Positions 1-64,000 of a stretch of 64,000 nt of DNA are shown here, one piece after another. The notes under the pieces were generated by a model. The model did no database searches. It saw only the letters and a list, made by a program, of their open reading frames with translations, and was not told where the DNA came from. A program made the translations under genes and the position numbers. Source of the stretch: Okamejei kenojei (Eukaryota); assembly GCA_035221665.1 (NCBI GenBank), contig CM069147.1, positions 20,336,001-20,400,000 of the forward strand, in the 5' to 3' direction. Every line of letters begins with the position of its first letter. Within the stretch, counting starts at the first letter, position 1.

Positions 1-692
1 CAAGCAATGACTTGCATCTAACCCATGATTAATATGTATTTCTAATTCCCACACCAACTAACAACCAGACCCGACTGAGGGGGTTTGCTCCAATAGCAAG
101 TATATCCAAAGTGACTGGAAACAAGGCACTGCTAAGACTTTCTTTTCGTACAAGGAATAAAGATTGACATGAACTTCGAAACCAGAGCTCATCAATGTAT
201 CTTACACACTTGTACTCTTCCCTTGCAATATATTTGCCTTCCATCACAGTGAGGAATGTGGGGGTCACTGGTAGATGTATTTTATGTGTCTTGTTGCTTT
301 TTATTGATATGACTATGGCAAATCAAATTCTTCTTATGTTGCAAAACATACTTGGCTAATAAAGTATGATTATGATATTTCAACATAGCTTACCCCTTAA
401 GTGCATGATACAATTCTGTTTTGTGCGCAACTGTCCAACTGCGTACTAATTACTACTTTCTCATCATATTAGGGTTTTTTTTTTTAACATTCCTACAGAA
501 TAACCACAACTGTTCAACTTCACACTGTGACAGCTGCTTAACGTTAATGATTTGGAGTGCATTCCTTGAAATTGAAAATAAGAATTGGTAATTACTGCGC
601 CACGATGATTCGAGCTTTTACTCAATGAAATCTTTGCTAAAGAACATTTTTGAAAAATATATATTTGCAATACTAAGAACATAGCACCTTAC

Positions 693-736
693 CGTTTGTG
701 CACCTCGCCTTGATTCCATCGAACTTCTATTAACGT
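693..736 (-). CDS. Gene A cytoplasmic exon 1 (DVNRSSMESRRGAQT)
   Basis: Acceptor cttgttttctttAG and donor GTaagg; 44 nt, phase 1 to 0; continues the frame of the TM exon at 1346-1444. Confidence 0.65.
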
Positions 737-1345
737 CTAAAGAAAACAAGACGATTAACGTTTGTGACAACAAAATGAATATTGTGTCTGAAGCTAATCA
801 AATGTATTGACTAAAGTAAGAACTCATGATGCCGCCGTGATATTTGAAAGTTTAGCAATACCGGTTTTTGCAATCTTGTGTTAGTGTTTTAACTTCGCAT
901 AATCGGTAATATGTAATCGAACTTGACTTTGAATTAAATTATCAAATGGTGATAGCGTGGCAGCAGCTGCGCCGCATTCCAAAATTACAATGAAAATTAA
1001 AAGTGTGGCAAGTTAGAGTAGTTTGATCACAAACAAAGTCAAGATCCATATCAAATTGGTTAAGATTGAATATTTTTAAAGAATAAAACGCAATCAATCA
1101 ATTCCCCGTGGTTGTGAAATAAAGACGAAGTCGATGAGCGAATAATTCGAACTTTGAAAAAAAAAATGTTTCCACCACATTTCAACCGTTAAATGTCATA
1201 ATGTTTTTGTAATGTGAATTTCATACCTAATAATGACCTGCAATATTTCTTCTTCTGCACGCGACGTGTATTAATTCTATGTTCCTGTTTTCTGAAATAC
1301 TATTAGGATGTTAATGTAATTGGCAAAAATAAATAACGGTCTTAC

Positions 1346-1444
1346 CATTTGTTGCGTTTAGTCTACGTACTGTCAAAATTATAATCGGGACTAAAATTGC
1401 CAATCCGCCCACTACACATCCGATAATCAGTGCGAGATTAGAGT
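1346..1444 (-). CDS. Gene A transmembrane exon (DSNLALIIGCVVGGLAILVPIIILTVRRLNATN), uncharged TM
   Basis: Acceptor tctgcttctcctgcAG and donor GTaag; 99 nt, phase 1-1; hydrophobic stretch followed by RR stop-transfer; clearly homologous to the gene D TM exon. Confidence 0.85.
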
Positions 1445-1639
1445 CTGCAGGAGAAGCAGATACATTTAAAATTGTAAAACATATAAATTAAGACACTGGT
1501 GAGAAATTGGGAGTCAGGAGGGCAGAGCACTCCGAATGTGTATTTTTATCCTTGGTGTATAAGCATTCCAATATATACCGAATGGAAAGAATTGCATTAA
1601 TTGCAAGTTAGCGAAGAAATATATATCGTCTGCTTTGAT

Positions 1640-1840
1640 CTGTCATTTTCAGATCTGACATCTCTTTACACCTCCACATCTCTAGTTTCCCTCTCCACTG
1701 ACTCTCAATCTGAAGAAGTGTCTTGACACGAAACGTCAGCCATTCCTTCTCTTCAGTGATACTGCTTGTCCCACTGTTACACCAGCATTTCATGTCAATT
1801 TTCGGTCTAAACTATCATTTGCAGTTCCTTCCAACACAGA
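1640..1840 (+). mobile_element. Penelope pLTR-derived short repeat with hammerhead core
   Basis: CTGAAGA-A-GTGTC-TT-GACAC-GAAACGTC at 1710-1737; related to the pLTR of the GIY-YIG-bearing element at 57723-58409. Confidence 0.6.
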
Positions 1841-3483
1841 TGTATGGTAAACACGTAAATCGTGTCACATAATGATCCAATGAGCTTCTCTTTGTGCAAG
1901 AAGGTTACTTATGAAGTGCAGACTTGCTTTTCTCTTAGCAGATTCCATATTTAGGACTGGCATACAGCACCTGATTCTACAGCTTTTAAGGTGTAACAAA
2001 AGCAACTTACCTGTACGTTCGGTTTTGCAAGCCTTTAACGTGTAAAAATATTTCAAGTAACTTTACAGGACGGCCTTCCAACAAAATTTGCCTCCAAATC
2101 GCAGATTATGAGAAATTAGGAGGGGCATAGCACGGAAACTGGTCCTTCCGCCAAACTCATCCATGCCGAGCAAGTTGCCCAACCGAGCTAGTCCCAGCTG
2201 CCTGCCGTAGGAACTCAGCAGGCTTAGCTGCATTGCTGGAGGGAAATGACGTTTCGAGTAGTGACCCTTCTTCAGATACCCTCCGCAGATGCTACCTGGG
2301 ATGCTAAGTATCTCCAGAACTTTGCAGATGCTGGAAACATAAAAAGCAATCTCCTTTGCCTCCTACTTACCTGCTCCTGGCACATATCTCTTCAAACCGT
2401 TCCTGTCCATATGGAGGTGACATGTACTTGGTGGAATTAAACTGACATTTAAGGGGAGGTTATTAGACAGAAGGGCATAGTGTGGGTAGTTGGAAGGTTC
2501 ATGGACAGTAAACGGATGAGAGTAATTACATTTGAATACAACTGGACGAATCTATTGACATTTCATGTTGGTAAACTTATAAGGACTAGAGGATAAGGTC
2601 AGATGACCTCTCCAGGCATTTTGCAAGATTGTGGTCGTTCCTCGATTATAATCCATTTCTTGCCTATTGTTCATACCTTTTGATTTTAAAGCAAAACTGA
2701 TCTGGGTAAAACTGACAAGGCCAGCACATCCAGTATTCCCAAATCATGCTTGTCCTTCACAATGTGGCAGTGAGCAGCATTTGTGAATCACTGCAGTCCT
2801 CTCAGTGAAGATAATTCCACAGTGATATTGAGTAATGAGTTCCAGGATCAAATCCAAGCGAACGATACGGACGATTTATTTACAAGTCATTACGGTGTGT
2901 GACTCGGAAGGGAATCTGCAGGAGATGGCGCGTTCCTATGCACCTGTTGCCCTTGATCATCATTTTCAAAAACTCTATTGATCTCAGCTCTGAAATACAA
3001 GATTATGGATCTGCGATGTTCCGAGGTACGGAATTACAAAGATTCGCGCATCTCTGGGAAGTGAAATTTCGCCTTAATATAAACGTTAAAAGCCGACTTC
3101 CTGTCTTAAAGAAAATATGTCTTGTTCGGAGCATTCTCCTTCCCCATTCGTCATATTATGTCCCTTTGTAGTCGAGAATTGAATGTTTACTTGCCCTTCT
3201 GTCTAATAACATCCCCTTAAATGTTTACTTGACACCACTGTCAAGTGCCTGAAAGTTTGCTGTTTCACACGCACGATATATATTAAACGTATAAATTAAT
3301 CTCACGCAGTTCTAATTGAGAAAGTATAGCGCTAAATTATGCATTAGGTTGCTTGCACATCGATATTCTACTGTGAATATATAGGTTAACGTTTACTACT
3401 CCACGTACAGTATTCGGCCTGATGTCATTTCTAAATCGGATCGGAGGTCTCCCTCTGTTCCCAGCTCTGTTTGCCTGTCTTAC

Positions 3484-3791
3484 CTGGCTTGACGGTGTAG
3501 TCGACTCTGGCCGCGACCGTAAGGGAGACATGTGACACTAGGCAGGTGTAAATATCAACGCGCCAGGTAGGCTTCGTTACTTCGAGAAAACTGGAAGCCA
3601 CATACAACCCCCTCCAACGCTACTGGTTGTTCACAGGTTCTTCCCGGTGAAAATTTGTTACACCATTTCTTTGCCAGGATATTTTCACTTCTTTCGTAAA
3701 AAAAGGCAGCCGTTTGACACACAAGTTTTTTTTTTTTGGCGGCGAAAACTGCCCATTAACTTGGCTAAATGCTCAGTTGGAGTTGGCGGAG
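3484..3791 (-). CDS. Gene A C1-set Ig domain exon (frameshifted by probable sequencing errors)
   Basis: Matches the intact C1 exon 27719-28009 apart mostly from single-base/homopolymer insertions; donor GTaag intact at 3483. Confidence 0.75.
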
Positions 3792-3884
3792 CATGTAACA
3801 GAAGAAAAAAAAAAGTTATGTTGTATGTCTTCTTTTCCATGTCAATGAATTACTTTGTCGTACAGCTTGTGAAGACATCGCAGT

Positions 3885-4330
3885 ATCAGACTGGGATAGG
3901 CTCGGCTTGTTACTCGCTAGAATTTAGAAGATTGAGGGGGGATCTTATAGAAACTTACAAAATTCTTAAGGGGTGGACAGGCTAGATGCAGGAAGATTTT
4001 GTTCCCGATGTTGGGGAGGTCCAGAAAACAAGGGGTCACAAGTTTAAGGATAAGGGGGAAGTCTTTTAGGACGGAGATGAGAAAAACCATTTTTCACACA
4101 TGGTGAATCTGTGGAATTATCTGCCACAGAAGGTAGTTGAGGCCAGTTCATTTGCTATATCTAAGAGGGAGTTAGATGTGGCCCTTGTGGCTAAAGGGAT
4201 CAAGGGTACGGAATGGAGAGAAAGGCAGGTACAGGATACTGAGTTGGATGATCAGCCCTGATCATATTGAATGGTGGTGCAGGCTCGAAGGCCGAATGGC
4301 CTACTCCTGCACCTATTTTCTATTTTTTGT
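3885..4330 (+). mobile_element. CR1 LINE 3' fragment
   Basis: YSLEFRRLRGDLIETYKILKG motif and CR1 3' UTR; paralogous copy at 28100-28532. Confidence 0.85.
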
Positions 4331-6914
4331 AAGTCCACATGGGTTATCGGTACGTTCACTTTTAAACTAATGGAGTTTATAGTTCGTCTTACCATGGACA
4401 GTAAAATACATTCAAAGAATACATAGGAATGTGATGTTCGATATAAGTAATATGCGGAAATAATTTCCCCCCCCCCCATTGTTTCCTGAATGGAAGATCC
4501 AGATTTAGCGCGCCCCGTAGAAGCAACCAGCAATTGTTTAAGTAATTACATCAGCAACTTACAGTGTTTTTTTTAACATACTTTTTTGTTTTTCAAAGAA
4601 TGATACAGGCCCGGTGTCCGCCTTCACGCTTTGACTATTAAAACTCCCTATTAAATTAATCCAATTTTCCCCGTCGCACCCATATCAACTGTCCTCAAAT
4701 TCTTCACCGCCACATCTCAATTTTTATCAAGGGATAATTTTACAGCTGGTTACCCTACCAACCAAGCGGGAAAAAAGTTTTTTTTGGCAATGGATACACC
4801 GTTAGCGTAGCAACGGGGAAAAAAACAGGAATTTGCGAGAATTTTATTAAACTGCACACAGACTAAAAAACGAATCTTATATATAATTTTTTCACATCTC
4901 GCCAATGCCCAAAACTATGGTCTAGGGGCAGGTTTGGCTTTTTTTTTTTATCTATACGATCCCCCTGAAAGGTTTGTCCCCCCCCCCCCATAATAGTTTT
5001 CAGAGACTGGGGGAAAATTGAGAGTTTAGATGAAGTAACTTTTTTTCACAAGGAAAACCTTTTTTTTTTTTTCCCAGGCCCGCCGATATACGGGGGTAAA
5101 TGAAAAATTTTGTATATGGTATGACCTTGAGTTTTTATACCGGAAACCAATATTTGTTTTTGATAATAACAAAAATAAAGGTGATAGAACCCGGGGGGGG
5201 GGGGGCTTGCCCAAAGCGAACCTTTTCCAATGTCCCCCACAACACATTTTCATCTAACTACTGCCCCTTTTCTAAATTTGCTCGATATATTGAACACATT
5301 CCATCTAAGTAAGAATTCTAAATTGAACCGAACTCCCATATTTTTGTCCCCATTTACGAGCACCCTGATTTATTTTTCTCAGGCGTAAAATCTACAGTCC
5401 CAGTGTTTAGCCCTGGAAGGACCCCAGACTCCCTTGCTAAGGTGTTATTGGGAAAGTTTAGTACAAAACAATCTGTTGAACATCTAAACTTTTAAATTTC
5501 TTTTCCCTACATTCCCGTTTTTATTTTGTACTAACACGTTATTGAATACGGATCAAATTTATTTTTTCTTCGGAAGAGGGAGTTTTGTGTTTTTTATTCT
5601 CCCCCCAACCCTCAGAGCGTGCATACCAGCTAAAACTCAGAGTTTTTTTTCTCCATACACAAAAACAGATTATTTTTTAATGTGGGAAAATAAAATATTT
5701 TTTTGTTTTGCGAAGTTCAGTTCGACAGCGTCGTTTTTTTTAAAACTCGCAAGCATTTTTCAATTCGAGGGTTCGTGTAAATGGAAAAACCACGAGTTGC
5801 AAGGACCAAGGAGGAGCCAAACGGGTGGTTTTCCCCCTCAATGAAGACCACATTCCCTGTTTTTTTTTTTTCGTGCTTTTTTACAGATATTTGGCGGTGA
5901 AATAAAAAAAATGATCGAATACACAAAATACACAATGAAGAATTTGGGTGGACGTTTTTTAGGATTTCGAGACACTTCTTCAGTCTGAATTGTCCCACTC
6001 CTTTCCCCTACTCTCAGAGATGCTGCCCCATTGTCCGCCGAATAACTCCAGCATTTTTTATGGTCTATCCGCAAAATCATTGAGAGCTTTTTTCCCCCCT
6101 TTTTATTCCCACCTGTTTTCCTGACTTTTTACGATAAAACTAATAGATTTTTGGAAAATTCCCGTTTTTTTATAAAACAATAACTGGGTAGACAATTGGG
6201 TAGCGGTTTTTTTTGCGTCCGGGAAAATGATAAGAGTTGTGGTGGACCAGTGTGGGGTGGGACACTCTTGTAGTTGAGGTTGTCGTCACGGTTTTGGCTG
6301 GAATGGTGACCTTTTTTCATTATAATACTTAAAAGAGGCCCGAAACCCCCCAGAAACTCAATGTGTTTTTAAAAAATTACTCCCCCCCTAGGAGGGAAAA
6401 AGCCGCCATACTTACCGGCGACAGGAGGCCAGGGAGGGATTAAAGGTATCCAAGTTGCTTTTTGACATCATTTCCCCCTGAAAAAAACAATGCCAGTCAC
6501 TGAAAAAACACCCATGGGAAATGAAAACGAAAGAGTGAAAAAATAAAAAAAATTCTGAAAATTTTCCGTGGGGCGATTCCGCAACCCGACCTCCACAGAG
6601 AGGAACAAAGGAAAAAAGGCCCCTCTGGGGCAAACGAAAAACGAGAACAACCTCCCCCTCGCCACCCACAATACTGGGCCCCGAATTCAGCTAATTTATT
6701 TTTTTTTTACCAAAACATTTCCAATTTTTTTTCAAGTCGGGCGGAAGTGTTTTGTTGATTTTCATAACAAAAAAAAAATCCATATAATTAGTAAATATCC
6801 AGTTTATTTTTTTAACCCAGTGATAAAAATGTAAATGTTTTTTAAATTCACAATTAGAGAGCTAATTTATACTACAGATAGCTTAAGTTCTCTCCGTCGT
6901 GGGGATAAACTAAC

Positions 6915-7303
6915 CAAATTAACAGTTGAGCCTGGAGCCCAGGTTTCCATCACCCGAATAGAATTGGCTGCTGATGTTTTTTTCACTGTTTTACAATAAT
7001 AAAACCCCCGGTTGGGTCCCCCCTACATTTTGCCATTTTCAGGAGAACAAAAATCTGGCACTGACCCCTTTTTGGTAATAAATTATTTTTTTTTTTTCCC
7101 CCTGCTGTCCTGGGTTTTTTCTATAAATTTGTCCCCCCCCCCCCCCCCTCTCTCCATCTCCACCAGTAAACATCAGGAGTAACTTGTTTTATTGAAGAAC
7201 CCGGGCCAGAAACATGGGATTGCATTGCCCTCCTCCCCTTGGGGACCCGTCAGGTTCTTTCCCGGGAAATTTGGGTCCACTTTTGCGAAGTTCACTTCGT
7301 TGG
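6915..7303 (-). CDS. Gene A V exon (garbled by homopolymer errors)
   Basis: Recognisable copy of 30621-30926, e.g. gagcctggagcc, caggagaacaaaaatctg, ctccaccagtaaacatcaggagtaacttg. Confidence 0.65.
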
Positions 7304-7548
7304 CTCCCAAAAATCAAAGAGAAAATTCTAAAACAGTTTTTTTCACAAAACTGGAACAAGGAAAAAAAAATTAATTCAAGAGTATTGAAAATTTACAAAA
7401 GTAATAAAAAAATTAGCCGTACCAAGCGAGCCTGGAGAAGCACCCTGTAACTAATTCGCAAAGTGTTAATTTTTTAAATGGAAATTATTTCTAAAACAGA
7501 AATGTAAAATATTATTGGTCCCGGGCACATAAATCCTAAAAAAGGTAC

Positions 7549-7619
7549 CTTGCCAAACTGTTCCACCAAAGGGTCCATGTAACCGAAAATGATGCCTTTT
7601 TTCACCTGTCCCCCCCCAT
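7549..7619 (-). CDS. Gene A leader exon (garbled)
   Basis: Copy of 31132-31186 (gtaccttgccaaactg...gatgc...ttcac); boundaries approximate. Confidence 0.55.
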
Positions 7620-10600
7620 ATTCATCAAGAAAAGTTGGTTTTTGGCGCCTTGTTTGCAAATTGAAGGGAATTTTTTATTCTAAAAAGATTCTCTTTTGCA
7701 ATGAAAGAGTTTTGCCTGGTGAATACATATTTTTTCGCCCTTGTGACATGACAAAAGATGTCAACATGACGGTGAAGTTGGGTGGTCAAATTTTTTGGTT
7801 TTTGCAATTTGGTTGAGTTTGCTAAGTAATGAGCGAGGGTCCCGCCCCCACTGCAATGAAAAAGCAGTTTTTCCGTCGGGGAACAATTCTCTCTTAGACT
7901 TCCCCTGGTTCCAATGGTTGGAAAAATAAATTTACTGACCATTTCAGAAGAAGGAATCCGCAATATTTCCTTTTTTTCCCTCCCATCCGACGCAAAGGGG
8001 ACTTACCAAATCTTAATATGAACCCTAAAAAAAAAAAAAATTTTTAACAGGAAAAATGCGGGTTTTTTTAGAGGGAAAAAGGTTTAATCAGTCATGAGTG
8101 AAAATGGCGAGAATACTCTGATGGCCCCAATTGGCCACCAATTTCTGCTTCCTTTTTTGGAAATTTTAAATAGCTAATGAAAAATTTTATTTAAATTTTC
8201 CTCACCTCATCTTCCTTCTTTTTGGAAACATATGTCCCCCCCCCCAGGGCTTGAAATCCCACTGAAAAACAAAGATGATTAACCTTACACAGATTATTTT
8301 TTTTTTCCCTTTTCTTTATCCTCTAAATCCGCTTTCAACACAGGCGTCGCAACCCGAATTTAATTTGGAAAAATAAAGCAAGCAAGGATTGAAAAAACCT
8401 CAAATGGACGATTAAAAAAGGAATTCAAAGTGGTGGCACCGGAGGCCGGCCTTTTGAAAAGAAAGGGTTCCCGAAAAAAACGTCCCAAAACCATTCTTTC
8501 CCTCCTCCAGAAGAATTTCCTTGCATGTCCCGCTGAAGTGACCCCTCCTAAATAAAAAAAGGGTGGTCCCACAAAAATGGTATTGGCGAGTCGGATTAAG
8601 CAATACAATTCCCTTTTTTTAAATACCCTAACAATAAAACAAGAGGTAACGAAGAAGAGAAGGAGGGGAAGGGGAAGGGGGAAAGGGGCCCTTCACTCAA
8701 TATAAAAGAGCAAATTGTGCCTTGGAGTCCCGGGGGTTGTTTTTGAAAGCCAATGGTACTAAAACGAAGTACCATTGGCATCTGTATTGACCCCGAGGAG
8801 AAAGAGCACGGAAACGGTGGTGAGTTTCAGTGGTTGAGAATATAATATCCAATTAACACATTTATTGGATTAAGGTACTGGGGGGGTTTTTTTTTTTAAA
8901 AACACAATTAAATTTTATTGGATAAACCCACAGGCTAATTTGCGATTTAAATATCCCAAGTGATTGGAGAGAGGCCAAGAGGCGAAAAAAATTGAAAAGA
9001 GCCTATGAACCAAAAGAAATTTTTTGCATTTTAATCCTAGCTACACACCAATAGTAATACCCCTGGAGACCCGCAGAAATACGTAAAATGTTTTGTTTTT
9101 CCACGGTGTTTTACAAAAGTGAAAGTAAGAGGGGAATCTACTAATACCGCCCTGTTTTTTTTTTTTTTTTTGCCACCTCCAAACGTACCAATAGTAAAGG
9201 GGGGGGGGGGGGGGGGGGCCTTATTGGATAGAAATTCATTTTGGGATAGGAATTTTTTTTTTACTCCCATTTTGGGGGGGGGGGGCTTTAATTGGAATTC
9301 GGATTTCCCATTTGGGATTAGGAAAAAAATTTTTAAACCTCCCCCATTTGGGGGGGGGGGGGCTATTGAATAGGATTTTTCAATTTTTGGATAGGAAAAT
9401 TTTACTCCCCATTTTTTGGGAAGAGAATAATCAGGGGTTTCATTTAGAACGAATTTTCCCCCCCCAGCAAAGGCTTTATTTACGTGACAGGTCATTTTTT
9501 TTTACTAACAATTCCAGATTTTTTTGAAGAGGGAGCAAATGGGATAAATCCATTGAAAGGCCAGATAGTGGATGGGCCAATCTTATGTCAAAAATATTTT
9601 TTAAAGGGATTGCAATTTGTGAAAGGCCTGATCCAAAAGATCAGAATCTTGTTGTATTAACAGAGAATTAAAACCAACGATTTTGAAATTGTATGGATTT
9701 TTTTCAATAAATGGTTTACTAATAAAGTAAGTGGGTGGGAAGAACGATATTCAGCCCTGAGGCCCCCCCTTGGAATTTGAATCTATTTACACAATATTTT
9801 TTTTGTTTTTTTGTAGTCCTCCCCCTTTTGATATCCTTAGTTTATTCACACCTTTACCCCCTTTTTTACAAAATAATCTTTTTTGTGGTCTCCCTCTTCC
9901 ACTGACTCTCAGTCCCTGGAAAAAGGGTCCTCAAACCTGAAAATGTCCACCCATTCCTTCCATCTAGAGTTTTGCTGCCCTGTCCCCCTTGCTGACCCAG
10001 TAAGGCCTTCACATCAATTGAATAGGAACAGCCTTATTTGGGAGTGGATTTATTCCCCCGGGAAGGAGGGCTTTTTATTTTTTGTATTTTGAAGAAAAAA
10101 GGGGCTAAATTAAAGACAGTCCCAGCATGCTTTGTAAACTTGGAAGGACAATAGTAAATTATGACCCTGAATTGGTTTGTTTTTTTTTTTGAGCAGAGAA
10201 AATGAAGTTTTGTTTGATCTTTGGGAGGGGCAGTGGCATGCTGTCCCCTTACATGTTTATTTTAGCAAGGACATTTTTTGAAATAAAATCCCCTCATGGT
10301 AGGCAAAAAGCCAGAAGAAATGAAAAGTGGGCATTGGGAATCCAAGGCCAATGTGGTTGTTTGAAATTTCAGTAACTGGACTTTATCCTTCAGAGAAGAC
10401 TTGAGGTTTGGGGCCCTGGTGGATTGTAAGTGGAGTTTATTTTTTGGCTGGAATGTCCCCCCCCCCCCCTGTACCAATCAAGTTGTTTTCTCAGGGATCT
10501 GCCCACTGGGATTACTCTGTCATCCTGCAAATAATAATTTAAAATTGATTTCGCAAAAAAAAAATTGGGGTTTTGTTTTAAGTAATTTTTTTTCAAATAA

Positions 10601-11839
10601 TAACAAAAATTGGGGAAAAACATTTTGGTGGGAAAAGAGGTTTTTGGCAAGTCAAATTATATAAGAAAGGGAAATTATAAACAGTTGGGCCAGAAATGAA
10701 AAACGAAAAAAAAGCAGATGAAAGTGGTGGCAAGATTGGTGGCAAACTTTTGGAGGTATCCCAAATTGTAAGGGGAAAGTTAAAATACACTTCAATAGAA
10801 AGTTGGCCTCAGCAGCATCCGATATACAGAGGGGCCCCTTTCCTCGGCTCCTAGTCCATAGCTCCTGGATAAAGGTTTAATACCAAGTAGATAAAGTTAA
10901 ATTAAAAAGGCATCTGAAAAATATGATTGCCCTTTTTTTGCCAGCAAATCAGAAAGCCAATTGAAATAGAAAAAGGTTTTTTCCCAGGAAATAAAATTCG
11001 CGTTTTTTTAATTTCACTTGGCATCATGTTCGCCAAATGGCCCAATTTTTTATGGGATTTCAGGGCCATGTTCCTGTGGCTTGTTAACATTTTCCTATGT
11101 TTTCCTAATGTGTTTTGCTATTTAATTAAATGTTAAATTTTCGTTTTTTTTTTTGCAATAAATTGCCAAAAATCAAGATTTGCCGAAAAAGTCCCCTTTC
11201 TCTTACGCAGATTTAAGTTTTTTTTGACCCAAATTAGAGAAATAATCCTTCAATGGATGGCCACCACACTGCCCACCCAACCCTGGCCCCTTGCCCTCCA
11301 ATGAAAATTTTAGTAACGCAGGACAGGGAATAAAATTGTTAGTCCCCCACTTCTAGAATTCAGGTACCTCCGGTTGCCCTTTTTTGGGGCAAAAAAAAAT
11401 TTTTCAAAAAATATAACGAGCTGCCCAAGGAAAATTTGGGCAAAAAAATGGGTACATTAATGGACATTTTTTAAATTCAACCCAGACAAGGCTAAAATAA
11501 GGGTTCATAAATTTTTGATGGGAGTAAAGGAAATATTAGAAACCAACTCATCCTCTTTTCGCTGATCTATTCTTCTCCCCCAACTAAACCCCAAATTTCT
11601 CCTGAGGGTTTTTTTTTCCTTCCCCCCATAAACTGTCACCTGGTACAATTCAAAAAAATCTATCTAATCACTGGCCCCCTTAAAAAAATAAATCCACTGC
11701 CTTTTGGGCCTCTACAAATTTTATTTTTGTGGCAAAAGAATCCACAATTTTTTCTCCAGCCCTCTGAAAACCTTAAAAAAAAAAATTTCCTCCCATCTGT
11801 CCTTTTCCTAAAACAATAAATTGTTTCCCCCCTTTAAAT

Positions 11840-12992
11840 ATTTTAAAAACAGCCCCCAAAATTTCCTCACCCATTTTCAGAAAAAAGAAAACCCTATGAC
11901 GTTCACAATGCACCTCGGAAGGCAGGGGCGGTAACACTCCCAGGAGGGAAAGGGCCATCCAAAGCCGCTACCGCGGTTGGAATGAGGAAAATTGGGCAGT
12001 TGCCTGCCAGGGCGCCCAATGTCCCCCCCCAAACCTGGTGGGAGGTTGGTGGGCTGGGGGCCTGGAGTGAAGCCACACCAAGCCCTGGGGCTTTGATGGG
12101 GCCCCATGACAGGGGGGTCCCGAAGAAAAAGAAAAGCCTGCCGCCCTGAACCAAGGACGGAGGGCCCCTGGGTTTTTTTTCATCAATCAGGGGAACCGAA
12201 CCCGAGAATGAAAAAAAAAGTCCGGGCCCCCTGAACTGGAAAGCCCATGGGCAGCGGCCGAGGCCCCTTGACGGCTGATTACTAAACAGCCAGGGCCGGG
12301 CCGAGTATGAGAAACCAGACTGGGTTTCTAGGCCCTGGTGTTCCTCTACAAACATGGGTAAGGTGCTGGGGCAGAGAATGGGAGTGGATGCGAGGAGGAT
12401 GAGGGAAATGATGAGGAAGGAGATGTGTGTGAGGGGAGTGCAGTGGTAGAGGGAGATGGAGGGGGGTGTGTGCAGGAGGAAGATGGGGAAGGGTGGGGAG
12501 AGAGATGCCCCCTCCTATCTACCATCAACTCCCACCCTCTCTCTACCCCCTCCCTCTCCCTCTTCTCCCTCCCTCGCCCTCTTACCATCTCCCTCAACCA
12601 TCTATTCCCTCTCTCTCTAACCCCCTCCCTCTCTGCCCCTCCCCCTCTAAACCCACCCCTCCATCTCCCTCTACCCTCCCTCTCTACTAACCCCCTCCCC
12701 TCCCCCTCTCTACCCCCCCTCCTTTAACCCCCCTCTTCCTAACCCCTCCTCCCTCTACCACCCTCCCCTCTACCCCCCTTCCCCTCTCTAGAGATTTGAA
12801 GAGGGAGAAGAGGAGGAAGAGGGAGTGCTGGGGGATGAGGAGAAATGAGCCAACGCCTGCGCTGTTGGGGACTATGCGTGAGTGTGCAATATTGCGTTGG
12901 GGGGAACGGCTTGCGTTGGGGGAACGGTTGTGAGTGGTGGAATCTTGCGTTGGGGGAGTAGAACCCAATGGGTCTGCACTTGGTCTGGTCTT
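11840..12992 (-). mobile_element. GC-rich non-autonomous repeat with pyrimidine low-complexity core (copy of 34540-35665)
   Basis: Starts on the minus strand with AGACCAAGTGCAGACCCATTGGG; same family as 60233 onward. Confidence 0.5.
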
Positions 12993-14361
12993 ACATTAAA
13001 AACTGTGCCCTCTAGTATTTTCTGACTCCCCCGTCGTCCTGAATGAAAAGTTTTGTGGCTGTTCCACCCTATCTATGCTCGTTGTGATTTTCATATATAA
13101 AAACCTCTAAATGGCCAGATAGGTCCCCTCCAACCGCTCTTGGGAAAAATGATCAAGCCAATCCTCATTGGCTCAAAGCCCCCAGATTCAATAAATACAT
13201 TTATAGCTCTAACTAACCCCAATATTGAATCTTATAGAGAATTGCACATTAATGAATTGTGCCAATTTAGAAAAGTAAAACCAGATTCATACATGTCATT
13301 GTTAAGGGGAAATCAGGCTGATTTCTCAAAAAGTAGCCCCACAATGTCGCGGCCGTCATCATTAATGGCTGTGAATTAACCCTCTAATCTAGTTTTGTCT
13401 AATCATCCACGTTTGTGCAGGTGACAACATTACAAACTAGAAGTCTTGGTTTCCCTGGAGAACAAGTGACCAACAACAGCAATCCCAATTAAGTATATCC
13501 TTTTCAAAAACAATCCCGTCCTGATGCAGAGTTTCAGGCAGAAACGTCGACTATCTGTTTACACCCACAGAACCTGCTCGACCCGCTGAGCTCTCCAGCA
13601 GATATTTGCTTCAGATTTCAGCACCTCCGAACAAGTTCTTCCTGCCTCCTTCACCCATACGTGCTTCTTCTCTCTCCCTCCCCTTCCCAGTTAGCTTTTT
13701 TTCTCTCTCGATCTCCAGCGGTTTTCTCAAGAAAAAATGGGCTAGTGCCAAGAGACGCCCGTTGTCCCTATTCCTGCTATTGTCTCAATCACCAATGCAG
13801 ATCAGCATCCGTATAAAATGAACTATTTCCAACGTTGGGATCTCACTGCATCAACGAATATGCAGTTCTCAGGAAGATCTGTCAGCTATTGTGTTGAGCT
13901 TCACCCAAAAAAAGTGAGATTCACCAAAAAAGAGTCAATCGGAAAGCCAAAAATAAATAAAGAAAGGCAGCGCGGAGCAACCATTTCAATGCTTGCTCCG
14001 CACTTGAAAACACATACAAAAGCAGAGGATTTATTTCTGGTTTCCGAACTAATGGCACTCCCATACGTAGGGATATGGAAGTGACCAAAAAACCTTTGTT
14101 GAAGGTGCGATCTTAACTGATGTCAATTGAACACTTCCTCTGTCCATTCATCTAAATCACAAATCACAGCGAAAAGGATTTCACCTTTCAATATGTTTCA
14201 AATGTTCTTTATTTCCTATTTTCACACCACAGAAAAAAAAAAAAAAAAAAACCTAACAACCTTACTCTTGTTGAGAGACCTCTGCAGTACACTCTTGCCA
14301 AGTGTTTTCTGGAAGTCGCAACAGCAAAATTCACTGAATTTCCAGAATTTTGAATTGTATA

Positions 14362-15975
14362 GTCATAGAGTCATACAGTGGAAACAGGCCTTTTCGGCCC
14401 AACCTGCCCACACAACCGACCAACATGTCCCAACCACACTTCTCCCACCTGTCTGCGTTTGACCCATATCTCTGCGCCCTATCCATGGTACCTGTTTAAA
14501 TGTTTCTTATTACCGACGTTGGGATCTCACTGCATCAACGAATATGCAGTACTCGGGAAGATCTGTCAGCTATTGGGATAGTACCCCCCCTAACCCGCCT
14601 CAAATACTTCCTCCAGCAGCTCTCGTTCCATGTATGCACCCGCCTTTGTGTGAAAAGGTTACCCCTCGGGTTTCTATTAAATCTTTCCCCCCTCACCTTA
14701 AACCTATGTCATTTGGTTCTTGATTCCCCTACTCTGGGTAACAGGCTCTGTTAGCCTATCCAATCTATTCCTCTCATGATTTTGTACAACTCATCCTATT
14801 GTGCAACAAGGAATAGAATCCAAGGCTGCTCAACCTCTCCCTATAGCTCTGGCACTCATGTCCAGGGCAAACATCCTCGTAAATCTTCTCTGCAACCCTT
14901 TCCCTTTTCCCAGCTTGACAACATATTTCCTAAAACAGTGCCCAGAACTGAACACAATACTCCTAAATACGGTCTTACCAATGTCTTATATCACTGCAAC
15001 ATGACCTCACAACGTCCCTATACACAATACTCTGTCTGATTAAGGCATATATGTGCCAAAAAGCCTTTTTTGACCACTCTACCTACCTGTGATGCCACTT
15101 TCAAAGAACTATGTACCTGCACTCTCAGGGAGGCACCATCCTGCACTTATGTAGGTCTTGCCCATGTTAGTCTTGCTATAATGTACCACCCCCGCATTTC
15201 TATTAAATTCCATCAACCATTCTTCAGTTCCACTTGACTAATGATCAAGATCCTACTGTAATTTTTTGATAACCATCTTCACTAACCTATACAAATCCAT
15301 TTTGACTATCGCTAATCATCCCACGTCCCATCTAGAGGAATTTTCTATCCTATCCCTCAGAATAATCTCCAGCAATTACCATCCACGGATGATAAGATCA
15401 TTGGCCTGTAGTTCCCAGCCTTTTCCCTGCCAGCTTCTTGAATGAAGCACAACATTTGCCACCATCCAGTCTTTGGACATCTCGCTTGTATTTAAAAATG
15501 ATGATTCATAAATCTCTGCCAGGGTCCTGCAATTTCCTCTCTAGCTTCCTAGAGTCCCTTGGATATATCTGATCAGGTCTGGGAAAATTTGTCTACCTTC
15601 ATACCCTTCATGATATCCAGCACCTCTTCGACCCGTAATACTGACTGCTCTCAAGATACTTCCAGTGACTGTCCCCAAGTTCCTCAGTTTCTCCTGTCTT
15701 TCTCCATGGCTAAAAAAATAGGAGAAGTATCATTTGAGGACCTTGCCCATCTCACGTGGCTCTACCAGAGTTGACCCTTTGATTCCTTATATGGATCCCT
15801 CACTCTCTGGTTCCCCTTTTGTCCCTTGATGTACTTATTAAAAATCTATTGGGATTATCCTTAATGCTATCTGCCATTGATATTTCCTGTCCCCCTTTTT
15901 GCCCTTCTGATTTTCTTTTTTAGCTTACTCCTTAGTCCCGAAACTCTTCCAGTGATACACTTGATCCCATCAAAC
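14362..15975 (-). mobile_element. Degenerate CR1 LINE (RT region plus 3' end)
   Basis: The paralogous copy 36993-38570 translates as REKAGNYRPMILSSVVGKLLE and LERVQRRFTRMLPG. Confidence 0.85.
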
Positions 15976-16241
15976 CTGACTCTTGATTCTGTCAAAAAAT
16001 ATTATTATCTTGTCGTATCTAGGGGAAGATGTAGATTTGGCTTTTTTTTTCCATTTTCGTTTCATTATCCCATCTGGAAGCGAAGCTTTGTAAACTTGTT
16101 TAATTCAACCCTCTACTGTTTACAGTAATGGCAACATGTTTGATGACAATAAAGCGCTCTGGGACCAAAAGCAGTTTTAAAACACGTGTTTCCCTGTGTT
16201 TCTCTAGTTGTTTTTTTTTGTTAAGCAGCTGATCTCTTCTT

Positions 16242-17751
16242 TTTTTTTTTAAATTTAAAAATATAGATTTTGTTTAATTGGAAACAATGTACAGTAGTAT
16301 AAACCGTGGGTAACATAATACATTTCTTGTAATACTTCTTGTTTTAAACATAATACTAGAAAAGTAACAGAAGTAAGAAAAAGAGGAAAAGGAGAAAGTT
16401 AAGTAAAGTGGTGATATTAATAGTTCGTGAGAGAATAGAGAAAAATAACCCAAAAATATGTGAAGAGAGAGAGAAAAAAAAAGAGAGAAAAAAACCCAAA
16501 AAATATAAATAAAAAATAAGAAAACAAAGCAGAAAAAAAATAAAAAGAAAGAAATGGTCTCCAAATCTGAGGAAGGACATTATTGCCATAGAGGGAGTGC
16601 AGAGAAGGTTCACCAGACTGATTCCTGGGATGTCAGGACTGTCTTATGAAGAAAGACTGGATAGACTCAGTTTATACTCTCTAGAATTTAGGAGATTGAG
16701 AGGGGATCTTATAGAAACTTACAAAATTCTTAAGGGGTTGGACAGGCTAGATGCAGGAAGATTGTTCCCGATGTTGGGGAAGTCCAGGACAAGGGGTCAC
16801 AGCTTAGGGATAAGGGGGAAATCCTTTAAGACCGAGATGAGAAAGACTTTTTTCACACAGAGAGTGGTGAGTCTCTGGAACTCTCTGCCACAGAGGGTAG
16901 TTGAGGCCAGTTCATTGGCTATATTTAAGAGGGAGTTAGATGTGGCCCTTGTGGCTAAGGGGATCAGAGGGTATGGAGAGAAGGCAGGTACGGGATACTG
17001 AGTTGGATGATCAGCCATGATCATATTGAATGGCGGTGCAGGCTCGAAGGGCCGAATGGCCTACTCCTGCACCTAATTTCTATGTCTATGTTTCTATGAA
17101 AGAGGGATATACCTACTTCATAACTTTCCACACCCCTCACCCGGTTGTGAAACAGTTAATTTCCGGGGTTATGTTGCACCATATACTTGTAAGAAGTCGA
17201 TAAAGGGAGACCAAATCTTTAAGAATTGGTCTGGTTTACCTGCTAGGACGAATCTCATATCGTCAAGATGTAACAGTTCAGACAAGCTTGAAATCCACAT
17301 TTTAAGCGTTGGGGTGGGTGGCTTTTTCCAGAATTTGAGTATACGTTTTTTTGCCGTTATCAAACCATAATTATGGAGACAATTTTGGAACGAAGTCAGC
17401 TCAGAGCCGGCTTCTATTACAAAAAATAATCAGTTCTGTATTGGGGACCAATTTTATTTTAAATAATTTTGTGAAATTTTCAAAAATGTCTTTCCAAAAT
17501 GTATGGAGTTTTATGCAGGAGACAAAGGAGTGTGCTACAGTTGCATCATGAGATAAACACTTATCACAGATGTGAGAAACTTTTGGAAACAATTTATTCA
17601 ATTTAGTTTTCGAGTATTATAGTCTATTTTGAATTGAATTAAGGTATGTCTTACGTATTAATCGAACATTTGTGTACATATAGCAAGTATTTATCCCATC
17701 TGTCTTTCGAAATTTTTACAGATAGTTCTTGTTCCCACTCTCTTTTGATTG
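16242..17751 (-). mobile_element. 5'-truncated L1-type LINE with poly(A) end, long flanking duplication and a nested CR1
   Basis: ORF2 C-terminal Cys-rich motif ICDKC..ATVAHSFVSC..LHTFW and AKKRILKFWK..F.KIWSPF; T-run at 16240; flanking direct repeat CTAGTTGTTTTCTTTGTTAAGCAGCTnATCTCTTCTT. Confidence 0.75.
16554..17098 (+). mobile_element. Young CR1 3' fragment nested in the L1 3' UTR
   Basis: Intact 134-aa ORF2 C-terminus (QRRFTRLIPGM...RTRGHS...WNSLP); tail ttctatgtctatgtttctatg. Confidence 0.9.
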
Positions 17752-18729
17752 CACGTTCCCTCGTGTTTATCTAGTTGTTTTCTTTGTTAAGCAGCTCATC
17801 TCTTCTTGCAAGCATATTAACCGACAGATTATTTCTGATTTTTTTCAGCTGGAATTACTTTAGTGTTTCGAAATGCCCCTCTCTTGTAGTAACCGATAAC
17901 ACAGGGGAATGTCAGGATATTTATCCAATTATCAATTTTATAATGATTGCCAATGTAACAATAAGTGGTTAGTCCTTCTGCGTTGCAATAGAAAGATTGG
18001 CACATTTAAAACTTGTTTTGAATCGATATCAAGATAATTGTTTCGTAATTCTTTTTTTCCAGAATGTACACGGCGCGCAATTACCAAACATAAAATTCGC
18101 AGAGCAAATATTTAGGTATCAGAAACAGGGTCTCAAATAAATTACTTAAATTAGACTTCTTCCACTTCAGCGTCAAATTGGATGCCGCGAGCAGTTTGTA
18201 ACTTCAGATCATCGTACTCTTTGACCACAGCGAGTTTCCATGATGTCACCAGCAGATTCAAGGTACATTACTCTTATGGGTTACTTACTTTAACCTCGAG
18301 CTATGAATGTATTTATGGTGGTTCATTGGCTATATCATCTTTTTATAGAGAAGTTGCAAATGTGCGTACTCTGGCTACAGCGAATTACAGACAGAAGCTG
18401 AAGTTTGAAGAAAGGTCTCGACTGGAAACGGCACATACGCATCTGCGACGCTGTCTGATCCGCTGAGTTACTCCAGCACCATGTGTCTTTTTTAAATTTC
18501 CTTCCAGAGGACATACCCTTTCCAATCGCAATGGAACAAGAATCAAAAAAAGACACTTACAAAGGACCAGAATAAATTGAAAAGAAGGCTGACAAGCACG
18601 CACGCACAGATTTAGATAGAGACATGCACACATGTATTTAAACGCATACGTTTTACGGCAATGTTTTCTCAAAAATATACAAAACGCCAACTTTCATTGA
18701 CACACCTTTAAACCATTTAAAGAAAATAC

Positions 18730-20400
18730 GCAGAACGTGCTTTACGGGAAGATAAAGGTCTTGCAAAGTGCGTTTAGGGAGTTCCACAAATGTTTAAAAA
18801 AATGACTTAATGAGTCCTATCTCAGGATTCATGCGTGGGACCTGTATAGGAAACATTGATCGATCTGAACTGGAAGGGAACGAAGATCAGAGAAGAGAGG
18901 ATTACTCAAGCTACTTGGAAGTGTTTAAGCTAACTTGGGAAGGGAGAAGGTCGGTGGAAGCATAGAACCAGTGCAACAACTGGGGTGAAATTTGCGCAGG
19001 ACAAACCAAGCAAGCCCAACGGGCAGAGTAGAGGGTGGCAGGTTCGCAAGCCGAGGAGACTTAGCAGGCTCAACAGCATTTACTTTAATGCAAGGTGTCT
19101 CATTGGCAAGTCAGATGACATTAGAGCATGGGTCAGAACTTGGAATGATGACTTTATTGCAATCACATAACTGTAGGTGAGGGAAGAGGGAAGGACAAGA
19201 CTGGCAACTTAATGTTCCAAGTTATACAACTTTCAGGTGTGAGAGAGGGTACTGAAGAAGAACAGGGGGGTACGTTTGCATTGCATGTTAGGCAGAAAAT
19301 AACTAGCCCGTTGGGAGGATATCCTGGAGGGTTCACCCAATGAGGCCATATGGATAGAATTTGGGAATAAGGGAGGAGCGATCACTTTGCCAGAGTTATG
19401 TGATAGGCTTCCCAGTAGTCAGGAAAAATGAGTGGACCAGCAAGCTGCCAAAGTTTGTTATAGTGGTCATTTTCATAGGCTCAATCTTAACTGGAATGTC
19501 CTGATTGTCAAGGGTTTAGATGGGTAGAAATTTGTTCAGTGTGTAATCTACATTTTGTGAGCCAATATATTATTGGGCCTGTCAGAGATGAGTCAGTACA
19601 ATGCTCGACATTATCTCAGGAAAGCAAACTGGGTAGGTGGCGGAAATGTTGGTGGATTGAGACTTTTTGAACAGTGAAAATTCAGAAATGTTCAAGTTAT
19701 TTATGCAAAGGGATCAGGTTGTTCCTTAAATTCGAGCAAGGCTTGTTTCAATCGCATAACTAGAACTTGACGAATGTAGACTGCGCACAGATGTGTGAGG
19801 TAAAACAACAACTGACAAGTGGAAGTCTTTTAAGGGACAATTAACCAGACTTCAGCTTCAGCAAGTTCTAATTAGCGTGAAAGCAAAGATGGCAAGGCAG
19901 GAGATACCTGTGGCCCAGGCAGAGGTGTCAGTACCTTCATTCTTCATTGGTGACTGTCCAAAAGATGGAAGGATAACTACTACTCTTTCACTTAGGAAGA
20001 GCACCAAAGATAAGCCGGCAATTACAACTGTTGTGCTTTACTTCATTAATGAGGGACATTAATGAGGAAGGTCTTAAGAGATATGATTTATGTACATTTG
20101 ATAATTCAGGTATTTATTAGGGATAGTCGGTAGAGCTTTGTGCGGGGGTAAATCCTGCCTCACTAATTTGATTGATTAGAATTTTATGAGGTGAGAACTA
20201 AACAGTTCATCAAGGCGGGATTGTAGGCATTTTTTTGATGTGAACTTCACTAAAGCATTTGACATGGTTTCACATTGTAGGCTGGTTCAGGAAATTAAGA
20301 CACATTGGACCCAATGTAAGCTGGCTAACAGCATCTGAAATTGGCATGGTGAAAGTAGACAGTTTGTAGTGGCGGAAAGCTACATTTCTGACTGCCTTGG
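18730..20400 (+). mobile_element. Old CR1 LINE remnant (endonuclease to RT)
   Basis: SIYFNARCLIGKSDDIRAWVRTWNDDFIAIT resembles the CR1 APE endonuclease N-terminus; copy at ~41400-43100. Confidence 0.7.
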
Positions 20401-23400
20401 CAATTAATTCCACACAACCATGGCCTTCTGTATGGAAATAAAACTTTCCCTCACTTCTCCTTTAAATTTAACTGGTGTCAACTTAAACAATGCTATTTAA
20501 TTCCAGACTCTCCTGGTGAAGGAAATGACTACCTATTGTCCTATCTATGCTTCTGATAAATATATAAATCTTAATGTGTTCACGCTCAATATCATAAACT
20601 TCAGTGAGAATAATCCAAGTCAACACAATTTCTTCTTCTATCTACTGCTTACCGTTCTCGACATGATCCTTGTGAAACTATTCTGCAAACTCTCTATGGC
20701 TACTATATTTTCCTGTGGTGTGGTGATCAGAACTGTATGTAGTACGCCAAAGGTGATCATAAACAGCACATGCTTACTAACATGTTTCAGTGCTTTATGC
20801 TCCCACTGCCTTCCAGGCAAAACCTATCTGTATTTTATGTTTTTCCTTCCATGTTCTTGTTCATGACATATTACTTACATGGATACATTTAGCTCTAAAA
20901 AATACTCAAGAAACACAACATTATTCAGGATAAAGAAACACTTCTCATTGATACCCATTCACCAACATAAAATGAATAGTCTCCATTACTGTTGCATCAT
21001 AGCTGCAGTGGACCACGTTGATGGAAATATATTGCAATTCCTTCAGCTATTTCCTATCGAGGAGTATTGTCAGGAGATCTTTCACTTGAAGGGGCAATCA
21101 TGGAAGGTGACCTACCAATTTTACACGGTATTTAAAGAATTCCTCAGTTACAGGTGCTTAGTTATGTTGCAGTTGCTCAAGACATTAGTGAGGCCACGTT
21201 TGGAGTATTGTCTTCAGTTTTCATCACCCTATTGTAGGGAATGTTATTGGTGCAGACATGTTTTACGAGGATGTTGTCAGGAGTAGACGGGGGAGGTTGA
21301 GCAGGCTAGGACTTTATTCCTTGGAGTGCAGGAGAATGAGGAGTGATCTTCTACAGATATATGATCATGAGGGGAATAGATAGGGTAAACGTCTACTTTG
21401 TCAAACCTTAAAAATTCCATTAGGCCACCCAATTACATTGGTTATTCATGCAGACAAGCCCAAATCAATGTTTTATTTCTGGATAAGTATTGCCTCATTT
21501 TGTACACTGTACTCCAGTTCAATCCACTTACCTTATTCTTTTCAGCTTTTCAATTCTGTCCGAGTAAAAATGAACGGTGCCATGTTCATGGCCCCGTTAA
21601 TATCTATTCGTAGATTGGTGTATTAATGCTCGCAATAACTAGGCATTATTTGGTATTTATCTTTCCAGGAATGTTGGCATCATCAACGAATCCAGCATTT
21701 ATTGTCCGTTCCCAGTTGCCCTGAGAAGATGGACATTATCCACAGGCTTGAATAACTGCATTTCTTCATGTGAATGAACTGGGAAGGAAGCAATTGGGAA
21801 GGAATGCAATTGGGAAGGAAGCACTCAGATTTATAAGTAAATCTGATGATGAAAAAAACAGCATTTTTTAAAGTTAGGATGGTTGCCAGATCCTGATGCC
21901 ATGCTGCAGTTTAGGTTGGTAGATGGGAAGGTGATCAAGGCTGGTGTTGAACTTCTTCAATGTTTTTGGAGTTGGATTTATCCAGGCAAGTAGGTTAAGC
22001 TTCGGCATGCTCTTAGATTATGAATGGGCTGTCAGGAGGAGAGTCATTTCAAATCACCTGAGCAATTTAAGCATTCTTTAAAGAATACTGCTTCATACCT
22101 ATCTAAATCAAAAACTAATTAGCTATTAAATGGCCATTCTTGTACGTGTATTTAGTTCCTGGATTTTACTTCATTTTACCATTAGATTTAAACAAATCTG
22201 ACATTGCGAACTACAAACAATTTGTTGCATTTGATTATGGCTCATTTATACTTTCAATATCCATCCAATTTCATGTAATTAGCAGTTGAAAACGTCCACA
22301 TCAAGGGATACTATTACAAAAGTGATGTCAATGCATAAAATGGTTAAGTTACAACTTATCTGTTACAAGTCATTAAGTCGTAAATTCAGACAAACTGATA
22401 GAGCATATTTAATAAGGACTCAATATCTATAAAATTGATTCATTGCTCAAAATATATATTCTAAGAATTAATTTCTTACCGATATCATTTTGTGGAAGAA
22501 ATTAAAAATTTAGAATGAGTTAAATTTAGAATGAGTTTGGCATAAAATTAGATCTAATAAACACCAGTGAATAATAGTTTTTACAACCTTTGAACTTTTA
22601 AAATTTTCAAGGCATAACTCTTTCCTGTCAAGATCACAGTTTATTTTTCTAATCTCGTAGTTTATTTCATGCCACATTTGAAGTTTATGTCAGTTTTGCA
22701 TTTATATATCTTTCTGGAAGAAAGGGACTGAAAAAATATACAAATTCAAATGGATGCAAACTAATAGTTACCAGTATCTTTATATCAGATCTAATTTCGC
22801 ATATTCATTATAATTTAATTGAAAACGATTTGACAGGAAATAACTTGCCCAATATATGTTTTGAGCAGTGGATTAAGTTTATAACCTTTGCCTCCTTTGT
22901 GAAATATTCTGCGCTAATTAATTTGGATTCAACATTTGTGGTATCATTTGAATCAGGCAGGCGGGTTGCAGACATCGGAGTCATGGTGACTTAAGTCTTT
23001 AATCACCAGCCTCAGGCATGCTGAGGTGGTGGAATGATGGGAGAGCGCAACATCCAAGTGCTGGAGGCACCGCCCAAATGGAAAAGGTTCACGATGCTAA
23101 ATTGCAGAAAATGGATTTGACAAAGTCTGTAGTACTTCGCTGAAGCCACAAGGTGGAGCCCGCCTCTCATGCAGCGAAAAGAGCCTCTCTATGGCAGATA
23201 GAAGCGATTTTTTTTCTGATGAAGGATGCAGAAGAGCTAGACATCAGTTTGGAATTGGGATCTTGCCTTTCAACAACAACATCGGGAAGCATATTTTTAT
23301 TTAGGTATTTGTAAAACCTGGACTCGTCTCCCTGAACAAAGCTAGAATTACTCGGCCAATTGCAGCTTTTAAGACTGAGACGGTGGTCTGGTTTTGAGTA

Positions 23401-23440
23401 AACAGTGCAATTTTTCAGTATAATACGTTTAGGTTCAGTC

Positions 23441-23585
23441 AGGGGTAGGAGATTGCAACCTTCACGTGGTCCGCCCCGTTTCGACGAATGCAATCAACCT
23501 GGCGTGCACATTCAAATAAGATCACATAGAACAAGTTGTCCTACAACTTTAGGCTGTGCACGCCACACGCCAGAAGAAGAAGAAT
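23441..23585 (+). mobile_element. Short interspersed repeat with (GAA)n tail in the 3' UTR of gene B (copy 46127-46270)
   Basis: Ends in agaagaagaagaa; TTCAGTCAG occurs on both sides (possible TSD). Confidence 0.45.
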
Positions 23586-23607
23586 AAGCAGATTCAGTCA
23601 GTTGTTT

Positions 23608-23617
23608 CTAGCATGAT
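23608..23617 (-). CDS. Gene B terminal coding exon (RSC*)
   Basis: Acceptor gttttgtttctttgacAG; phase 2; TAG at 23608-23610. Confidence 0.65.
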
Positions 23618-26600
23618 CTGTCAAAGAAACAAAACATTTAAAGTTTATATCAACTGAATTATGTGATAAGTTTCTCGACCCCTTACGGTCTTACCTGTTT
23701 CCCATCACATGCTTGGAGGTCTTTCCATGTTCCTCTCTGCTCATTGTTTGCTCTGATGTCTCGACCAATCGGTCAACCTTTACCACGGAGCCTAGACGGG
23801 GAGATCAATTAATTGGGTACTATAGTGCAGATTTGGCGATCGTGAGTTATTTTGAATGTTAACATATTTTCTTACACCACTCATGTTATTATGTGCCGAC
23901 AAGATATCCAACGGGCGCCGATTCCCTATTGCCCATTTTGTGCTCCAGACTAAAATCGATTTGTAGCCTTTGTCTCCAGATGGGTTCAAAGTCAAGGTGA
24001 GTGAATCATTACTAAATTATACTCTGAATAATACCCTGGACGTCAGTTTTGAAGACATTCCCAACGCTTCATCGGACAGGGATCAGCCTCGGCTGGGCTC
24101 CACCCTTCAGAAGTAAAAACAATGGGATGGGGACCAATTCGGGCAGATGCAGGAATTATAACATTCAGCGGAGTCCCGACTGACCACAAACATGAAAGAA
24201 GGAACGGCAATAGTGCCGACAACTTTTACATCAAACGATTGGGAAATAACCAATTTATCCAATATGCATTGGCCCAAGATAAGCAGTTGCACAGAGCTGT
24301 AACTTGAGGAAGGAAACCGCTGCAAGTGGCGACATTTATTTTCCCATTAATATAATCGTTTTATAACAGTTCGATTAGAAGACGGTATTGTTATCCTTGA
24401 TATTAACGATGATGAACAATTTATTTTTCTAAGCTCTTTCAATGCCCTCTTTTGATTTGGGATTTTTACAAGTGAATTTGGAACACTGATGATAGCGGAG
24501 ACTTGACGGAATTGTTCTCCTCTGAGTCTGGGGATGGAGAACTGATATATTTCTGTACCATTTGGGGATCACGATCTTGTTATTAACTGTGTAAATTGTG
24601 GCCAAATAGCATCAATTCACGTAGCGCCATTTGATTCTCCGCAGCGCCATTTTACAGGAAAGTTGAAATTGAACTCTAGAATGAAGCTTGATTCACCTTT
24701 GGCAGAGCTTGATCCAAAAACAATTCGCAAGGTAGCCAACGCCAGTAAAATGATCAATGTACCTCCTACATTGCGAAGGACATGGACAACGCGAGCCGAA
24801 CCTGCAGACGTAAAAAATAATTGAGCGATAAGACAATTATCTCAAGTGAATGAACAAACTATAGAATTTTATTTGTGTAAAGAGCTTTATCAAGTGTCAC
24901 TATATTACAAAAATATCCAAATAAAATAGCAATATTAGGCAAATGGCCACTGTACAAAATAAACGCGAGATCTTGCTTCCAATATGAACAATATTGTTAT
25001 TGCATTAAATGTCAACGAGTGGTACATTTCCAAGTCAAGCTAGTGTGCGATTTGGAAGGCAGCCTGCAGGCCGTGGTGTTCACATGCACCTGCTGCCCGT
25101 GTCCTTGTTTGTGATCCAACCAATCCAGAAATCTATCAATGTCAATCCTCCCTTTTCAAACATCCTCAATGCTTCGAGGTAGTGAATTACGAAGATTCAC
25201 ACATCTGAGTAGAGTCATAGAGTCACAGAATATTACAGTGTGGAAACAGGCCCTTTGGCCCAACTCGCCTACACCGGCCAACAGTTGGCCAGCTACCCTA
25301 GTCCCACTTACCTGTGCTTGGTTCATAACCCTCCAAACCTTTCCTATCCATGTACCTGTCCAACTGTTTCTTAAACGATGGGATAGTCCCAGCCTCAACT
25401 ACCTTCTCTGGCAGCTTGTTCCATACACCCTCCACCCTCTGCGTGAAAATGTTACCCCTCGGATTCTTATTAAATATTTTCACCTTCACCTTGAATTAAT
25501 GTCCTCTGGTCCTCGATTCCCCTACTCTGGGTAGAATCTGTGCATCTAGCCGATCTATTCCACTCATAATTTTGTATACTTCCATAAGATCTCCTCTCAT
25601 CCTCCTACGCTCTATGGAATAGAGACCCAGCCTACTTAATGTCTCCCTATAGTTCACACCCTCTAGTCATGGCAACATCCTCATAAATCTGTTTAAGAAG
25701 GAACTGCAGATGCTGGAAAATCAGAGGTAGACAAATATGCTGGAGAAACTCAGTGGGTGAGGCAGCATCTATGGAGCGAAGGAAATAGGCAACATTTCAG
25801 GCCAAAACCCTTCCTCCTCGTAAATCTTTTCGGAAACCCTTTCAAGATTGACAATATATTTCCTATAACATGGTGCCCAGAACTGAACACAATATTCTAA
25901 ATGTGGTCTCACCAACGTCTTATACAACTGCAACATGACTTCCCAACTTCTATACTCAATACTCTGATGAAGGCCAATGTGGCAAAAGCCTTCTTGACCA
26001 CCTTATCTACCTGCGATTCGACCTTCAAGGAACCATGCACTTGTACTCCTAGATATCTTTGCTTTACAACACTACCCAGAGGCCTACCATTTACTGTTTA
26101 GGTCCTGCCCTTGTTCAACTTCCCAAAATGTAACACCTCACAATTTAATACAAATTCCATCAACCATTCCTCTGCCCACCTGGCCAAGCGATCCAGATCC
26201 TGCTGCAATCGTTTTCAACCTTCTTCACTCTCTGCAAAACCACTAACTTTTGTACCATCAGCAAACTTGCTAATCTTGCCCTGTATGTTCTCATCCAAAT
26301 CATTGATGTAGATAACAAACAGTAACGGGCCCAGCACCGAACCCTATGGCATACCACCAGTCACAGGCCTCCATTCTGAGAAGCAACCTTCCACTATCAA
26401 CCTCTGTTTCCTGCCATGGAGCTAATTTGCTATCCATTCAGCTATCTCTGCTTGGATCCTATGAGATCTAACCTTCCAAAACAGCCAACCATGCGGCACC
26501 TTGTCGAATGCCTTATTAAAACATCTACAGCTCTGCCCTCATCAACCTTTTTGCTCACGGCTTAAAAAAAAAATCAATCAGATTTGTGAGACACGATGTC

Positions 26601-29600
26601 CCATGTACAAAACCATGCTGACTGTCCTTAATCAGCCCATGCCCATCCAAATGCCTGTATATCCTATCCCTCAGAATACTTTCCAGTAACTTACCAACTA
26701 CAGATATTAAGCTCACCAGCCTATAGTTCCCAGCATTTTCCCTGCAGTCCTCTTGAAAAGAGGCACAACATTGTGCATACCTTTTGATTTTAAAGCAAAA
26801 CTGATCTGGGTAAAACTGACAAGGCCAGCACATCCAGTATTCCCAATTCATGCTTGTCCTTCACAATGTGGCAGTGAGCAGCCTTTGTGAATCACTGCAG
26901 TCCTCTCAGTGAAGATAATTCCACAGTGTTATTGAGTAATGAGTTCCAGGATCAAATCCAAGCGACGATACGGACGATTTATTTACAAGTCATTACGGTG
27001 TGTGACTCGGAAGGGAATCTGCAGGAGATGGCGCGTTCCTATGCACCTGTTGCCCTTGATCATCATTTTCAAAAACTCTATTGATCTCAGCTCTGAAATA
27101 CAAGATTATGGATCTGCGATGTTCCGAGGTACGGAATTACAAAGATTCGCGCATCTCTGGGAAGTGAAATTTCGCCTTAATATAAACGTTAAAAGCCGAC
27201 TTCCTGTCTTAAAGAAAATATGTCTTGTTCGGAGCATTCTCCTTCCCCATTCGTCATATTATGTCCCTTTGTAGTCGAGAGTTGAATGTTTACTTGCAAC
27301 ACCACTGTCAAGTGCCTGAAAGTTTGCTGTTTCACACGCACGATATATATTAAACGTATAAAATAATCTCACGCAGTTCTAATTGAGAAAGTATAGCGCT
27401 AAATTATGCATTAGGCTGCTTGCACATCGATATTCTCTCGTTTCCCTGATCGCTGACCAGTCTGAAGAAGGGTGTCGACCCGAAACGTCGCCTATCTCCT
27501 TCGCTCCTTCGATGCTGCTGCACCCGCTGAGTTTTCTCCAGCTTTTTGTGTAACCCTCGATTCTCCAGCATCTGCAGTTTCTTCGTTAACACTTTGTCTA
27601 TTCTACTGTGAATATATAGGTTAACGTTTACTACTCCACGTACAGTATTCGGCCTGATGTCATTTCTAAATCGGATCGGAGGTCTCCCTCTGTTCCCAGC
27701 TCTGTTTGCCTGTCTTACCTGGCTTGACGGTGTAGTCGACTCTGGCCGCGACCGTAAGGGAGACATGTGACACTAGGCAGGTGTAAATATCAACGCGCCA
27801 GGTAGGCTTCGTTACTTCGAGAAAACTGGAAGCCACATACAACCCCTCCACGCTACTGGTGTTCACAGGTTCTTCCCCGGTGAAAATTGTTACACCATTT
27901 CTTTGCCAGGATATTTTCACTTCTTTCGGAAAAAAGGCAGCCGTTTGACACACAAGTTTTGGCGGCGAACTGCCATTAACTTGGCTAATGCTCAATGGAG
28001 TTGGCGGAGCTGTAACAGAAGAAACAAAAAGTTATGTTGTATGTCTTCTTTCCATGTCAATGAATACTTTGTCGTACCGCTTGTGAAGACATCGCAGTAT
28101 CAGACTGGATAGGCTCGGCTTGTACTCGCTAGAATTTAGAAGATTGAGGGGGGATCTTATAGAAACTTACAAAATTCTTAAGGGGCTGGACAGGCTAGAT
28201 GCAGGAAGATTGTTCCCGATGTTGGGGAGGTCCAGAACAAGGGGTCACAGTTTAAGGATAAGGGGGAAGTCTTTTAGGACGGAGATGAGAAAACCATTTT
28301 TCACACATGGTGAATCTGTGGAATTATCTGCCACAGAAGGTAGTTGAGGCCAGTTCATTTGCTATATCTAAGAGGGAGTTAGATGTGGCCCTTGTGGCTA
28401 AAGGGATCTAGGGGTACGGAGAGAAGGCAGGTACAGGATACTGAGTTGGATGATCAGCCATGATCATATTGAATGGTGGTGCAGGCTCGAAGGGCCGAAT
28501 GGCCTACTCCTGCACCTATTTTCTATGTTTCTAAGTCCACATGGGTTATCGGTACGTTCACTTTTAAACTAATGGAGTTTATAGTTCGTCTTACCATGGA
28601 CAGTAAAATACATTCAAGGAATACATAGGAATGTGATGTTCGATATAAGTAATATGCGGATAATGTCCCATTGTTCTGAATGGAAGAGCCAGATTTAGCG
28701 CGCCGTAGAAGCTAGCAGCAATGTTTAGTAATTACATCAGCAATGACTGTGTTTAACATACTTGTTTCAAAGAATGATACAGGCCCGGTGTCGCCTTCAC
28801 GCTGACTATTAAACTCCTATTAATTAATCCAATTTTCCCGTCGCACCCATATCAACTGTCCTCATTCTTCACCGCCACAATCAATTATCAAGGGATAATT
28901 TACAGCTGGTTACCCTACCAACCAGCGAAAAGTTGGCAATGGATACGTTAGCGTAGCAACGGGGAAAAAAACAGGAATTTGCGAGATTATTAAACTGCAC
29001 ACAGACTAACGAATCCAGCCCTGTATATATTCACATCTCGCCAATGCATATGGTCTAGGGGCAGGGTTTGGCTTCATCTATCGATCTGAGGTTTGTCCCC
29101 ATAATAGTTCAGAGACTGGGATTGAGAGTTTAGATGAAGTAACTTTCACAAGGAAAACCTTTTTCCAGGCCGCGATATACGGTATGATTGTATATGGTAT
29201 GATTGAGTTATACTGACAATTGGTTGATAATAACAAATAAAGGTGATAGAACGTGCAAGCGACTTCCAATGTCACAACACATTTCATCTATATCTACTGC
29301 CTTTTCTAAATTTGCTCGATATATTGAACACATTCCATCTAAGTAAGATTCTATTGAACCGAACTCCATGTTTGTCATTTACGAGCACTGATATTTCTCA
29401 GTTAAATCTACAGTCAGTGTTTAGCTGGAAGGACAGCCTCTTGCTAAGGTGTATTGGGAGTTTAGTACAAACAATCTGTTGAACATCTAACTTTTAAATC
29501 TTCTTACATTCCGTTTTTGTACTAACAAGTTATTGAATACGGATCATTATTGTCTTCGGAAGAGAGTTTTGTGTTTATTCTCAACCTCAGCGAGTGCACT

Positions 29601-31186
29601 ACCAGCTAAAACTCAGAGTTTCTCCATGGCACAAAAACAGATTATTTTATGTGGAATAAATATTTGTTGCGAAGTTCAGTGACAGCGTCGTTTTACTCGC
29701 AAGCATTTCAATCGAGGGTCGTGTAAATGGAAACCACGAGTTGCAAGGACAGGAGCACGGGTGGTTCCTCAAAAGACCACATTCTGTTCGTGCTTTACAG
29801 ATATTTGGCGGTGAAATAAAAATGGTCGAATACACACAAATACACAATGAAGAATTGGGTGACGTTTAGGGTCGAGACACTTCTTCAGTCTGAATCGTCA
29901 CTCTTTCCTACTCTCCAGAGATGCTGCCTGTCCCGCCGAATAACTCCAGCATTTTTTGTCTATCCAAATCATGAGAGCTCCCTTTATTCACCTGTTTCCT
30001 GACTTTAAGGATAAAACTAATAGATTTCGGAAAATTCGTTATAACAAATACTGGGTAGACAATTTGTAGCGGTTGCGTCAAAAATGATAAGAGTGTGTGT
30101 GGACTGTGGGTGGACACTCTTGTGTTGAGGTTGTCGTCACGGTTGGCCTGGAATGGTGACTTTTCATTATACTTAAAAGAGCCGACCCAGACTCAATGTG
30201 TTAAAATTACTCCCGTGAGGAAAAAGCCGCCATACTTCCCACAGTCCAGATTAAATATCCAAGTTGCTTGAACATCTTCCCTGAAAAACAATGCAGTCAC
30301 TGAACACCATGGGAATGACGAAGAGTGAATCTGAATCGTGGGCGATCGCAGCGCGACTCCACAGAAGGACAAAGGAAAAGGCCCTCTGGGAGCACGAAAC
30401 GAGAACAACCCTCCCTCGCCACACACATGCTGCCCGATCAGCTAATTATTTCCAGACATTTCAATTTTCAAGTCGGCGGAGTGGTTTGATTTCATAACAA
30501 AAAATCCATTATTAGTAATCATCCAGTTTTAACCCAGTGATAAAATGTAATGTTATTCACATTAGAGAGCTTAATTTATACTACAGAGAGCTTAAGTTCT
30601 CTCCGTCATGGGATACTTACCAATTACAGTGAGCCTGGAGCCAGGTCCATCTCCGATAGATTGCTGCTGATGTTTCACTTTACAATAATAAACCCCGGTG
30701 TCCGCTACATTTGCATTCAGGAGAACAAAATCTGCACTGCCCTTTTTGGTATAAATTATTTTTCTGCTGTCTGGTTCTATAAATGTCTTCTCTCCCCATC
30801 TCCACCAGTAAACATCAGGAGTAACTTGTTGTATTGAGAACGTGCAGAACATGGATGCATTGCCTCCTCTGTGGACGGTCAGGTCTTTCGGGAATTGGTC
30901 CACTTTGGTCGAAGTCACTTCGTTGGCTGCCAGAAATCAAGGAAAAATACTGAAAACAGTTTCACAAACTGGACAAGGAAAATTAATCAAGAGTTGAAAA
31001 TTACAAAAGTAAATTAGAATTAGCGACAAGCGAGCTGGAGAAGCACTGTAACTAAATTCGCAGTGGGTAATTAATGGAGTATTCTAAAACAGAATTAAAT
31101 ATGATGGTCGGGCACATATATCTAAAAGTACCTTGCCAAACTGTCACCAGAAGGGTCATGTACCGAAATGATGCTTTCACTGTCAT
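23608..31186 (-). CDS. Gene B: VJ-C1-TM Ig-superfamily receptor, activating type, 287 aa (chimeric). Exons 31132-31186, 30621-30926, 27719-28009, 24697-24801, 23695-23791, 23608-23617
   Basis: All introns GT-AG; phases 1,1,1,1,2; 864 nt in frame from MTVKASFRYMTLLVTVWQA to ...KHVMGNRSC*. Confidence 0.85.
23695..23791 (-). CDS. Gene B cytoplasmic exon (GSVVKVDRLVETSEQTMSREEHGKTSKHVMGN)
   Basis: Acceptor tctccccgtctAG and donor GTaag; 97 nt, phase 1 to 2; open frame with no Tyr. Confidence 0.75.
24697..24801 (-). CDS. Gene B TM exon with Arg (GSARVVHVLRNVGGTLIILLALATLRIVFGSSSAK)
   Basis: Acceptor tttttacgtctgcAG and donor GTgaat; 105 nt, phase 1-1. Confidence 0.85.
25210..26772 (-). mobile_element. 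CR1 LINE truncated by the duplication junction, with a nested Penelope-type short repeat (~25690-25815)
   Basis: GNYRLVSLISVVGKLLESILRDRIY...SQHGFVHG; the longer copy at 47912-49736 continues past the breakpoint. Confidence 0.85.
27437..27598 (+). mobile_element. Penelope pLTR-type short insertion, specific to copy 2
   Basis: TSD TATTCT (27431-27436 and 27599-27604); empty site cgatattctactgtg at 3361; hammerhead core 27462-27489. Confidence 0.8.
27719..28009 (-). CDS. Gene B C1-set Ig domain exon
   Basis: LVCQTAAFFPKEVKISW...GLYVASSFLEV...YTCLVSHVSL, containing the Ig/MHC C1 signature YxCxVxH; 291 nt, phase 1-1. Confidence 0.93.
28100..28532 (+). mobile_element. CR1 LINE 3' fragment
   Basis: ORF 28120-28347 YSLEFRRLRGDLIETYKILKGLDR. 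Confidence 0.88.
30621..30926 (-). CDS. Gene B V-set exon with germline-joined J-like G strand
   Basis: KVDQFP...SMFC...VYWWR...DTGVYYC...GDGPGSRLTV; 306 nt, phase 1-1, AG/GT intact. Confidence 0.95.
31132..31186 (-). CDS. Gene B leader exon (MTVKASFRYMTLLVTVWQ)
   Basis: ATG plus 55 nt, phase 1, donor GTactt; homologous exon in gene C. Confidence 0.8.
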
Positions 31187-31212
31187 ATTTCAAGAAAGTT
31201 GTTGGCCGCTTG

Positions 31213-31311
31213 TTGCAAATGAGGGAAGTTTTCTAAAAGATTCTTGCAAGAAAGAGTTGCTGGTGAATACATATTTTCCGCTTGTGACCATGACATAGGA
31301 TGTCACATGAC
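31213..31311 (-). promoter_or_regulatory. Putative proximal promoter: ETS (ACTTCC), octamer-like ATTTGCA and E-box GTCATGTGAC
   Basis: Motifs retained in order in the diverged gene C upstream region (53501-53541). Confidence 0.45.
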
Positions 31312-31599
31312 GGTGAAGTGGGTGTCAAATTTGGTGCAATGTTGGTGGAGTGCTAGTATGAGCGAGGGTCCGCCCCCACTGCCAAGTGAACAGTTTCCAT
31401 CGGGGTACAATTCTCTCTCAGACTTCCCTGGGTCCATGTTGAAATAATTTACTGACCATTCAGAAGAGAATCGCAGATCTTCCTCCATCCTCCATCCAGA
31501 GGAAGGGAGGAAGGGGGGAGGGGGGAGGGGGAGGGGGGAGGGGGGAGGGGGGAGGGGGGGGGGCTCACTCAATATAAAAGAGCAAATTTGTGCTTGGAG

Positions 31600-33360
31600 T
31601 CGGGTTGAAGCAAGGTACTAAACGAGTACATTGCATCTGTATTGACCGAGGAGAAGAGCACGGAAGACGGTGAGTTCAGTGTTGAGAATATTAATATCCA
31701 ATTACACATTTTGGATTAAGGTACTGGGGGTTTTAAAAAAACATTAATTTGGATAAACCCACAGGGCCTAATGCGATAAATTCCAAGTGATTGAGAGAGG
31801 CAAGAGCGGAAATTGAAAGAGCCTTGACAAAGATTTTTGCATTTTATCTAGCTACATACAATGTTCTGGAGGACTGCAGAGTAGCTAATGTTGTTCCACG
31901 GTTTAAAAAGTGAAGTAGAGGGAATCTGACTAATACAGGCCTGTTGCACCTCACGTCCATAGTAAGGGGGGGGGGGGGGGGGGGGGGGGGGCTATTGGAT
32001 AGGATTCATTTGGATAGGATTTACTCCCATTTGGAAGAGAATATCAAGGGGTTTCATTTAGACCAGTCAGCATGGCTTTATACGTGACAGGTCATTTTTT
32101 ACTAACAATCCAGATTTTTTGAAGAGGGAGCAATGGTGATCCATGAAAGCAGGATAGTGGATGGCATCTATGTATATTTTAGGGATGCATTTGATGAAGG
32201 CTGATCCAAAAGATCAGAATCTTGTGTATTAACAGAGGATTAACAACGATTTGATTGTATGGATTCATAAATGGCTTACTAATAGAAGGTAGTGGTGGAA
32301 GAACGATATTCAGCCTGGAGGTCTGGATGATCTATTCTACATTTTTGTTGTAGTCCGTCCCCTTTGATATCTTGTTTTCACACCTTACCCTTACATATCT
32401 TTGTGTCTCCCTCTCCACTGACTCTCAGTCTGAAGAAGGGTCTCAACCTGAAATGTCACCCATTCCTTCCATCTAGAGTTGCTGCCTGTCCTGCTGGACT
32501 GAGCCTCACATCAGTGATACAACAGCTATTGGAGTGGATTATTCGGGAGAGGCTTTATTTGTATTTGGAAGAAAATGGGCTAATTAAAGACAGTCAGCGT
32601 GGCTTTGTACTTGGAAGGACATGTATTATGACCCTGATTGGTGTTTTTGAGCAGGAGATGAAGGTGATTGATCTGGGTGGGGCAGTGGATGCTGTCTACA
32701 TTTATTTTTAGCAAGACATTTGAAAAAATCCCTCATGGTAGGTAATCCAGAAGATGAAAGTGCTTGGAATCCAAGGTGATGTGGTTGCTTGAATTCAGAA
32801 CTGACTTTCTCAGAGAAGACTGAGTGCTGTGATTGTAGTGAGTTATTTTGGCTGGATGTCTGTGACCAATAAAGTTTCTCAGGGATCTGCACTGGGATCT
32901 CTGTCATCTGCAATATATAAAAATGATTCGCAAATAAATGGGTTGGTTAGTAGTTTTCAAATAATACCAAAATTGGGAAACTTGTGGAAAAGAGGTTGGC
33001 AGTCAAATTATATAAGAGGGATTATAATCAGTTGCAGAAATGAACGGAGAAATGGCAGAATGAGTGTGCAAGTGTGGTGCACTTTGGGAGGTCAAATGTA
33101 AGGGGAAAGTATACACTCAATGGAAAGTGCCTCAGCAGCATCGATATACAGAGGGCTCTCGGGCTCCTAGTCCATAGCTCCCTGATAAAGGTAATACAAG
33201 TAGATAAAGTAATAAATAAAGCATCTGATATGATTGCTTGCATCAATCAGAGCATTGAATAGAAAAGTCAGGAAATCGCGTTTAATTCAACTTGGCATCA
33301 TGTTCGGCATGGCCATTATGGGATCAGGGCCTGTTCCTGTGCTGTACTTTTCTATGTTCT
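31600..33360 (+). mobile_element. Degenerate CR1 fragments with a nested Penelope pLTR piece (~32340-32495)
   Basis: LIKDSQRGFVLGRTC...AVDAVYI, VSQGSALG and VHFGRSN peptides; hammerhead-like core 32430-32457. Confidence 0.75.
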
Positions 33361-33664
33361 AATGTGTTGCTATTAATTTAAATGTATTTCGTTTGCAATA
33401 AATTTGCAAAATCAAGATTTGCCGAAAAGTCTTCTCTACCAGATTAGTTGACCCAAATTAGGAAGAAATAATCCTTCAATGATGCCACTCACACTGCCAC
33501 CCAACGTGGTCTGCTCAATGATTTGGTAACTGCAGGACAGGGATAAATTGTTAGTCACTTCTAGAATTCAGGTACCTCCGGTTGCTTTGCAAATCAAAAA
33601 ATATAACGAGCTGCCAAGGGAATTGGCAGAAATGGGTATCATTATGACATTTAAATACAACCCA

Positions 33665-34015
33665 GACAGGCTATAAGGTCATAAGTGATGGGAGTAGAAT
33701 TAGACCACTCAATCTTCGCTGATCTATCTCTCCCAACTAACCCCATTCTCCTGCGTTCTCCCCATAACTGTCACCTGTACGAATCAAAAATCTATCTATC
33801 ACTGCCTTAAAAATATCCACTGGCTTGGCCTCTACAACTTTTTGTGGCAAAGAAATCCACAGATTCACCAGCCTCTGACTTAAAAAAAAAAATCCTCATC
33901 TCCTTCCTAAACGAATGTCCTTTAATTCTGAGTCGGTGACCTCTAGTCCCAGACTCTCCCACTAGTGGAAATGTCCTCTCCACATCCACGCTATCCAAGA
34001 CTTTCACTGTTCTGT
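33665..34015 (-). mobile_element. CR1 3' fragment
   Basis: LDSVDVERTFPLVGESGTRGHRLRIKG. Confidence 0.8.
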
Positions 34016-34539
34016 ACATTCCATTAACTGTGGTCATCAATCTGCCATTCTTTGCAATAGTTTTTCCACTTACTTTGTGATTCTTAATATCATCAAAACC
34101 AGAATCAAATATTTGGTTGTATTTACTTAATAAGAGGAGATGGATAATGAAACATGGATGATTTGCCAGTCTCACTTGCCAGCACCTGTTTCATGTCCCA
34201 AAAAAATATTTCCTCTCACTGCACCTGCCTGTCCTTTAACTGTCTCAATTATTTCTGCCTCAGCAGCTTCCTCCCACATCTCTTACACGTATGCACCACA
34301 TTTTGTGTGGTCCTCAGGTTCCATTAAATCTTTTCCATCTCTATAATACTAAAACTCTTCCTATTGTTTGTGTTTGTGCTGGCGAGGTGCCCATGATGTT
34401 TCAATCTGCTTTTCCTATCTTCTTCCAAACGCTAGGCCACAGCCTTCCCATTTTCGCATATCCTACTCACATTTTTCCCGTCAAGGGGATAATCACCTTC
34501 CTGTCGCATTCCCGCCTATATTTCCAAAGTTATTCATCC

Positions 34540-35665
34540 TTTAAATTTTAAAAACAGCCCCAAAATCTCACCCATTTCAGAAAAAAGAACCCGAGTGACG
34601 TCACAATGCACTCGGAAGGCAGGGCGGGACACTCCAGGAGGGAAGGGCACTCCAGCGCTCGCGGTGAATGAGGAGTGGCAGTGGCTGCAGGCGCCCAATG
34701 TCCAAACCTGGTGGGGAGGGTGGTGCTGGGGCTGGAGTGAGAGCAAAGCCTGGGGCTTTGGATGGGGCCATGACAGGGTCCGAGAAAGAAGCTGCCGCTG
34801 GAACCAAGGACGAGCCTGGGTCCAGCATCAGGGACGAACCCAGAGATGAAGTCCGGGCCTGGACTGGAGCCCAGGCAGCGGCCGAGCTGACGGCTGGATT
34901 CTACAGCCAGGGCCGGGCCGAGTATGCGAACCAGGCCGGGTTCTAGGCCCTGGCGCCGCTCTACAACCTGGGTAGGTGCTGGGGCAGGGAATGGGAGTGA
35001 TGCGAGGAGGATGAGGGAAATGATGAGGAAGGAGATGTGGTGGGGAGTGCAGTGGTTGAGGGAGATGGAGTGGGGGTGTGTGCAGGAGGAAGATGGGGAA
35101 GGGTGGAGGAGAGAGATGCCCCCTCCCTATCTACCATCACTCCCACCCTCTCTACCCCCTCCCTCTCCCTCCTTCTCCCCCCTCTCCCTCTCTACCCCTC
35201 CCCCCTCCCTCTCTACCACCCCCCCCTCTCTACTCCATCCCTCTCCATCTCCCTCAACCATCCATTCCTTCCACTCTACCCCTCCCTCTACCCCTCCCTC
35301 TCTCTCTATCCCCCTCCCTCTCTGCCCCTCCTCTCTACCACCCTCCATCTCCCACTACCCTCCCTCTCTACTCCCCCTCCCATCCCCCTCTCTACCCCCT
35401 CCTTCTCCCTCTCTACCCCTCCCCCTCCCTCTCTACCACCCCTCCCTCTCTACCCCCCTTCCCTCTCTAGAGATTGAAGAGGGTGAAGAGGAGGAAGAGG
35501 GAGTGCTGGGGGATGAGGAGAAATGAGCCACACCTGCGCAGTTGGGGACTATGCGTGAGTGGTGCAATATTGCGTTGGGGGAACGGCTTGCGTTGGGGGA
35601 ACGGGTGAGTGGTGGAATCTTGCGTTGGGGGAGTAGACCCAATGGGTCTGCACTTGGTCTGGTCT
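34540..35665 (-). mobile_element. GC-rich non-autonomous repeat with C/T low-complexity core
   Basis: 5' end AGACCAAGTGCAGACCCATTGGGTCT (hairpin GACCC-ATT-GGGTC), shared with 60233. Confidence 0.55.
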
Positions 35666-36992
35666 TACATTAAAACTGTGCCCTCTAGTATTTCTGACTC
35701 CCCCGTCCTGATGAAAAGTTTGTGGCTGTTCACCTTATCTATGCTCGTTGTGATTTAATATATAGACCTCTAAATGGCCAGATAGGTCTCCAACGCTCGT
35801 GGGAAAATGATCAAGCCAATCCTCATTGCTCAAAGCCCCCAGATTCAATAAATACATTATAGCTCTAACTAACCCAATATTGAATCTTATAGAGAATTGC
35901 ATATTAATGAATTGTGCCAATTTAGAAAAGTAAAACCAGATTCATACATGTCATTGTTAAGGGGAAATCAGGCTGATTTCTCAAAACATAGCCCCACAAT
36001 GTCGCGGCCGTCATCATTAATGGCTGTGAATTAACCCTCTAATCTAATTTTGTCTAATCATCCACGTTTGTGCAGGTGACAACATTACAAACTAGAAGTC
36101 TTGGTTTCCCTGCAGAACGAATGACCAACAACAGCAATCCCAATTAAGTATATCCTTTACAAAAACAATCCCGTCCTGATGCAGAGTTTGAGGCAGAAAC
36201 GTCGACTATCTGTTTACACCCACAGAACCTGCTCGACCCGCTGAGCTCTCCAGCAGATATTTGCTTCAGATTTCAGCACCCTCGAACAAGTTCTTCCTGC
36301 CTCCTTCACCCATACGTGCTTCTTCTCCTCCCTCCCTTCCCAGTTAGCTTTTCTCTCTCAATCTCCAGCGGTTTTCTCAAGAAAAATGGGCGAGTGCCAA
36401 GAGACGCTTGTTGTCCCTATTCCTGCTATTGTCTCAATCACCAATGCAGATCAGCATCCGTATATAATGAACTATTTCCAACGTTGGGATCTCACTGCAT
36501 CAGCGAATATGCAGTTCTCAGGAAGATCTGTCAGCTATAGTGTTGAGCTTCACCCAAAAAAGTGCGATTAACCAAAAAAGTCAATCGGAAAGCCGAAAAT
36601 AAATAAAGAAAGGCAGCGCGGAGCAACCATTTCAATGCTTGCTCCGTACTTGAAAACACATACAAAAGCAGAGGATTTATTTCTGATTTCCGAACTAATG
36701 GCACTCCCATACGTAGGGATATGGAAGTTACGGAAGGGACCATAAAACCTTTGTTGAAGATGCGATCTTAACTGATGTCAACTGAACACTTCATCTGTCC
36801 ATTCATCTAAATCACAAATCACAGCGAAAAGGATTTCACCTTTCAATATGTTTCAAATGTTCTTTATTCCTATTTTCACCACTGAAACCTAACGACCTTA
36901 CTCTTGTTGAGAGACTCTGCAGTACACTCTTGCCAAGTGTTTTCTGGAAGTCGCAACAGCAAAATTCACTGAATCTCCAGAATTTTGAATTG

Positions 36993-38570
36993 TATAGTCA
37001 TAGAGTCATACAGTGTGGAAACAGGCCTTTCGGCCCAACCTGCCCACACCGACCAACATGTCCCAACCACACTTCTCCCACCTGTCTGCGCTTGACCCAT
37101 ATCTCTGCCCTATCCATGTACCTGTTTAAATGTTTCTTATTACCGACGTTGCGATCTCACTGCATCAACGAATATGCAGTACTCGGGAAGATCTGTCAGC
37201 TATTGGGATAGTACCCGCCTCAAATACTTCCTCCAGCAGCTCGTTCCATGTATGCACCCGCCTTTGTGTGAAAAGGTTACCCCTCGGGTTTCTATTAAAT
37301 CTTTCCCCCCTCACCTTAAACCTATGTCATTTGGTTCTTGATTCCCCTACTCTGGGTAACAGGCTCTGTTCGCCTATCCAATCTATTCCTCTCATGATTT
37401 TGTACAACTCTCATCCTATTGTGCAACAAGGAATAGAATCCAAGGCTGCTCAACCTCTCCCTATAGCTCTGGCACTCGTGTCCAGGCAACATCCTCGTAA
37501 ATCTTCTCTGCACCCTTTCCAGCTTGACAACATATTTCCTAAAACAGTGCCAAGAACTGAACACAATACTCTAAATACGGTCTTACCAATGTCTTATATC
37601 ACTGCAACATGACCTCACAACGTCTATACTCAATACTCTGTCTGATTAAGGCATATGTGCTAAAAAGCCTTTTTGATCCACTCTACCTACCTGTGGTGCC
37701 ACTTTCAAAGAACTATGTACCTGCACTCCTCAGAGCACCATCCTGCACTTATGTAGGTCTTGCCCATGTTAGTCTTGCTATAATGTACCACCCCGCATTT
37801 CTATTAAATTCCATCAACCATTCTTCAGCCCACTTGACTAACTGATCAAGATCCTGCTGTAGTTTTTTGATAACCATCTTCACTACCTATACAAATCCAT
37901 TTTGACTATTGCTAATCATCCCACGTCCATCTAGAGGAATTTCTATCCTATCCCTCAGAATAATCTCCAGCAATTTACCAACCACGGATGATAAGATCAT
38001 TGGCCTGTAGTTCCCAGCCTTTTCCCTGCCAGCCTTCTTGAATGAAGCACAACATTTGCCACCCTCCAGTCTTTGGACATCTCGCTTGTATTTAAAAATG
38101 ATGATTCGTAAATCTCTGCCAGGGTCCTGCAATTTCCTCTCTAGCTTCCTAGAGTCCTTGGATATATCTGTTCACGTCTGGGAAATTTGTCTACCTTCAT
38201 ACCCTTCATGATATCCAGCACCTCTTCGACCGTAATACTGACTGCTCTCAAGATACTTCCAGTGACTGTCCCAAGTTCCTCAGTTCTCCTGTCTTTCTCC
38301 ATGGCTAAAAAAAATAGGAGAAGTACTCATTGAGGACCTTGCCCATCTCACGTGGCTCTACCAGAGTTGACCCTTTGATTCCTTATGGATCCCTCACTCT
38401 CTGGTTACCCTTTTGTCCCTTGATGTACTTATAAAATCTATTGGGATTATCCTTAATGCTATCTGCCAGGGATATTTCCTGTCCCCTTTTTGCCCTTCTG
38501 ATTTCCTTTTTTAGCTTACTCCTTAGTCCCCGAAACACTTCCAGTGATAAACTTGATCCCGTCAAACCTG
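36993..38570 (-). mobile_element. Degenerate CR1 LINE
   Basis: ORF fragments 37322-37564, 37887-38132 and 38383-38565. Confidence 0.85.
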
Positions 38571-38829
38571 ACTCTTGATTCTGTCAAAAATATTATTATC
38601 TTGTCGTATCTAGGGGAAGATGTAGATTTGGCTTTTTTTTTCCATTTTGTTTCATTATCCCATCTGGAAGCGAAGCTTTGTAAACTTGTTAATTCAACCC
38701 TCTACTGTTTACAGTAATGGCAACATGTTTGATGACAATAAAGCGCTCTGGGACCTAAAGCAGTTTAAAAACACGTGTTTCCCTGTGTTTCTCTAGTTGT
38801 TTTCTTTGTTAAGCAGCTGATCTCTTCTT

Positions 38830-40437
38830 TTTTTTAAAATTTAACATATAGATTTTGTTAATTAGAAGCAATGTACAGTAGTATAAACCATGGGTAACAT
38901 AATACATTTCTTGTAATACTTCTTGTTTTAAACATAATACTAGAAAAGTAACAGAAGTAAGAAAAAGAGGAAAAGGAGAAAGTTAAGTAAAGTGGTGATA
39001 TTAATAGTTCGTGAGAGAATAGAGAAAAATAACCCAAAAATATGTGAAGAGAGAGAGAAAAAAAAAGAGAGAAACCCCCCCCCCCCCAAAAAAAAAAAAT
39101 AAGAAAACAAAGCAGAAAAAAAATAAAAAGAAAGAAATGGTCTCCAAATCTGAGGAAGGACATAGAGGGGAGTGCAGAGAAGGTTCACCAGACTGATTCC
39201 TGGGATGTCAGGGACTGTCTTATGAAGAAAGACTGGGATAGACTCAGTTTATACTCTCTAGAATTTAGGAGATTGAGAGGTGATCTTTATAGAAACTTAC
39301 AAAATTCTTAAGGGGTTGGACAGGCTAGATGCAGGAAGATTGTTCCCGATGTTGGGGAAGTCCAGAACAAGGGGTCACAGCTTAAGGATAAGGGGAAATC
39401 CTTTAAGACCGAGATGAGAAAGACTTTTTTCACACAGAGAGTGGTGAGTCTCTGGAACTCTCTGCCACAGAGGGTAGTTGAGGCCAGTTCATTGGCTATA
39501 TTTAAGAGGGAGTTAGATGTGGCCCTTGTGGCTAAGGGGATCAGAGGGTATGGAGAGAAGGCAGGTACGGGATACTGAGTTGGATGATCAGCCATGATCA
39601 TATTGAATGGCGGTGCAGGCTCAAAGGGCCTACTCCTGCACCTAATTTCTATGTCTATGTTTCTATGAAAGAGGGATATACCTACTTCATAACTTTCCAC
39701 ACCCCTCACCCGGTTCTGAAACAGTTAATATCCGGGGTTATTTTGCACCATATACTTGTAAGAAGTCGATAAAGGGAGACCAAATCTTTACGAATTGGTC
39801 TGGTTTACCTGCTAGGACGAATCTCATATCTTCAAGATGTAACAGTTCAGACACGCTTGAAATCCACATTTTAAGCTTTGGTGTGGGTGGGTTTTTCCAG
39901 AATTTGAGTATACATTTTTTTGCCGTTATCAAACCATAATTAAGGAGCAAATTTTGGAACAAAGTCAGCTCAGAGCCGGCTTCTATTATTGCATAAAAGA
40001 ATAAGTTCTGTATTGGGGACCAATTTTATTTTAAATAATTTTGTGAAAATTTCAAAAATGTCTTTCCAAAATGTATGGAGTTTTATGCAGGAGCCAAAGG
40101 AGTGTGCTATAGTTGCATCATGAGATAAACACTTATCACAGATGTGAGAAACTTTTGGAAACAATTTATTCAATTTAGTTTTCGAGTAATATAGTCTATT
40201 TTGAATTGAATTAATGTATGTCTTACATTAAGCGAACATTTGTGTACATATAGCAAGTATTTATCCCAGGGTACACAAAAGGCTGGAGAAACTCAGCGGG
40301 TGCAGCAGCATCTAAGGAGCGAAGGAGATAGGCGACGTTTCGGGTCGAGACCCTTCTTCAGATCCTTCTCAAGTATTTATCCCATCAGCCTTTCGAATTT
40401 TTTATAGATAGTTCTTGTTCCCACTCTCTTTTGATTG
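38830..40437 (-). mobile_element. L1-type fragment (copy 2) with nested CR1 (39137-39668) and nested Penelope-type insertion
   Basis: ORFs 39738-39962 and 39970-40173. Confidence 0.75.
40269..40369 (-). mobile_element. Penelope pLTR-type short insertion, specific to copy 2
   Basis: 15-bp TSD CAAGTATTTATCCCA (40254-40268 and 40370-40384); empty site at ~17684; nearly identical to 57723-57817. Confidence 0.88.
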
Positions 40438-43400
40438 CACGTTCCCTCGTGTTTATCTAGTTGTTTTCTTTGTTAAGCAGCTCATCTCTTCTTGCAAGCA
40501 TATTAAACTGACAGATTATTTCTGATTTTTTTTCAGCTTAGATTACTTTAGTGTTTCGAAATGCCCTTCTCTTGTAGTAACCGATAACACAGGGAATGTC
40601 AGGATATTTATCCAATTATCAATTTTATAATGATTTCCAATGTAACAATAATTGGTTAGTCCTTCTGCGTTGCAATAGAAAGATTGGCACATTTAAAACT
40701 TGTTTTGAATTGATATCAAGATAATTGTTTCGTAATTCTTTTTTCCAGAATGTACACGGCGCGCAATTACCAAACATAAAATTCGCAGAGCAAATATTTA
40801 GGTATCAGAAACAGGGTCTCAAATAAATTACTTAAATTAGACTTCTTCCACTTCAGCGTCAAATTGGATGCCGCGAGCAGTTTGTAACTTCAGATCATCG
40901 TACTCTTTGACCACAGCGAGTTTCCATGATGTCACCAGCAGATTCAAGGTACATTACTCTTATGGGTTACTTACTTTAACCTCGAGCTATGAATGTATTT
41001 ATGGTGGGTCATTGGCTATATCATCTTTTTATAGAGAAGTTGCAAATGTGCGTACTCTGGCTACAGCGAATTACATACAGAAGCTGAAGTTTGAAGAAAG
41101 GCCTCGACTGGAAACGTCATATACGCATCTGCGACGGTGTCTGATCCGCTGAGTTACTCCAGCACCATGTGTCTTTTTTTAATTTCCTTCCAGAGGACGT
41201 ACCCTTTCCAATCGCAATGGAGCAAGAATCAAAAAAAGACACTTACAAAGGACCAGAATAAATTGAAAAGAAGGCCGACAAGCACGCACGCACGCACAGA
41301 TTTAGATACAGACATGCACACATGTATTTAAACGCATACGTTTTACGGCGATGTTTTCTCAGAAACATACAAAACACAAACTTTCATTGACACATCTTTA
41401 AACCATTTAAAGAAAATACGCAGAACGTGCTTTACGGGAAGATAAAGGTCTTGCAAAGTGCGTTTAGGGAGTTCCACAAATGTTTTAAAAAATGACTTCA
41501 TGAGTCCTATCTCAGGATTCATGCGTGGGACCTGTATAGGAAACATTGATTGATCTAAACTGGAAGGGAACGAAGATCAGAGAAGAGAGGATTACTCAAG
41601 CTACTTGGAAGTGTTTAAGCTAACTTGGGAAGGGAGAAGGTCGGTGGAAGCATAGAACCAGTGCAACAACTGGGGTGAAATTTGCGCAGGACAAACCAAG
41701 CAAGCCCAACGGGCAGAGTAGAGGGTGGCAGGTTCGCAAGCCGAGGAGACTTAGCAGGCTCAACAGCTTTACTTTAATGCAAGGTGTCTCATTGGCAAGT
41801 CAGATGAACATTAGAGCACCTGGGTCAGAACTTGCAAAGATGACTTTATTGCAATCACATAACTGTAGGTGAGGGAAGAGGGAAGGACAAGACTGGCAAC
41901 TTAATGTTCCAAGTTATACAACTTTCAGGTGTGAGAGAGGGTACTGAAGAAGAACAGGGGGGTACGTTTGCATTGCATGTTAGGCAGAAAATAACTAGCC
42001 CGTTGGGAGGATATCCTGGAGGGTTCACCCAATGAGGCCATATGGATAGAATTTGGGAATAAGGGAGGAGCGATCACTTTTCCAGAGTTATATGATAGGC
42101 TTCCCAGTAGTCAGGAAAAATGAGTGGACCAGGTATGTAAGCAAGCTGCCAAAGTTTGTTATAGTGGTAATTGTCATATGCTCAATCTTAACTGGAATGT
42201 CCTGATTGTCAACGGTTTAGATGGGTAGAAATTTGTTCAGTGTGTAATCTACATTTTGTGAGCCAATATATTATTGGGCCTGTCAGAGATGAGTCAGTGC
42301 AATGCTCGACATTATCTCAGGAAAGCAAACTGGGTAGGTGGCGGAAATGTTGGTGGATTGAGACTTTTTGAACAGTGAAAATTCAGAAATGTTCAAGTTA
42401 TTTATGCAAAGGGATCAGGTTGTTCCTTAAATACAAGAAAGGCTTGTTTCCATAGCATAACTAGAACTTGACGAATGTATAGACTGCGCACAGATGCCGT
42501 GAGGTAAAACAACAACTGACCAAGTGGAAGTCTTTTAAGGGACAATTTAACCAGACCAGCTTCAGCAAGTTCTAATTATGGTGAAAGCAAAGATGGCAAG
42601 GCAGGAGATACTGTGGCCCAGGCAGAGGTGTCAGTACCCTTCATTCTTCATTGGTAACTGTCCAAAAGATGGAAGGATAAACCTACTACTCTTTCACTTA
42701 GGAAGAGCACCAAAGATAAGCCGGCAATTACAACTGTTGTGCTTTACTTCATTAATGAGGGACATTAATGAGGAAGGTCTTAAGAGATATGATTTATGTA
42801 CATTTGATAATTCAGGTATTTATTAGGGATAGTCGGTAGAGCTTTGTGCGGGGGTAAATCCTGCCTCACTAATTTGATTGATTAGAATTTTATGAGGTGA
42901 GAACTAAACAGTTCATCAAGGCGGGATTGTAGGCATTTTTTTGATGTGAACTTCACTAAAGCATTTGACATGGTTTCACATTGTAGGCTGGTTCAGGAAA
43001 TTAAGACACATTGGACCCAATGTAAGCTGGCTAACAGCATCTGAAATTGGCATGGTGAAAGTAGACAGTTTGTAGTGGCGGAAAGCTACATTTCTGACTG
43101 CCTTGGCAATTAATTCCACACAACCATGGCCTTCTGTATGGAAATAAAACTTTCCCTCACTTCTCCTTTAAATTTAACCGGTGTCAACTTAAACAATGCT
43201 ATTTAATTCCAGACTCTCCTGGTGAAGGGAAATGACTACCTACTGTCCTATCTATGCTTCTGATAAATTTATAAATCTTAATGTGTTCACGCTCAATATC
43301 ATAAACTTCAGTGAGAATAATCCAAGTCAACACAATTTCTTCTTCTATCTACTGCTTACCGTTCTCGACATGATCCTTGTGAAACTATTCTGCAAACTCT

Positions 43401-46295
43401 CTATGGCTACTATATTTTCCTGTGGTGTGGTGATCAGAACTGTATGTAGTACGCCAAAGGTGATCATAAACAGCACATGCTTACTCACATGTTTCAGTGC
43501 TTTATGCTCCCACTGCCTTCCAGGCAAAACCTATCTGCATTTTATGTTTTTCCTTCCATGTTCTTGTTCATGACATATTACTTACATGGATACATTTAGC
43601 TCTAAAAAATACTCAAGAAACACAACATTATTCAGGATAAAGAAACACTTCTCATTGATACCCATTCACCAACATAAAATGAATAGTCTCCATTACTGTT
43701 GCATCATAGCTGCAGTGGACCACGTTGATGGAAATATATTGCAATTCCTTCAGCTATTTCCTATCGAGGAGTATTGTCAGGAGATCTTTCACTTGAAGGG
43801 GCAATCATGGAAGGTGACCTACCAATTTTACACGGTATTTAAAGAATTCCTCAGTTACAGGTGCTTAGTTATGTTGCAGTTGCTCAAGACATTAGTGAGG
43901 CCACGTTTGGAGTATTGTCTTCAGTTTTCATCACCCTATTGTAGGGAATGTTATTGGTGCAGAGATGTTTTACGAGGATGTTGTCAGGAGTAGACGGGGG
44001 AGGGATTGAGCAGGCTAGTACTTTATTCCTTGGAGTGCAGGAGAATGAGGAGTGATCTTCTACAGATATATGATCATGAGGGGAATAGATAGGGTAAACG
44101 TCTACTTTGTCAAACCTTAAAAATTCCATTAGGCCACCCAATTACATTGGTTATTCATGCAGACAAGCCCAAATCAATGTTTTATTTCTGGATAAGTATT
44201 GCCTCATTTTGTACACTGTACTCCAGTTCAATCCACTTACCTTATTCTTTTCAGCTTTTCAATTCTGTCCGAGTAAAAATGAACGATGCCATGTTTATCT
44301 CTATTCGTAGATTGATGTATTAATGCTCCCAATAACTGGGTATTATTTGGTATTTATCTTTCCAGGAATGTGGGCATCATCAACGAATCCAGCATTTATT
44401 GTCCGTTCCCAGTTGCCCTGAGAAGATGGACATTATCCACAGGCTTGAATAACTGCATTTCTTCATGTGAATGAACTGGGAAGGAAGCAATTGGGAAGGA
44501 ATGCAATTGGGAAGGAAGCACTCAGATTTATAAGTAAACCCGATGATGAAAAACAGCATTTTTTTAAGTTAGGATGGTTGCCAGACCCTGATGCCATGCT
44601 GCAGTTTAGGTTGGTAGATGGGAAGCTGTTCAAGGATGGTGTTGAACTTCTTCAATGTTTTTGGAGTTGGATTTATCCAGGCAAGTAGGTTAAGCTTCGG
44701 CATGCTCTTAGATTATGAATGGGCTGTCAGGAGGAGAGTCATTTCAAATCACCTGAGCAATTTTAGTATTCTTTATACCTATCTAAGTACTGCTTCATAC
44801 CTATCTAAATCAAAAACTAATTAGCTATTAAATGGCTATTCTTGTAAGTGTATTAATTCCTGAATTTTGCTTCATTTACCATTAGATTTAAACACAGCTG
44901 ACATTGAGAACTACAAACATTTTGTTGCATTTTATTATGGCTCATTTATACTTTCAAAATCCATCCAATTTCATTTAATTAGCAGTTGAAAACGTCCACA
45001 TCAAGGGATACTATTACAAAAGTGATGTCAATGCGTAAAATGGTTAAGTTACAACTTATCTGTTACAAGTCATTAAGTCGTAAATTCAGACAAACTGATA
45101 GAGCATATTTAATAAGGACTCAATATCTATAAAATTGATTCATTGCTCAAAAATATATTCTAAGAATTAATTTCTTGCCGATATCATTTTGTGGAAGAAA
45201 TTAAAAATTTAGAATGAGTTAAATCTGGCATAAAATTAGATCTAATAAACACCAGTGAATAATAGTTTTTACAACCTTTGAACTTTTAAAATTTTCAAGG
45301 CATAACTCTTTCCTGTCAAGATCACAGTTTATTTTTCTAATCTCGTAGTTTATTTCATGCCACATTTGAAGTTTATGTCAGTTTTGCATTTATATATCTT
45401 TCTGGAAGAAAGGGACTGAAAAAATATACAAATTCAAATGGATGCAAACTAATAGTTACCAGTATCTTTATATCAGATCTAATTTCGCATATTCATTATA
45501 ATTTAATTGTAAACGATTTGACAGGAAATAACTTGCCCAATATATGTTTTGAGCAGTGGATTAAGTTTATAACCTTTGCCTCCTTTGTGAAATATTCTGC
45601 GCTAATTAATTTGGATTCAACATTTGTGGTATCATTTGAATCAGGCAGGCGGGTTGCAGACATCGGAGTCATGGTGACTTAAGTCTTTAATCACCAGCCT
45701 CAGGCATGCTGAGGTGGTGGAATGATGGGAGAGCGCAACATCCAGGTGCTGGAGGCACCGCCCAGATGGAAAAGGTTCATGATGCTAAATTGCAGAAATG
45801 GATTGACAAAGTCTGTAGTACTTCGCTGAAGCCACAAGGTGGAGCCCGCCTCTCATGCAGCGAAAAGAGCCTCTCTATGGCAGATAGAAGCGATTTTTTT
45901 TCTGATGAAGGATGCAGAAGAGCTAGACATCAGTTTGGAATTGGGATCTTGCCTTTCAACAACAACATCGGGAAGCATATTTTTATTTAGGTATTTGTAA
46001 AACCTGGACTCGTCTCCCTGAACAAAGCTAGAATTACTCGGCCAATTGCAGCTTTTAAGACTGAGACGGTGGTCTGGTTTTGAGTAAACAGTGCAATTTT
46101 TCAGTATAATACGTTTAGGTTCAGTCAGGGGTAGGAGATTGCAACCTTCACGTGGTCCGCCCCGTTTCGACGAATGCAATCAACCTGGCGTGCACATTCA
46201 AATAAGATCACATAGAACAAGTTGTCCTACAACTTTAGGCTGTGCACGCCACACGCCAGAAGAAGAAGAATAAGCAGATTCAGTCAGTTGTTTTT

Positions 46296-49200
46296 CTAGC
46301 ATGATCTGTCAAAGAAACAAAACATTTAAAGTTTATATCAACTGAATTATGTGATAAGTTTCTCGACCCCTTACGGTCTTACCTGTTTCCCATCACATGC
46401 TTGGAGGTCTTTCCATGTTCCTCTCTGCTCATTGTTTGCTCTGATGTCTCGACCAATCGGTCAACCTTTACCACGGAGCCTAGACGGGGAGATCAATTAA
46501 TTGGGTACTATAGTGCAGATTTGGCGATCGTGAGTTATTTTGAATGTTAACATATTTTCTTACACCACTCATGTTATTATGTGCCGACAAGATATCCAAC
46601 GGGCGCCGATTCCCTATTGCCCATTTTGTGCTCCAGACTAAAATCGATTTGTAGCCTTTGTCTCCAGATGGGGTATAACTACTAAATTATACTCTGAATA
46701 ATACCCTGGACGTCAGTTTTGAAGACATTCCCAACGCTTCATCGGACAGGGATCAGCCTCGGCTGGGCTCCACCCTTCAGAAGTAAAAACAATGGGATGG
46801 GGACCAATTCGGGCAGATGCAGGAATTATAACATTCAGCGGAGTCCCGACTGACCACAAACATGAAAGAAGGAACGGCAATAGTGCCGACAACTTTTACA
46901 TCAAACGATTGGGAAATAACCAATTTATCCAATATGCATTGGCCCAAGATAAGCAGTTGCACAGAGCTGTAACTTGAGGAAGGAAACCGCTGCAAGTGGC
47001 GACATCTAAATTACAACCGCTCTCATTTATTTTCCCATTAATATAATCGTTTTATAACAGTTCGATTAGAAGACGGTATTGTTATCCTTGATATTAACGA
47101 TGATGAACAATTTATTTTTCTAAGCTCTTTCAATGCCCTCTTTTGATTTGGGATTTTTACAAGTGAATTTGGAACACTGATGATAGCGGAGACTTGACGG
47201 AATTGTTCTCCTCTGAGTCTGGGGATGGAGAACTGATATATTTCTGTACCATTTGGGGATCACGATCTTGTTATTAACTGTGTAAATTGTGGCCAAATAG
47301 CATCAATTCACGTAGCGCCATTTGATTCTCCGCAGCGCCATTTTACAGGAAAGTTGAAATTGAACTCTAGAATGAAGCTTGATTCACCTTTGGCAGAGCT
47401 TGATCCAAAAACAATTCGCAAGGTAGCCAACGCCAGTAAAATGATCAATGTACCTCCTACATTGCGAAGGACATGGACAACGCGAGCCGAACCTGCAGAC
47501 GTAAAAAATAATTGAGCGATAAGACAATTATCTCAAGTGAATGAACAAACTATAGAATTTTATTTGTGTAAAGAGCTTTATCTAGTGTCACTATATTACA
47601 AAAATATCCATGGATTAAAATAGCAAAAAAAAATATTAGGCAAAATGGACACTGTACCAAAATAAACGCGAGATCCTTGCTTGCCAATATGAACAATATT
47701 GTTATTGCATTAAATGTCAACGAGTGGTACATTTCCAAGTCAAGCTAGTGTGCGATTTGGAAGGCAGCCTGCAGGCCGTGGTGTTCACATGCACCTGCTG
47801 CCCGTGTCCTTGTTTGTGATCCAACCAATCCAGAAATCTATCAATGTCAATCCTCCCTTTTCAAACATCCTCAATGCTTCGAGGTAGTGAATTACGAAGA
47901 TTCACACATCTGAGTAGAGTCATAGTCACAAAATATTACAGTGTGGAAACAGGCCCTTTGGCCCAACTCGCCTACACCGGCCAACAGTTGGCCAGCTACC
48001 CTAGTCCCACTTACCTGTGCTTGGTTCATAACCCTCCAAACCTTTCCTATCCATGTACCTGTCCAACTGTTTCTTAAACGATGGGATAGTCCCAGCCTGA
48101 ACTACCTTCTCTGGCAGCTTGTTCCATACACCCTCCACCCAAGATTGACAATATATTTCCTATAACATGGTGCCCAGAACTGAACACAATATTCTAAATG
48201 TGGTCTCACCAACGTCTTATACAACTGCAACATGACTTCCCAACTTCTATACTCAATACTCTGATGAAGGCCAATGTGGCAAAAGCCTTCTTGACCACCT
48301 TATCTACCTGCGATTCGACCTTCAAGGAACCATGCACTTGTACTCCTAGATATCTTTGCTTTACAACACTACCCAGAGGCCTACCATTTACTGTTTAGGT
48401 CCTGCCCTTCGAGAGATTCAACTTCCCAAAATGTAACACCTCACAATTTAATACAAATTCCATCAACCATTCCTCTGCCCACCTGGCCAAGCGATCCAGA
48501 TCCTGCTGCAATCGTTTTCAACCTTCTTCACTCTCTGCAAAACCACTAACTTTTGTACCATCAGCAAACTTGCTAATCTTGCCCTGTATGTTCTCATCCA
48601 AATCATTGATGTAGATAACAAACAGTAACGGGCCCAGCACCGAACCCTATGGCATACCACCAGTCACAGGCCTCCATTCTGAGAAGCAACCTTCCACTAT
48701 CAACCTCTGTTTCCTGCCATGGAGCTAATTTGCTATCCATTCAGCTATCTCTGCTTGGATCCTATGAGATCTAACCTTCCAAAACAGCCAACCATGCGGC
48801 ACCTTGTCGAATGCCTTATTAAAACATCTACAGCTCTGCCCTCATCAACCTTTTTGCTCACGGCTTAAAAAAAATCAGTCAGATTTGTGAGACACGATGT
48901 CCCATGTACAAAACCATGCTGACTGTCCTTAATCAGCCCATGCCCATCCAAATGCCTGTATATCCTATCCCTCAGAATACTTTCCAGTAACTTACCAACT
49001 ACAGATATTAAGCTCACCAGCCTATAGTTCCCAGCATTTTCCCTGCAGTCCTCCTGAAAAGAGGCACAACATTTGCCACCCACCAATCCTCTGGCACCTC
49101 TCTTGTGTTTAAGGACGACTTATACATTTCATCCAGGGCCTCCACAATTTCCTCTCTTGTTTCCCCGCAATGTCCTCTGATATATCTGATTAGGCCCCGG

Positions 49201-52200
49201 AGATTTGTCTACCTTCAAACACGACAATACCTTCAGTACTTCCACGACAGTACTTCCTCGATGCTCTCATGCCACTTCCAGTAACTGCTCCAATTTCCTC
49301 TATCCTACTGTTTTCTCCTCGGTAAATACTGAGGAGAAATACTCTTTGAGGACATTACCCATCTCCCGTGGCTCCACACAGAGGTGAGCGCTTTTATTCC
49401 TGAGAGGTCCCACTCTCTCTCTAGTTATTTTTTCCCCCATTTTTGCCCGCCCTTCTAGTTTACTCCTTAGTTCCCGAGACTCCTACAGGGATGCACTTAT
49501 CCCAACTGCCTATATCTGTCCCATGCATTCTTCTTGTTTTTGACTAACGTCTCAATTTCCCTTGTCAGCCAAGCTTCCTTACGTTTGCCTGCTTCGCTTT
49601 TCACTCTAACGGGGACGTACACATCCTGAGCTCTCTTCAGTACACTTTTAAAAACATCCCACTTGGCCGATGTTCCTTTCCCCTCAAATAACCTGCTCCA
49701 GTCAACTTGAGCTAGACCTTCTCTCATACCCTCAAAATAGTGAAATATCTCAACATTACAAAGTAAATTCCCGACTATATATAATGAACGTGTACCTCTA
49801 TCCCAATCTCACTGATTGTGTCCTTTTGATGATTTTTTGTTTGCTAACACCTCTGTCAAATGCCTTGAAGGTTTAGCCACGTCACAGACATTATAAATAT
49901 TGAAGATGCAGATATAATTTAGAAAACAGATTATAGCATTTGATGCGTCAGTTTGCCCGAACTCCCGCGGTGAATAAACACGGTTCACTTTCAACCCTTC
50001 TCGTCGTGTTTGAGCTGTATTCAACAATATTTATAAATCGGATCGGAGGTCTCCCTCTGTTCCCAGCTCTGTTTGCCAGTCTTACCTGGCTTGACGGTGT
50101 AGTCGACTCTGGCCGGGACCGTAAGGGAGACATGTGACACTAGGCAGGTGTAAATAACAACGCGCCAGGTAGGCTTCGTTACTTCGAGAAAACTGGAAGC
50201 CTCATACAACCCCTCCACGCTACTGATATTTACAGGTTCTTCCCGGGTGGAAATTGTTACACCATTTCTTTGCCAGGATATCTTGACTTCCTTCGGAAAA
50301 AATGCAGTCGTTTTACACACAAGTCTGGGCGGCGAACTGCCTTTAATTGGACTAATATTCGGGGGAGTAGGCGGCGCTGGAACAGAAGAAAAAATATGTT
50401 GAATATTTTCTTTCCGTTGCCTCGTCACACCGCGACCTTGCACTCCCACCATCAGATCGTTATCGGTACAATCGCTTTTACACTCACTGATTTGTCTTTG
50501 TTTTAGATTTCACCTTATTGTGGACGGTGAAATATATCCAAGGTTTGGATACATAAGGAATCCGAGGTTTGGATGTAGGTAATATGCGGGATTCTGAACA
50601 ATCCCCAATGTTCTGAAGTGCCAATCAGTAGCGTGGCGGGGGGTGTTTCATCGCTGGTAACAACTTTTTCTGTTCAGTTCAAAAATGACTGTTTTTTCGA
50701 GATTTGGTGCAAAGAATGATACGTGTAGAGTGGAATATCACAGAATAACACAGCACAGCACAGCGCAGCCCAGATGACCTACTGCGTCATTAAACCTCCA
50801 TCTCCACTTATTCAATGTTCATCTCCTGTCAACTTTCCTCTTCACTCCTCACCACGACCAATCAACCGGGACAATTCACAGAGGCTAGTTTTCCTACCAA
50901 CCTGTGGCATGCGGAATAAACCGGAGCACCGGAGGAACGTCTACGCGTTGAAGGGGAGAAGTATATATGGACGCCCGCAGGATCTGGGTCGAACTTGGGT
51001 CGCTGAAGTTGTGGGCAGCGTTAATCAATGTAGCACTGTATATATCCAGATTTCACCAATATCGATAATCAAGAGGCAGGCCGTAGTTGATTAGATGAGA
51101 GCTTGGTCCACACTTTAGTACCTTGGATGGAGGGCTCAAGTGATACAGCTTTTGGCCCGGGAGGCTTCTCCACAACGCTAACTGCGCAATTTGAAGGCAT
51201 TATAGAGTTACACTAATAATTATTAAGAAGGAACTGCAGATGTCTGAAGAATGGTCTCGACCCGAAATGTCACCCATTCCTTCTCTCAGAGGTGCTGCAT
51301 GTCCCGCTGAGTTACTCCAGCTTTTTGTGTCTATCTCCTGATAATTAGTATCCCCGTGCAAATATTAGACGCTTCTTCAATAAGTACAATACGTGAATAG
51401 ACTACGTCTCTTCTACAATTTTGCCATTTTCCAAATGTTCTCGGTTTGCTGAAGACGCTTGAATAAGATTTCACTGATATCAGCTCAGAGTGGGTCTTTT
51501 GCGAACGCTGATCTACCTCCGTCGGATCTACAATCAGTAGGTAGCTAGTAGGAGGCCTCTTGTTAAATCACTCTGCGTGTTGATGACAACCTTTCGAGTT
51601 TATCATCGATAATGAATAATTGGGGGCAAACGTGAGAGACTGAGGGTTGAGTCCTGTAAGAATATAATTGTATGGACAGGAGCCCTGGCGTTTGCCCCAA
51701 ATGCCGTGAAATTTTACTCGTATTTTACAAAGGTTTACAAAGGTTACACAGGTGTTTAAATGAGAATCCTCGGAGTGAGACGGTGATATTCTGTCCCTGG
51801 AGTAAGAATCTAGCAAATCAAAACTCTCAACGGTTTATAGGATTCATCTCTATAATAACCATGGTGGTTTGATACGGGGTTCAGCTTCGTTTACAGCCGA
51901 CGAATAAATGAGTAGAATATTTGCCGAGGCCGCTCTGTTGTTCAATTCAACCGTGGGTGGTTTGTGCGTCAGGTCTCTGTGTCACAAACCCTGTTGTCAC
52001 ATACCCCACGATACCCAATCCAAATGAATATTCTAACATCCCAATCTCGAGAGATCAATTTATTTTTTTGTTTCCAGACTTTAAGTCAATAAAGTTACTG
52101 ATTTCGGAGATAATTTGTAAGGTAGCGCGTAAAAAGGGAAAATGATGTGTGAATCAATATGGACTGTAAACACTATTCTTGTGAGATTGTAACCACTATT

Positions 52201-53476
52201 GGCGTAGAGTGGTGGCGTTTGAATATTGTTTTAAAGATCCTATCCAGGATGGAGGTGTTATGCCGTTGTCTTCGGGAGTAGAAATGGGACATTCCTATCA
52301 CAACTAAGACTAAAACATCCACGTGGCTTCAACATTTTTCATTTTCCATGAAAAACAATTAGAAAACAACTTTTAATCTAAGACATTTGATTTAATACAT
52401 TCAAGCACACCATGGGGGTAATAAAGCGTGAATCTGGATCGTGGGCAATAACGCGAAAGTGGACAGCGCGAATCTACAGGAGAACACTGGAAAATTAACT
52501 GGAGAAGTACGAAATGAGGAAAAGAACATTTTCTCTCTACACAGATGCTGACCCACTTACGGATTATTTTAATGTATCAGATTTGGAACGGTTTGGTTTT
52601 ATAGTATAAATCTTATCGAGTTTTTGCCGAGTTATAAAATGTCATGTTATTCATATCAGCGAGCTTTACTTGTATCCCGGGAAGATTAAAATTTCTCCCT
52701 TACAGGGCACTTACCGAACACAGTGAGCCTTGAGCCAGGTCCATCTCCGATAGATTGCTGCTGATGTTTCACTTTACAATAATAAACCCCGGAGTCCGTG
52801 ACTTTCGCATTCAGGAGAACAAAATCTGCACTGCCCTTTTTGGTATAAATTATTTTTCTGCTGTCTGGTTCTATAAATGTCTTCTCGCCCCATCTCCACC
52901 AGTAAACATCAGGAGTAACTTGTTGTATTGAGAATGTGCAGAACATGGAAGCATTGTCTCCTCTGTGGACGGTCAGGTCTTTGGGGAATTGGTCCACTTT
53001 GGTTGAAGTTACTTCGAAGGCTGCCAGAAATTAAGCAAGAATACTGAAAACAGTTGGCCATCCGGACAAGCAAAAATGAACAAAGAGTTGAAAAATTCAA
53101 AATAAACTAGAAACGGCCATAAACGAATTAAGAAGCACTGTAACTAAATTCGTGCTTGGTAACCAACATTCACTATTCTAAGGAGATACAAGGAACTGCA
53201 CTCACTGGTTTACAACAAAAGACACCCAGTGCTGGAGTAACTCAGCGGCCAAGAGTCTTCTTTAGATCCTGAAGTAGTTTCGACCCGAAACGTCACCTAT
53301 CCACGTTCTATTTAGATGCTGCCTGACCCACGGAGTTACTCCAGAACGTTGTGTGTTTTTTTAATAGAATATTATAAAACATATCATGAGATTCGGAAAC
53401 CCCACATAAATCTAAAAGTACCATGCCAAACTGTAGCCAGAAGAGTCATGTATCGAACTGATGCTCCAAACGACAT
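46296..53476 (-). CDS. Gene C: VJ-C1-TM Ig-superfamily receptor, activating type, 287 aa. Exons 53422-53476, 52715-53020, 50086-50376, 47388-47492, 46383-46479, 46296-46305
   Basis: Same exon sizes as gene B (55/306/291/105/97/10), all GT-AG and in frame; leader MSFGASVRYMTLLATVWH. Confidence 0.87.
46383..46479 (-). CDS. Gene C cytoplasmic exon
   Basis: Same sequence as 23695-23791. Confidence 0.75.
47388..47492 (-). CDS. Gene C TM exon with Arg
   Basis: Same sequence as 24697-24801. Confidence 0.85.
47912..49736 (-). mobile_element. CR1 LINE in the gene C C1-TM intron (donor of the duplication breakpoint)
   Basis: ORFs 48865-49086 and 49497-49727 (LAQVDWSRLFEGK...AWLTREI). Confidence 0.87.
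50086..50376 (-). CDS. Gene C C1-set exon
   Basis: APPTPPNIS...LVCKTTAFFPKEVKISW...YTCLVSHVSL; 291 nt. Confidence 0.93.
52715..53020 (-). CDS. Gene C VJ-type V exon
   Basis: ...DSGVYYCKVKHQQQSIGDGPGSRLTVF; 306 nt, AG/GT intact. Confidence 0.95.
53185..53365. mobile_element. Inverted pair of Penelope pLTR fragments in the gene C leader-V intron
   Basis: ctggagtaactcagcgg ... gagttactccag inverted arms around a degenerate core (53269-53294); absent from gene B. Confidence 0.55.
53422..53476 (-). CDS. Gene C leader exon
   Basis: ATG, 55 nt, donor GTactt. Confidence 0.8.
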
Positions 53477-54049
53477 TTTGCAAAATGAGGTGGTCGCTTG
53501 CTGCAAATGAGGAAGTCTCTTCGACGCCGAATATCACGTGACAGTGCAGTGGGCTTCATATTTAGTTTTATTTTAAGGCATCCCATCTCATCTCCCAGGT
53601 GAAACATTTATGTTTGATGTAGAACTTTCTCCTTGACCTCCTGGGAGCACTTTAGCAACGCAATCCCGAGAGCAGAAGCTGTCACTAATTTAATTACACA
53701 AACAAAATGAAGACACGAGGAACTGCAGGTATTGGGACTGAATGAAGGGACCCGAAACGTCCAAATTACCATTGTATTACTCCAGTACTTTTTTTACACA
53801 AACAAAATTCCGTTCTTCCGTGTATTTTACTAATTTTCTCTTTCCGCGTAAATTATTTTTGTACAAAATGCAAGCTGCTCGACTGACCCAGCAAGCTATC
53901 CAGCACCTATAGAGCAAATGGATACCTCTGAACTGCTGTGTTCCTTCAGCAAAGAACAGAATGCTGGAGGAACTCAGCGGGTCAGGCGGCATCTGTGGAA
54001 GGAATGGACGGACGATATTTTAGATCGCGAACCTTGTCCTGTTCGCGAA

Positions 54050-54238
54050 GGCCAGCTGGAGCTCTGGGTTGCTAACCAATTTAACTTACCTTTTCATTCC
54101 CATGCCGACCTTTCCGTCCATGGACTCCCCCACTGCCAGAGTGAGACCAACACACAAACTGGAAGACCAGCATTTTACATTCCGCTTGAGTACCTTACAA
54201 ACGAATGGTATGAACATTGTATTTTCAAATTTCAGGTA
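54050..54238 (+). mobile_element. Degenerate Penelope GIY-YIG C-terminal fragment
   Basis: VANQFNLPFHSHADLSVHGL and KLEDQHFTFRLSTLQTNGMNIVFSNFR align to the ORF at 58052-58423. Confidence 0.75.
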
Positions 54239-54289
54239 CTACGATACGATACAATGTGTATGAAGGAGCTGCAACTGCTGGTACTGGAC

Positions 54290-56678
54290 CCCAAGAAAGG
54301 GAGTTTGTGGAGTGCCTCCGAGATGGATTCTTAGAGTAGCTTGTACTGGAACCTACCAGGGAGAAGGCAATTCTGGATTTAGCGTTGTTTAATGAACCGG
54401 ATTTGATAAGGGAACTCGAGGTAAAGGAGCCATTAGGAGGTAGTGACCATAATATGATGTTTTAATCTACAATTTGAGAGGGAGAAGGATAAATCAGAGG
54501 TGTCAGCATTACAGTTGAACAAAGGGGACTATAAAGCGATGAGGGAGGAGCTGACCAAAGTTGACTGGAAAGATACCCTAGCAGGGATGGCAGTGGAACA
54601 ACAATGGCAGGCATTTCTGGGAATAATACAGAAGGTGCAAGATCAGTTCATTCCAAAGAGGAAGAAAGATTCCAAGGGGAGTAAGGGGCGACCGGAAGTA
54701 AGGGACAACATAAAAATAAAAGAAAAGAAATATAACATAGCAAAGATGAGCATGAAGCCAGATGATTGGGAAACATTTAAAGGGCAACAAAAAATAACTA
54801 CAAAGGCAATACGGGGAGAAAAGATGACGTACGAAGATGAGGTACGAAGATAAGCTAGACCAGAATATAAAGGAGGATAATAAAAGCTTATTTAGTTATG
54901 TGAAGAGAGAGAAAAAAAAGATCAAAGTTGGACCATTGAAGACTGAGAAAGGTGAATTTATTCTGGGGAACAAGGAAATTGCAGACGAATTGAACAGGTA
55001 CTTTGGATCCGTCTTCACTAAGGAGGACACAAACAATCTCCCCGATGTACCACTGGCCAGAAGATCTAGGGTGACGGTGGAAATGAAGGAAATGCACATT
55101 AGGCAGGAAATAGTGTTGGATAGACTGATGGGACTGAAGACTGATAAATCCCCAGGGCCTGATGATCTGCATCCCAGGGTACTTAAGGAGGTGGCTCTGG
55201 AAATCGTGGACGCATTGGTGATTATTTTCCAAGGTTCTACAGATTCAGGATCAGTTCTGTGGATTGGAGGGTAGCTAATGTCATCCCACTGTTTAAGAAA
55301 GGCGGGAGAGAGAAAACAGGGAATTACAGACCAATTAGCCTGACATCGGTGGTGGGGAAGATGCTGGAGTCAATAATAAAAGATGAAATAGCAGCACATT
55401 TGGATAACAGTAGCAGGATTGGTCCGAGTCAGCATGGATTTACGAAGGGGAAATCATGCTAGACTAATCTTCTGAAATTTTTTGAGGATGCAATTGAGAA
55501 AATGGACAAGGGAAAGCCAGTGGATGTTGTGTACCTGGACTTTCAGAAAGCAGTTGATAAGGTCCTACATAGAAGATTAGTGGGCAAAATTAGGGCACAT
55601 GGTATTGGGGGTAAAGTGCTGACATGGATAAAAAATTGGTTGGCAGGCAGGAAACAAAGAGTAGGGATTAATTGGTCCCTTACAGAAAGGTAGGCAGTGA
55701 CTTGTGGTACCGCAATGTTCGGTGCTGGGACTGCAGCTATTTACAATATACAGTAATAATTTTGATGAAGGGATTAAAAGTAACATTAGCAAATTTGCAG
55801 ATGACACTAAGCTGGGTGACAGTGTGAACTGTGAGAAGGATGCTATGAGGATGCAGGGTGACTTGGACAGGTTGGGTGAGTGGGCAGATGCATGGCAGAT
55901 GCATGGCAGATGCAGTTTAATGTGGATAAATGTGAGGTTATTCACTTTGGTGGCAAAAGCAGGTTATTATCTAAATGGTGTGAAGTTGGGAAAAATGGAA
56001 GTACAACGGGATCTGGGGTTCCTTGTTCATCAGTCACTGAAAGTAAGCATGCAGGTAGTGAAGAAAGCGAATGGCCTTCATAACAAGAGGAGTTGCGTAT
56101 AGGAGCGAAGAGGTCTTTCTGCAGTTGTATAGGGCCCTAGTGAGGCCACACCTGGAATATTTATTGCAGTTTTGGTCTCCAAATTTGAGGAAGGGATTTC
56201 TTGCTATTGAGGGAGTGCAGCATAGGTTCACTAGGTTAATTCCCGGGATGGCGGGATTGTCATATGTTGATAGAATGGAGCAGCTGGGCTTGTATACTCT
56301 GGAATTTAGAAGGATGAGAGTGGGTCATTGAAACATATAAGATTATTCAGGGTTTGGACATGCTAGAGGCAGGAAACATGTTCCCGATGTTGGGGGAATC
56401 CAGAACCAGGGGTCACAGTTTAAGAATAAGGGGTAAGCCATTTAGAATGGACATGAAGAGAAACGTTTTCACACAGAGTTGGGAGTCTATGGAATTTTCT
56501 GCTTCAGAATGCGGTGGAGGCCGGTTCTCTGGATGCTTTCAAGATAGAGCTCTTAAAGATAGAGGGGTCAGGGGAGTGGGGAGAAGGCAGGAACGGGATA
56601 CTGATTGTGTATGATCAGCCATGATCACAATTGGATGGCGGTGCAGACTCAAAAGGCCAAAATGACCTACTCCTGCAC
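54290..56678 (+). mobile_element. CR1 LINE ORF2 (endonuclease end, RT and 3' UTR), frameshifted
   Basis: KSPGPDDLHPRVLKE, GNYRPISLTSVVGKMLE, VDVVYLDFQKA, ISKFADDTKLG, LYRALVRPHLEY. Confidence 0.93.
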
Positions 56679-56949
56679 AGGGCTCGAAATTAGCAGTTGC
56701 CCGGGTGCCATTGACCACCCAAAGTGCCCCCGGGCAACCTAAACGTCGACTCATTTTGCCCGGCTTGGCACCCAAATACTGGTTTATACCTGTAGGCGCT
56801 AAAAACTGGAGTAACTCCATGGTCAGGCAGCATCTCTGGAGTATAGGAACTGACGATTCGTGTGGGCGGCGGCTGTATTCCTCTAGTATCTTTAATTGTG
56901 AGGCAAAGATACTAGGAGCCAAAGATATAGTGTATCTAAAAATTATAGT

Positions 56950-57708
56950 GTAGAATGAAATTAGATCAAATTAATGTTTACATCTATTGAATTTGCTTCA
57001 TTTGCAAGGCACTGTCCTTTCTTCTCAAGTTCATACATAATTATTTTTCTGCGTTCTTATTTATTCCATGCCAGTTTATGTCACACCTATATTTATATAT
57101 ATTTTGAGAAGAAACGGTGTGGCAATTGACCAAATGCAAATGGATGCAAACTATTATTTCCCAGCATATTTATAATAGATCTGATCTAACATATTGACCA
57201 TAATTGCATAATTGCATTCAAACGTGATATCTGCAAGAAAATAACCTACCTAATACATTTTGGGCGATATATTATTTTTCTAGCATTTGCCTCCTTTGTT
57301 AAATATTCTCCAACAATTTATTTGAACTCACTACTAAGGGTTCAAATTGAGCCTGGCAGATGACATACAGATAGGGGCAGTACGATGAGTTAAATCAACC
57401 GCCTCTGGAACGTGGGAGTGTTGAAATGTTGGTAGCAACTAACATATGGATATTGGATTTGCGGCTTAGGTGGAAGAAGCGCCGACGACAGTTCTACAAC
57501 ATCCTCTCTCGACAAACGTCTGCAATATTCTGTGAAGCCACAAGGAGGAGCTCACTCCTCTGGCAGAAGTAGGAGGTTATGAAAAAGCAATTATTTTTCT
57601 GAGGACGGATCCACAGAGTGAGACGTAATTTCGGAAATAAGATCGGACCATTCAACATAAAATTCAGAAAGCAATTTTTCGTTCAGAAGGTTGGAGAATA
57701 TGAATATC
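56950..57708 (-). other. Putative 3' UTR of gene D, homologous to the 3' flank of genes B and C
   Basis: Shared colinear blocks, e.g. caaatggatgcaaacta (57138 vs 22747), tttgcctcctttgt, gaagccacaagg(a/t)ggagc. Confidence 0.6.
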
Positions 57709-57722
57709 TCACAACGAAGCAA

Positions 57723-58409
57723 GGGTTACACAAAAAGCTGGAGAAACTCAGCGGGTGCAGCAGCATCTAAGGAGCGAAGGAGATAGGCGACGTTTCGGGT
57801 CGAGACCCTTCTTCAGACTGGTCAGGGATCAGGGAAACGAGAGATATAGACGGTGATGTGAGAGAAAAAGAACAATGAATGAAAGAGATGCAAAAAAGTA
57901 TCGATGATAAAGGGAACAAGCCATTGTAAGCTGTTTGTGGTGTGAAAATCAGAAGCTAGTGCGACTAGGGTGGGGGAGGGAGATAGAGATAGAGGGAATG
58001 CCAGGGCCCGAGAGCTGAGGGAGAGGTGGGAGGGGGAGGAGACAGCAGGGGTTAACAGAATTGAGAAAATTCAATGTTCAAGCCCAAAGGATGCAAACTC
58101 CCCAAGCGGAATATGAGGTGCTGTTCCTCCAACTTGCGGTGTTGCTCACTCTGGCCATGGAGGAGGCCCAGGACCGAGAGGTCGGATACGGAATGGGAGG
58201 GGGAGTTGAAGTGCTGAGCGACCGGGAGGTCGGGTTGGTTTTTACGGACCGAGCGGAGGTGTTCGGCGAAACGATCGCCAAGCCTCCGCTTGGTCTCACC
58301 GATATAGATCATCTGGCATCTGGAGCAGCGGATGCAGTAGATGAGGTTGGAGGAGGTGCAGGTGAACCTCTGTCGGACCTGGAAGGACTGCTTGGGTCCC
58401 TGAAAGGAG
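57723..58409 (-). mobile_element. 5'-truncated Penelope-like element: GIY-YIG endonuclease plus pLTR with hammerhead core
   Basis: Intact NLIYCIRCSRCQMIYIGETKRRLGDRFAEH...GLN; 14-bp TSD TCACAACGAAGCAA (57709-57722 and 58410-58423). Confidence 0.92.
57789..57816 (-). ncRNA. Minimal hammerhead ribozyme core within the Penelope pLTR
   Basis: CUGAAGA-A-GGGUC-UC-GACCC-GAAAC-GUC; stem I is weak, so activity is uncertain. Confidence 0.55.
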
Positions 58410-60029
58410 TCACAACGAAGCAATCCGCGAATACTCAGACAAATGGAATTAGTGCTTCATTCCAATCCCTTGCTGATATTGTATTTTTGGCTGCAGGACC
58501 TCGTACTTTTTTTTGCAGCTTGGTTGTTCATTGCTCTATTAACCCTTCCATATTCGACTTTAACTGAACCGTGATTCGACCTTAACTGAAATTTACACGC
58601 ATGCACTCTGTAACTAGACTAAGAGGACTGAAAATTATGCTTGTTATTTCTGGTCCACAGAACCAGGACACAGATGACAACTTTAACGGCCTTATTGTCA
58701 AATGCCTAATACCACAATGTGCATTTTCTGGTTAATATTATGAGGTCTTTATACCACACCAGACAACAAAAGTAAAGATCCATCACATAACAGAGACTGA
58801 TAATTTTTCGATTAAAAAAAGCAGATACATGAAATCCATTATAAATACATAGAATGCTCTGTTTTCACGGATGTGGGTTTACTGAGTACTTCCAGTATTC
58901 TCATTTTATAATGGATTTGATTCAATTTTGCATGGAAGTGTGAGAATTCGAGCTTGGTCTCCTCCCTTGCGCCAGATTAAAACTTTTGACCTGAGATACA
59001 CTGTGGTCTAAAATTGAAAAGTAATCGTTTGCGCAGATGAATCGAAAAAATCCGGGATAACTCTTCATGATAGGAACTTGATAACGAGGTTCCCATGTGC
59101 ATAACTATCTCCCCAATTGTACTGTGATTGCCTGAAAGGTAATTCTTATGATTCGTTTGTGCATCCCATGTACAATAAGCGAGTTCGGTATCTCGATAAA
59201 AACGTAAGGAATTATGGGATTTGTCAAAGGTCATTCGAGATAATAAAAGCGAACGCAGCGCTGTATAAAGTGTGTATACATCGTTTACTATTCTACCAAG
59301 GAATTAATCTAGAATTCTGTCAACTCGATTTCTTCCTTTCTTATGCTGCTGTTCACACACTACTTACATGACTTACACTACTTACACAGTCCCAGTTCCA
59401 GTTCAGTTCATTAATCTGCAATTGTGAGATATTCAAAGAATTTATTATTTTCATTGAATCCTTAATGTGTACTAAAATAAGAAAATATTACATGTTTGAA
59501 ACATTGTCTTATTCATAATTTATGTGTAAAAATATATTTAATCTGAGGCAGGCAACGAATTGGTGTGATGTGGGCTGCTGCTTTACCTACAGGCGGTGCG
59601 AATGTACCATTCAAGCAAAGAATAATCTCCGAGGAAAACTGAGTAAAGGGTTGGCCCTGTGAAGGAGCCACCAATCCGATATAAGACATTTAACTGCGAA
59701 ATGCCTGCCCTATAGTATTGGATAGATTGAGTGGAGGGTCTGTGTTGTTCCAAGTTTGCGGTGGTTGCAGTGCATTTCCCCCAGCCATCTCGCCTAGTGC
59801 ACATTAACCAGCACAGTTTGCCAGCCCTTGTTAGCAGAGGCTCTTTCTGCAGGTGTTATCTGAAGCCCAAAGGTTTTGTGGAGGTTCTGCGTTAGGATCG
59901 GTCATGCAGCGAGCTATTGAGAGGGCTGTCAGATCAGATCAGCCCAGGTTGCCGAGTGGCCAAAGGGTGGATTTTAATGGGTCGTTATTAAACTGCTCCA
60001 TCTGTGCGGCATCACCAGCTCTCTCTCTC

Positions 60030-61276
60030 CCAGAATTTATTGACAAATGTGTACGTAAAAATGTCTAAATGTAATGAGGAGTGTATCCGTGAATGTAAAA
60101 GTGTAATGTTCAGCGAAATGGAAACATTCTCGGAGTTTGAGTGTGTGGTTTTGTCGAACCATGAAATCAAAGGGCAAAAATCTGACAGACATAAACACAC
60201 AAACACACACTCACGCAGAGTTTTAAAAGTAGACTAGACCAAATGCAGACCCGTTGGTTCTGGTCCCCTAACGTGCTTCAGACCCCGAGTAAGGTGGGAG
60301 AGGGAGGGGGGGGGGGGGGGGGGGGGGGGGGAGAGGGAATGGCGAGAGGGGGGCAGGGGAGGAGGTGGGTAGGGAGGGGGGTGGGGGTGGGGTTGTTACT
60401 GAACTGAACTCACTGTGGAATGAATCCATTAACAGAGTCACTCTGCTGCTGGATTCGAAGTTGTCCCTGCCTTCCCTCTGGCTGACAGGCCGTTAAAGCC
60501 GGCTCTGTCATGCTGGCTGAAGTCAAAGATCGGCTGTGCTCCCGCTGTTTTTCCGAGCACAGCAAGAAGCAGCGGTGGAAGAGGCCTTCTTTGGCTTGAG
60601 CCAGTGTGAGAGAGTCGGTCCCGGGGGCAGTGGAGGTGAGCCGGGAGGTGAGCAGATCAATCACCTCTCCACCACTGCTTTTCGCCGTGCTCAGAAAAGC
60701 AGCAGGGGAACAGCCGATCTTTGCCTTGAGCCAGCGTGAGAGAGCCGGCCCGGGGGGAGGGCCGCGGAGTGGAGGTGAGCTGGGCGGCAGCAGCGAAAAT
60801 CGCCCGTGAAAGACAGGCCGTTGAGGCGCCGGCTCTGTCACGCTGGCTCAAGCCAAATATGGGCTGCTCCCCCTGCGAAAAGCAGTGGGGGAAGAGCTGA
60901 TCTCAGCGCCGGGTGGCAGCAGCGAAAATCACCAGCAATAGAAGAAAAATGGCGGCGCTTTCGGAGTAGAGCCGGGCGGCAGCAGCCGTTATAGTGGCTG
61001 GCCAGCAAGAGGAGACAAAATGAGTGAGTGGGTAGGCGGGGGGGGGGGGGGGGGGGGGTGTGAAGGATTTTATTAAAAAAATGTGTACATAAAAATGTCT
61101 AAATGTAATGAGCAGTGCATTAGTGAATGTAAAAGTTAGATTGTAAAAGGCTAGAGAAATGGAAAAATTCTCAGAGTTTGAGCGTGTGGTTTTGGCGGAC
61201 CATGGAATCAAAGGCCAAAAATCTTATCTGAAAAAAAATGGAATGTGACATACACCTACAAACACCTACAAACACA
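60030..61276 (+). mobile_element. Head-to-tail copies of a non-autonomous repeat (rolling-circle-like)
   Basis: 60030-60232 is repeated at 61065-61276; a new unit starts ACTAGACCAAATGCAGACCCGTTGG at ~60232. Confidence 0.55.
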
Positions 61277-61638
61277 NNNNNNNNNNNNNNNNNNNNNNNN
61301 NNNNNNNNNNNNNNNNNNNNNNNNNNNNNNNNNNNNNNNNNNNNNNNNNNNNNNNNNNNNNNNNNNNNNNNNNNNNNNNNNNNNNNNNNNNNNNNNNNNN
61401 NNNNNNNNNNNNNNNNNNNNNNNNNNNNNNNNNNNNNNNNNNNNNNNNNNNNNNNNNNNNNNNNNNNNNNNNNNNNNNNNNNNNNNNNNNNNNNNNNNNN
61501 NNNNNNNNNNNNNNNNNNNNNNNNNNNNNNNNNNNNNNNNNNNNNNNNNNNNNNNNNNNNNNNNNNNNNNNNNNNNNNNNNNNNNNNNNNNNNNNNNNNN
61601 NNNNNNNNNNNNNNNNNNNNNNNNNNNNNNNNNNNNNN
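61277..61638. other. Assembly gap (362 N)
   Basis: N run. Confidence 1.
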
Positions 61639-61687
61639 TGGCGCAGATTAAATAATTTTCTGTTCAGATTCAGTGTTTGACTGACAA

Positions 61688-61885
61688 TAGGAAATAGACA
61701 ATAGACAATAGGTGCAGGAGTAGGCCTTCGGCCCCTTGAGCCAGCACCGCCATTCAATGTGATTGTGGCTGATCATCCACAATCAGTATCCCGTTCCTGC
61801 CTTCTCCCCATATCCCCTAACTCCGCTATCTTTCAGAGCCCTATTTAGTTCTCTCTTGAAGAGCTCTATCTAGCTCTCTCTTGAA
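61688..61885 (-). mobile_element. CR1 3' end
   Basis: caatagacaatag tail and ggtgcaggagtaggcc; reverse complement of the CR1 3' UTR. Confidence 0.8.
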
Positions 61886-62007
61886 AGATAGGCGGCTATT
61901 ATCAATTTTCAAGCAGTAAATGACTTGAAAATAGAATGTATCCCGTCTCTGATCAATGAACAGAACTGATAAATTGCGGTACTTGGTAAAATATGTAACG
62001 TTCTTAC

Positions 62008-62115
62008 CCTGTTGCGCCTTTAATTTGAATCTTGTGAAAAATATAATCAGAATTACAATTAACAGTCCGCCCACTATACATCCAAGAATTTGTGTTTTGT
62101 CAGTGGTTTCTGGAT
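62008..62115 (-). CDS. Gene D TM exon (DPETTDKTQILGCIVGGLLIVILIIFFTRFKLKAQQ); upstream exons not seen in the window
   Basis: Acceptor gtcctatgtttcgccAG and donor GTaag; 108 nt, phase 1-1; homologous to the gene A TM exon. Confidence 0.85.
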
Positions 62116-62130
62116 CTGGCGAAACATAGG

Positions 62131-62622
62131 ACAATCTGCCACCGTGTGTGTGATTTGTTCCTTCGATAAATTCCAATATTACCTTACAATTCATGGACAA
62201 TGGAGGACCGGCGTGGGGAGACCGCCGTGTCCTCCATTGTCCATGATAATGTGATTGTCCATAGGATAATGTGAACCATATGAACACATATTCAGGAATA
62301 GGGAGACAAGAAAGCAGAGCATTTTAAGGTATCTATCCACCATGCTGCATAAAATATGCAATAAACACCAGATTCAATACTTCGTCGTCACATGTGACAC
62401 GTCACAGTGAAATTATTTGCCTGCATACCCAGGGTAGCAAATAGTCGCCCATAAAGGACGCTTACAAAGTTACAAAGTACCCCCGCGCCAGGTCCCCATT
62501 TGTTCTCTTCCCTTCCCTTCCACACGGCGGTCTCCCCACGCCGGGTCCTCCATTGTCCATGAATTGTAAGGTAATATTGGAATTTATCGAAGGAACAAAT
62601 CACACACACGGTGGCAGATTGT
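62131..62622. repeat. ~100-bp inverted repeat (62131-62230 and 62522-62622) with an internal 18-bp hairpin
   Basis: The arms are reverse complements apart from a 1-nt indel. Confidence 0.9.
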
Positions 62623-64000
62623 AAAGAGGTTTGCTTATTAAGATAAAAGGATTGTATTTATTTTTGCAACGTAGCGCCCGGTACTTTGGCCCCAAGTTCA
62701 AAATGTCCATGATCAATAAATGAACGTAAAAGTTCATTTATTTCATACTATCGGCTGAATTTCCCTGTTCTATCAGCCATATCCACGATAATGCACCGAG
62801 CTTCGCCCACGAAATTCACCGCTGCTTTTTTGTAGTGTGCGTAGGACGTGCGAATGTGCGGGGATGGTTGTGCGGTGCGGGCTCGGTGGGCCGAAGGGCC
62901 TGATTCCGGGATGTATCTCTAAACTAAACTATAAAGAAGGGCGAATTGGCATGAGACCTATGATTAATTCAACAAACAAAAGGTGATACGAATTGATAAA
63001 AGTAAAAGCTGGGAGTGTTAGAAAGGGAATCAATTATGAAAAAAACGTAAATATGTCAAGAGACTTTAGATTTTAAAAATCTGTTGAATTCCTGGAGATT
63101 CGTCTTAAACTACAATTGTAACGTCTTTTCATTTATTCCTCTATATCTAGTCACTCAATTCCTTTAAGTGTCCGAACTTTGAAAGCCACAGGCAAGAGTG
63201 AAACAAATTACAGATGTATTTTTAGTTTGGACTGCCTTATCATCTGAGTGACTTTAGTGTATAATCAAACCTATTCAAATATGGACATGAAATTAAGTGC
63301 ACAAGTAACTGACAGCTCTTCATGCGTTTTGTTCTCTTTCATGTGAAGATCATGTATCAGTTTCAGTGTATTACCTGACATTTTGTAGAGAAGTGCCAAA
63401 AGTCAGGCATTATAACATCATCTCTTTCAGATCAAAATAGTTGACTTTTTTTTCCCAGTGGCCCCATGATGTATCCGATTATGTTGGAAGGTCAGGTTGA
63501 ACGAAAATGTTTTCCTGACATCCTCTTTATAATATTATTTGGATGCATAGACTTTGCAGAGCAACTTTATGTGCAATTGCCTCAAAGAAACAGACTTTCT
63601 AATACATTGCTCAAATTACATTTTTATGGCCAGGTTAAGCATCGAACGTAATAAGGCGAGCATTCTGCAAATAGATTGTCTGAGCACAGCGCAACTTAAC
63701 TTTTAACCACAGAGTGTACGATATCATCAGCATGCCCGCGAGTGCAATTCTATTCTCTGCTGTTTGAGACTTTCCATTTGCTCGAGCTACAAACACACTG
63801 AAGGAAAAATGGAGACATGCAGCATCAAACAAAAAACATTCGGCCCGGCTAGCCTTTGGAGAACGAGATACCTATCTACATTCACGCCATTTTCCTGCCC
63901 TTATCCTTTTATTCATTTTCTATTCGTGTATCTTCCTAAATTCGTTTAAAACTGTGATTATATCTACCTCTGACACCTTCTCTGGCAGATTGTTCCATAT

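What the first reader, a model, noticed from the sequence alone, without database searches (positions are those of the whole stretch)
693..62115. Cluster of non-rearranging, antigen-receptor-like VJ-C1 membrane receptors forming a candidate paired-receptor family
Seen: four tandem minus-strand genes. B and C splice into complete 287-aa proteins with a leader, one V exon already containing a J-like motif (YYC...GDGPGSRLTV), one C1-set domain (FFP..V.ISW, YTCLVSH), a TM and a tail. No RSS lies near the V 3' end. Two TM classes coexist: Arg-containing (B, C) and uncharged (A, D). Known: C1-set domains are largely limited to Ig, TCR, MHC, b2m, tapasin and SIRP. Germline VJ(-C1) molecules such as SIRP, NKp30, PRARP and shark UrIg are discussed as relatives of the pre-RAG antigen-receptor ancestor. 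Inference: this is a chondrichthyan expansion of single V-C1 receptors with activating and non-activating members, possibly uncharacterised.
Basis: partly seen in the sequence, partly recalled or inferred. Interest (0 to 1): 0.9.

Follow-up and report, generated by a model that had tools for sequence, protein, structure and literature searches.

The report
Ray SIRP-like VJ-C1 receptor gene cluster
The window holds real, non-rearranging immune-receptor genes (an antibody-like tip, one constant domain, a membrane anchor) of a family found only in sharks, rays and chimaeras; public databases list the family under inconsistent automatic names and I found no paper on it, so it is uncharacterised rather than unseen.

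Summary
Genes B and C each splice in silico into a 287-codon open frame from six exons with canonical AG/GT sites. The exons are a split leader, one V exon ending in a J-like GxGSxLxV strand, one C1-set exon, an Arg-bearing TM exon and a Tyr-free tail. No RSS lies nearby. B versus C gives dN/dS of 0.16 (V) and 0.37 (C1).

Gene A is not shown to be broken. Its V exon and the 5' third of its C1 exon lie in an insertion-rich, low-quality stretch (about 3.7-12.5 kb), and the clean part of its C1 exon is identical to B. Only the TM exon of gene D is in the window. The N gap touches no exon.

B is a chimera made by a ~22-24 kb tandem duplication: an A-like ectodomain joined to the C-like Arg TM and tail.

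The family has 44 database proteins, all chondrichthyan, in at least 15 species. RefSeq names them SIRP-alpha-like, NCR3LG1-like, TAPBPL-like or Ig-lambda-like. Relatives carry ITIM tails or Arg TMs, which supports a paired-receptor reading. Orthology to SIRP is not shown. No inhibitory tail and no transcript were found here.

This scan already noted the same family on other DNA of this genome.

The parts
53422..53476 (-). Gene C leader exon (ATG at 53476; 55 nt, phase-1 donor)
   Evidence: The leader resembles the family leaders (YMxLLAxxW) seen.
52715..53020 (-). Gene C V exon with a germline J-like G strand (DGPGSRLTV), followed directly by a GT donor
   Evidence: The AF2 model has pLDDT 91, and the top Foldseek hits are shark VNAR, CD79b, TCR V-alpha and V-lambda. 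G93 and G95 are invariant in 36 family sequences.
50086..50376 (-). Gene C C1-set exon (FFPKEVKISW, YTCLVSH)
   Evidence: Pfam C1-set 1.2e-13. The best PDB chain is shark UrIg2. The AF2 model has pLDDT 86, and the Foldseek top hits are MHC class II C1 domains and beta-2-microglobulin.
47388..47492 (-). Gene C TM exon, 105 nt: SARVVHVLRNVGGTLIILLALATLRIVFGSSSAK. One Arg sits in the outer part of the TM and a second at the inner face.
   Evidence: It does not match the canonical family TM profile. By hand alignment, the Arg aligns with the conserved Cys of GCxxGG.
46296..46479 (-). Gene C predicted tail exons 5 (46479-46383) and 6 (46305-46296, including the stop). They encode a Tyr-free tail, GSVVKVDRLVETSEQTMSREEHGKTSKHVMGNRSC.
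   Evidence: The support is splice-site logic only; there is no homologue or RNA evidence.
23608..31186 (-). Gene B, six exons: leader 31186-31132, V 30926-30621, C1 28009-27719, TM 24801-24697, tail 23791-23695 and 23617-23608
   Evidence: The model is 287 codons. The TM and tail are identical to C. The V exon is 94% and the C1 exon 85% identical to C at the protein level.
26770..26776 (.). Junction of the tandem duplication inside the C1-to-TM intron of B. Below it B matches the C unit; above it B matches the A unit.
   Evidence: HSPs; three-way alignment.
3484..3790 (-). Gene A C1 exon. The 3' two thirds are identical to B. The 5' third carries insertions, an in-frame stop and a spoiled acceptor.
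6926..7303 (-). Gene A V exon remnant, lying in low-quality, homopolymer-inflated sequence (approximate bounds)
1346..1444 (-). Gene A TM exon (DSNLALIIGCVVGGLAILVPIIILTVRRLNATN), canonical family type with an uncharged core
   Evidence: family TM profile E 2.2e-8.
62008..62115 (-). Gene D TM exon (DPETTDKTQILGCIVGGLLIVILIIFFTRFKLKAQQ), canonical type. It is the only part of D in the window.
   Evidence: family TM profile E 2.6e-10.
61277..61638 (.). Assembly gap in the 3' region of gene D. It was neither filled nor looked up.
   Evidence: The nearest exon is 370 bases away.

Best explanation
The window is part of a tandem cluster of a chondrichthyan-specific family of germline-joined VJ-C1-TM immunoglobulin-superfamily receptors. 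These work like mammalian SIRPs, that is, as paired innate receptors.

Shown:
- B and C are intact open frames under purifying selection.
- Each encodes a short, C''-less V domain with a conserved J-like strand, one C1-set domain and a TM helix with an Arg at the place where canonical members carry Cys.
- A and D carry the canonical uncharged TM.
- B arose when a ~22-24 kb tandem duplication, with both ends in C1-to-TM introns, joined an A-type ectodomain to the C-type Arg TM and tail.

Inferred:
- The Arg-TM forms signal through an ITAM adaptor with an acidic TM residue (of the FcR-gamma or DAP12 kind).
- The canonical-TM forms, which in other species carry three or four ITIM/ITSM tyrosines, recruit SH2 phosphatases.
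- Both classes see the same unknown ligand.
For: - Exon models and frames.
- Pfam and structure.
- Selection: dN/dS between B and C is 0.16 for V and 0.37 for C1, at dS of about 0.19.
- Family membership: V is up to 67% and C1 up to 57% identical to RefSeq proteins of Heterodontus and Mobula. There are 44 family proteins, all from chondrichthyans.
- Discreteness: family domains score about 140 bits on the family profiles, against at most 55 bits (C1) and 31 bits (V) for any other protein among the fetched hits.
- Signalling classes in relatives: ITIM-type tails (TAYATL, TVYAQT, LTYAAL, AVYAEV) with the GCxxGG TM, and Arg-TM short-tail forms, in Scyliorhinus and Heptranchias.
- Pairing in this window: the A and B ectodomain exons are identical where the sequence is reliable, yet sit on different TM exons. 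The duplication junction is clean.
Against: - No transcript evidence. The only runs listed covered repeats and had zero depth on every exon.
- The tail exons rest on splice-site logic alone.
- No ITIM/ITSM tail exon was found for A or D.
- The adaptor pairing is inferred from a single residue.
- Part of the cluster is poorly assembled, so the copy number and the state of A are uncertain.
- The similarity to SIRP is not specific. Light chains score higher than SIRP-alpha d1-d2 on the family profile (69 against 55 bits), and no bona fide SIRP was among the ten named of the 150 best C1 hits.
Confidence: 0.65

Rival explanations
1. The family is a relic of the antigen-receptor lineage proper: a single V-C1 chain closer to Ig light chain, IgNAR or UrIg than to SIRP. 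It would act as a dimeric recognition molecule, with the signalling variants secondary.
For: - On the family profile, lambda and kappa light chains (69 and 67 bits over V+C) and UrIg2 (51+25+37 bits) score as high as or higher than SIRP-alpha (55+43).
- UrIg2 is the best PDB chain for the C1 exon.
- The V model's top Foldseek hits are shark VNAR domains.
- IgNAR V is the best non-family V among the fetched proteins (31 bits).
- The split leader and the single VJ exon match those of UrIg and UrIg2 (PMC12227049).
Against: - The differences in score are small, and Foldseek E-values are flat across many V domains.
- The aromatic residue before GxG and the Gln of WYRQ, both typical of dimerising antigen-receptor V domains, are replaced ([ND]GxG, WW[KR]xGE).
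- There is no stalk Cys in B or C.
- The ITIM and Arg-TM variants are those of innate paired receptors.
- Linkage to the MHC or the AgR complex could not be tested.
Confidence: 0.15
2. B and C are silent or artefactual copies. The duplication would be recent or an assembly error, so that only one functional Arg-TM gene, or none, exists here.
For: - The 3' halves of B and C are 97-100% identical, and their TM and tail exons are identical.
- A low-quality stretch and a gap lie within the cluster.
- No reads were laid on the exons.
Against: - Both frames are open over 287 codons and all splice sites are intact.
- The ectodomains of B and C differ at 18 and 26 nucleotide positions, with dN/dS well below 1.
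- B carries repeat insertions that A and C lack (27430-27563 and 25437-25843).
- The junction is a unique sequence.
- The runs laid were contigs that covered only repeats, so they say nothing about absence.
Confidence: 0.12
3. The family is a B7/butyrophilin-type ligand (B7-H6/NCR3LG1-like) or a tapasin-related molecule, as some RefSeq names say.
For: Several members have automatic names such as 'NCR3 ligand 1-like' and 'tapasin-related protein-like'. These families also have a V plus C1-like architecture.
Against: - Members of the same family, and even isoforms in one 90% cluster, receive four or five different names, so the names reflect weak best hits.
- The J-like GxGSxLxV strand is invariant in the family and, to my knowledge, is not a B7 feature.
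- No B7-H6 or tapasin chain is in the top 60 PDB hits of the exons or the family profile.
- There is no tapasin N-terminal domain.
Confidence: 0.05

Closest known systems
SIRP family (SIRP-alpha, beta, gamma; PTPNS1)
   Same: - Non-rearranging V domain with a J-like strand, followed by C1-set domain(s) and a TM.
- The family splits into members with multi-tyrosine ITIM tails and members with a basic TM residue and a short tail (SIRP features as in PMC12975943; family tails).
- The family profile aligns to SIRP-alpha d1-d2 (55 bits) and d3 (43 bits), with a shared VPPT-L start and FYPxxLxxTW.
- Many RefSeq models are auto-named SIRP-alpha-like.
   Different: - One C1 domain, not two.
- A short, C''-less V domain.
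- No specific sequence affinity (light chains score as high).
- Orthology, synteny and CD47 binding are untested.
- No bony-vertebrate member was found.
UrIg and UrIg2 (elasmobranch non-rearranging Ig-like genes; PMC12227049, PDB 9dmx)
   Same: Cartilaginous-fish genes with a split leader, a single VJ exon and C1-set domains. UrIg2 is the best PDB chain for the C1 exon (2.1e-21 summed; 32 bits for its C1).
   Different: UrIg and UrIg2 have three to eleven C domains, are single genes linked to the MHC or the AgR complex, and resemble IgG Fc. This family has one C1 domain, is multigene, and has ITIM and Arg-TM signalling variants. Identity is only about 30%.
Ig light chains and the IgNAR V domain
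   Same: V-C1 two-domain layout. These give the highest profile scores (67-69 bits). VNAR is the top structural match of the V model and shares the missing C'' strand.
   Different: No RSS and no separate J segment. The family is membrane-anchored with signalling motifs, and [ND]GxG replaces FGxG.
PRARP (Fu et al. 2019, J Immunol 202:1992, cited in PMC10751288) and NKp30
   Same: Germline VJ domains discussed as relatives of the antigen-receptor precursor. As I recall, PRARP also has a VJ-C-TM layout. As I recall, NKp30 also has an Arg in its TM.
   Different: No PRARP or NKp30 sequence could be fetched for a direct test. No single-C1 protein from a bony vertebrate was recognised among the 150 best C1 hits out of 1.84 billion representatives (six short Ig fragments, P0084-P0147, were never given a species). 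NKp30 has no C1 domain.

Membership tests
Chondrichthyan VJ-C1 receptor family (unnamed; RefSeq 'SIRP-alpha-like' and other names) | High-scoring match of both the V and the C1 exon to family members, far above any other protein | tested here: met
   V is up to 67% and C1 up to 57% identical. Family domains score about 140 bits, against at most 31 bits (V) and 55 bits (C1) for non-family proteins. In the V tree the window genes are sister to a batoid clade (SH-aLRT 86).
Chondrichthyan VJ-C1 receptor family (unnamed; RefSeq 'SIRP-alpha-like' and other names) | Architecture of leader, one VJ exon, one C1 exon and a TM, with invariant Cys/Trp cores and an invariant GxG | tested here: met
SIRP family | V-set domain with a J-like G strand, encoded without rearrangement | tested here: met
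SIRP family | Three-domain ectodomain (V plus two C1-set domains; PMC12975943) | tested here: not met
   B and C have a single C1 exon between the V and TM exons. Most family proteins have one C1 domain.
SIRP family | Paired signalling: ITIM tail versus a basic TM residue with a short tail | tested here: inconclusive
   B and C have the basic TM and a Tyr-free tail. ITIM tails were seen only in relatives from other species and not in this window.
SIRP family | Orthology by tree or synteny with the SIRP locus; CD47 binding | not testable with these tools
Profile similarity is not specific.
Rearranging antigen receptors (IgL, TCR, IgNAR) | V segment ending in an RSS, with separate J segment(s) | tested here: not met
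   V and J are in one exon that ends at a GT donor. No RSS lies near the V exons.
UrIg/UrIg2 | VJ exon followed by three or more C1 domains; single gene linked to the MHC or AgR complex | tested here: not met
   There is one C1 exon, in a multigene tandem cluster. Linkage was not testable.
PRARP | Sequence relationship to chicken PRARPA/B and their orthologues | not testable with these tools
   No reference sequence was available. No bony-vertebrate hit reached E 1e-3 in the word-seeded searches, which is only weak evidence against.

The most novel reading that the evidence does not exclude
The family may not be a SIRP offshoot but an independent, chondrichthyan-retained descendant of the single V-C1 chain that preceded RAG invasion. 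Its C''-less, germline-joined V domain would be the closest living non-rearranging relative of the IgNAR / NAR-TCR V domain. The family would then show how such a chain served as a paired innate receptor before or beside rearrangement.
Probability: 0.1. Interest if true: 0.85.

Novelty: new variant of a known kind. Interest (0 to 1): 0.55.

Why it matters
Non-rearranging VJ-C1 genes of cartilaginous fish are now central to the debate on how antibodies and T-cell receptors arose (UrIg and UrIg2, PMC12227049; PMC10751288). That debate treats them as rare relics.

A multigene VJ-C1 family with inhibitory and activating forms, present from chimaeras to rays, would change that picture in two ways. 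First, the layout would be seen to have been used widely for innate recognition in the oldest jawed vertebrates. Second, it would offer either an outgroup or a candidate ancestor for SIRPs.

This window adds a concrete case of how an activating partner is made. A tandem duplication with both ends in C1-to-TM introns fused one gene's ectodomain to another gene's Arg-bearing anchor.

The limits are that the family is already in public annotation, that function, ligand and expression are unknown, and that this scan has met the family several times in this genome.

Tried and rejected
Laid on 47300-53299, they covered only repeats. This is no evidence either way.
- Reaching bony vertebrates: a single-protein search and two profile searches returned only chondrichthyan proteins. 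These searches are word-seeded, so distant kin can be missed. An earlier agent's note of amphibian members was not reproduced.
- Looking for SIRP among the 150 best C1 hits: the one protein labelled 'substrate 1-like' (a lizard protein, P0124) has a V domain without a J motif and three C1 domains. The amphibian and reptile hits are Ig heavy chains.
- ITIM tail exons for A and D: motif scans and a family tail profile found nothing. A 'TDYAKL' ORF at 890-907 is in the wrong phase for the TM donor.
- Shark-type terminal exon 'RL[AIV]ISA': absent downstream of B and C.
- Reading A as a true pseudogene: rejected as unproven because of the sequence quality.
- Joined spliced proteins were not sent to any search, fold or complex tool. 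Exons were searched one by one by reference, and joining was done only inside scripts to count frames and lengths.
- The gap was left as it is.


Full report
**What is in the window.**
The window is 64 kb with one N run at 61277-61638. A self-comparison shows a tandem duplication. Bases 2666-26770 (unit 1) match 26770-49076 (unit 2). Identity is 94-99% over most of the length and about 77% in one stretch.

Six-frame motif and tblastn scans place family exons on the minus strand only:
- C1-set exons near 3.5, 27.8 and 50.2 kb;
- V exons near 30.8 and 52.9 kb, plus a remnant near 7.2 kb;
- canonical TM exons at 1.4 and 62.1 kb.

The rest is largely repeats, including LINE reverse-transcriptase fragments and a Penelope-like GIY-YIG ORF.

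**Genes B and C.**
Each gene has a leader exon of 55 nt, a V exon of 306 nt, a C1 exon of 291 nt and a TM exon of 105 nt. All have AG/GT sites and phase-1 boundaries, the classical IgSF pattern, and together give 252 codons without a stop.

Two further small exons with good splice sites (C: 46479-46383 and 46305-46296; B: 23791-23695 and 23617-23608) close the frame at exactly 287 codons. These tail exons rest on splice logic alone. If the TM donor is read through, the frame gives 26 more residues.

Joined sequences were built only inside scripts, to count frames. Every search used single exons by reference.

**Domains.**
- *V exon.* It scores equally as V-set and I-set (about 1e-8 to 1e-9). 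It ends in ...YYCKVKHQQQSIGDGPGSRLTV, followed at once by GTAAGT. In a 36-sequence family alignment, the two glycines of GxG are invariant, as are the Cys pair, the Trp, and the Asp and Tyr before the second Cys. The proper register of the J-like motif is therefore [ND]-G-x-G-S-x-L-x-V.
- *V structure.* An AlphaFold model built with the family alignment has pLDDT 91 and no C'' strand. Its best Foldseek matches are shark VNAR domains, CD79b, TCR V-alpha and V-lambda, all at similar E-values.
- *C1 exon.* It is C1-set at 1.2e-13. Its model has pLDDT 86 and matches MHC class II membrane-proximal domains and beta-2-microglobulin.
- *RSS.* A heptamer-spacer-nonamer scan found 8 weak sites against 5.6 expected, none at a V exon.

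The genes are therefore germline-joined and do not rearrange.

**Are they real genes?**
Between B and C the V exons differ at 18 of 303 bases (dN 0.030, dS 0.191). The C1 exons differ at 26 of 288 bases (dN 0.070, dS 0.186). Flanking intron sequence is only 68-72% alike beside the V exon and about 69% 5' of the C1 exon, though 92% over the 60 bases 3' of C1. This is the signature of coding sequence kept by selection.

No expression evidence could be obtained. The three runs offered held only repeats of the stretch.

**Gene A.**
The frame of A is broken in the assembly. However, the alignment to B shows that the last two thirds of the C1 exon and the intron after it are identical to B. From about 3690 upward, every difference is an extra base in or beside a homopolymer. 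The V exon shows the same pattern. From 4 to 12 kb, 18-30% of bases lie in runs of four or more, against 4-9% in most other 1-kb bins, with 0.10-0.20 in a few. I read this as uncorrected long-read sequence, not as decay, so whether A is intact is unknown.

The TM exon of A (1444-1346) is clean and of the canonical family type.

**Gene D and the gap.**
Only the TM exon of D (62115-62008) is present. Its C1 and V exons must lie beyond the window's end. The gap begins 370 bases 3' of that exon, and no modelled exon touches it. The family profiles find nothing next to it. Continuity across it could not be tested, so the tail of D cannot be modelled. The gap was neither filled nor looked up.

**Two TM classes and the origin of B.**
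A and D read ...IIGCVVGGLAILV... and ...ILGCIVGGLLIVIL.... They match a profile of the family TM at E 2e-8 and 3e-10. B and C read ...VVHVLRNVGGTLIILLALATLRIVF... and do not match it. Aligned by hand on the GG pair, the first Arg falls on the conserved Cys. The catshark protein P0163 likewise has GR in place of GC.

The duplication junction sits at 26770-26776 in the C1-to-TM intron of B. Below it B follows the C unit; above it B follows the A unit. B is therefore a chimera with an A-type ectodomain on the Arg-type anchor and tail.

It is the textbook route by which activating partners of inhibitory receptors arise.

**The family.**
An exhaustive HMMER search of 1.84 billion representatives with the C1 exon returned mostly multi-C1 proteins, which rank high by summed score. 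It also returned a set of single-C1 proteins of 200-400 residues, at 40-57% identity, with the C1 domain at about residues 122-215.

These proteins, and the 44 proteins found with one of them and with a 30-sequence profile, all come from cartilaginous fish. The genera are Heterodontus, Scyliorhinus (two species), Heptranchias, Mustelus, Mobula (two species), Narcine, Hypanus, Hemitrygon, Pristis, Leucoraja, Amblyraja and Callorhinchus. One of the 44 (P0194, an ENA contig) carries no species label.

RefSeq names them SIRP-alpha-like, SIRP-beta-1-like, NCR3 ligand 1-like, tapasin-related-like, Ig lambda-like, TCR beta-like or HLA-DO-beta-like, sometimes within one 90% cluster. None of the eight successful searches of the held library found a paper that treats the family.

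Members fall into two main kinds:
- canonical-TM forms with tails carrying TAYATL/TEYAPL, TVYAQT, LTYAAL and AVYAEV/TLYADV/TEYAEL;
- short forms with an Arg in the TM (Scyliorhinus P0052 and P0164; Heptranchias P0165, P0174 and P0130).

In a V-domain tree, the window's two genes are sister to a clade of ray and sawfish sequences (SH-aLRT 86). This suggests a batoid genome.

**Relation to known families.**
On the family profile the per-domain scores are:

| Target | Score (bits) |
|---|---|
| Lambda light chain (V+C) | 69 |
| Kappa light chain (V+C) | 67 |
| SIRP-alpha d1-d2 | 55 |
| SIRP-alpha d3 | 43 (shares VPPT-L and FYPxxLxxTW) |
| UrIg2 | 51, 25 and 37 |

For the C1 exon alone, UrIg2 is the top PDB chain. 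Among the fetched proteins, family domains score about 140 bits and the best outsiders 55 bits (C1) and 31 bits (V, an IgNAR heavy chain).

The family is thus a discrete clade, roughly equidistant in sequence from light chains, UrIg2 and SIRP. It fails the three-domain criterion of SIRPs and the multi-C criterion of UrIg. It resembles SIRPs in how it is built to signal (PMC12975943).

**Mechanism.**
Shown:
- the architecture;
- conservation and purifying selection;
- the two anchor types;
- the chimeric origin of B.

Inferred from established knowledge of paired receptors:
- the Arg pairs with an acidic residue of an ITAM adaptor;
- canonical members inhibit through SH2 phosphatases;
- near-identical ectodomains on opposite anchors see one ligand.

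No inhibitory tail was found in this window, so the pairing is documented here only at the level of the anchors.

**Verdict.**
The finding is real and correctly described for B and C. It is overstated for A and D. The family is not unseen, since it is in public annotation and has been noted repeatedly by this scan in this genome. It remains unnamed and unstudied as far as I could search.

Noticed in passing
window 3690-12500: Insertion-rich, homopolymer-inflated sequence: 18-30% of bases lie in runs of 4 or more, against 4-9% in most other 1-kb bins. It matches unit 2 at only about 77% identity, purely through extra bases. It looks like uncorrected long-read sequence used in the assembly, and it makes gene A look like a pseudogene.
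   Followed up: yes
window 26770-26776: Clean junction of a ~22-24 kb tandem duplication inside the C1-to-TM intron, with a few bases shared by both sides. It created gene B as an A-ectodomain / C-anchor chimera.
   Followed up: yes
window 62131-62230 and 62522-62622: A 101-base inverted repeat at 99% identity, lying immediately 5' of the D TM exon in the intron. It could be a MITE-like element or an assembly feature.
   Followed up: no
window 27430-27563, 40268-40362, 57716-57847: Copies of a short repeat of about 95-135 bases (94-98% alike), one of them inserted in B's C1-to-TM intron but absent from A. This shows that A and B are distinct loci.
   Followed up: partly
window 54458-56600 (+), 48868-49119 (-), 58055-58456 (-): Retroelement debris: reverse-transcriptase fragments (RVT_1, just below Pfam's threshold) and a GIY-YIG ORF of the Penelope kind. 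One RT fragment sits in C's C1-to-TM intron.
   Followed up: partly
window 890-907 (-): A short ORF ending ...ITDYAKLKH-stop resembles the last tyrosine motif of family tails (TDYAEL, SEYAKL). It is in the wrong phase to follow A's TM exon directly. It may be part of A's tail, reached through an exon I could not find.
   Followed up: partly
family proteins P0163, P0154, P0049, P0185, P0186 (other species): Charged residues (Arg or Glu) replace or flank the conserved TM Cys in several unrelated family branches. This suggests repeated, independent switches of anchor type.
   Followed up: no

What the first reader, a model, noticed from the sequence alone, without database searches (positions are those of the whole stretch)
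24697..24801. Arg in the outer TM plus a Tyr-free tail marks genes B and C as adaptor-coupled activating receptors; the Arg aligns with the Cys of the other class
Seen: VVHVL-R-NVGGTLIILLALATL followed by a tail with no Tyr. Aligning on VGG puts R (CGC) opposite C (TGT) of GCVVGG/GCIVGG. Known: an Arg near the extracellular end of the TM mediates pairing with FcRgamma/CD3zeta in NKp30, NKp46, GPVI, FcalphaRI and LILRA/PIR-A, whereas SIRPbeta1 uses a central Lys with DAP12. Inference: signalling mode was switched by mutation within a homologous TM exon.
Basis: partly seen in the sequence, partly recalled or inferred. Interest (0 to 1): 0.7.

Follow-up and report, generated by a model that had tools for sequence, protein, structure and literature searches.

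The report
Activating member of ray paired receptors
This exon encodes an arginine-bearing membrane anchor on two immune-type receptor genes of a cartilaginous fish, likely making them 'on-switch' partners of neighbouring 'off-switch' receptors; the principle is known from mammals, and the arginine most likely lines up with a glycine rather than the cysteine first proposed.

Summary
The 105-nt exon is real: intact splice sites, in phase, identical in genes B and C. Its Arg codon is unchanged in three related organisms, and all three candidate tails lack Tyr. B and C are V-C1-TM members of a large paired-receptor family. Arg anchors rarely carry ITIMs (5 of 23, against 31 of 51 neutral anchors), and the genome encodes both zeta-type adaptors. 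An activating role is likely but untested.

The Arg=Cys register is not supported: three profiles put the Arg on the preceding Gly (p 0.005-0.012; Cys column p 0.18-0.50), and the exon is too diverged to show descent from the neutral exon. Gene B itself is a chimera, A's ectodomain on C's anchor, from a tandem duplication that may be an assembly artefact. The proposed point-mutation switch does appear elsewhere in the family: neighbour G5 (Gly-to-Arg, ITIM exons destroyed) and 11 Arg variants scattered over the tree. This scan noted Arg-type members before in two other shark genomes.

The parts
24697..24801 (-). Gene B TM exon; Arg codon 24773-24775, second Arg 24725-24727
   Evidence: conserved in 3 related organisms
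31132..31186 (-). Gene B leader exon
30621..30926 (-). Gene B V-type Ig exon (unsplit VJ-like)
   Evidence: Pfam V-set E 6e-9
27719..28009 (-). Gene B C1-set exon
   Evidence: Pfam C1-set E 3e-13
23695..23791 (-). Candidate tail exon of B (Tyr-free; copy in C at about 46383-46479); predicted only
   Evidence: acceptor score 3.7, strong donor
23597..23617 (-). Candidate last coding exon of B (stop within 6 codons in either phase); predicted only
   Evidence: best of 375 downstream AG sites, score 10.8
26766..26776 (.). Fusion junction in the C1-TM intron of B: gene A intron joined to gene C intron with a 3-nt overlap
   Evidence: 98% to A side, 99% to C side
47388..47492 (-). Gene C TM exon, identical to B's
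50086..53476 (-). Gene C leader (53476-53422), V (53020-52715) and C1 (50376-50086) exons
3475..7600 (-). Gene A leader, V and C1 exons; unreadable as assembled (homopolymer insertions); matches B at 40 of 45 sites where B and C differ
1346..1444 (-). Gene A neutral TM exon (GCVVGG); a tail exon with two Tyr motifs lies about 7.3 kb left of the window
2666..26772 (.). Tandem duplication unit 1
26770..49073 (.). Tandem duplication unit 2
   Evidence: 105 mismatches in 8623 aligned nt and a 406-nt indel in the cleaner part
62008..62115 (-). Orphan neutral TM exon D (GCIVGG); no ectodomain exons found for it

Best explanation
Genes B and C encode V-C1 membrane receptors with an arginine near the start of the anchor and a likely short, tyrosine-free tail, and they likely signal as activating receptors by pairing that arginine with the aspartate of an FcRgamma or CD3zeta dimer. 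Gene C is likely the activating partner of the neighbouring tyrosine-motif receptor A: their ectodomain exons are close while introns, anchors and tails are not. The B/C anchor is an old, strongly diverged exon whose Arg most likely occupies the family's usual Arg column, the Gly just before the Cys; whether it descends from the old shark Arg class or from a neutral exon is unresolved. Gene B did not switch by point mutation: a tandem duplication fused A's ectodomain to C's anchor, if the assembly is right. Shown: exon structure, conservation, chimeric junction, family pattern. Inferred: splicing, tail, membrane position of the Arg, adaptor binding, activation.
For: Intact in-phase gene models. 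In 3 of 4 runs laid, one contig each covers the exon with Arg codon and splice sites unchanged, no indels, and 4 of 6 exon changes synonymous (p 0.059). Among 74 TM-bearing homologs, ITIM matches occur in 5 of 23 Arg-bearing and 31 of 51 neutral ones (Fisher p 0.0025; rows not independent, some models truncated). Geometry resembles the shark Arg class: Arg plus 15 uncharged residues, against 16 in 8 of 10 and 19 in 2 of 10. Two PF11628 exons with the TM Asp exist in the genome. Arg-Asp pairing is stated for NKp30 and NKp46 (PMC6514059, passages) and shown for Xenopus NxxR anchors (PMC2413239, passages). B versus C ectodomain pN 0.017/0.064 and pS 0.155/0.186, while their V-C1 introns share only 131 nt at 68%. 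Chimera.
Against: The core after the Arg is less hydrophobic (2.0) than in the shark Arg class (3.1-3.4), and the best 19-mer window excludes the first Arg. B/C lack the Asn of NxxR and the acidic end residue. B scores below zero on every extended profile (best -1.5; members of the original profiles scored +21 to +76 leave-one-out), and hhalign finds no significant match to either class (E 0.094 and 0.62; the control G5 also scores E 0.13 on the Arg class). Tail exons are predictions. Both Tyr motifs of A have Pro at Y-2, so they are not canonical ITIMs. A's ectodomain carries raw-read-type errors, so the duplication may be false.
Confidence: 0.6

Rival explanations
1. One reading: the B/C exon is a neutral-class exon in which the Cys codon itself became Arg.
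For: In this register VGG, an 11-residue spacing to a cytoplasmic Arg, and exon position 10 match gene A. The batoid-only neutral profile prefers this column, p 0.038. One homolog, P0010, has Arg in the Cys column.
Against: Extended profiles give p 0.18-0.50 for this column. Six of 8 neutral-class Arg variants use the Gly column, 3 with Cys retained. True point-mutation converts keep strong neutral-class scores (+35 to +46), whereas B scores -11 or lower.
Confidence: 0.12
2. The receptors do not couple to an adaptor: the first Arg sits at the outer surface, the helix runs from about Val12 to Gly30, and B/C act as non-signalling decoys or adhesion receptors that compete with inhibitory A.
For: The best 19-residue window is VGG...VFG. 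No NxxR motif, weak core hydrophobicity. Tails carry no motif.
Against: Arg is retained in 3 relatives. It fits the column used by Arg across the family, where it goes with ITIM loss.
Confidence: 0.2
3. Gene B is a false duplication made by the assembler from a chimeric long read; only C carries this exon. This is compatible with the best explanation for C.
For: Gene A's V and C1 have 48 insertions against B, 39 of them extending homopolymers. In 3 related organisms contigs start matching at 26769 with 884-943 letters before it unaligned, so none shows the B junction (the list of pieces is cut).
Against: The junction is sharp, with a 3-nt overlap rather than a shared repeat. The copies differ by 105 substitutions and a 406-nt indel over 9 kb, which alleles could also give.
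Confidence: 0.4
4. The exon is a silent relic and B/C are unexpressed or secreted.
For: Strong divergence from both anchor classes and a long C1 branch.
Against: Intact leader, V, C1 and TM exons with canonical splice sites; low pN in the ectodomain; no disabling change in 3 relatives.
Confidence: 0.08

Closest known systems
Arg-type FcRgamma/CD3zeta-coupled receptors (NKp46, NKp30, GPVI, FcalphaR, LILRA2, PIR-A, OSCAR, Xenopus XFL TM1)
   Same: Arg near the outer end of the anchor, short motif-free tail, neutral-anchor relatives with Tyr motifs in the same cluster (PMC2413239 section 6; PMC6514059 passages).
   Different: His instead of Asn three residues before the Arg, no acidic residue at the inner end, V-C1 ectodomain, tail probably on separate exons.
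KIR activating forms derived from inhibitory ones
   Same: Charged residue gained in an otherwise similar anchor (PMC6557307, passage citing Abi-Rached and Parham 2005); this matches G5, P0021 and P0010.
   Different: KIRs use Lys and DAP12; the B/C anchor is not similar to its neutral neighbours.
Paired receptors with homogenised ligand-binding domains (KLRC, Ly49, PIR)
   Same: Close ectodomains on dissimilar anchors and tails (PMC3210942, abstract); seen for A/C and for the pair L025/L026.
   Different: Different protein family; B is a whole-ectodomain fusion by duplication.
SIRP family (database names of several homologs are 'SIRP-like')
   Same: V plus C1-set ectodomain, paired forms; profile hit to a SIRPalpha structure, E 5e-21.
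   Different: One C1 domain, outer Arg rather than central Lys; UrIg2 and antibody chains score as well or better.

Membership tests
Arg-type adaptor-coupled activating receptors (works like) | Arg within the outer part of the membrane helix | tested here: inconclusive
   19-mer window excludes it, 21- and 23-mer windows include it; geometry like the shark Arg class
Arg-type adaptor-coupled activating receptors (works like) | Short tail without Tyr motifs | tested here: met
   three predicted tail models, no Tyr; no ITIM-exon homolog downstream; not confirmed by RNA
Arg-type adaptor-coupled activating receptors (works like) | Adaptor with TM Asp encoded in the genome | tested here: met
   2 PF11628 exons over cut-off; the labels CD3zeta (L042) and FcRgamma (L043) are recalled
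Arg-type adaptor-coupled activating receptors (works like) | Physical association and signalling through the adaptor | not testable with these tools
   needs co-expression
NxxR TM module (LRC/XFL TM1) | Asn three residues before the Arg | tested here: not met
   His in B/C; absent in 10 of 10 shark Arg-class anchors too
NxxR TM module (LRC/XFL TM1) | Acidic residue at the inner end (PMC6557307) | tested here: not met
   Arg in B/C; Asp or Glu in 8 of 10 shark Arg-class anchors
Neutral-class TM exon of this family | Detectable homology to the G-C-x-x-G exons | tested here: inconclusive
   no blastn hit; hhalign E 0.62; profile p 0.012 at the Gly column, 0.18 at the Cys column
Old shark Arg-class TM exon of this family | Detectable homology, Arg on Arg | tested here: inconclusive
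   profile p 0.002-0.005 but score near or below zero; hhalign E 0.094
NCR3/NKp30 | Single extracellular IgV domain (PMC6514059) | tested here: not met
   V plus C1 exons
NCR3/NKp30 | MHC linkage | tested here: inconclusive
   the MHC II beta search rang nowhere
SIRP | V-C1-C1 ectodomain and central Lys in activating members (recalled) | tested here: not met
   one C1 exon per gene; no Lys in the anchor
SIRP | Linkage to the SEP-domain gene NSFL1C (recalled) | tested here: inconclusive
   SEP matches on contigs C4 and C20, none on C17; the search may miss loci

The most novel reading that the evidence does not exclude
This cartilaginous-fish V-C1 family has a built-in one-base switch. The Gly codon before the anchor Cys turns into Arg again and again (11 scattered Arg variants needing 11 changes on the C1 tree, mostly at the column the old Arg class uses), coupled with loss of the ITIM tail. 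One cluster shows all routes side by side: point mutation plus a LINE insertion that kills the ITIM exons (G5), an old Arg anchor under a homogenised ectodomain (C), and a fresh duplication that grafts an inhibitory ectodomain onto that anchor (B).
Probability: 0.4. Interest if true: 0.62.

Novelty: new member of a known kind. Interest (0 to 1): 0.42.

Why it matters
Paired activating and inhibitory receptors and Arg-mediated FcRgamma coupling are established, so the exon alone is modest news. If function is confirmed, it places this signalling logic in the oldest jawed-vertebrate lineage, on an unsplit V-C1 ectodomain that resembles antigen-receptor precursors. It also offers natural near-identical pairs (G4/G5, A/B) for testing directly how inhibitory receptors become activating. 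No paper on this family turned up, but three papers likely to bear on it were not held, so it cannot be called undescribed.

Tried and rejected
Complex prediction of the B anchor with two copies of the FcRgamma-like exon: no answer (score 0.02, mark 0.34, controls not folded); not used as evidence. RNA: no RNA holder listed; the laid runs were genomic-type contigs without splice joints, and run X7 laid nothing on the exon. Search of the own genome with a shark Arg-class anchor: no match, uninformative. MHC II beta search: nothing rang anywhere. A hit at 23926 resembling the shark Arg-class last exon was rejected because its acceptor ranked 368 of 375. Clustering of 4 amino-acid changes in 14 nt of the G5 anchor is not special: introns show windows with 4-5 changes. 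The V-domain tree was a quick tree with 12 proteins skipped and was not relied on. Papers not held: shark NCR3 (Kinlein 2021), primordial immune complex (Ohta 2019), B7/NKp30 evolution (Flajnik 2012). Paper searches returned nothing. No supplements were read. No trained TM-boundary predictor was available; Kyte-Doolittle values in the scripts are recalled.

Full report
Setting. The window is G000:C17:20336001-20400000. It lies in a cluster of minus-strand genes built leader-V-C1-TM-tail. The V query matched 24 places on C17 and the C1 query 26. Named homologs come from sharks, rays and a chimaera. On the C1 tree (41 rows) the cluster's genes group with ray proteins at 99/94 support, B and C on a long branch, so the organism is likely a ray or skate.

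The observation. The exon 24801-24697 is real, in phase and identical in B and C. It carries Arg at exon residue 10 and a second Arg at 26, with 15 uncharged residues between. Kyte-Doolittle windows disagree on which Arg is buried. Contigs from 3 of 4 runs, from three related organisms, cover the exon with both splice sites and the Arg codon unchanged; of 6 exon differences 4 are synonymous, one is Ala to Val and one is Arg4 to His (p 0.059). The tail is not fixed by RNA. Read-through and the two best-supported downstream exon models are all Tyr-free, and the ITIM exons of neighbours have no homolog behind B or C.

Family pattern. Of 185 proteins held, 74 passed the filters (at most 520 aa, C1 motif, at least 30 residues after it, hydrophobic window). 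Two anchor classes dominate: a neutral G-C-x-x-G class, and an Arg class with an acidic residue at the inner end, whose named members are shark proteins. ITIM matches occur in 31 of 51 anchors without Arg and 5 of 23 with Arg (p 0.0025; rows are related and some gene models are truncated). Arg-class ectodomains do not form one clade (AU p 0.0001, 6 against 19 rows, quick tree; the group was defined by its anchor, the test run after a first tree was seen), so anchors and ectodomains have been reassorted. Eight neutral-class anchors carry an Arg: 6 on the Gly column (3 with the Cys still beside it), 1 on the Cys column, 1 further in; none has an ITIM. Eleven such variants, including three weaker or truncated cases added by eye (one of them, P0061, keeps an ITIM), need 11 changes on a quick C1 tree of 58 rows with few columns.

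Testing the register. With both Arg fixed and the rest shuffled, B fits the Gly column on all three extended profiles: Arg class -1.5 (p 0.005), neutral -8.1 (p 0.012), Arg-converted neutral -9.1 (p 0.008). The Cys column gives p 0.50, 0.18 and 0.22. A batoid-only profile leaned the other way (p 0.038 against 0.096). All of these scores are negative, whereas clear converts score +35 to +46 on the neutral profile. hhalign gives E 0.094 (Arg class) and 0.62 (neutral) for B, against 9e-9 for G5 on the neutral class. DNA identity to 7 neutral exons is 29-39%, against 49-95% among them. So the Arg most likely sits one residue before the Cys, and the exon's ancestry is open.

Gene B is a chimera. 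Window 2666-26772 repeats at 26770-49073. Around 26770 the first 211 nt of a 421-nt probe match gene A's intron (98%) and the next 207 match gene C's (99%), overlapping by 3 nt. At 45 ectodomain sites where B and C differ, A agrees with B at 40 and with C at 1. B thus has A's ectodomain and C's anchor. A's copy shows 48 insertions, 39 of them extending homopolymers, typical of unpolished long reads, and three relatives show no such junction among the listed pieces. I give the duplication about 60% of being real. Independently of B, A and C look like a pair: close exons (V pN 0.017, pS 0.155, measured on B's clean copy), an unalignable V-C1 intron, and different anchors and tails. A's two Tyr motifs have Pro at Y-2.

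G5 (anchor at C17:20446592-20446693) is the twin of ITIM-bearing G4: V 4 and C1 2 substitutions (plus one in-frame gap), TM 5 substitutions including GGA to CGA (Gly to Arg) and Cys to Trp. A 4.7-kb LINE-like insertion after the first tail acceptor gives an immediate stop, and both ITIM exons are frameshifted, while leader, V, C1, TM and the small middle exon stay open. Caveats: G4 and G5 share a non-canonical V acceptor, and G5 could be a decaying pseudogene.

Mechanism. The genome has two zeta-type adaptor exons with the TM Asp. Arg-Asp pairing with CD3zeta or FcRgamma is described for NKp30 and NKp46 (PMC6514059, passages). Xenopus NxxR anchors associate with FcRgamma (PMC2413239, passages and section 6; PMC4536121, one passage). 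B/C lack the Asn and the acidic end (PMC6557307, passages), so they work like, but do not belong to, that module. Activation from inhibitory ancestors (KIR) and ectodomain homogenisation (PMC3210942, abstract) are known. PMC12227049 and PMC10751288 (passages) mention non-rearranging VJ-C1 genes; the passages seen do not describe this cluster. PMC12272517 (passages) added nothing specific.

Verdict. A real feature and likely an activating paired receptor; the proposed register is probably off by one, and the origin by point mutation is unproven for this exon though common in the family. New member of a known kind; interest 0.42.

Noticed in passing
L009:645-6693 (G000:C17:20440645-20446693): Gene G5: twin of inhibitory G4 with Gly-to-Arg in the anchor and both ITIM exons destroyed, one by a 4.7-kb LINE-like insertion. 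The 5' part is about 95% identical to G4 but the tail remnants only 83%, suggesting recent homogenisation up to the insertion.
   Followed up: yes
L025/L045 and L026/L046 (G000:C17:20633500-20685499): Inverted gene pair, 95% identical over about 2 kb of V and C1; one has a neutral anchor and at least 4 Tyr motifs, the other an unrelated Arg-bearing anchor.
   Followed up: partly
L031 and L038 against L030: Two genes with Arg in the Cys column of the anchor, next to a neutral paralog; one homolog of this type has a short Tyr-free tail.
   Followed up: partly
window 62008-62115 and L005 (window-relative 65090-65186): Orphan neutral TM exon D with a decayed ITIM-exon remnant upstream of it; no V or C1 exon found.
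   Followed up: partly
window 3400-17700: Long stretch with raw long-read-type homopolymer errors; gene A's ectodomain should not be called a pseudogene from this assembly.
   Followed up: yes
L006/L009, V exons of G4 and G5: Both lack the usual acceptor; the nearest in-phase AG follows a run of A.
   Followed up: no
G000:C17:20543099-20543200 (gene G8 anchor): Neutral-class anchor with a Glu near the inner end and a tail with one Tyr motif found.
   Followed up: no
P0005 and P0010 (Scyliorhinus): Near-identical V domains carry different Arg anchors: one old Arg class, one neutral class with Arg in the Cys column.
   Followed up: partly

Follow-up and report, generated by a model that had tools for sequence, protein, structure and literature searches.

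A probable young tandem duplication with a non-homologous joint and a chimeric gene in a V(J)-C1-TM receptor cluster of Okamejei kenojei

Introduction

How can a receptor gene come to combine the ectodomain exons of one neighbor with the transmembrane (TM) exon of another? The question is raised by a stretch of 64,000 nucleotides from the cartilaginous fish Okamejei kenojei (hereafter the window), in which gene B lies between genes A and C. The original prediction, made from the letters of this stretch, held that gene B is a chimera produced by tandem duplication, with the ectodomain of gene A fused to the activating TM and tail of gene C, and that it captures the recent origin of a receptor pair by non-homologous exon shuffling. 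If so, the locus would present an activating-type receptor at nucleotide resolution, in which the ectodomain exons of one gene are fused to the TM module of its neighbor while the parents, the joint, and a later SINE and indel are still visible.

Paired receptors have near-identical ectodomains, which one partner carries on an uncharged TM segment with an ITIM-type tail and the other on a short-tailed form whose TM segment has a basic residue; the genes occur in clusters that turn over by duplication. Families of this kind include SIRP alpha/beta, KIR, LILR, Siglec-5/14, and CEACAM1/3, as well as the VJ-type APAR of hagfish and NITR of teleosts (see also PMC5112662 and PMC12975943). The formation of activating and inhibitory pairs via ectodomain-TM hybrids is already known in mammals, including primate FCGR2C and KIR. 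Elasmobranchs have germline-joined VJ-C1 genes, UrIg and UrIg2, that are non-rearranging (PMC12227049).

Genes and exons of the cluster

All genes of the cluster lie on the minus strand. Protein comparisons were made exon by exon, without a joined spliced model, and the exons concerned are the following.

1346-1444, minus strand: gene A TM exon, uncharged Cys class (LALIIGCVVGGLAILVPIIILTV), phase 1 to 1, not homologous to the TM exon of genes B and C
3484-3790, minus strand: gene A C1 exon, 3' half identical to gene B, 5' half garbled by homopolymer insertions (assembly noise)
6886-7295, minus strand: gene A V exon, unreadable, with ~25% inserted bases, B-type at 19/24 of the sites that separate B from C
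24697-24801, minus strand: gene B TM exon, Arg class (..VVHVLRNVGGTLIILLALATLRIVF..), identical to the gene C TM exon
27719-28009, minus strand: gene B C1-set exon, open, AG/GT, phase 1 to 1, Pfam C1-set 1.8e-13
30621-30926, minus strand: gene B V exon, open, AG/GT, phase 1 to 1, Pfam V-set 5e-9, with a J-like germline-joined end (IGDGPGSRLTV)
31132-31186, minus strand: gene B leader exon (approximate), split, MTVKASFRYMTLLVTVWQ followed by a GT donor, phase 1; the leaders of homologues align
47388-47492, minus strand: gene C TM exon, Arg class, same layout as in gene B
50086-50376, minus strand: gene C C1 exon, open
52715-53020, minus strand: gene C V(J) exon, open, ends approximate
61979-62098, minus strand: further (fourth) TM exon, of the gene A class

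The four exons identified for gene B are open, with AG/GT at all sites and phase 1 at all introns, and the Arg of the gene B and gene C TM exons lies within ..VLRNVGGTLIILLALATL... Regex searches modeled on catshark and Heptranchias tails gave no convincing cytoplasmic exon for genes B and C, and a regex search for ITIM exons of genes A and D gave no convincing candidate (for gene A within 1-1345, its tail falling outside the window).

The duplication joint and its parental sites

The joint lies in the C1-TM intron of gene B.

25170-26772, minus strand: high-copy CR1-like LINE fragment in the gene B C1-TM intron, cut by the joint within its reverse transcriptase (RT) coding region
26770-26772, no strand: duplication joint, an ATT microhomology common to both parents, without inserted bases

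Read directly at 26770-26772, the joint of gene B is ...GAGGCACAAC ATT GTGCATACC..., while the gene C site at 49061-49073 reads GAGGCACAAC ATT and continues with TGCCACC, and the gene A site from 2666 onward reads ATT GTTCATACC, preceded by unrelated sequence (...TTGCCT). In self-BLAST, the last 930 bases before the joint (25843-26772) match 48140-49073 at 98.9%, and the first 528 bases after it (26770-27297) match 2666-3194 at 98.9%, a pattern of matches at the two ends that is far beyond chance. Reading of the sites and self-BLAST thus agree with the original prediction that the left of the joint corresponds to 49061-49073, in the LINE of the gene C C1-TM intron, and the right to 2666 onward, in the C1-TM intron of gene A. 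The parental sequences have 3 bases in common at the joint and 0 are inserted; that ATT is the sole overlap, as had been claimed, is evident from the three sites. The joint places a truncated CR1-like LINE from the gene C intron against unique sequence from the gene A intron, and neither self-BLAST nor reading of the sites found alignable homology beyond ATT around the two intron breakpoints. The splice sites also show that both breakpoints fall in the same phase-1 C1-TM intron, as predicted.

Structure, divergence, and polarity of the two copies

The modules on either side of the joint, and two features within them, are located as follows.

2666-26769, no strand: copy 1 of the tandem duplication, with A-type ectodomain exons, intergenic DNA, and the C-type TM exon of gene B, colinear with 26770-49073
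4000-13000, no strand: stretch of raw long-read quality inside copy 1, with ~20% extra bases relative to copy 2 and 1-4% mismatches
26770-49073, no strand: copy 2 of the tandem duplication, with the gene B ectodomain exons, intergenic DNA, and the gene C TM exon
27437-27599, no strand: SINE-like insertion in the gene B intron, flanked by an ATTCT target duplication and missing at the matching gene A site (3369)

According to self-BLAST, 2666-26769 and 26770-49073 are colinear modules in head-to-tail order with a single novel junction at 26770-26772; together with the 3-bp microhomology this bears out the claim of a tandem duplication with a non-homologous joint. In clean sequence the copies diverge by 0.84-1.2%, and a 405-bp indel (25438-25842 vs position 48140) also distinguishes them. 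The description of the event as recent is upheld by the divergence of ~1%, but in a relative sense only, as the SINE insertion and the 405-bp indel already separate the copies.

The polarity of the event can be read from the LINE. Pfam RVT_1 matches an ORF that runs across the joint, and the k-mer depth of the LINE on the left of the joint is 1e4-1e6. In gene C, the RT frame (...EDWWVANVVPLF...) is uninterrupted through position 49073, and two older copies of the same LINE, at 37890-38407 and in its duplicate at 15290-15808, are likewise unbroken at the point equivalent to 49073. Gene C therefore shows the ancestral contiguity and gene B the derived joint. Because the order at the joint is distal then proximal, a duplication is required and a deletion is ruled out as its source. 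As a whole, the locus is probably best explained as an evolutionarily young tandem segmental duplication of ~22-24 kb within a cluster of non-rearranging V(J)-C1-TM receptor genes from a cartilaginous fish.

The interior of copy 1 gives a different impression, which is due to sequence quality. Among the 1476 extra bases of copy 1, 92% repeat the adjacent base as homopolymer extensions, and the fraction of bases identical to the previous base is 0.41-0.46 within ~4000-13000 compared to 0.28 elsewhere. This error profile is that of unpolished long reads. Since the homopolymer excess is one-sided, the identity of 74-90% in the interior of copy 1 does not reflect divergence. Nor, consequently, are the frameshifts seen in the C1 and V exons of gene A biological, and this window does not allow the integrity of gene A to be judged. 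The interior identity could also suggest an old duplication whose ends had undergone conversion; this reading was considered and is ruled out, as the ~20% extra bases are one-sided homopolymer insertions, against substitutions of just 1-4%. In practical terms, 9 kb of unpolished sequence can imitate both divergence and pseudogenization.

Chimeric ancestry of gene B

The gene that spans the joint combines, in frame, 5' exons derived from one parent with 3' exons derived from the other. The TM exons of genes B and C are identical (0/105 differences) and have no DNA homology to the TM exon of gene A, while genes A and B, leaving the noisy stretch aside, diverge by ~1%. Among the 24 V-exon positions that separate B from C, gene A, although noisy in sequence, agrees with B at 19 and with C at 2. 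The chimera proposed for gene B thus stands as far as the splice sites and the identical TM exons reach, with an A-type leader, V, and C1 and a C-type Arg-TM exon in frame; the A-type assignment relies on substitutions only, the ectodomain of gene A being unreadable in this assembly. Both parents have been kept, as the gene A TM exon is present at 1346-1444 and the gene C ectodomain beyond 49073.

Between genes B and C, the V and C1 exons have a pS of 0.17 and a pN of 0.022 (V) and 0.064 (C1); in C1, for instance, KLVCQTAAF of gene B corresponds to RLVCKTTAF of gene C. Their V domains differ at 5/99 amino acids (95% identical) with a pN/pS of ~0.13, and judged by these values the A-type and C-type V domains are under purifying selection. 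Near-identical ectodomains are hence carried on different TM modules in this cluster: A resembles B, B and C have 95% amino acid identity in V, and the TM of A is unrelated to that of B and C. Because the A-type and C-type V domains were already this similar, the event added a partner to an existing pair and did not found the pairing. Here the original prediction has to be revised, since what it took for the birth of a receptor pair is the addition of a second Arg-TM partner.

Relatives of the family

In exhaustive HMMER and word-index searches, relatives with a single C1 (240-380 aa) came from cartilaginous fish only, namely from Heterodontus, Scyliorhinus, Heptranchias, Mustelus, Pristis, Mobula, Narcine, Hypanus, and Callorhinchus. 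The automatic names of these relatives conflict with each other ('SIRP-alpha-like', 'NCR3LG1-like', 'tapasin-related', 'Ig lambda-like', and 'TCR beta-like'). The best V identity found for the gene B V exon was 61%, to the horn-shark (Heterodontus) protein P0154. A search with P0154 gave no annotated protein from the window's own species. For the C1 exon, the best PDB match was UrIg2 9dmx (1e-19 over three domains, a modest ~30 bits per domain), followed by Ig mu and alpha. The features known from UrIg-like genes are present, with a germline-joined J motif (IGDGPGSRLTV), a leader split in phase 1, and a C1-set exon next to the V exon. A protein-atlas search with single exons returned only generic V-set neighbors (PD-1, TIGIT, and CTLA4), and a literature search found no paper naming the V(J)-C1-TM family. 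Membership of the SIRP family was rejected, since a single C1 lies between V and TM and the 60 top PDB matches of each domain include no SIRP protein.

The relatives fall into long forms (P0154 and P0025), with a Cys-type TM and tails that contain LTYAAL and AVYAEV motifs, and short forms (P0165, P0166, and P0045), with an Arg early in the TM and short tails. The TM exon of gene A resembles the TM of the ITIM-bearing homologues P0154 and P0167, whereas the Arg of the B/C TM exon has a position similar to that of the Arg in the short forms of catshark and Heptranchias. As both TM types occur in homologues across the Chondrichthyes, the two TM classes of the window are old. To judge from these sequences, the V(J)-C1-TM family behaves like a paired-receptor family.

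Support for the joint and alternative explanations

Support for the joint was sought in Logan contigs of short-read runs ('organism A'), namely X1 from sample S1 and X2 and X3 from sample S2. A contig of 83 nt in X3 (depth 10.1) matches 26743-26825 perfectly, including the B-specific letters 26753T and 26775G. Measured against a bridging rule of 31 letters on each side, its LINE side has 27 (30 with ATT) and it comes from one run only, so that its support for the joint is strong but not conclusive. The left end of this contig is exactly the first 31-mer that holds a base diagnostic of the right side; in a de Bruijn contig a stop is due at this point, because the words further left are common to thousands of LINE copies. 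The flank depth in X3 is 14-18, and the resulting joint/flank ratio of ~0.55-0.7, a relative depth, fits one joint against two flank copies. In X1, the contig on the right has its first base at 26776, adjoining the base (26775) that separates A from B; this is as expected for a non-closing branch and lends indirect support. The runs differ from the assembly at 24550 and 24640, where both copies of the window agree, and among themselves at 26935, 26945, 26964, and 27037, and thus come from other individuals. Contigs without the SINE are present in X2 and X3 (records 13 and 29), so that sample S2 also has the empty form.

Against this background, an assembly artefact is unlikely. In that case the tandem order would stem from two haplotypes set side by side, or from a long read that was chimeric or wrongly overlapped, and the genome would have neither the joint nor gene B. 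That the assembler was in trouble here is suggested by the 9 kb of raw-read quality in copy 1, divergent haplotypes of an immune locus could also differ by ~1% and by indels of transposable elements, and none of the runs examined shows the B-specific letters 26847T or 27995A. However, the joint has no N bases and is flanked by clean sequence on both sides, and all junction-spanning 31-mers occur at a depth of ~10 in X3, an independent short-read run from an individual with SNPs unlike those of the assembly, where a mis-join of haplotypes cannot make such reads; the contig end in X1 at the base that distinguishes A from B points in the same direction. The false haplotype duplication for which the original prediction had provided a check is thereby mostly excluded, and we regard an artefact of this kind as quite improbable. 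Homologous unequal crossing-over or gene conversion between the paralogous introns (NAHR), the route that produced FCGR2C and hybrid KIR genes, has a repeat-rich cluster of tandem paralogues as its usual substrate, and such a cluster is present. The extended homology between parental sites that would be expected at an NAHR breakpoint was not found: the overlap is ATT only, LINE RT lies against unique intron, and the A and C introns cannot be aligned there, which makes this origin of gene B very hard to credit.

A different question is whether the duplication is real and gene B only a neutral by-product, be it a copy-number variant that is polymorphic, or a gene that is decaying or not expressed. 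The only RNA-labeled run (X21) gave no RNA support, as it covers repeats but none of the unique parts and is probably DNA. The regex search did not recover the tail exon(s) of gene B, a SINE has inserted in its C1-TM intron, and gene C, whose V domain is 95% identical, already provides an Arg-TM receptor, so that gene B may be redundant. On the other hand, the copies have diverged neutrally by ~1%, yet the four exons identified in gene B are all open and have canonical splice sites, and the joint and the same two flanking variants are found in both the assembly individual and sample S2. We consider a neutral by-product rather unlikely. Alternatively, gene B may be expressed and work as an activating receptor with an age below a few million years, having arisen by non-homologous intronic exon shuffling and providing an exact-ectodomain activating partner for the inhibitory-type gene A; this reading is put forward tentatively and falls somewhat short of an even chance, and gene B may still segregate as a copy-number variant.

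Proposed mechanism and possible function of gene B

The ancestral plus-strand order was A-tail, A-ectodomain, spacer, C-tail, and C-ectodomain, each gene being encoded on the minus strand. A head-to-tail copy was then made of the segment that runs from the gene A C1-TM intron (2666) to the LINE in the gene C C1-TM intron (49073), with a non-homologous, microhomology-mediated (ATT) join. End-joining and replication template switching are both plausible routes to such a join. Two B-specific substitutions lie within 20 nt of the joint and are common to sample S2; they would fit template switching but prove nothing. Because both breakpoints lie in the equivalent phase-1 intron, gene B reads through, with the A-type leader, V(J), and C1 spliced to the C-type Arg-TM. 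The non-homologous exon shuffling named in the original prediction accords well with the joint, which has ATT as its only overlap, sets a LINE against unique intron, and yields an in-frame product. Parental homology is thus not required for a fusion of this type.

Gene B would present the ligand-binding domain of gene A on a second activating-type receptor, whose TM Arg would pair with an acidic adaptor, e.g., DAP12 or FcR-gamma. Its activating character, and with it a signaling role different from that of gene A, is predicted from the TM Arg and the homologues. Gene A would be the inhibitory partner, as its uncharged Cys-type TM belongs to the class that is ITIM-tailed in other species. If gene B is functional, it would provide a base-resolved example of the pathogen-driven origin of a paired receptor, both in the oldest lineage of jawed vertebrates and in a VJ-C1 family that resembles antigen receptors.

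Comparison with known receptor systems

The closest analog of gene B is human FCGR2C, an NAHR hybrid at the joint of a tandem module duplication that combines the FCGR2B ectodomain with the TM and tail exons of FCGR2A (PMC6563257). In both cases the chimera marks the joint of a multi-gene module, an inhibitory-type ectodomain is combined with activating-type TM exons, and the parents are found on the flanks. However, NAHR between homologous genes gave rise to FCGR2C, whose modules span ~80 kb at 94-95% identity, whereas gene B has a non-homologous joint (3 bp, LINE vs unique intron) in a module of 22-24 kb that is ~99% identical, and belongs to another family and lineage. Gene B would thereby extend the principle of hybrid receptors to cartilaginous fish and to the poorly described V(J)-C1-TM family.

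Like the paired families, the cluster has near-identical ectodomains on uncharged and Arg TM segments, clustered genes, and turnover by duplication, with the signaling roles being predicted here. In domain layout it differs from SIRP, which is V-C1-C1, while the genes of the window have V(J) and a single C1. UrIg and UrIg2 (PMC12227049; PDB 9dmx) share with the window genes the germline-joined VJ exon, the split leader, the C1-set domains, and the occurrence in cartilaginous fish. In contrast to these, UrIg has 3 C domains and is secreted and UrIg2 has 9-11 C domains, whereas the window genes have one C1 and two TM classes and form a multigene cluster.

Conservation of the V and C1 exons

Between the A/B-type and C-type lineages, represented here by the exons of genes B and C, the better conserved of the two domains is V, the ligand-binding domain, with a pN/pS of about 0.13 for its exon (30621-30926 against 52715-53020; pS 0.17), compared with about 0.37 for the C1 exon (27719-28009 against 50086-50376; pS 0.17). 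This is the reverse of what is expected under diversifying selection on paired receptors.

Features of the duplicated copies

Two insertion or deletion differences were found in the introns of the duplicated genes:

27437-27599: SINE-like element of about 160 bp in the C1-TM intron of B, with an ATTCT target duplication on both sides
25438-25842: 405-bp segment within a LINE in the intron of B, lacking in the intron of C (site 48140)

The SINE-like element is missing from the C1-TM intron of A (matching site 3369), and the empty-site form is also found in two short-read contig runs (X2 and X3) of sample S2, an individual other than that of the assembly. Copies with 95% identity to the element are located at 57716-57841 and 40268-40362. 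The 405-bp difference between B and C is a structural change that postdates the duplication, either by deletion in C or by insertion in B.

No more than 20 nt from the joint between the copies (ATT, 26770-26772), B has two substitutions of its own, at 26753 and 26775, where about 0.4 would be expected at 1% divergence. Sample S2, which is independent, carries both bases in its junction contig. Breakpoint-associated mutagenesis could be their source, or they may have arisen by chance.

Each duplication copy contains in its spacer one GC-rich low-complexity tract (34500-35550 and 12000-12800; 53-59% GC), with long ORFs rich in Pro, Ser, and Leu on both strands; this tract is probably a microsatellite or minisatellite rather than a gene.

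Around 9 kb of copy 1 (4000-13000), the sole such stretch within the window, is of unpolished long-read quality. Extra bases amount to about 20%, of which 92% are homopolymer extensions, including a G16 run in the V exon of A, and gene calls, frameshifts, and divergence estimates within it are not to be trusted.

A possible terminal exon and gene D

The homologues of this receptor family in Heterodontus (P0163), Scyliorhinus (P0165), and Heptranchias (P0166) share the C-terminal motif GK-RL-ISA..HN.., which is preceded by the C1 domain or by the Arg-TM and may represent a conserved terminal exon that serves secreted and Arg-TM isoforms. No counterpart of this motif was found downstream of the TM exons of B and C.

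A fourth TM exon belongs to gene D:

61979-62098, minus strand: TM exon of gene D (..ILGCIVGGLLIVILIIFF..)

An N gap in the assembly (61277-61638) lies a short way downstream of it. The ectodomain of gene D lies past the right-hand end of the window. At the DNA level, this exon is 74.5% identical to the TM exon of A.
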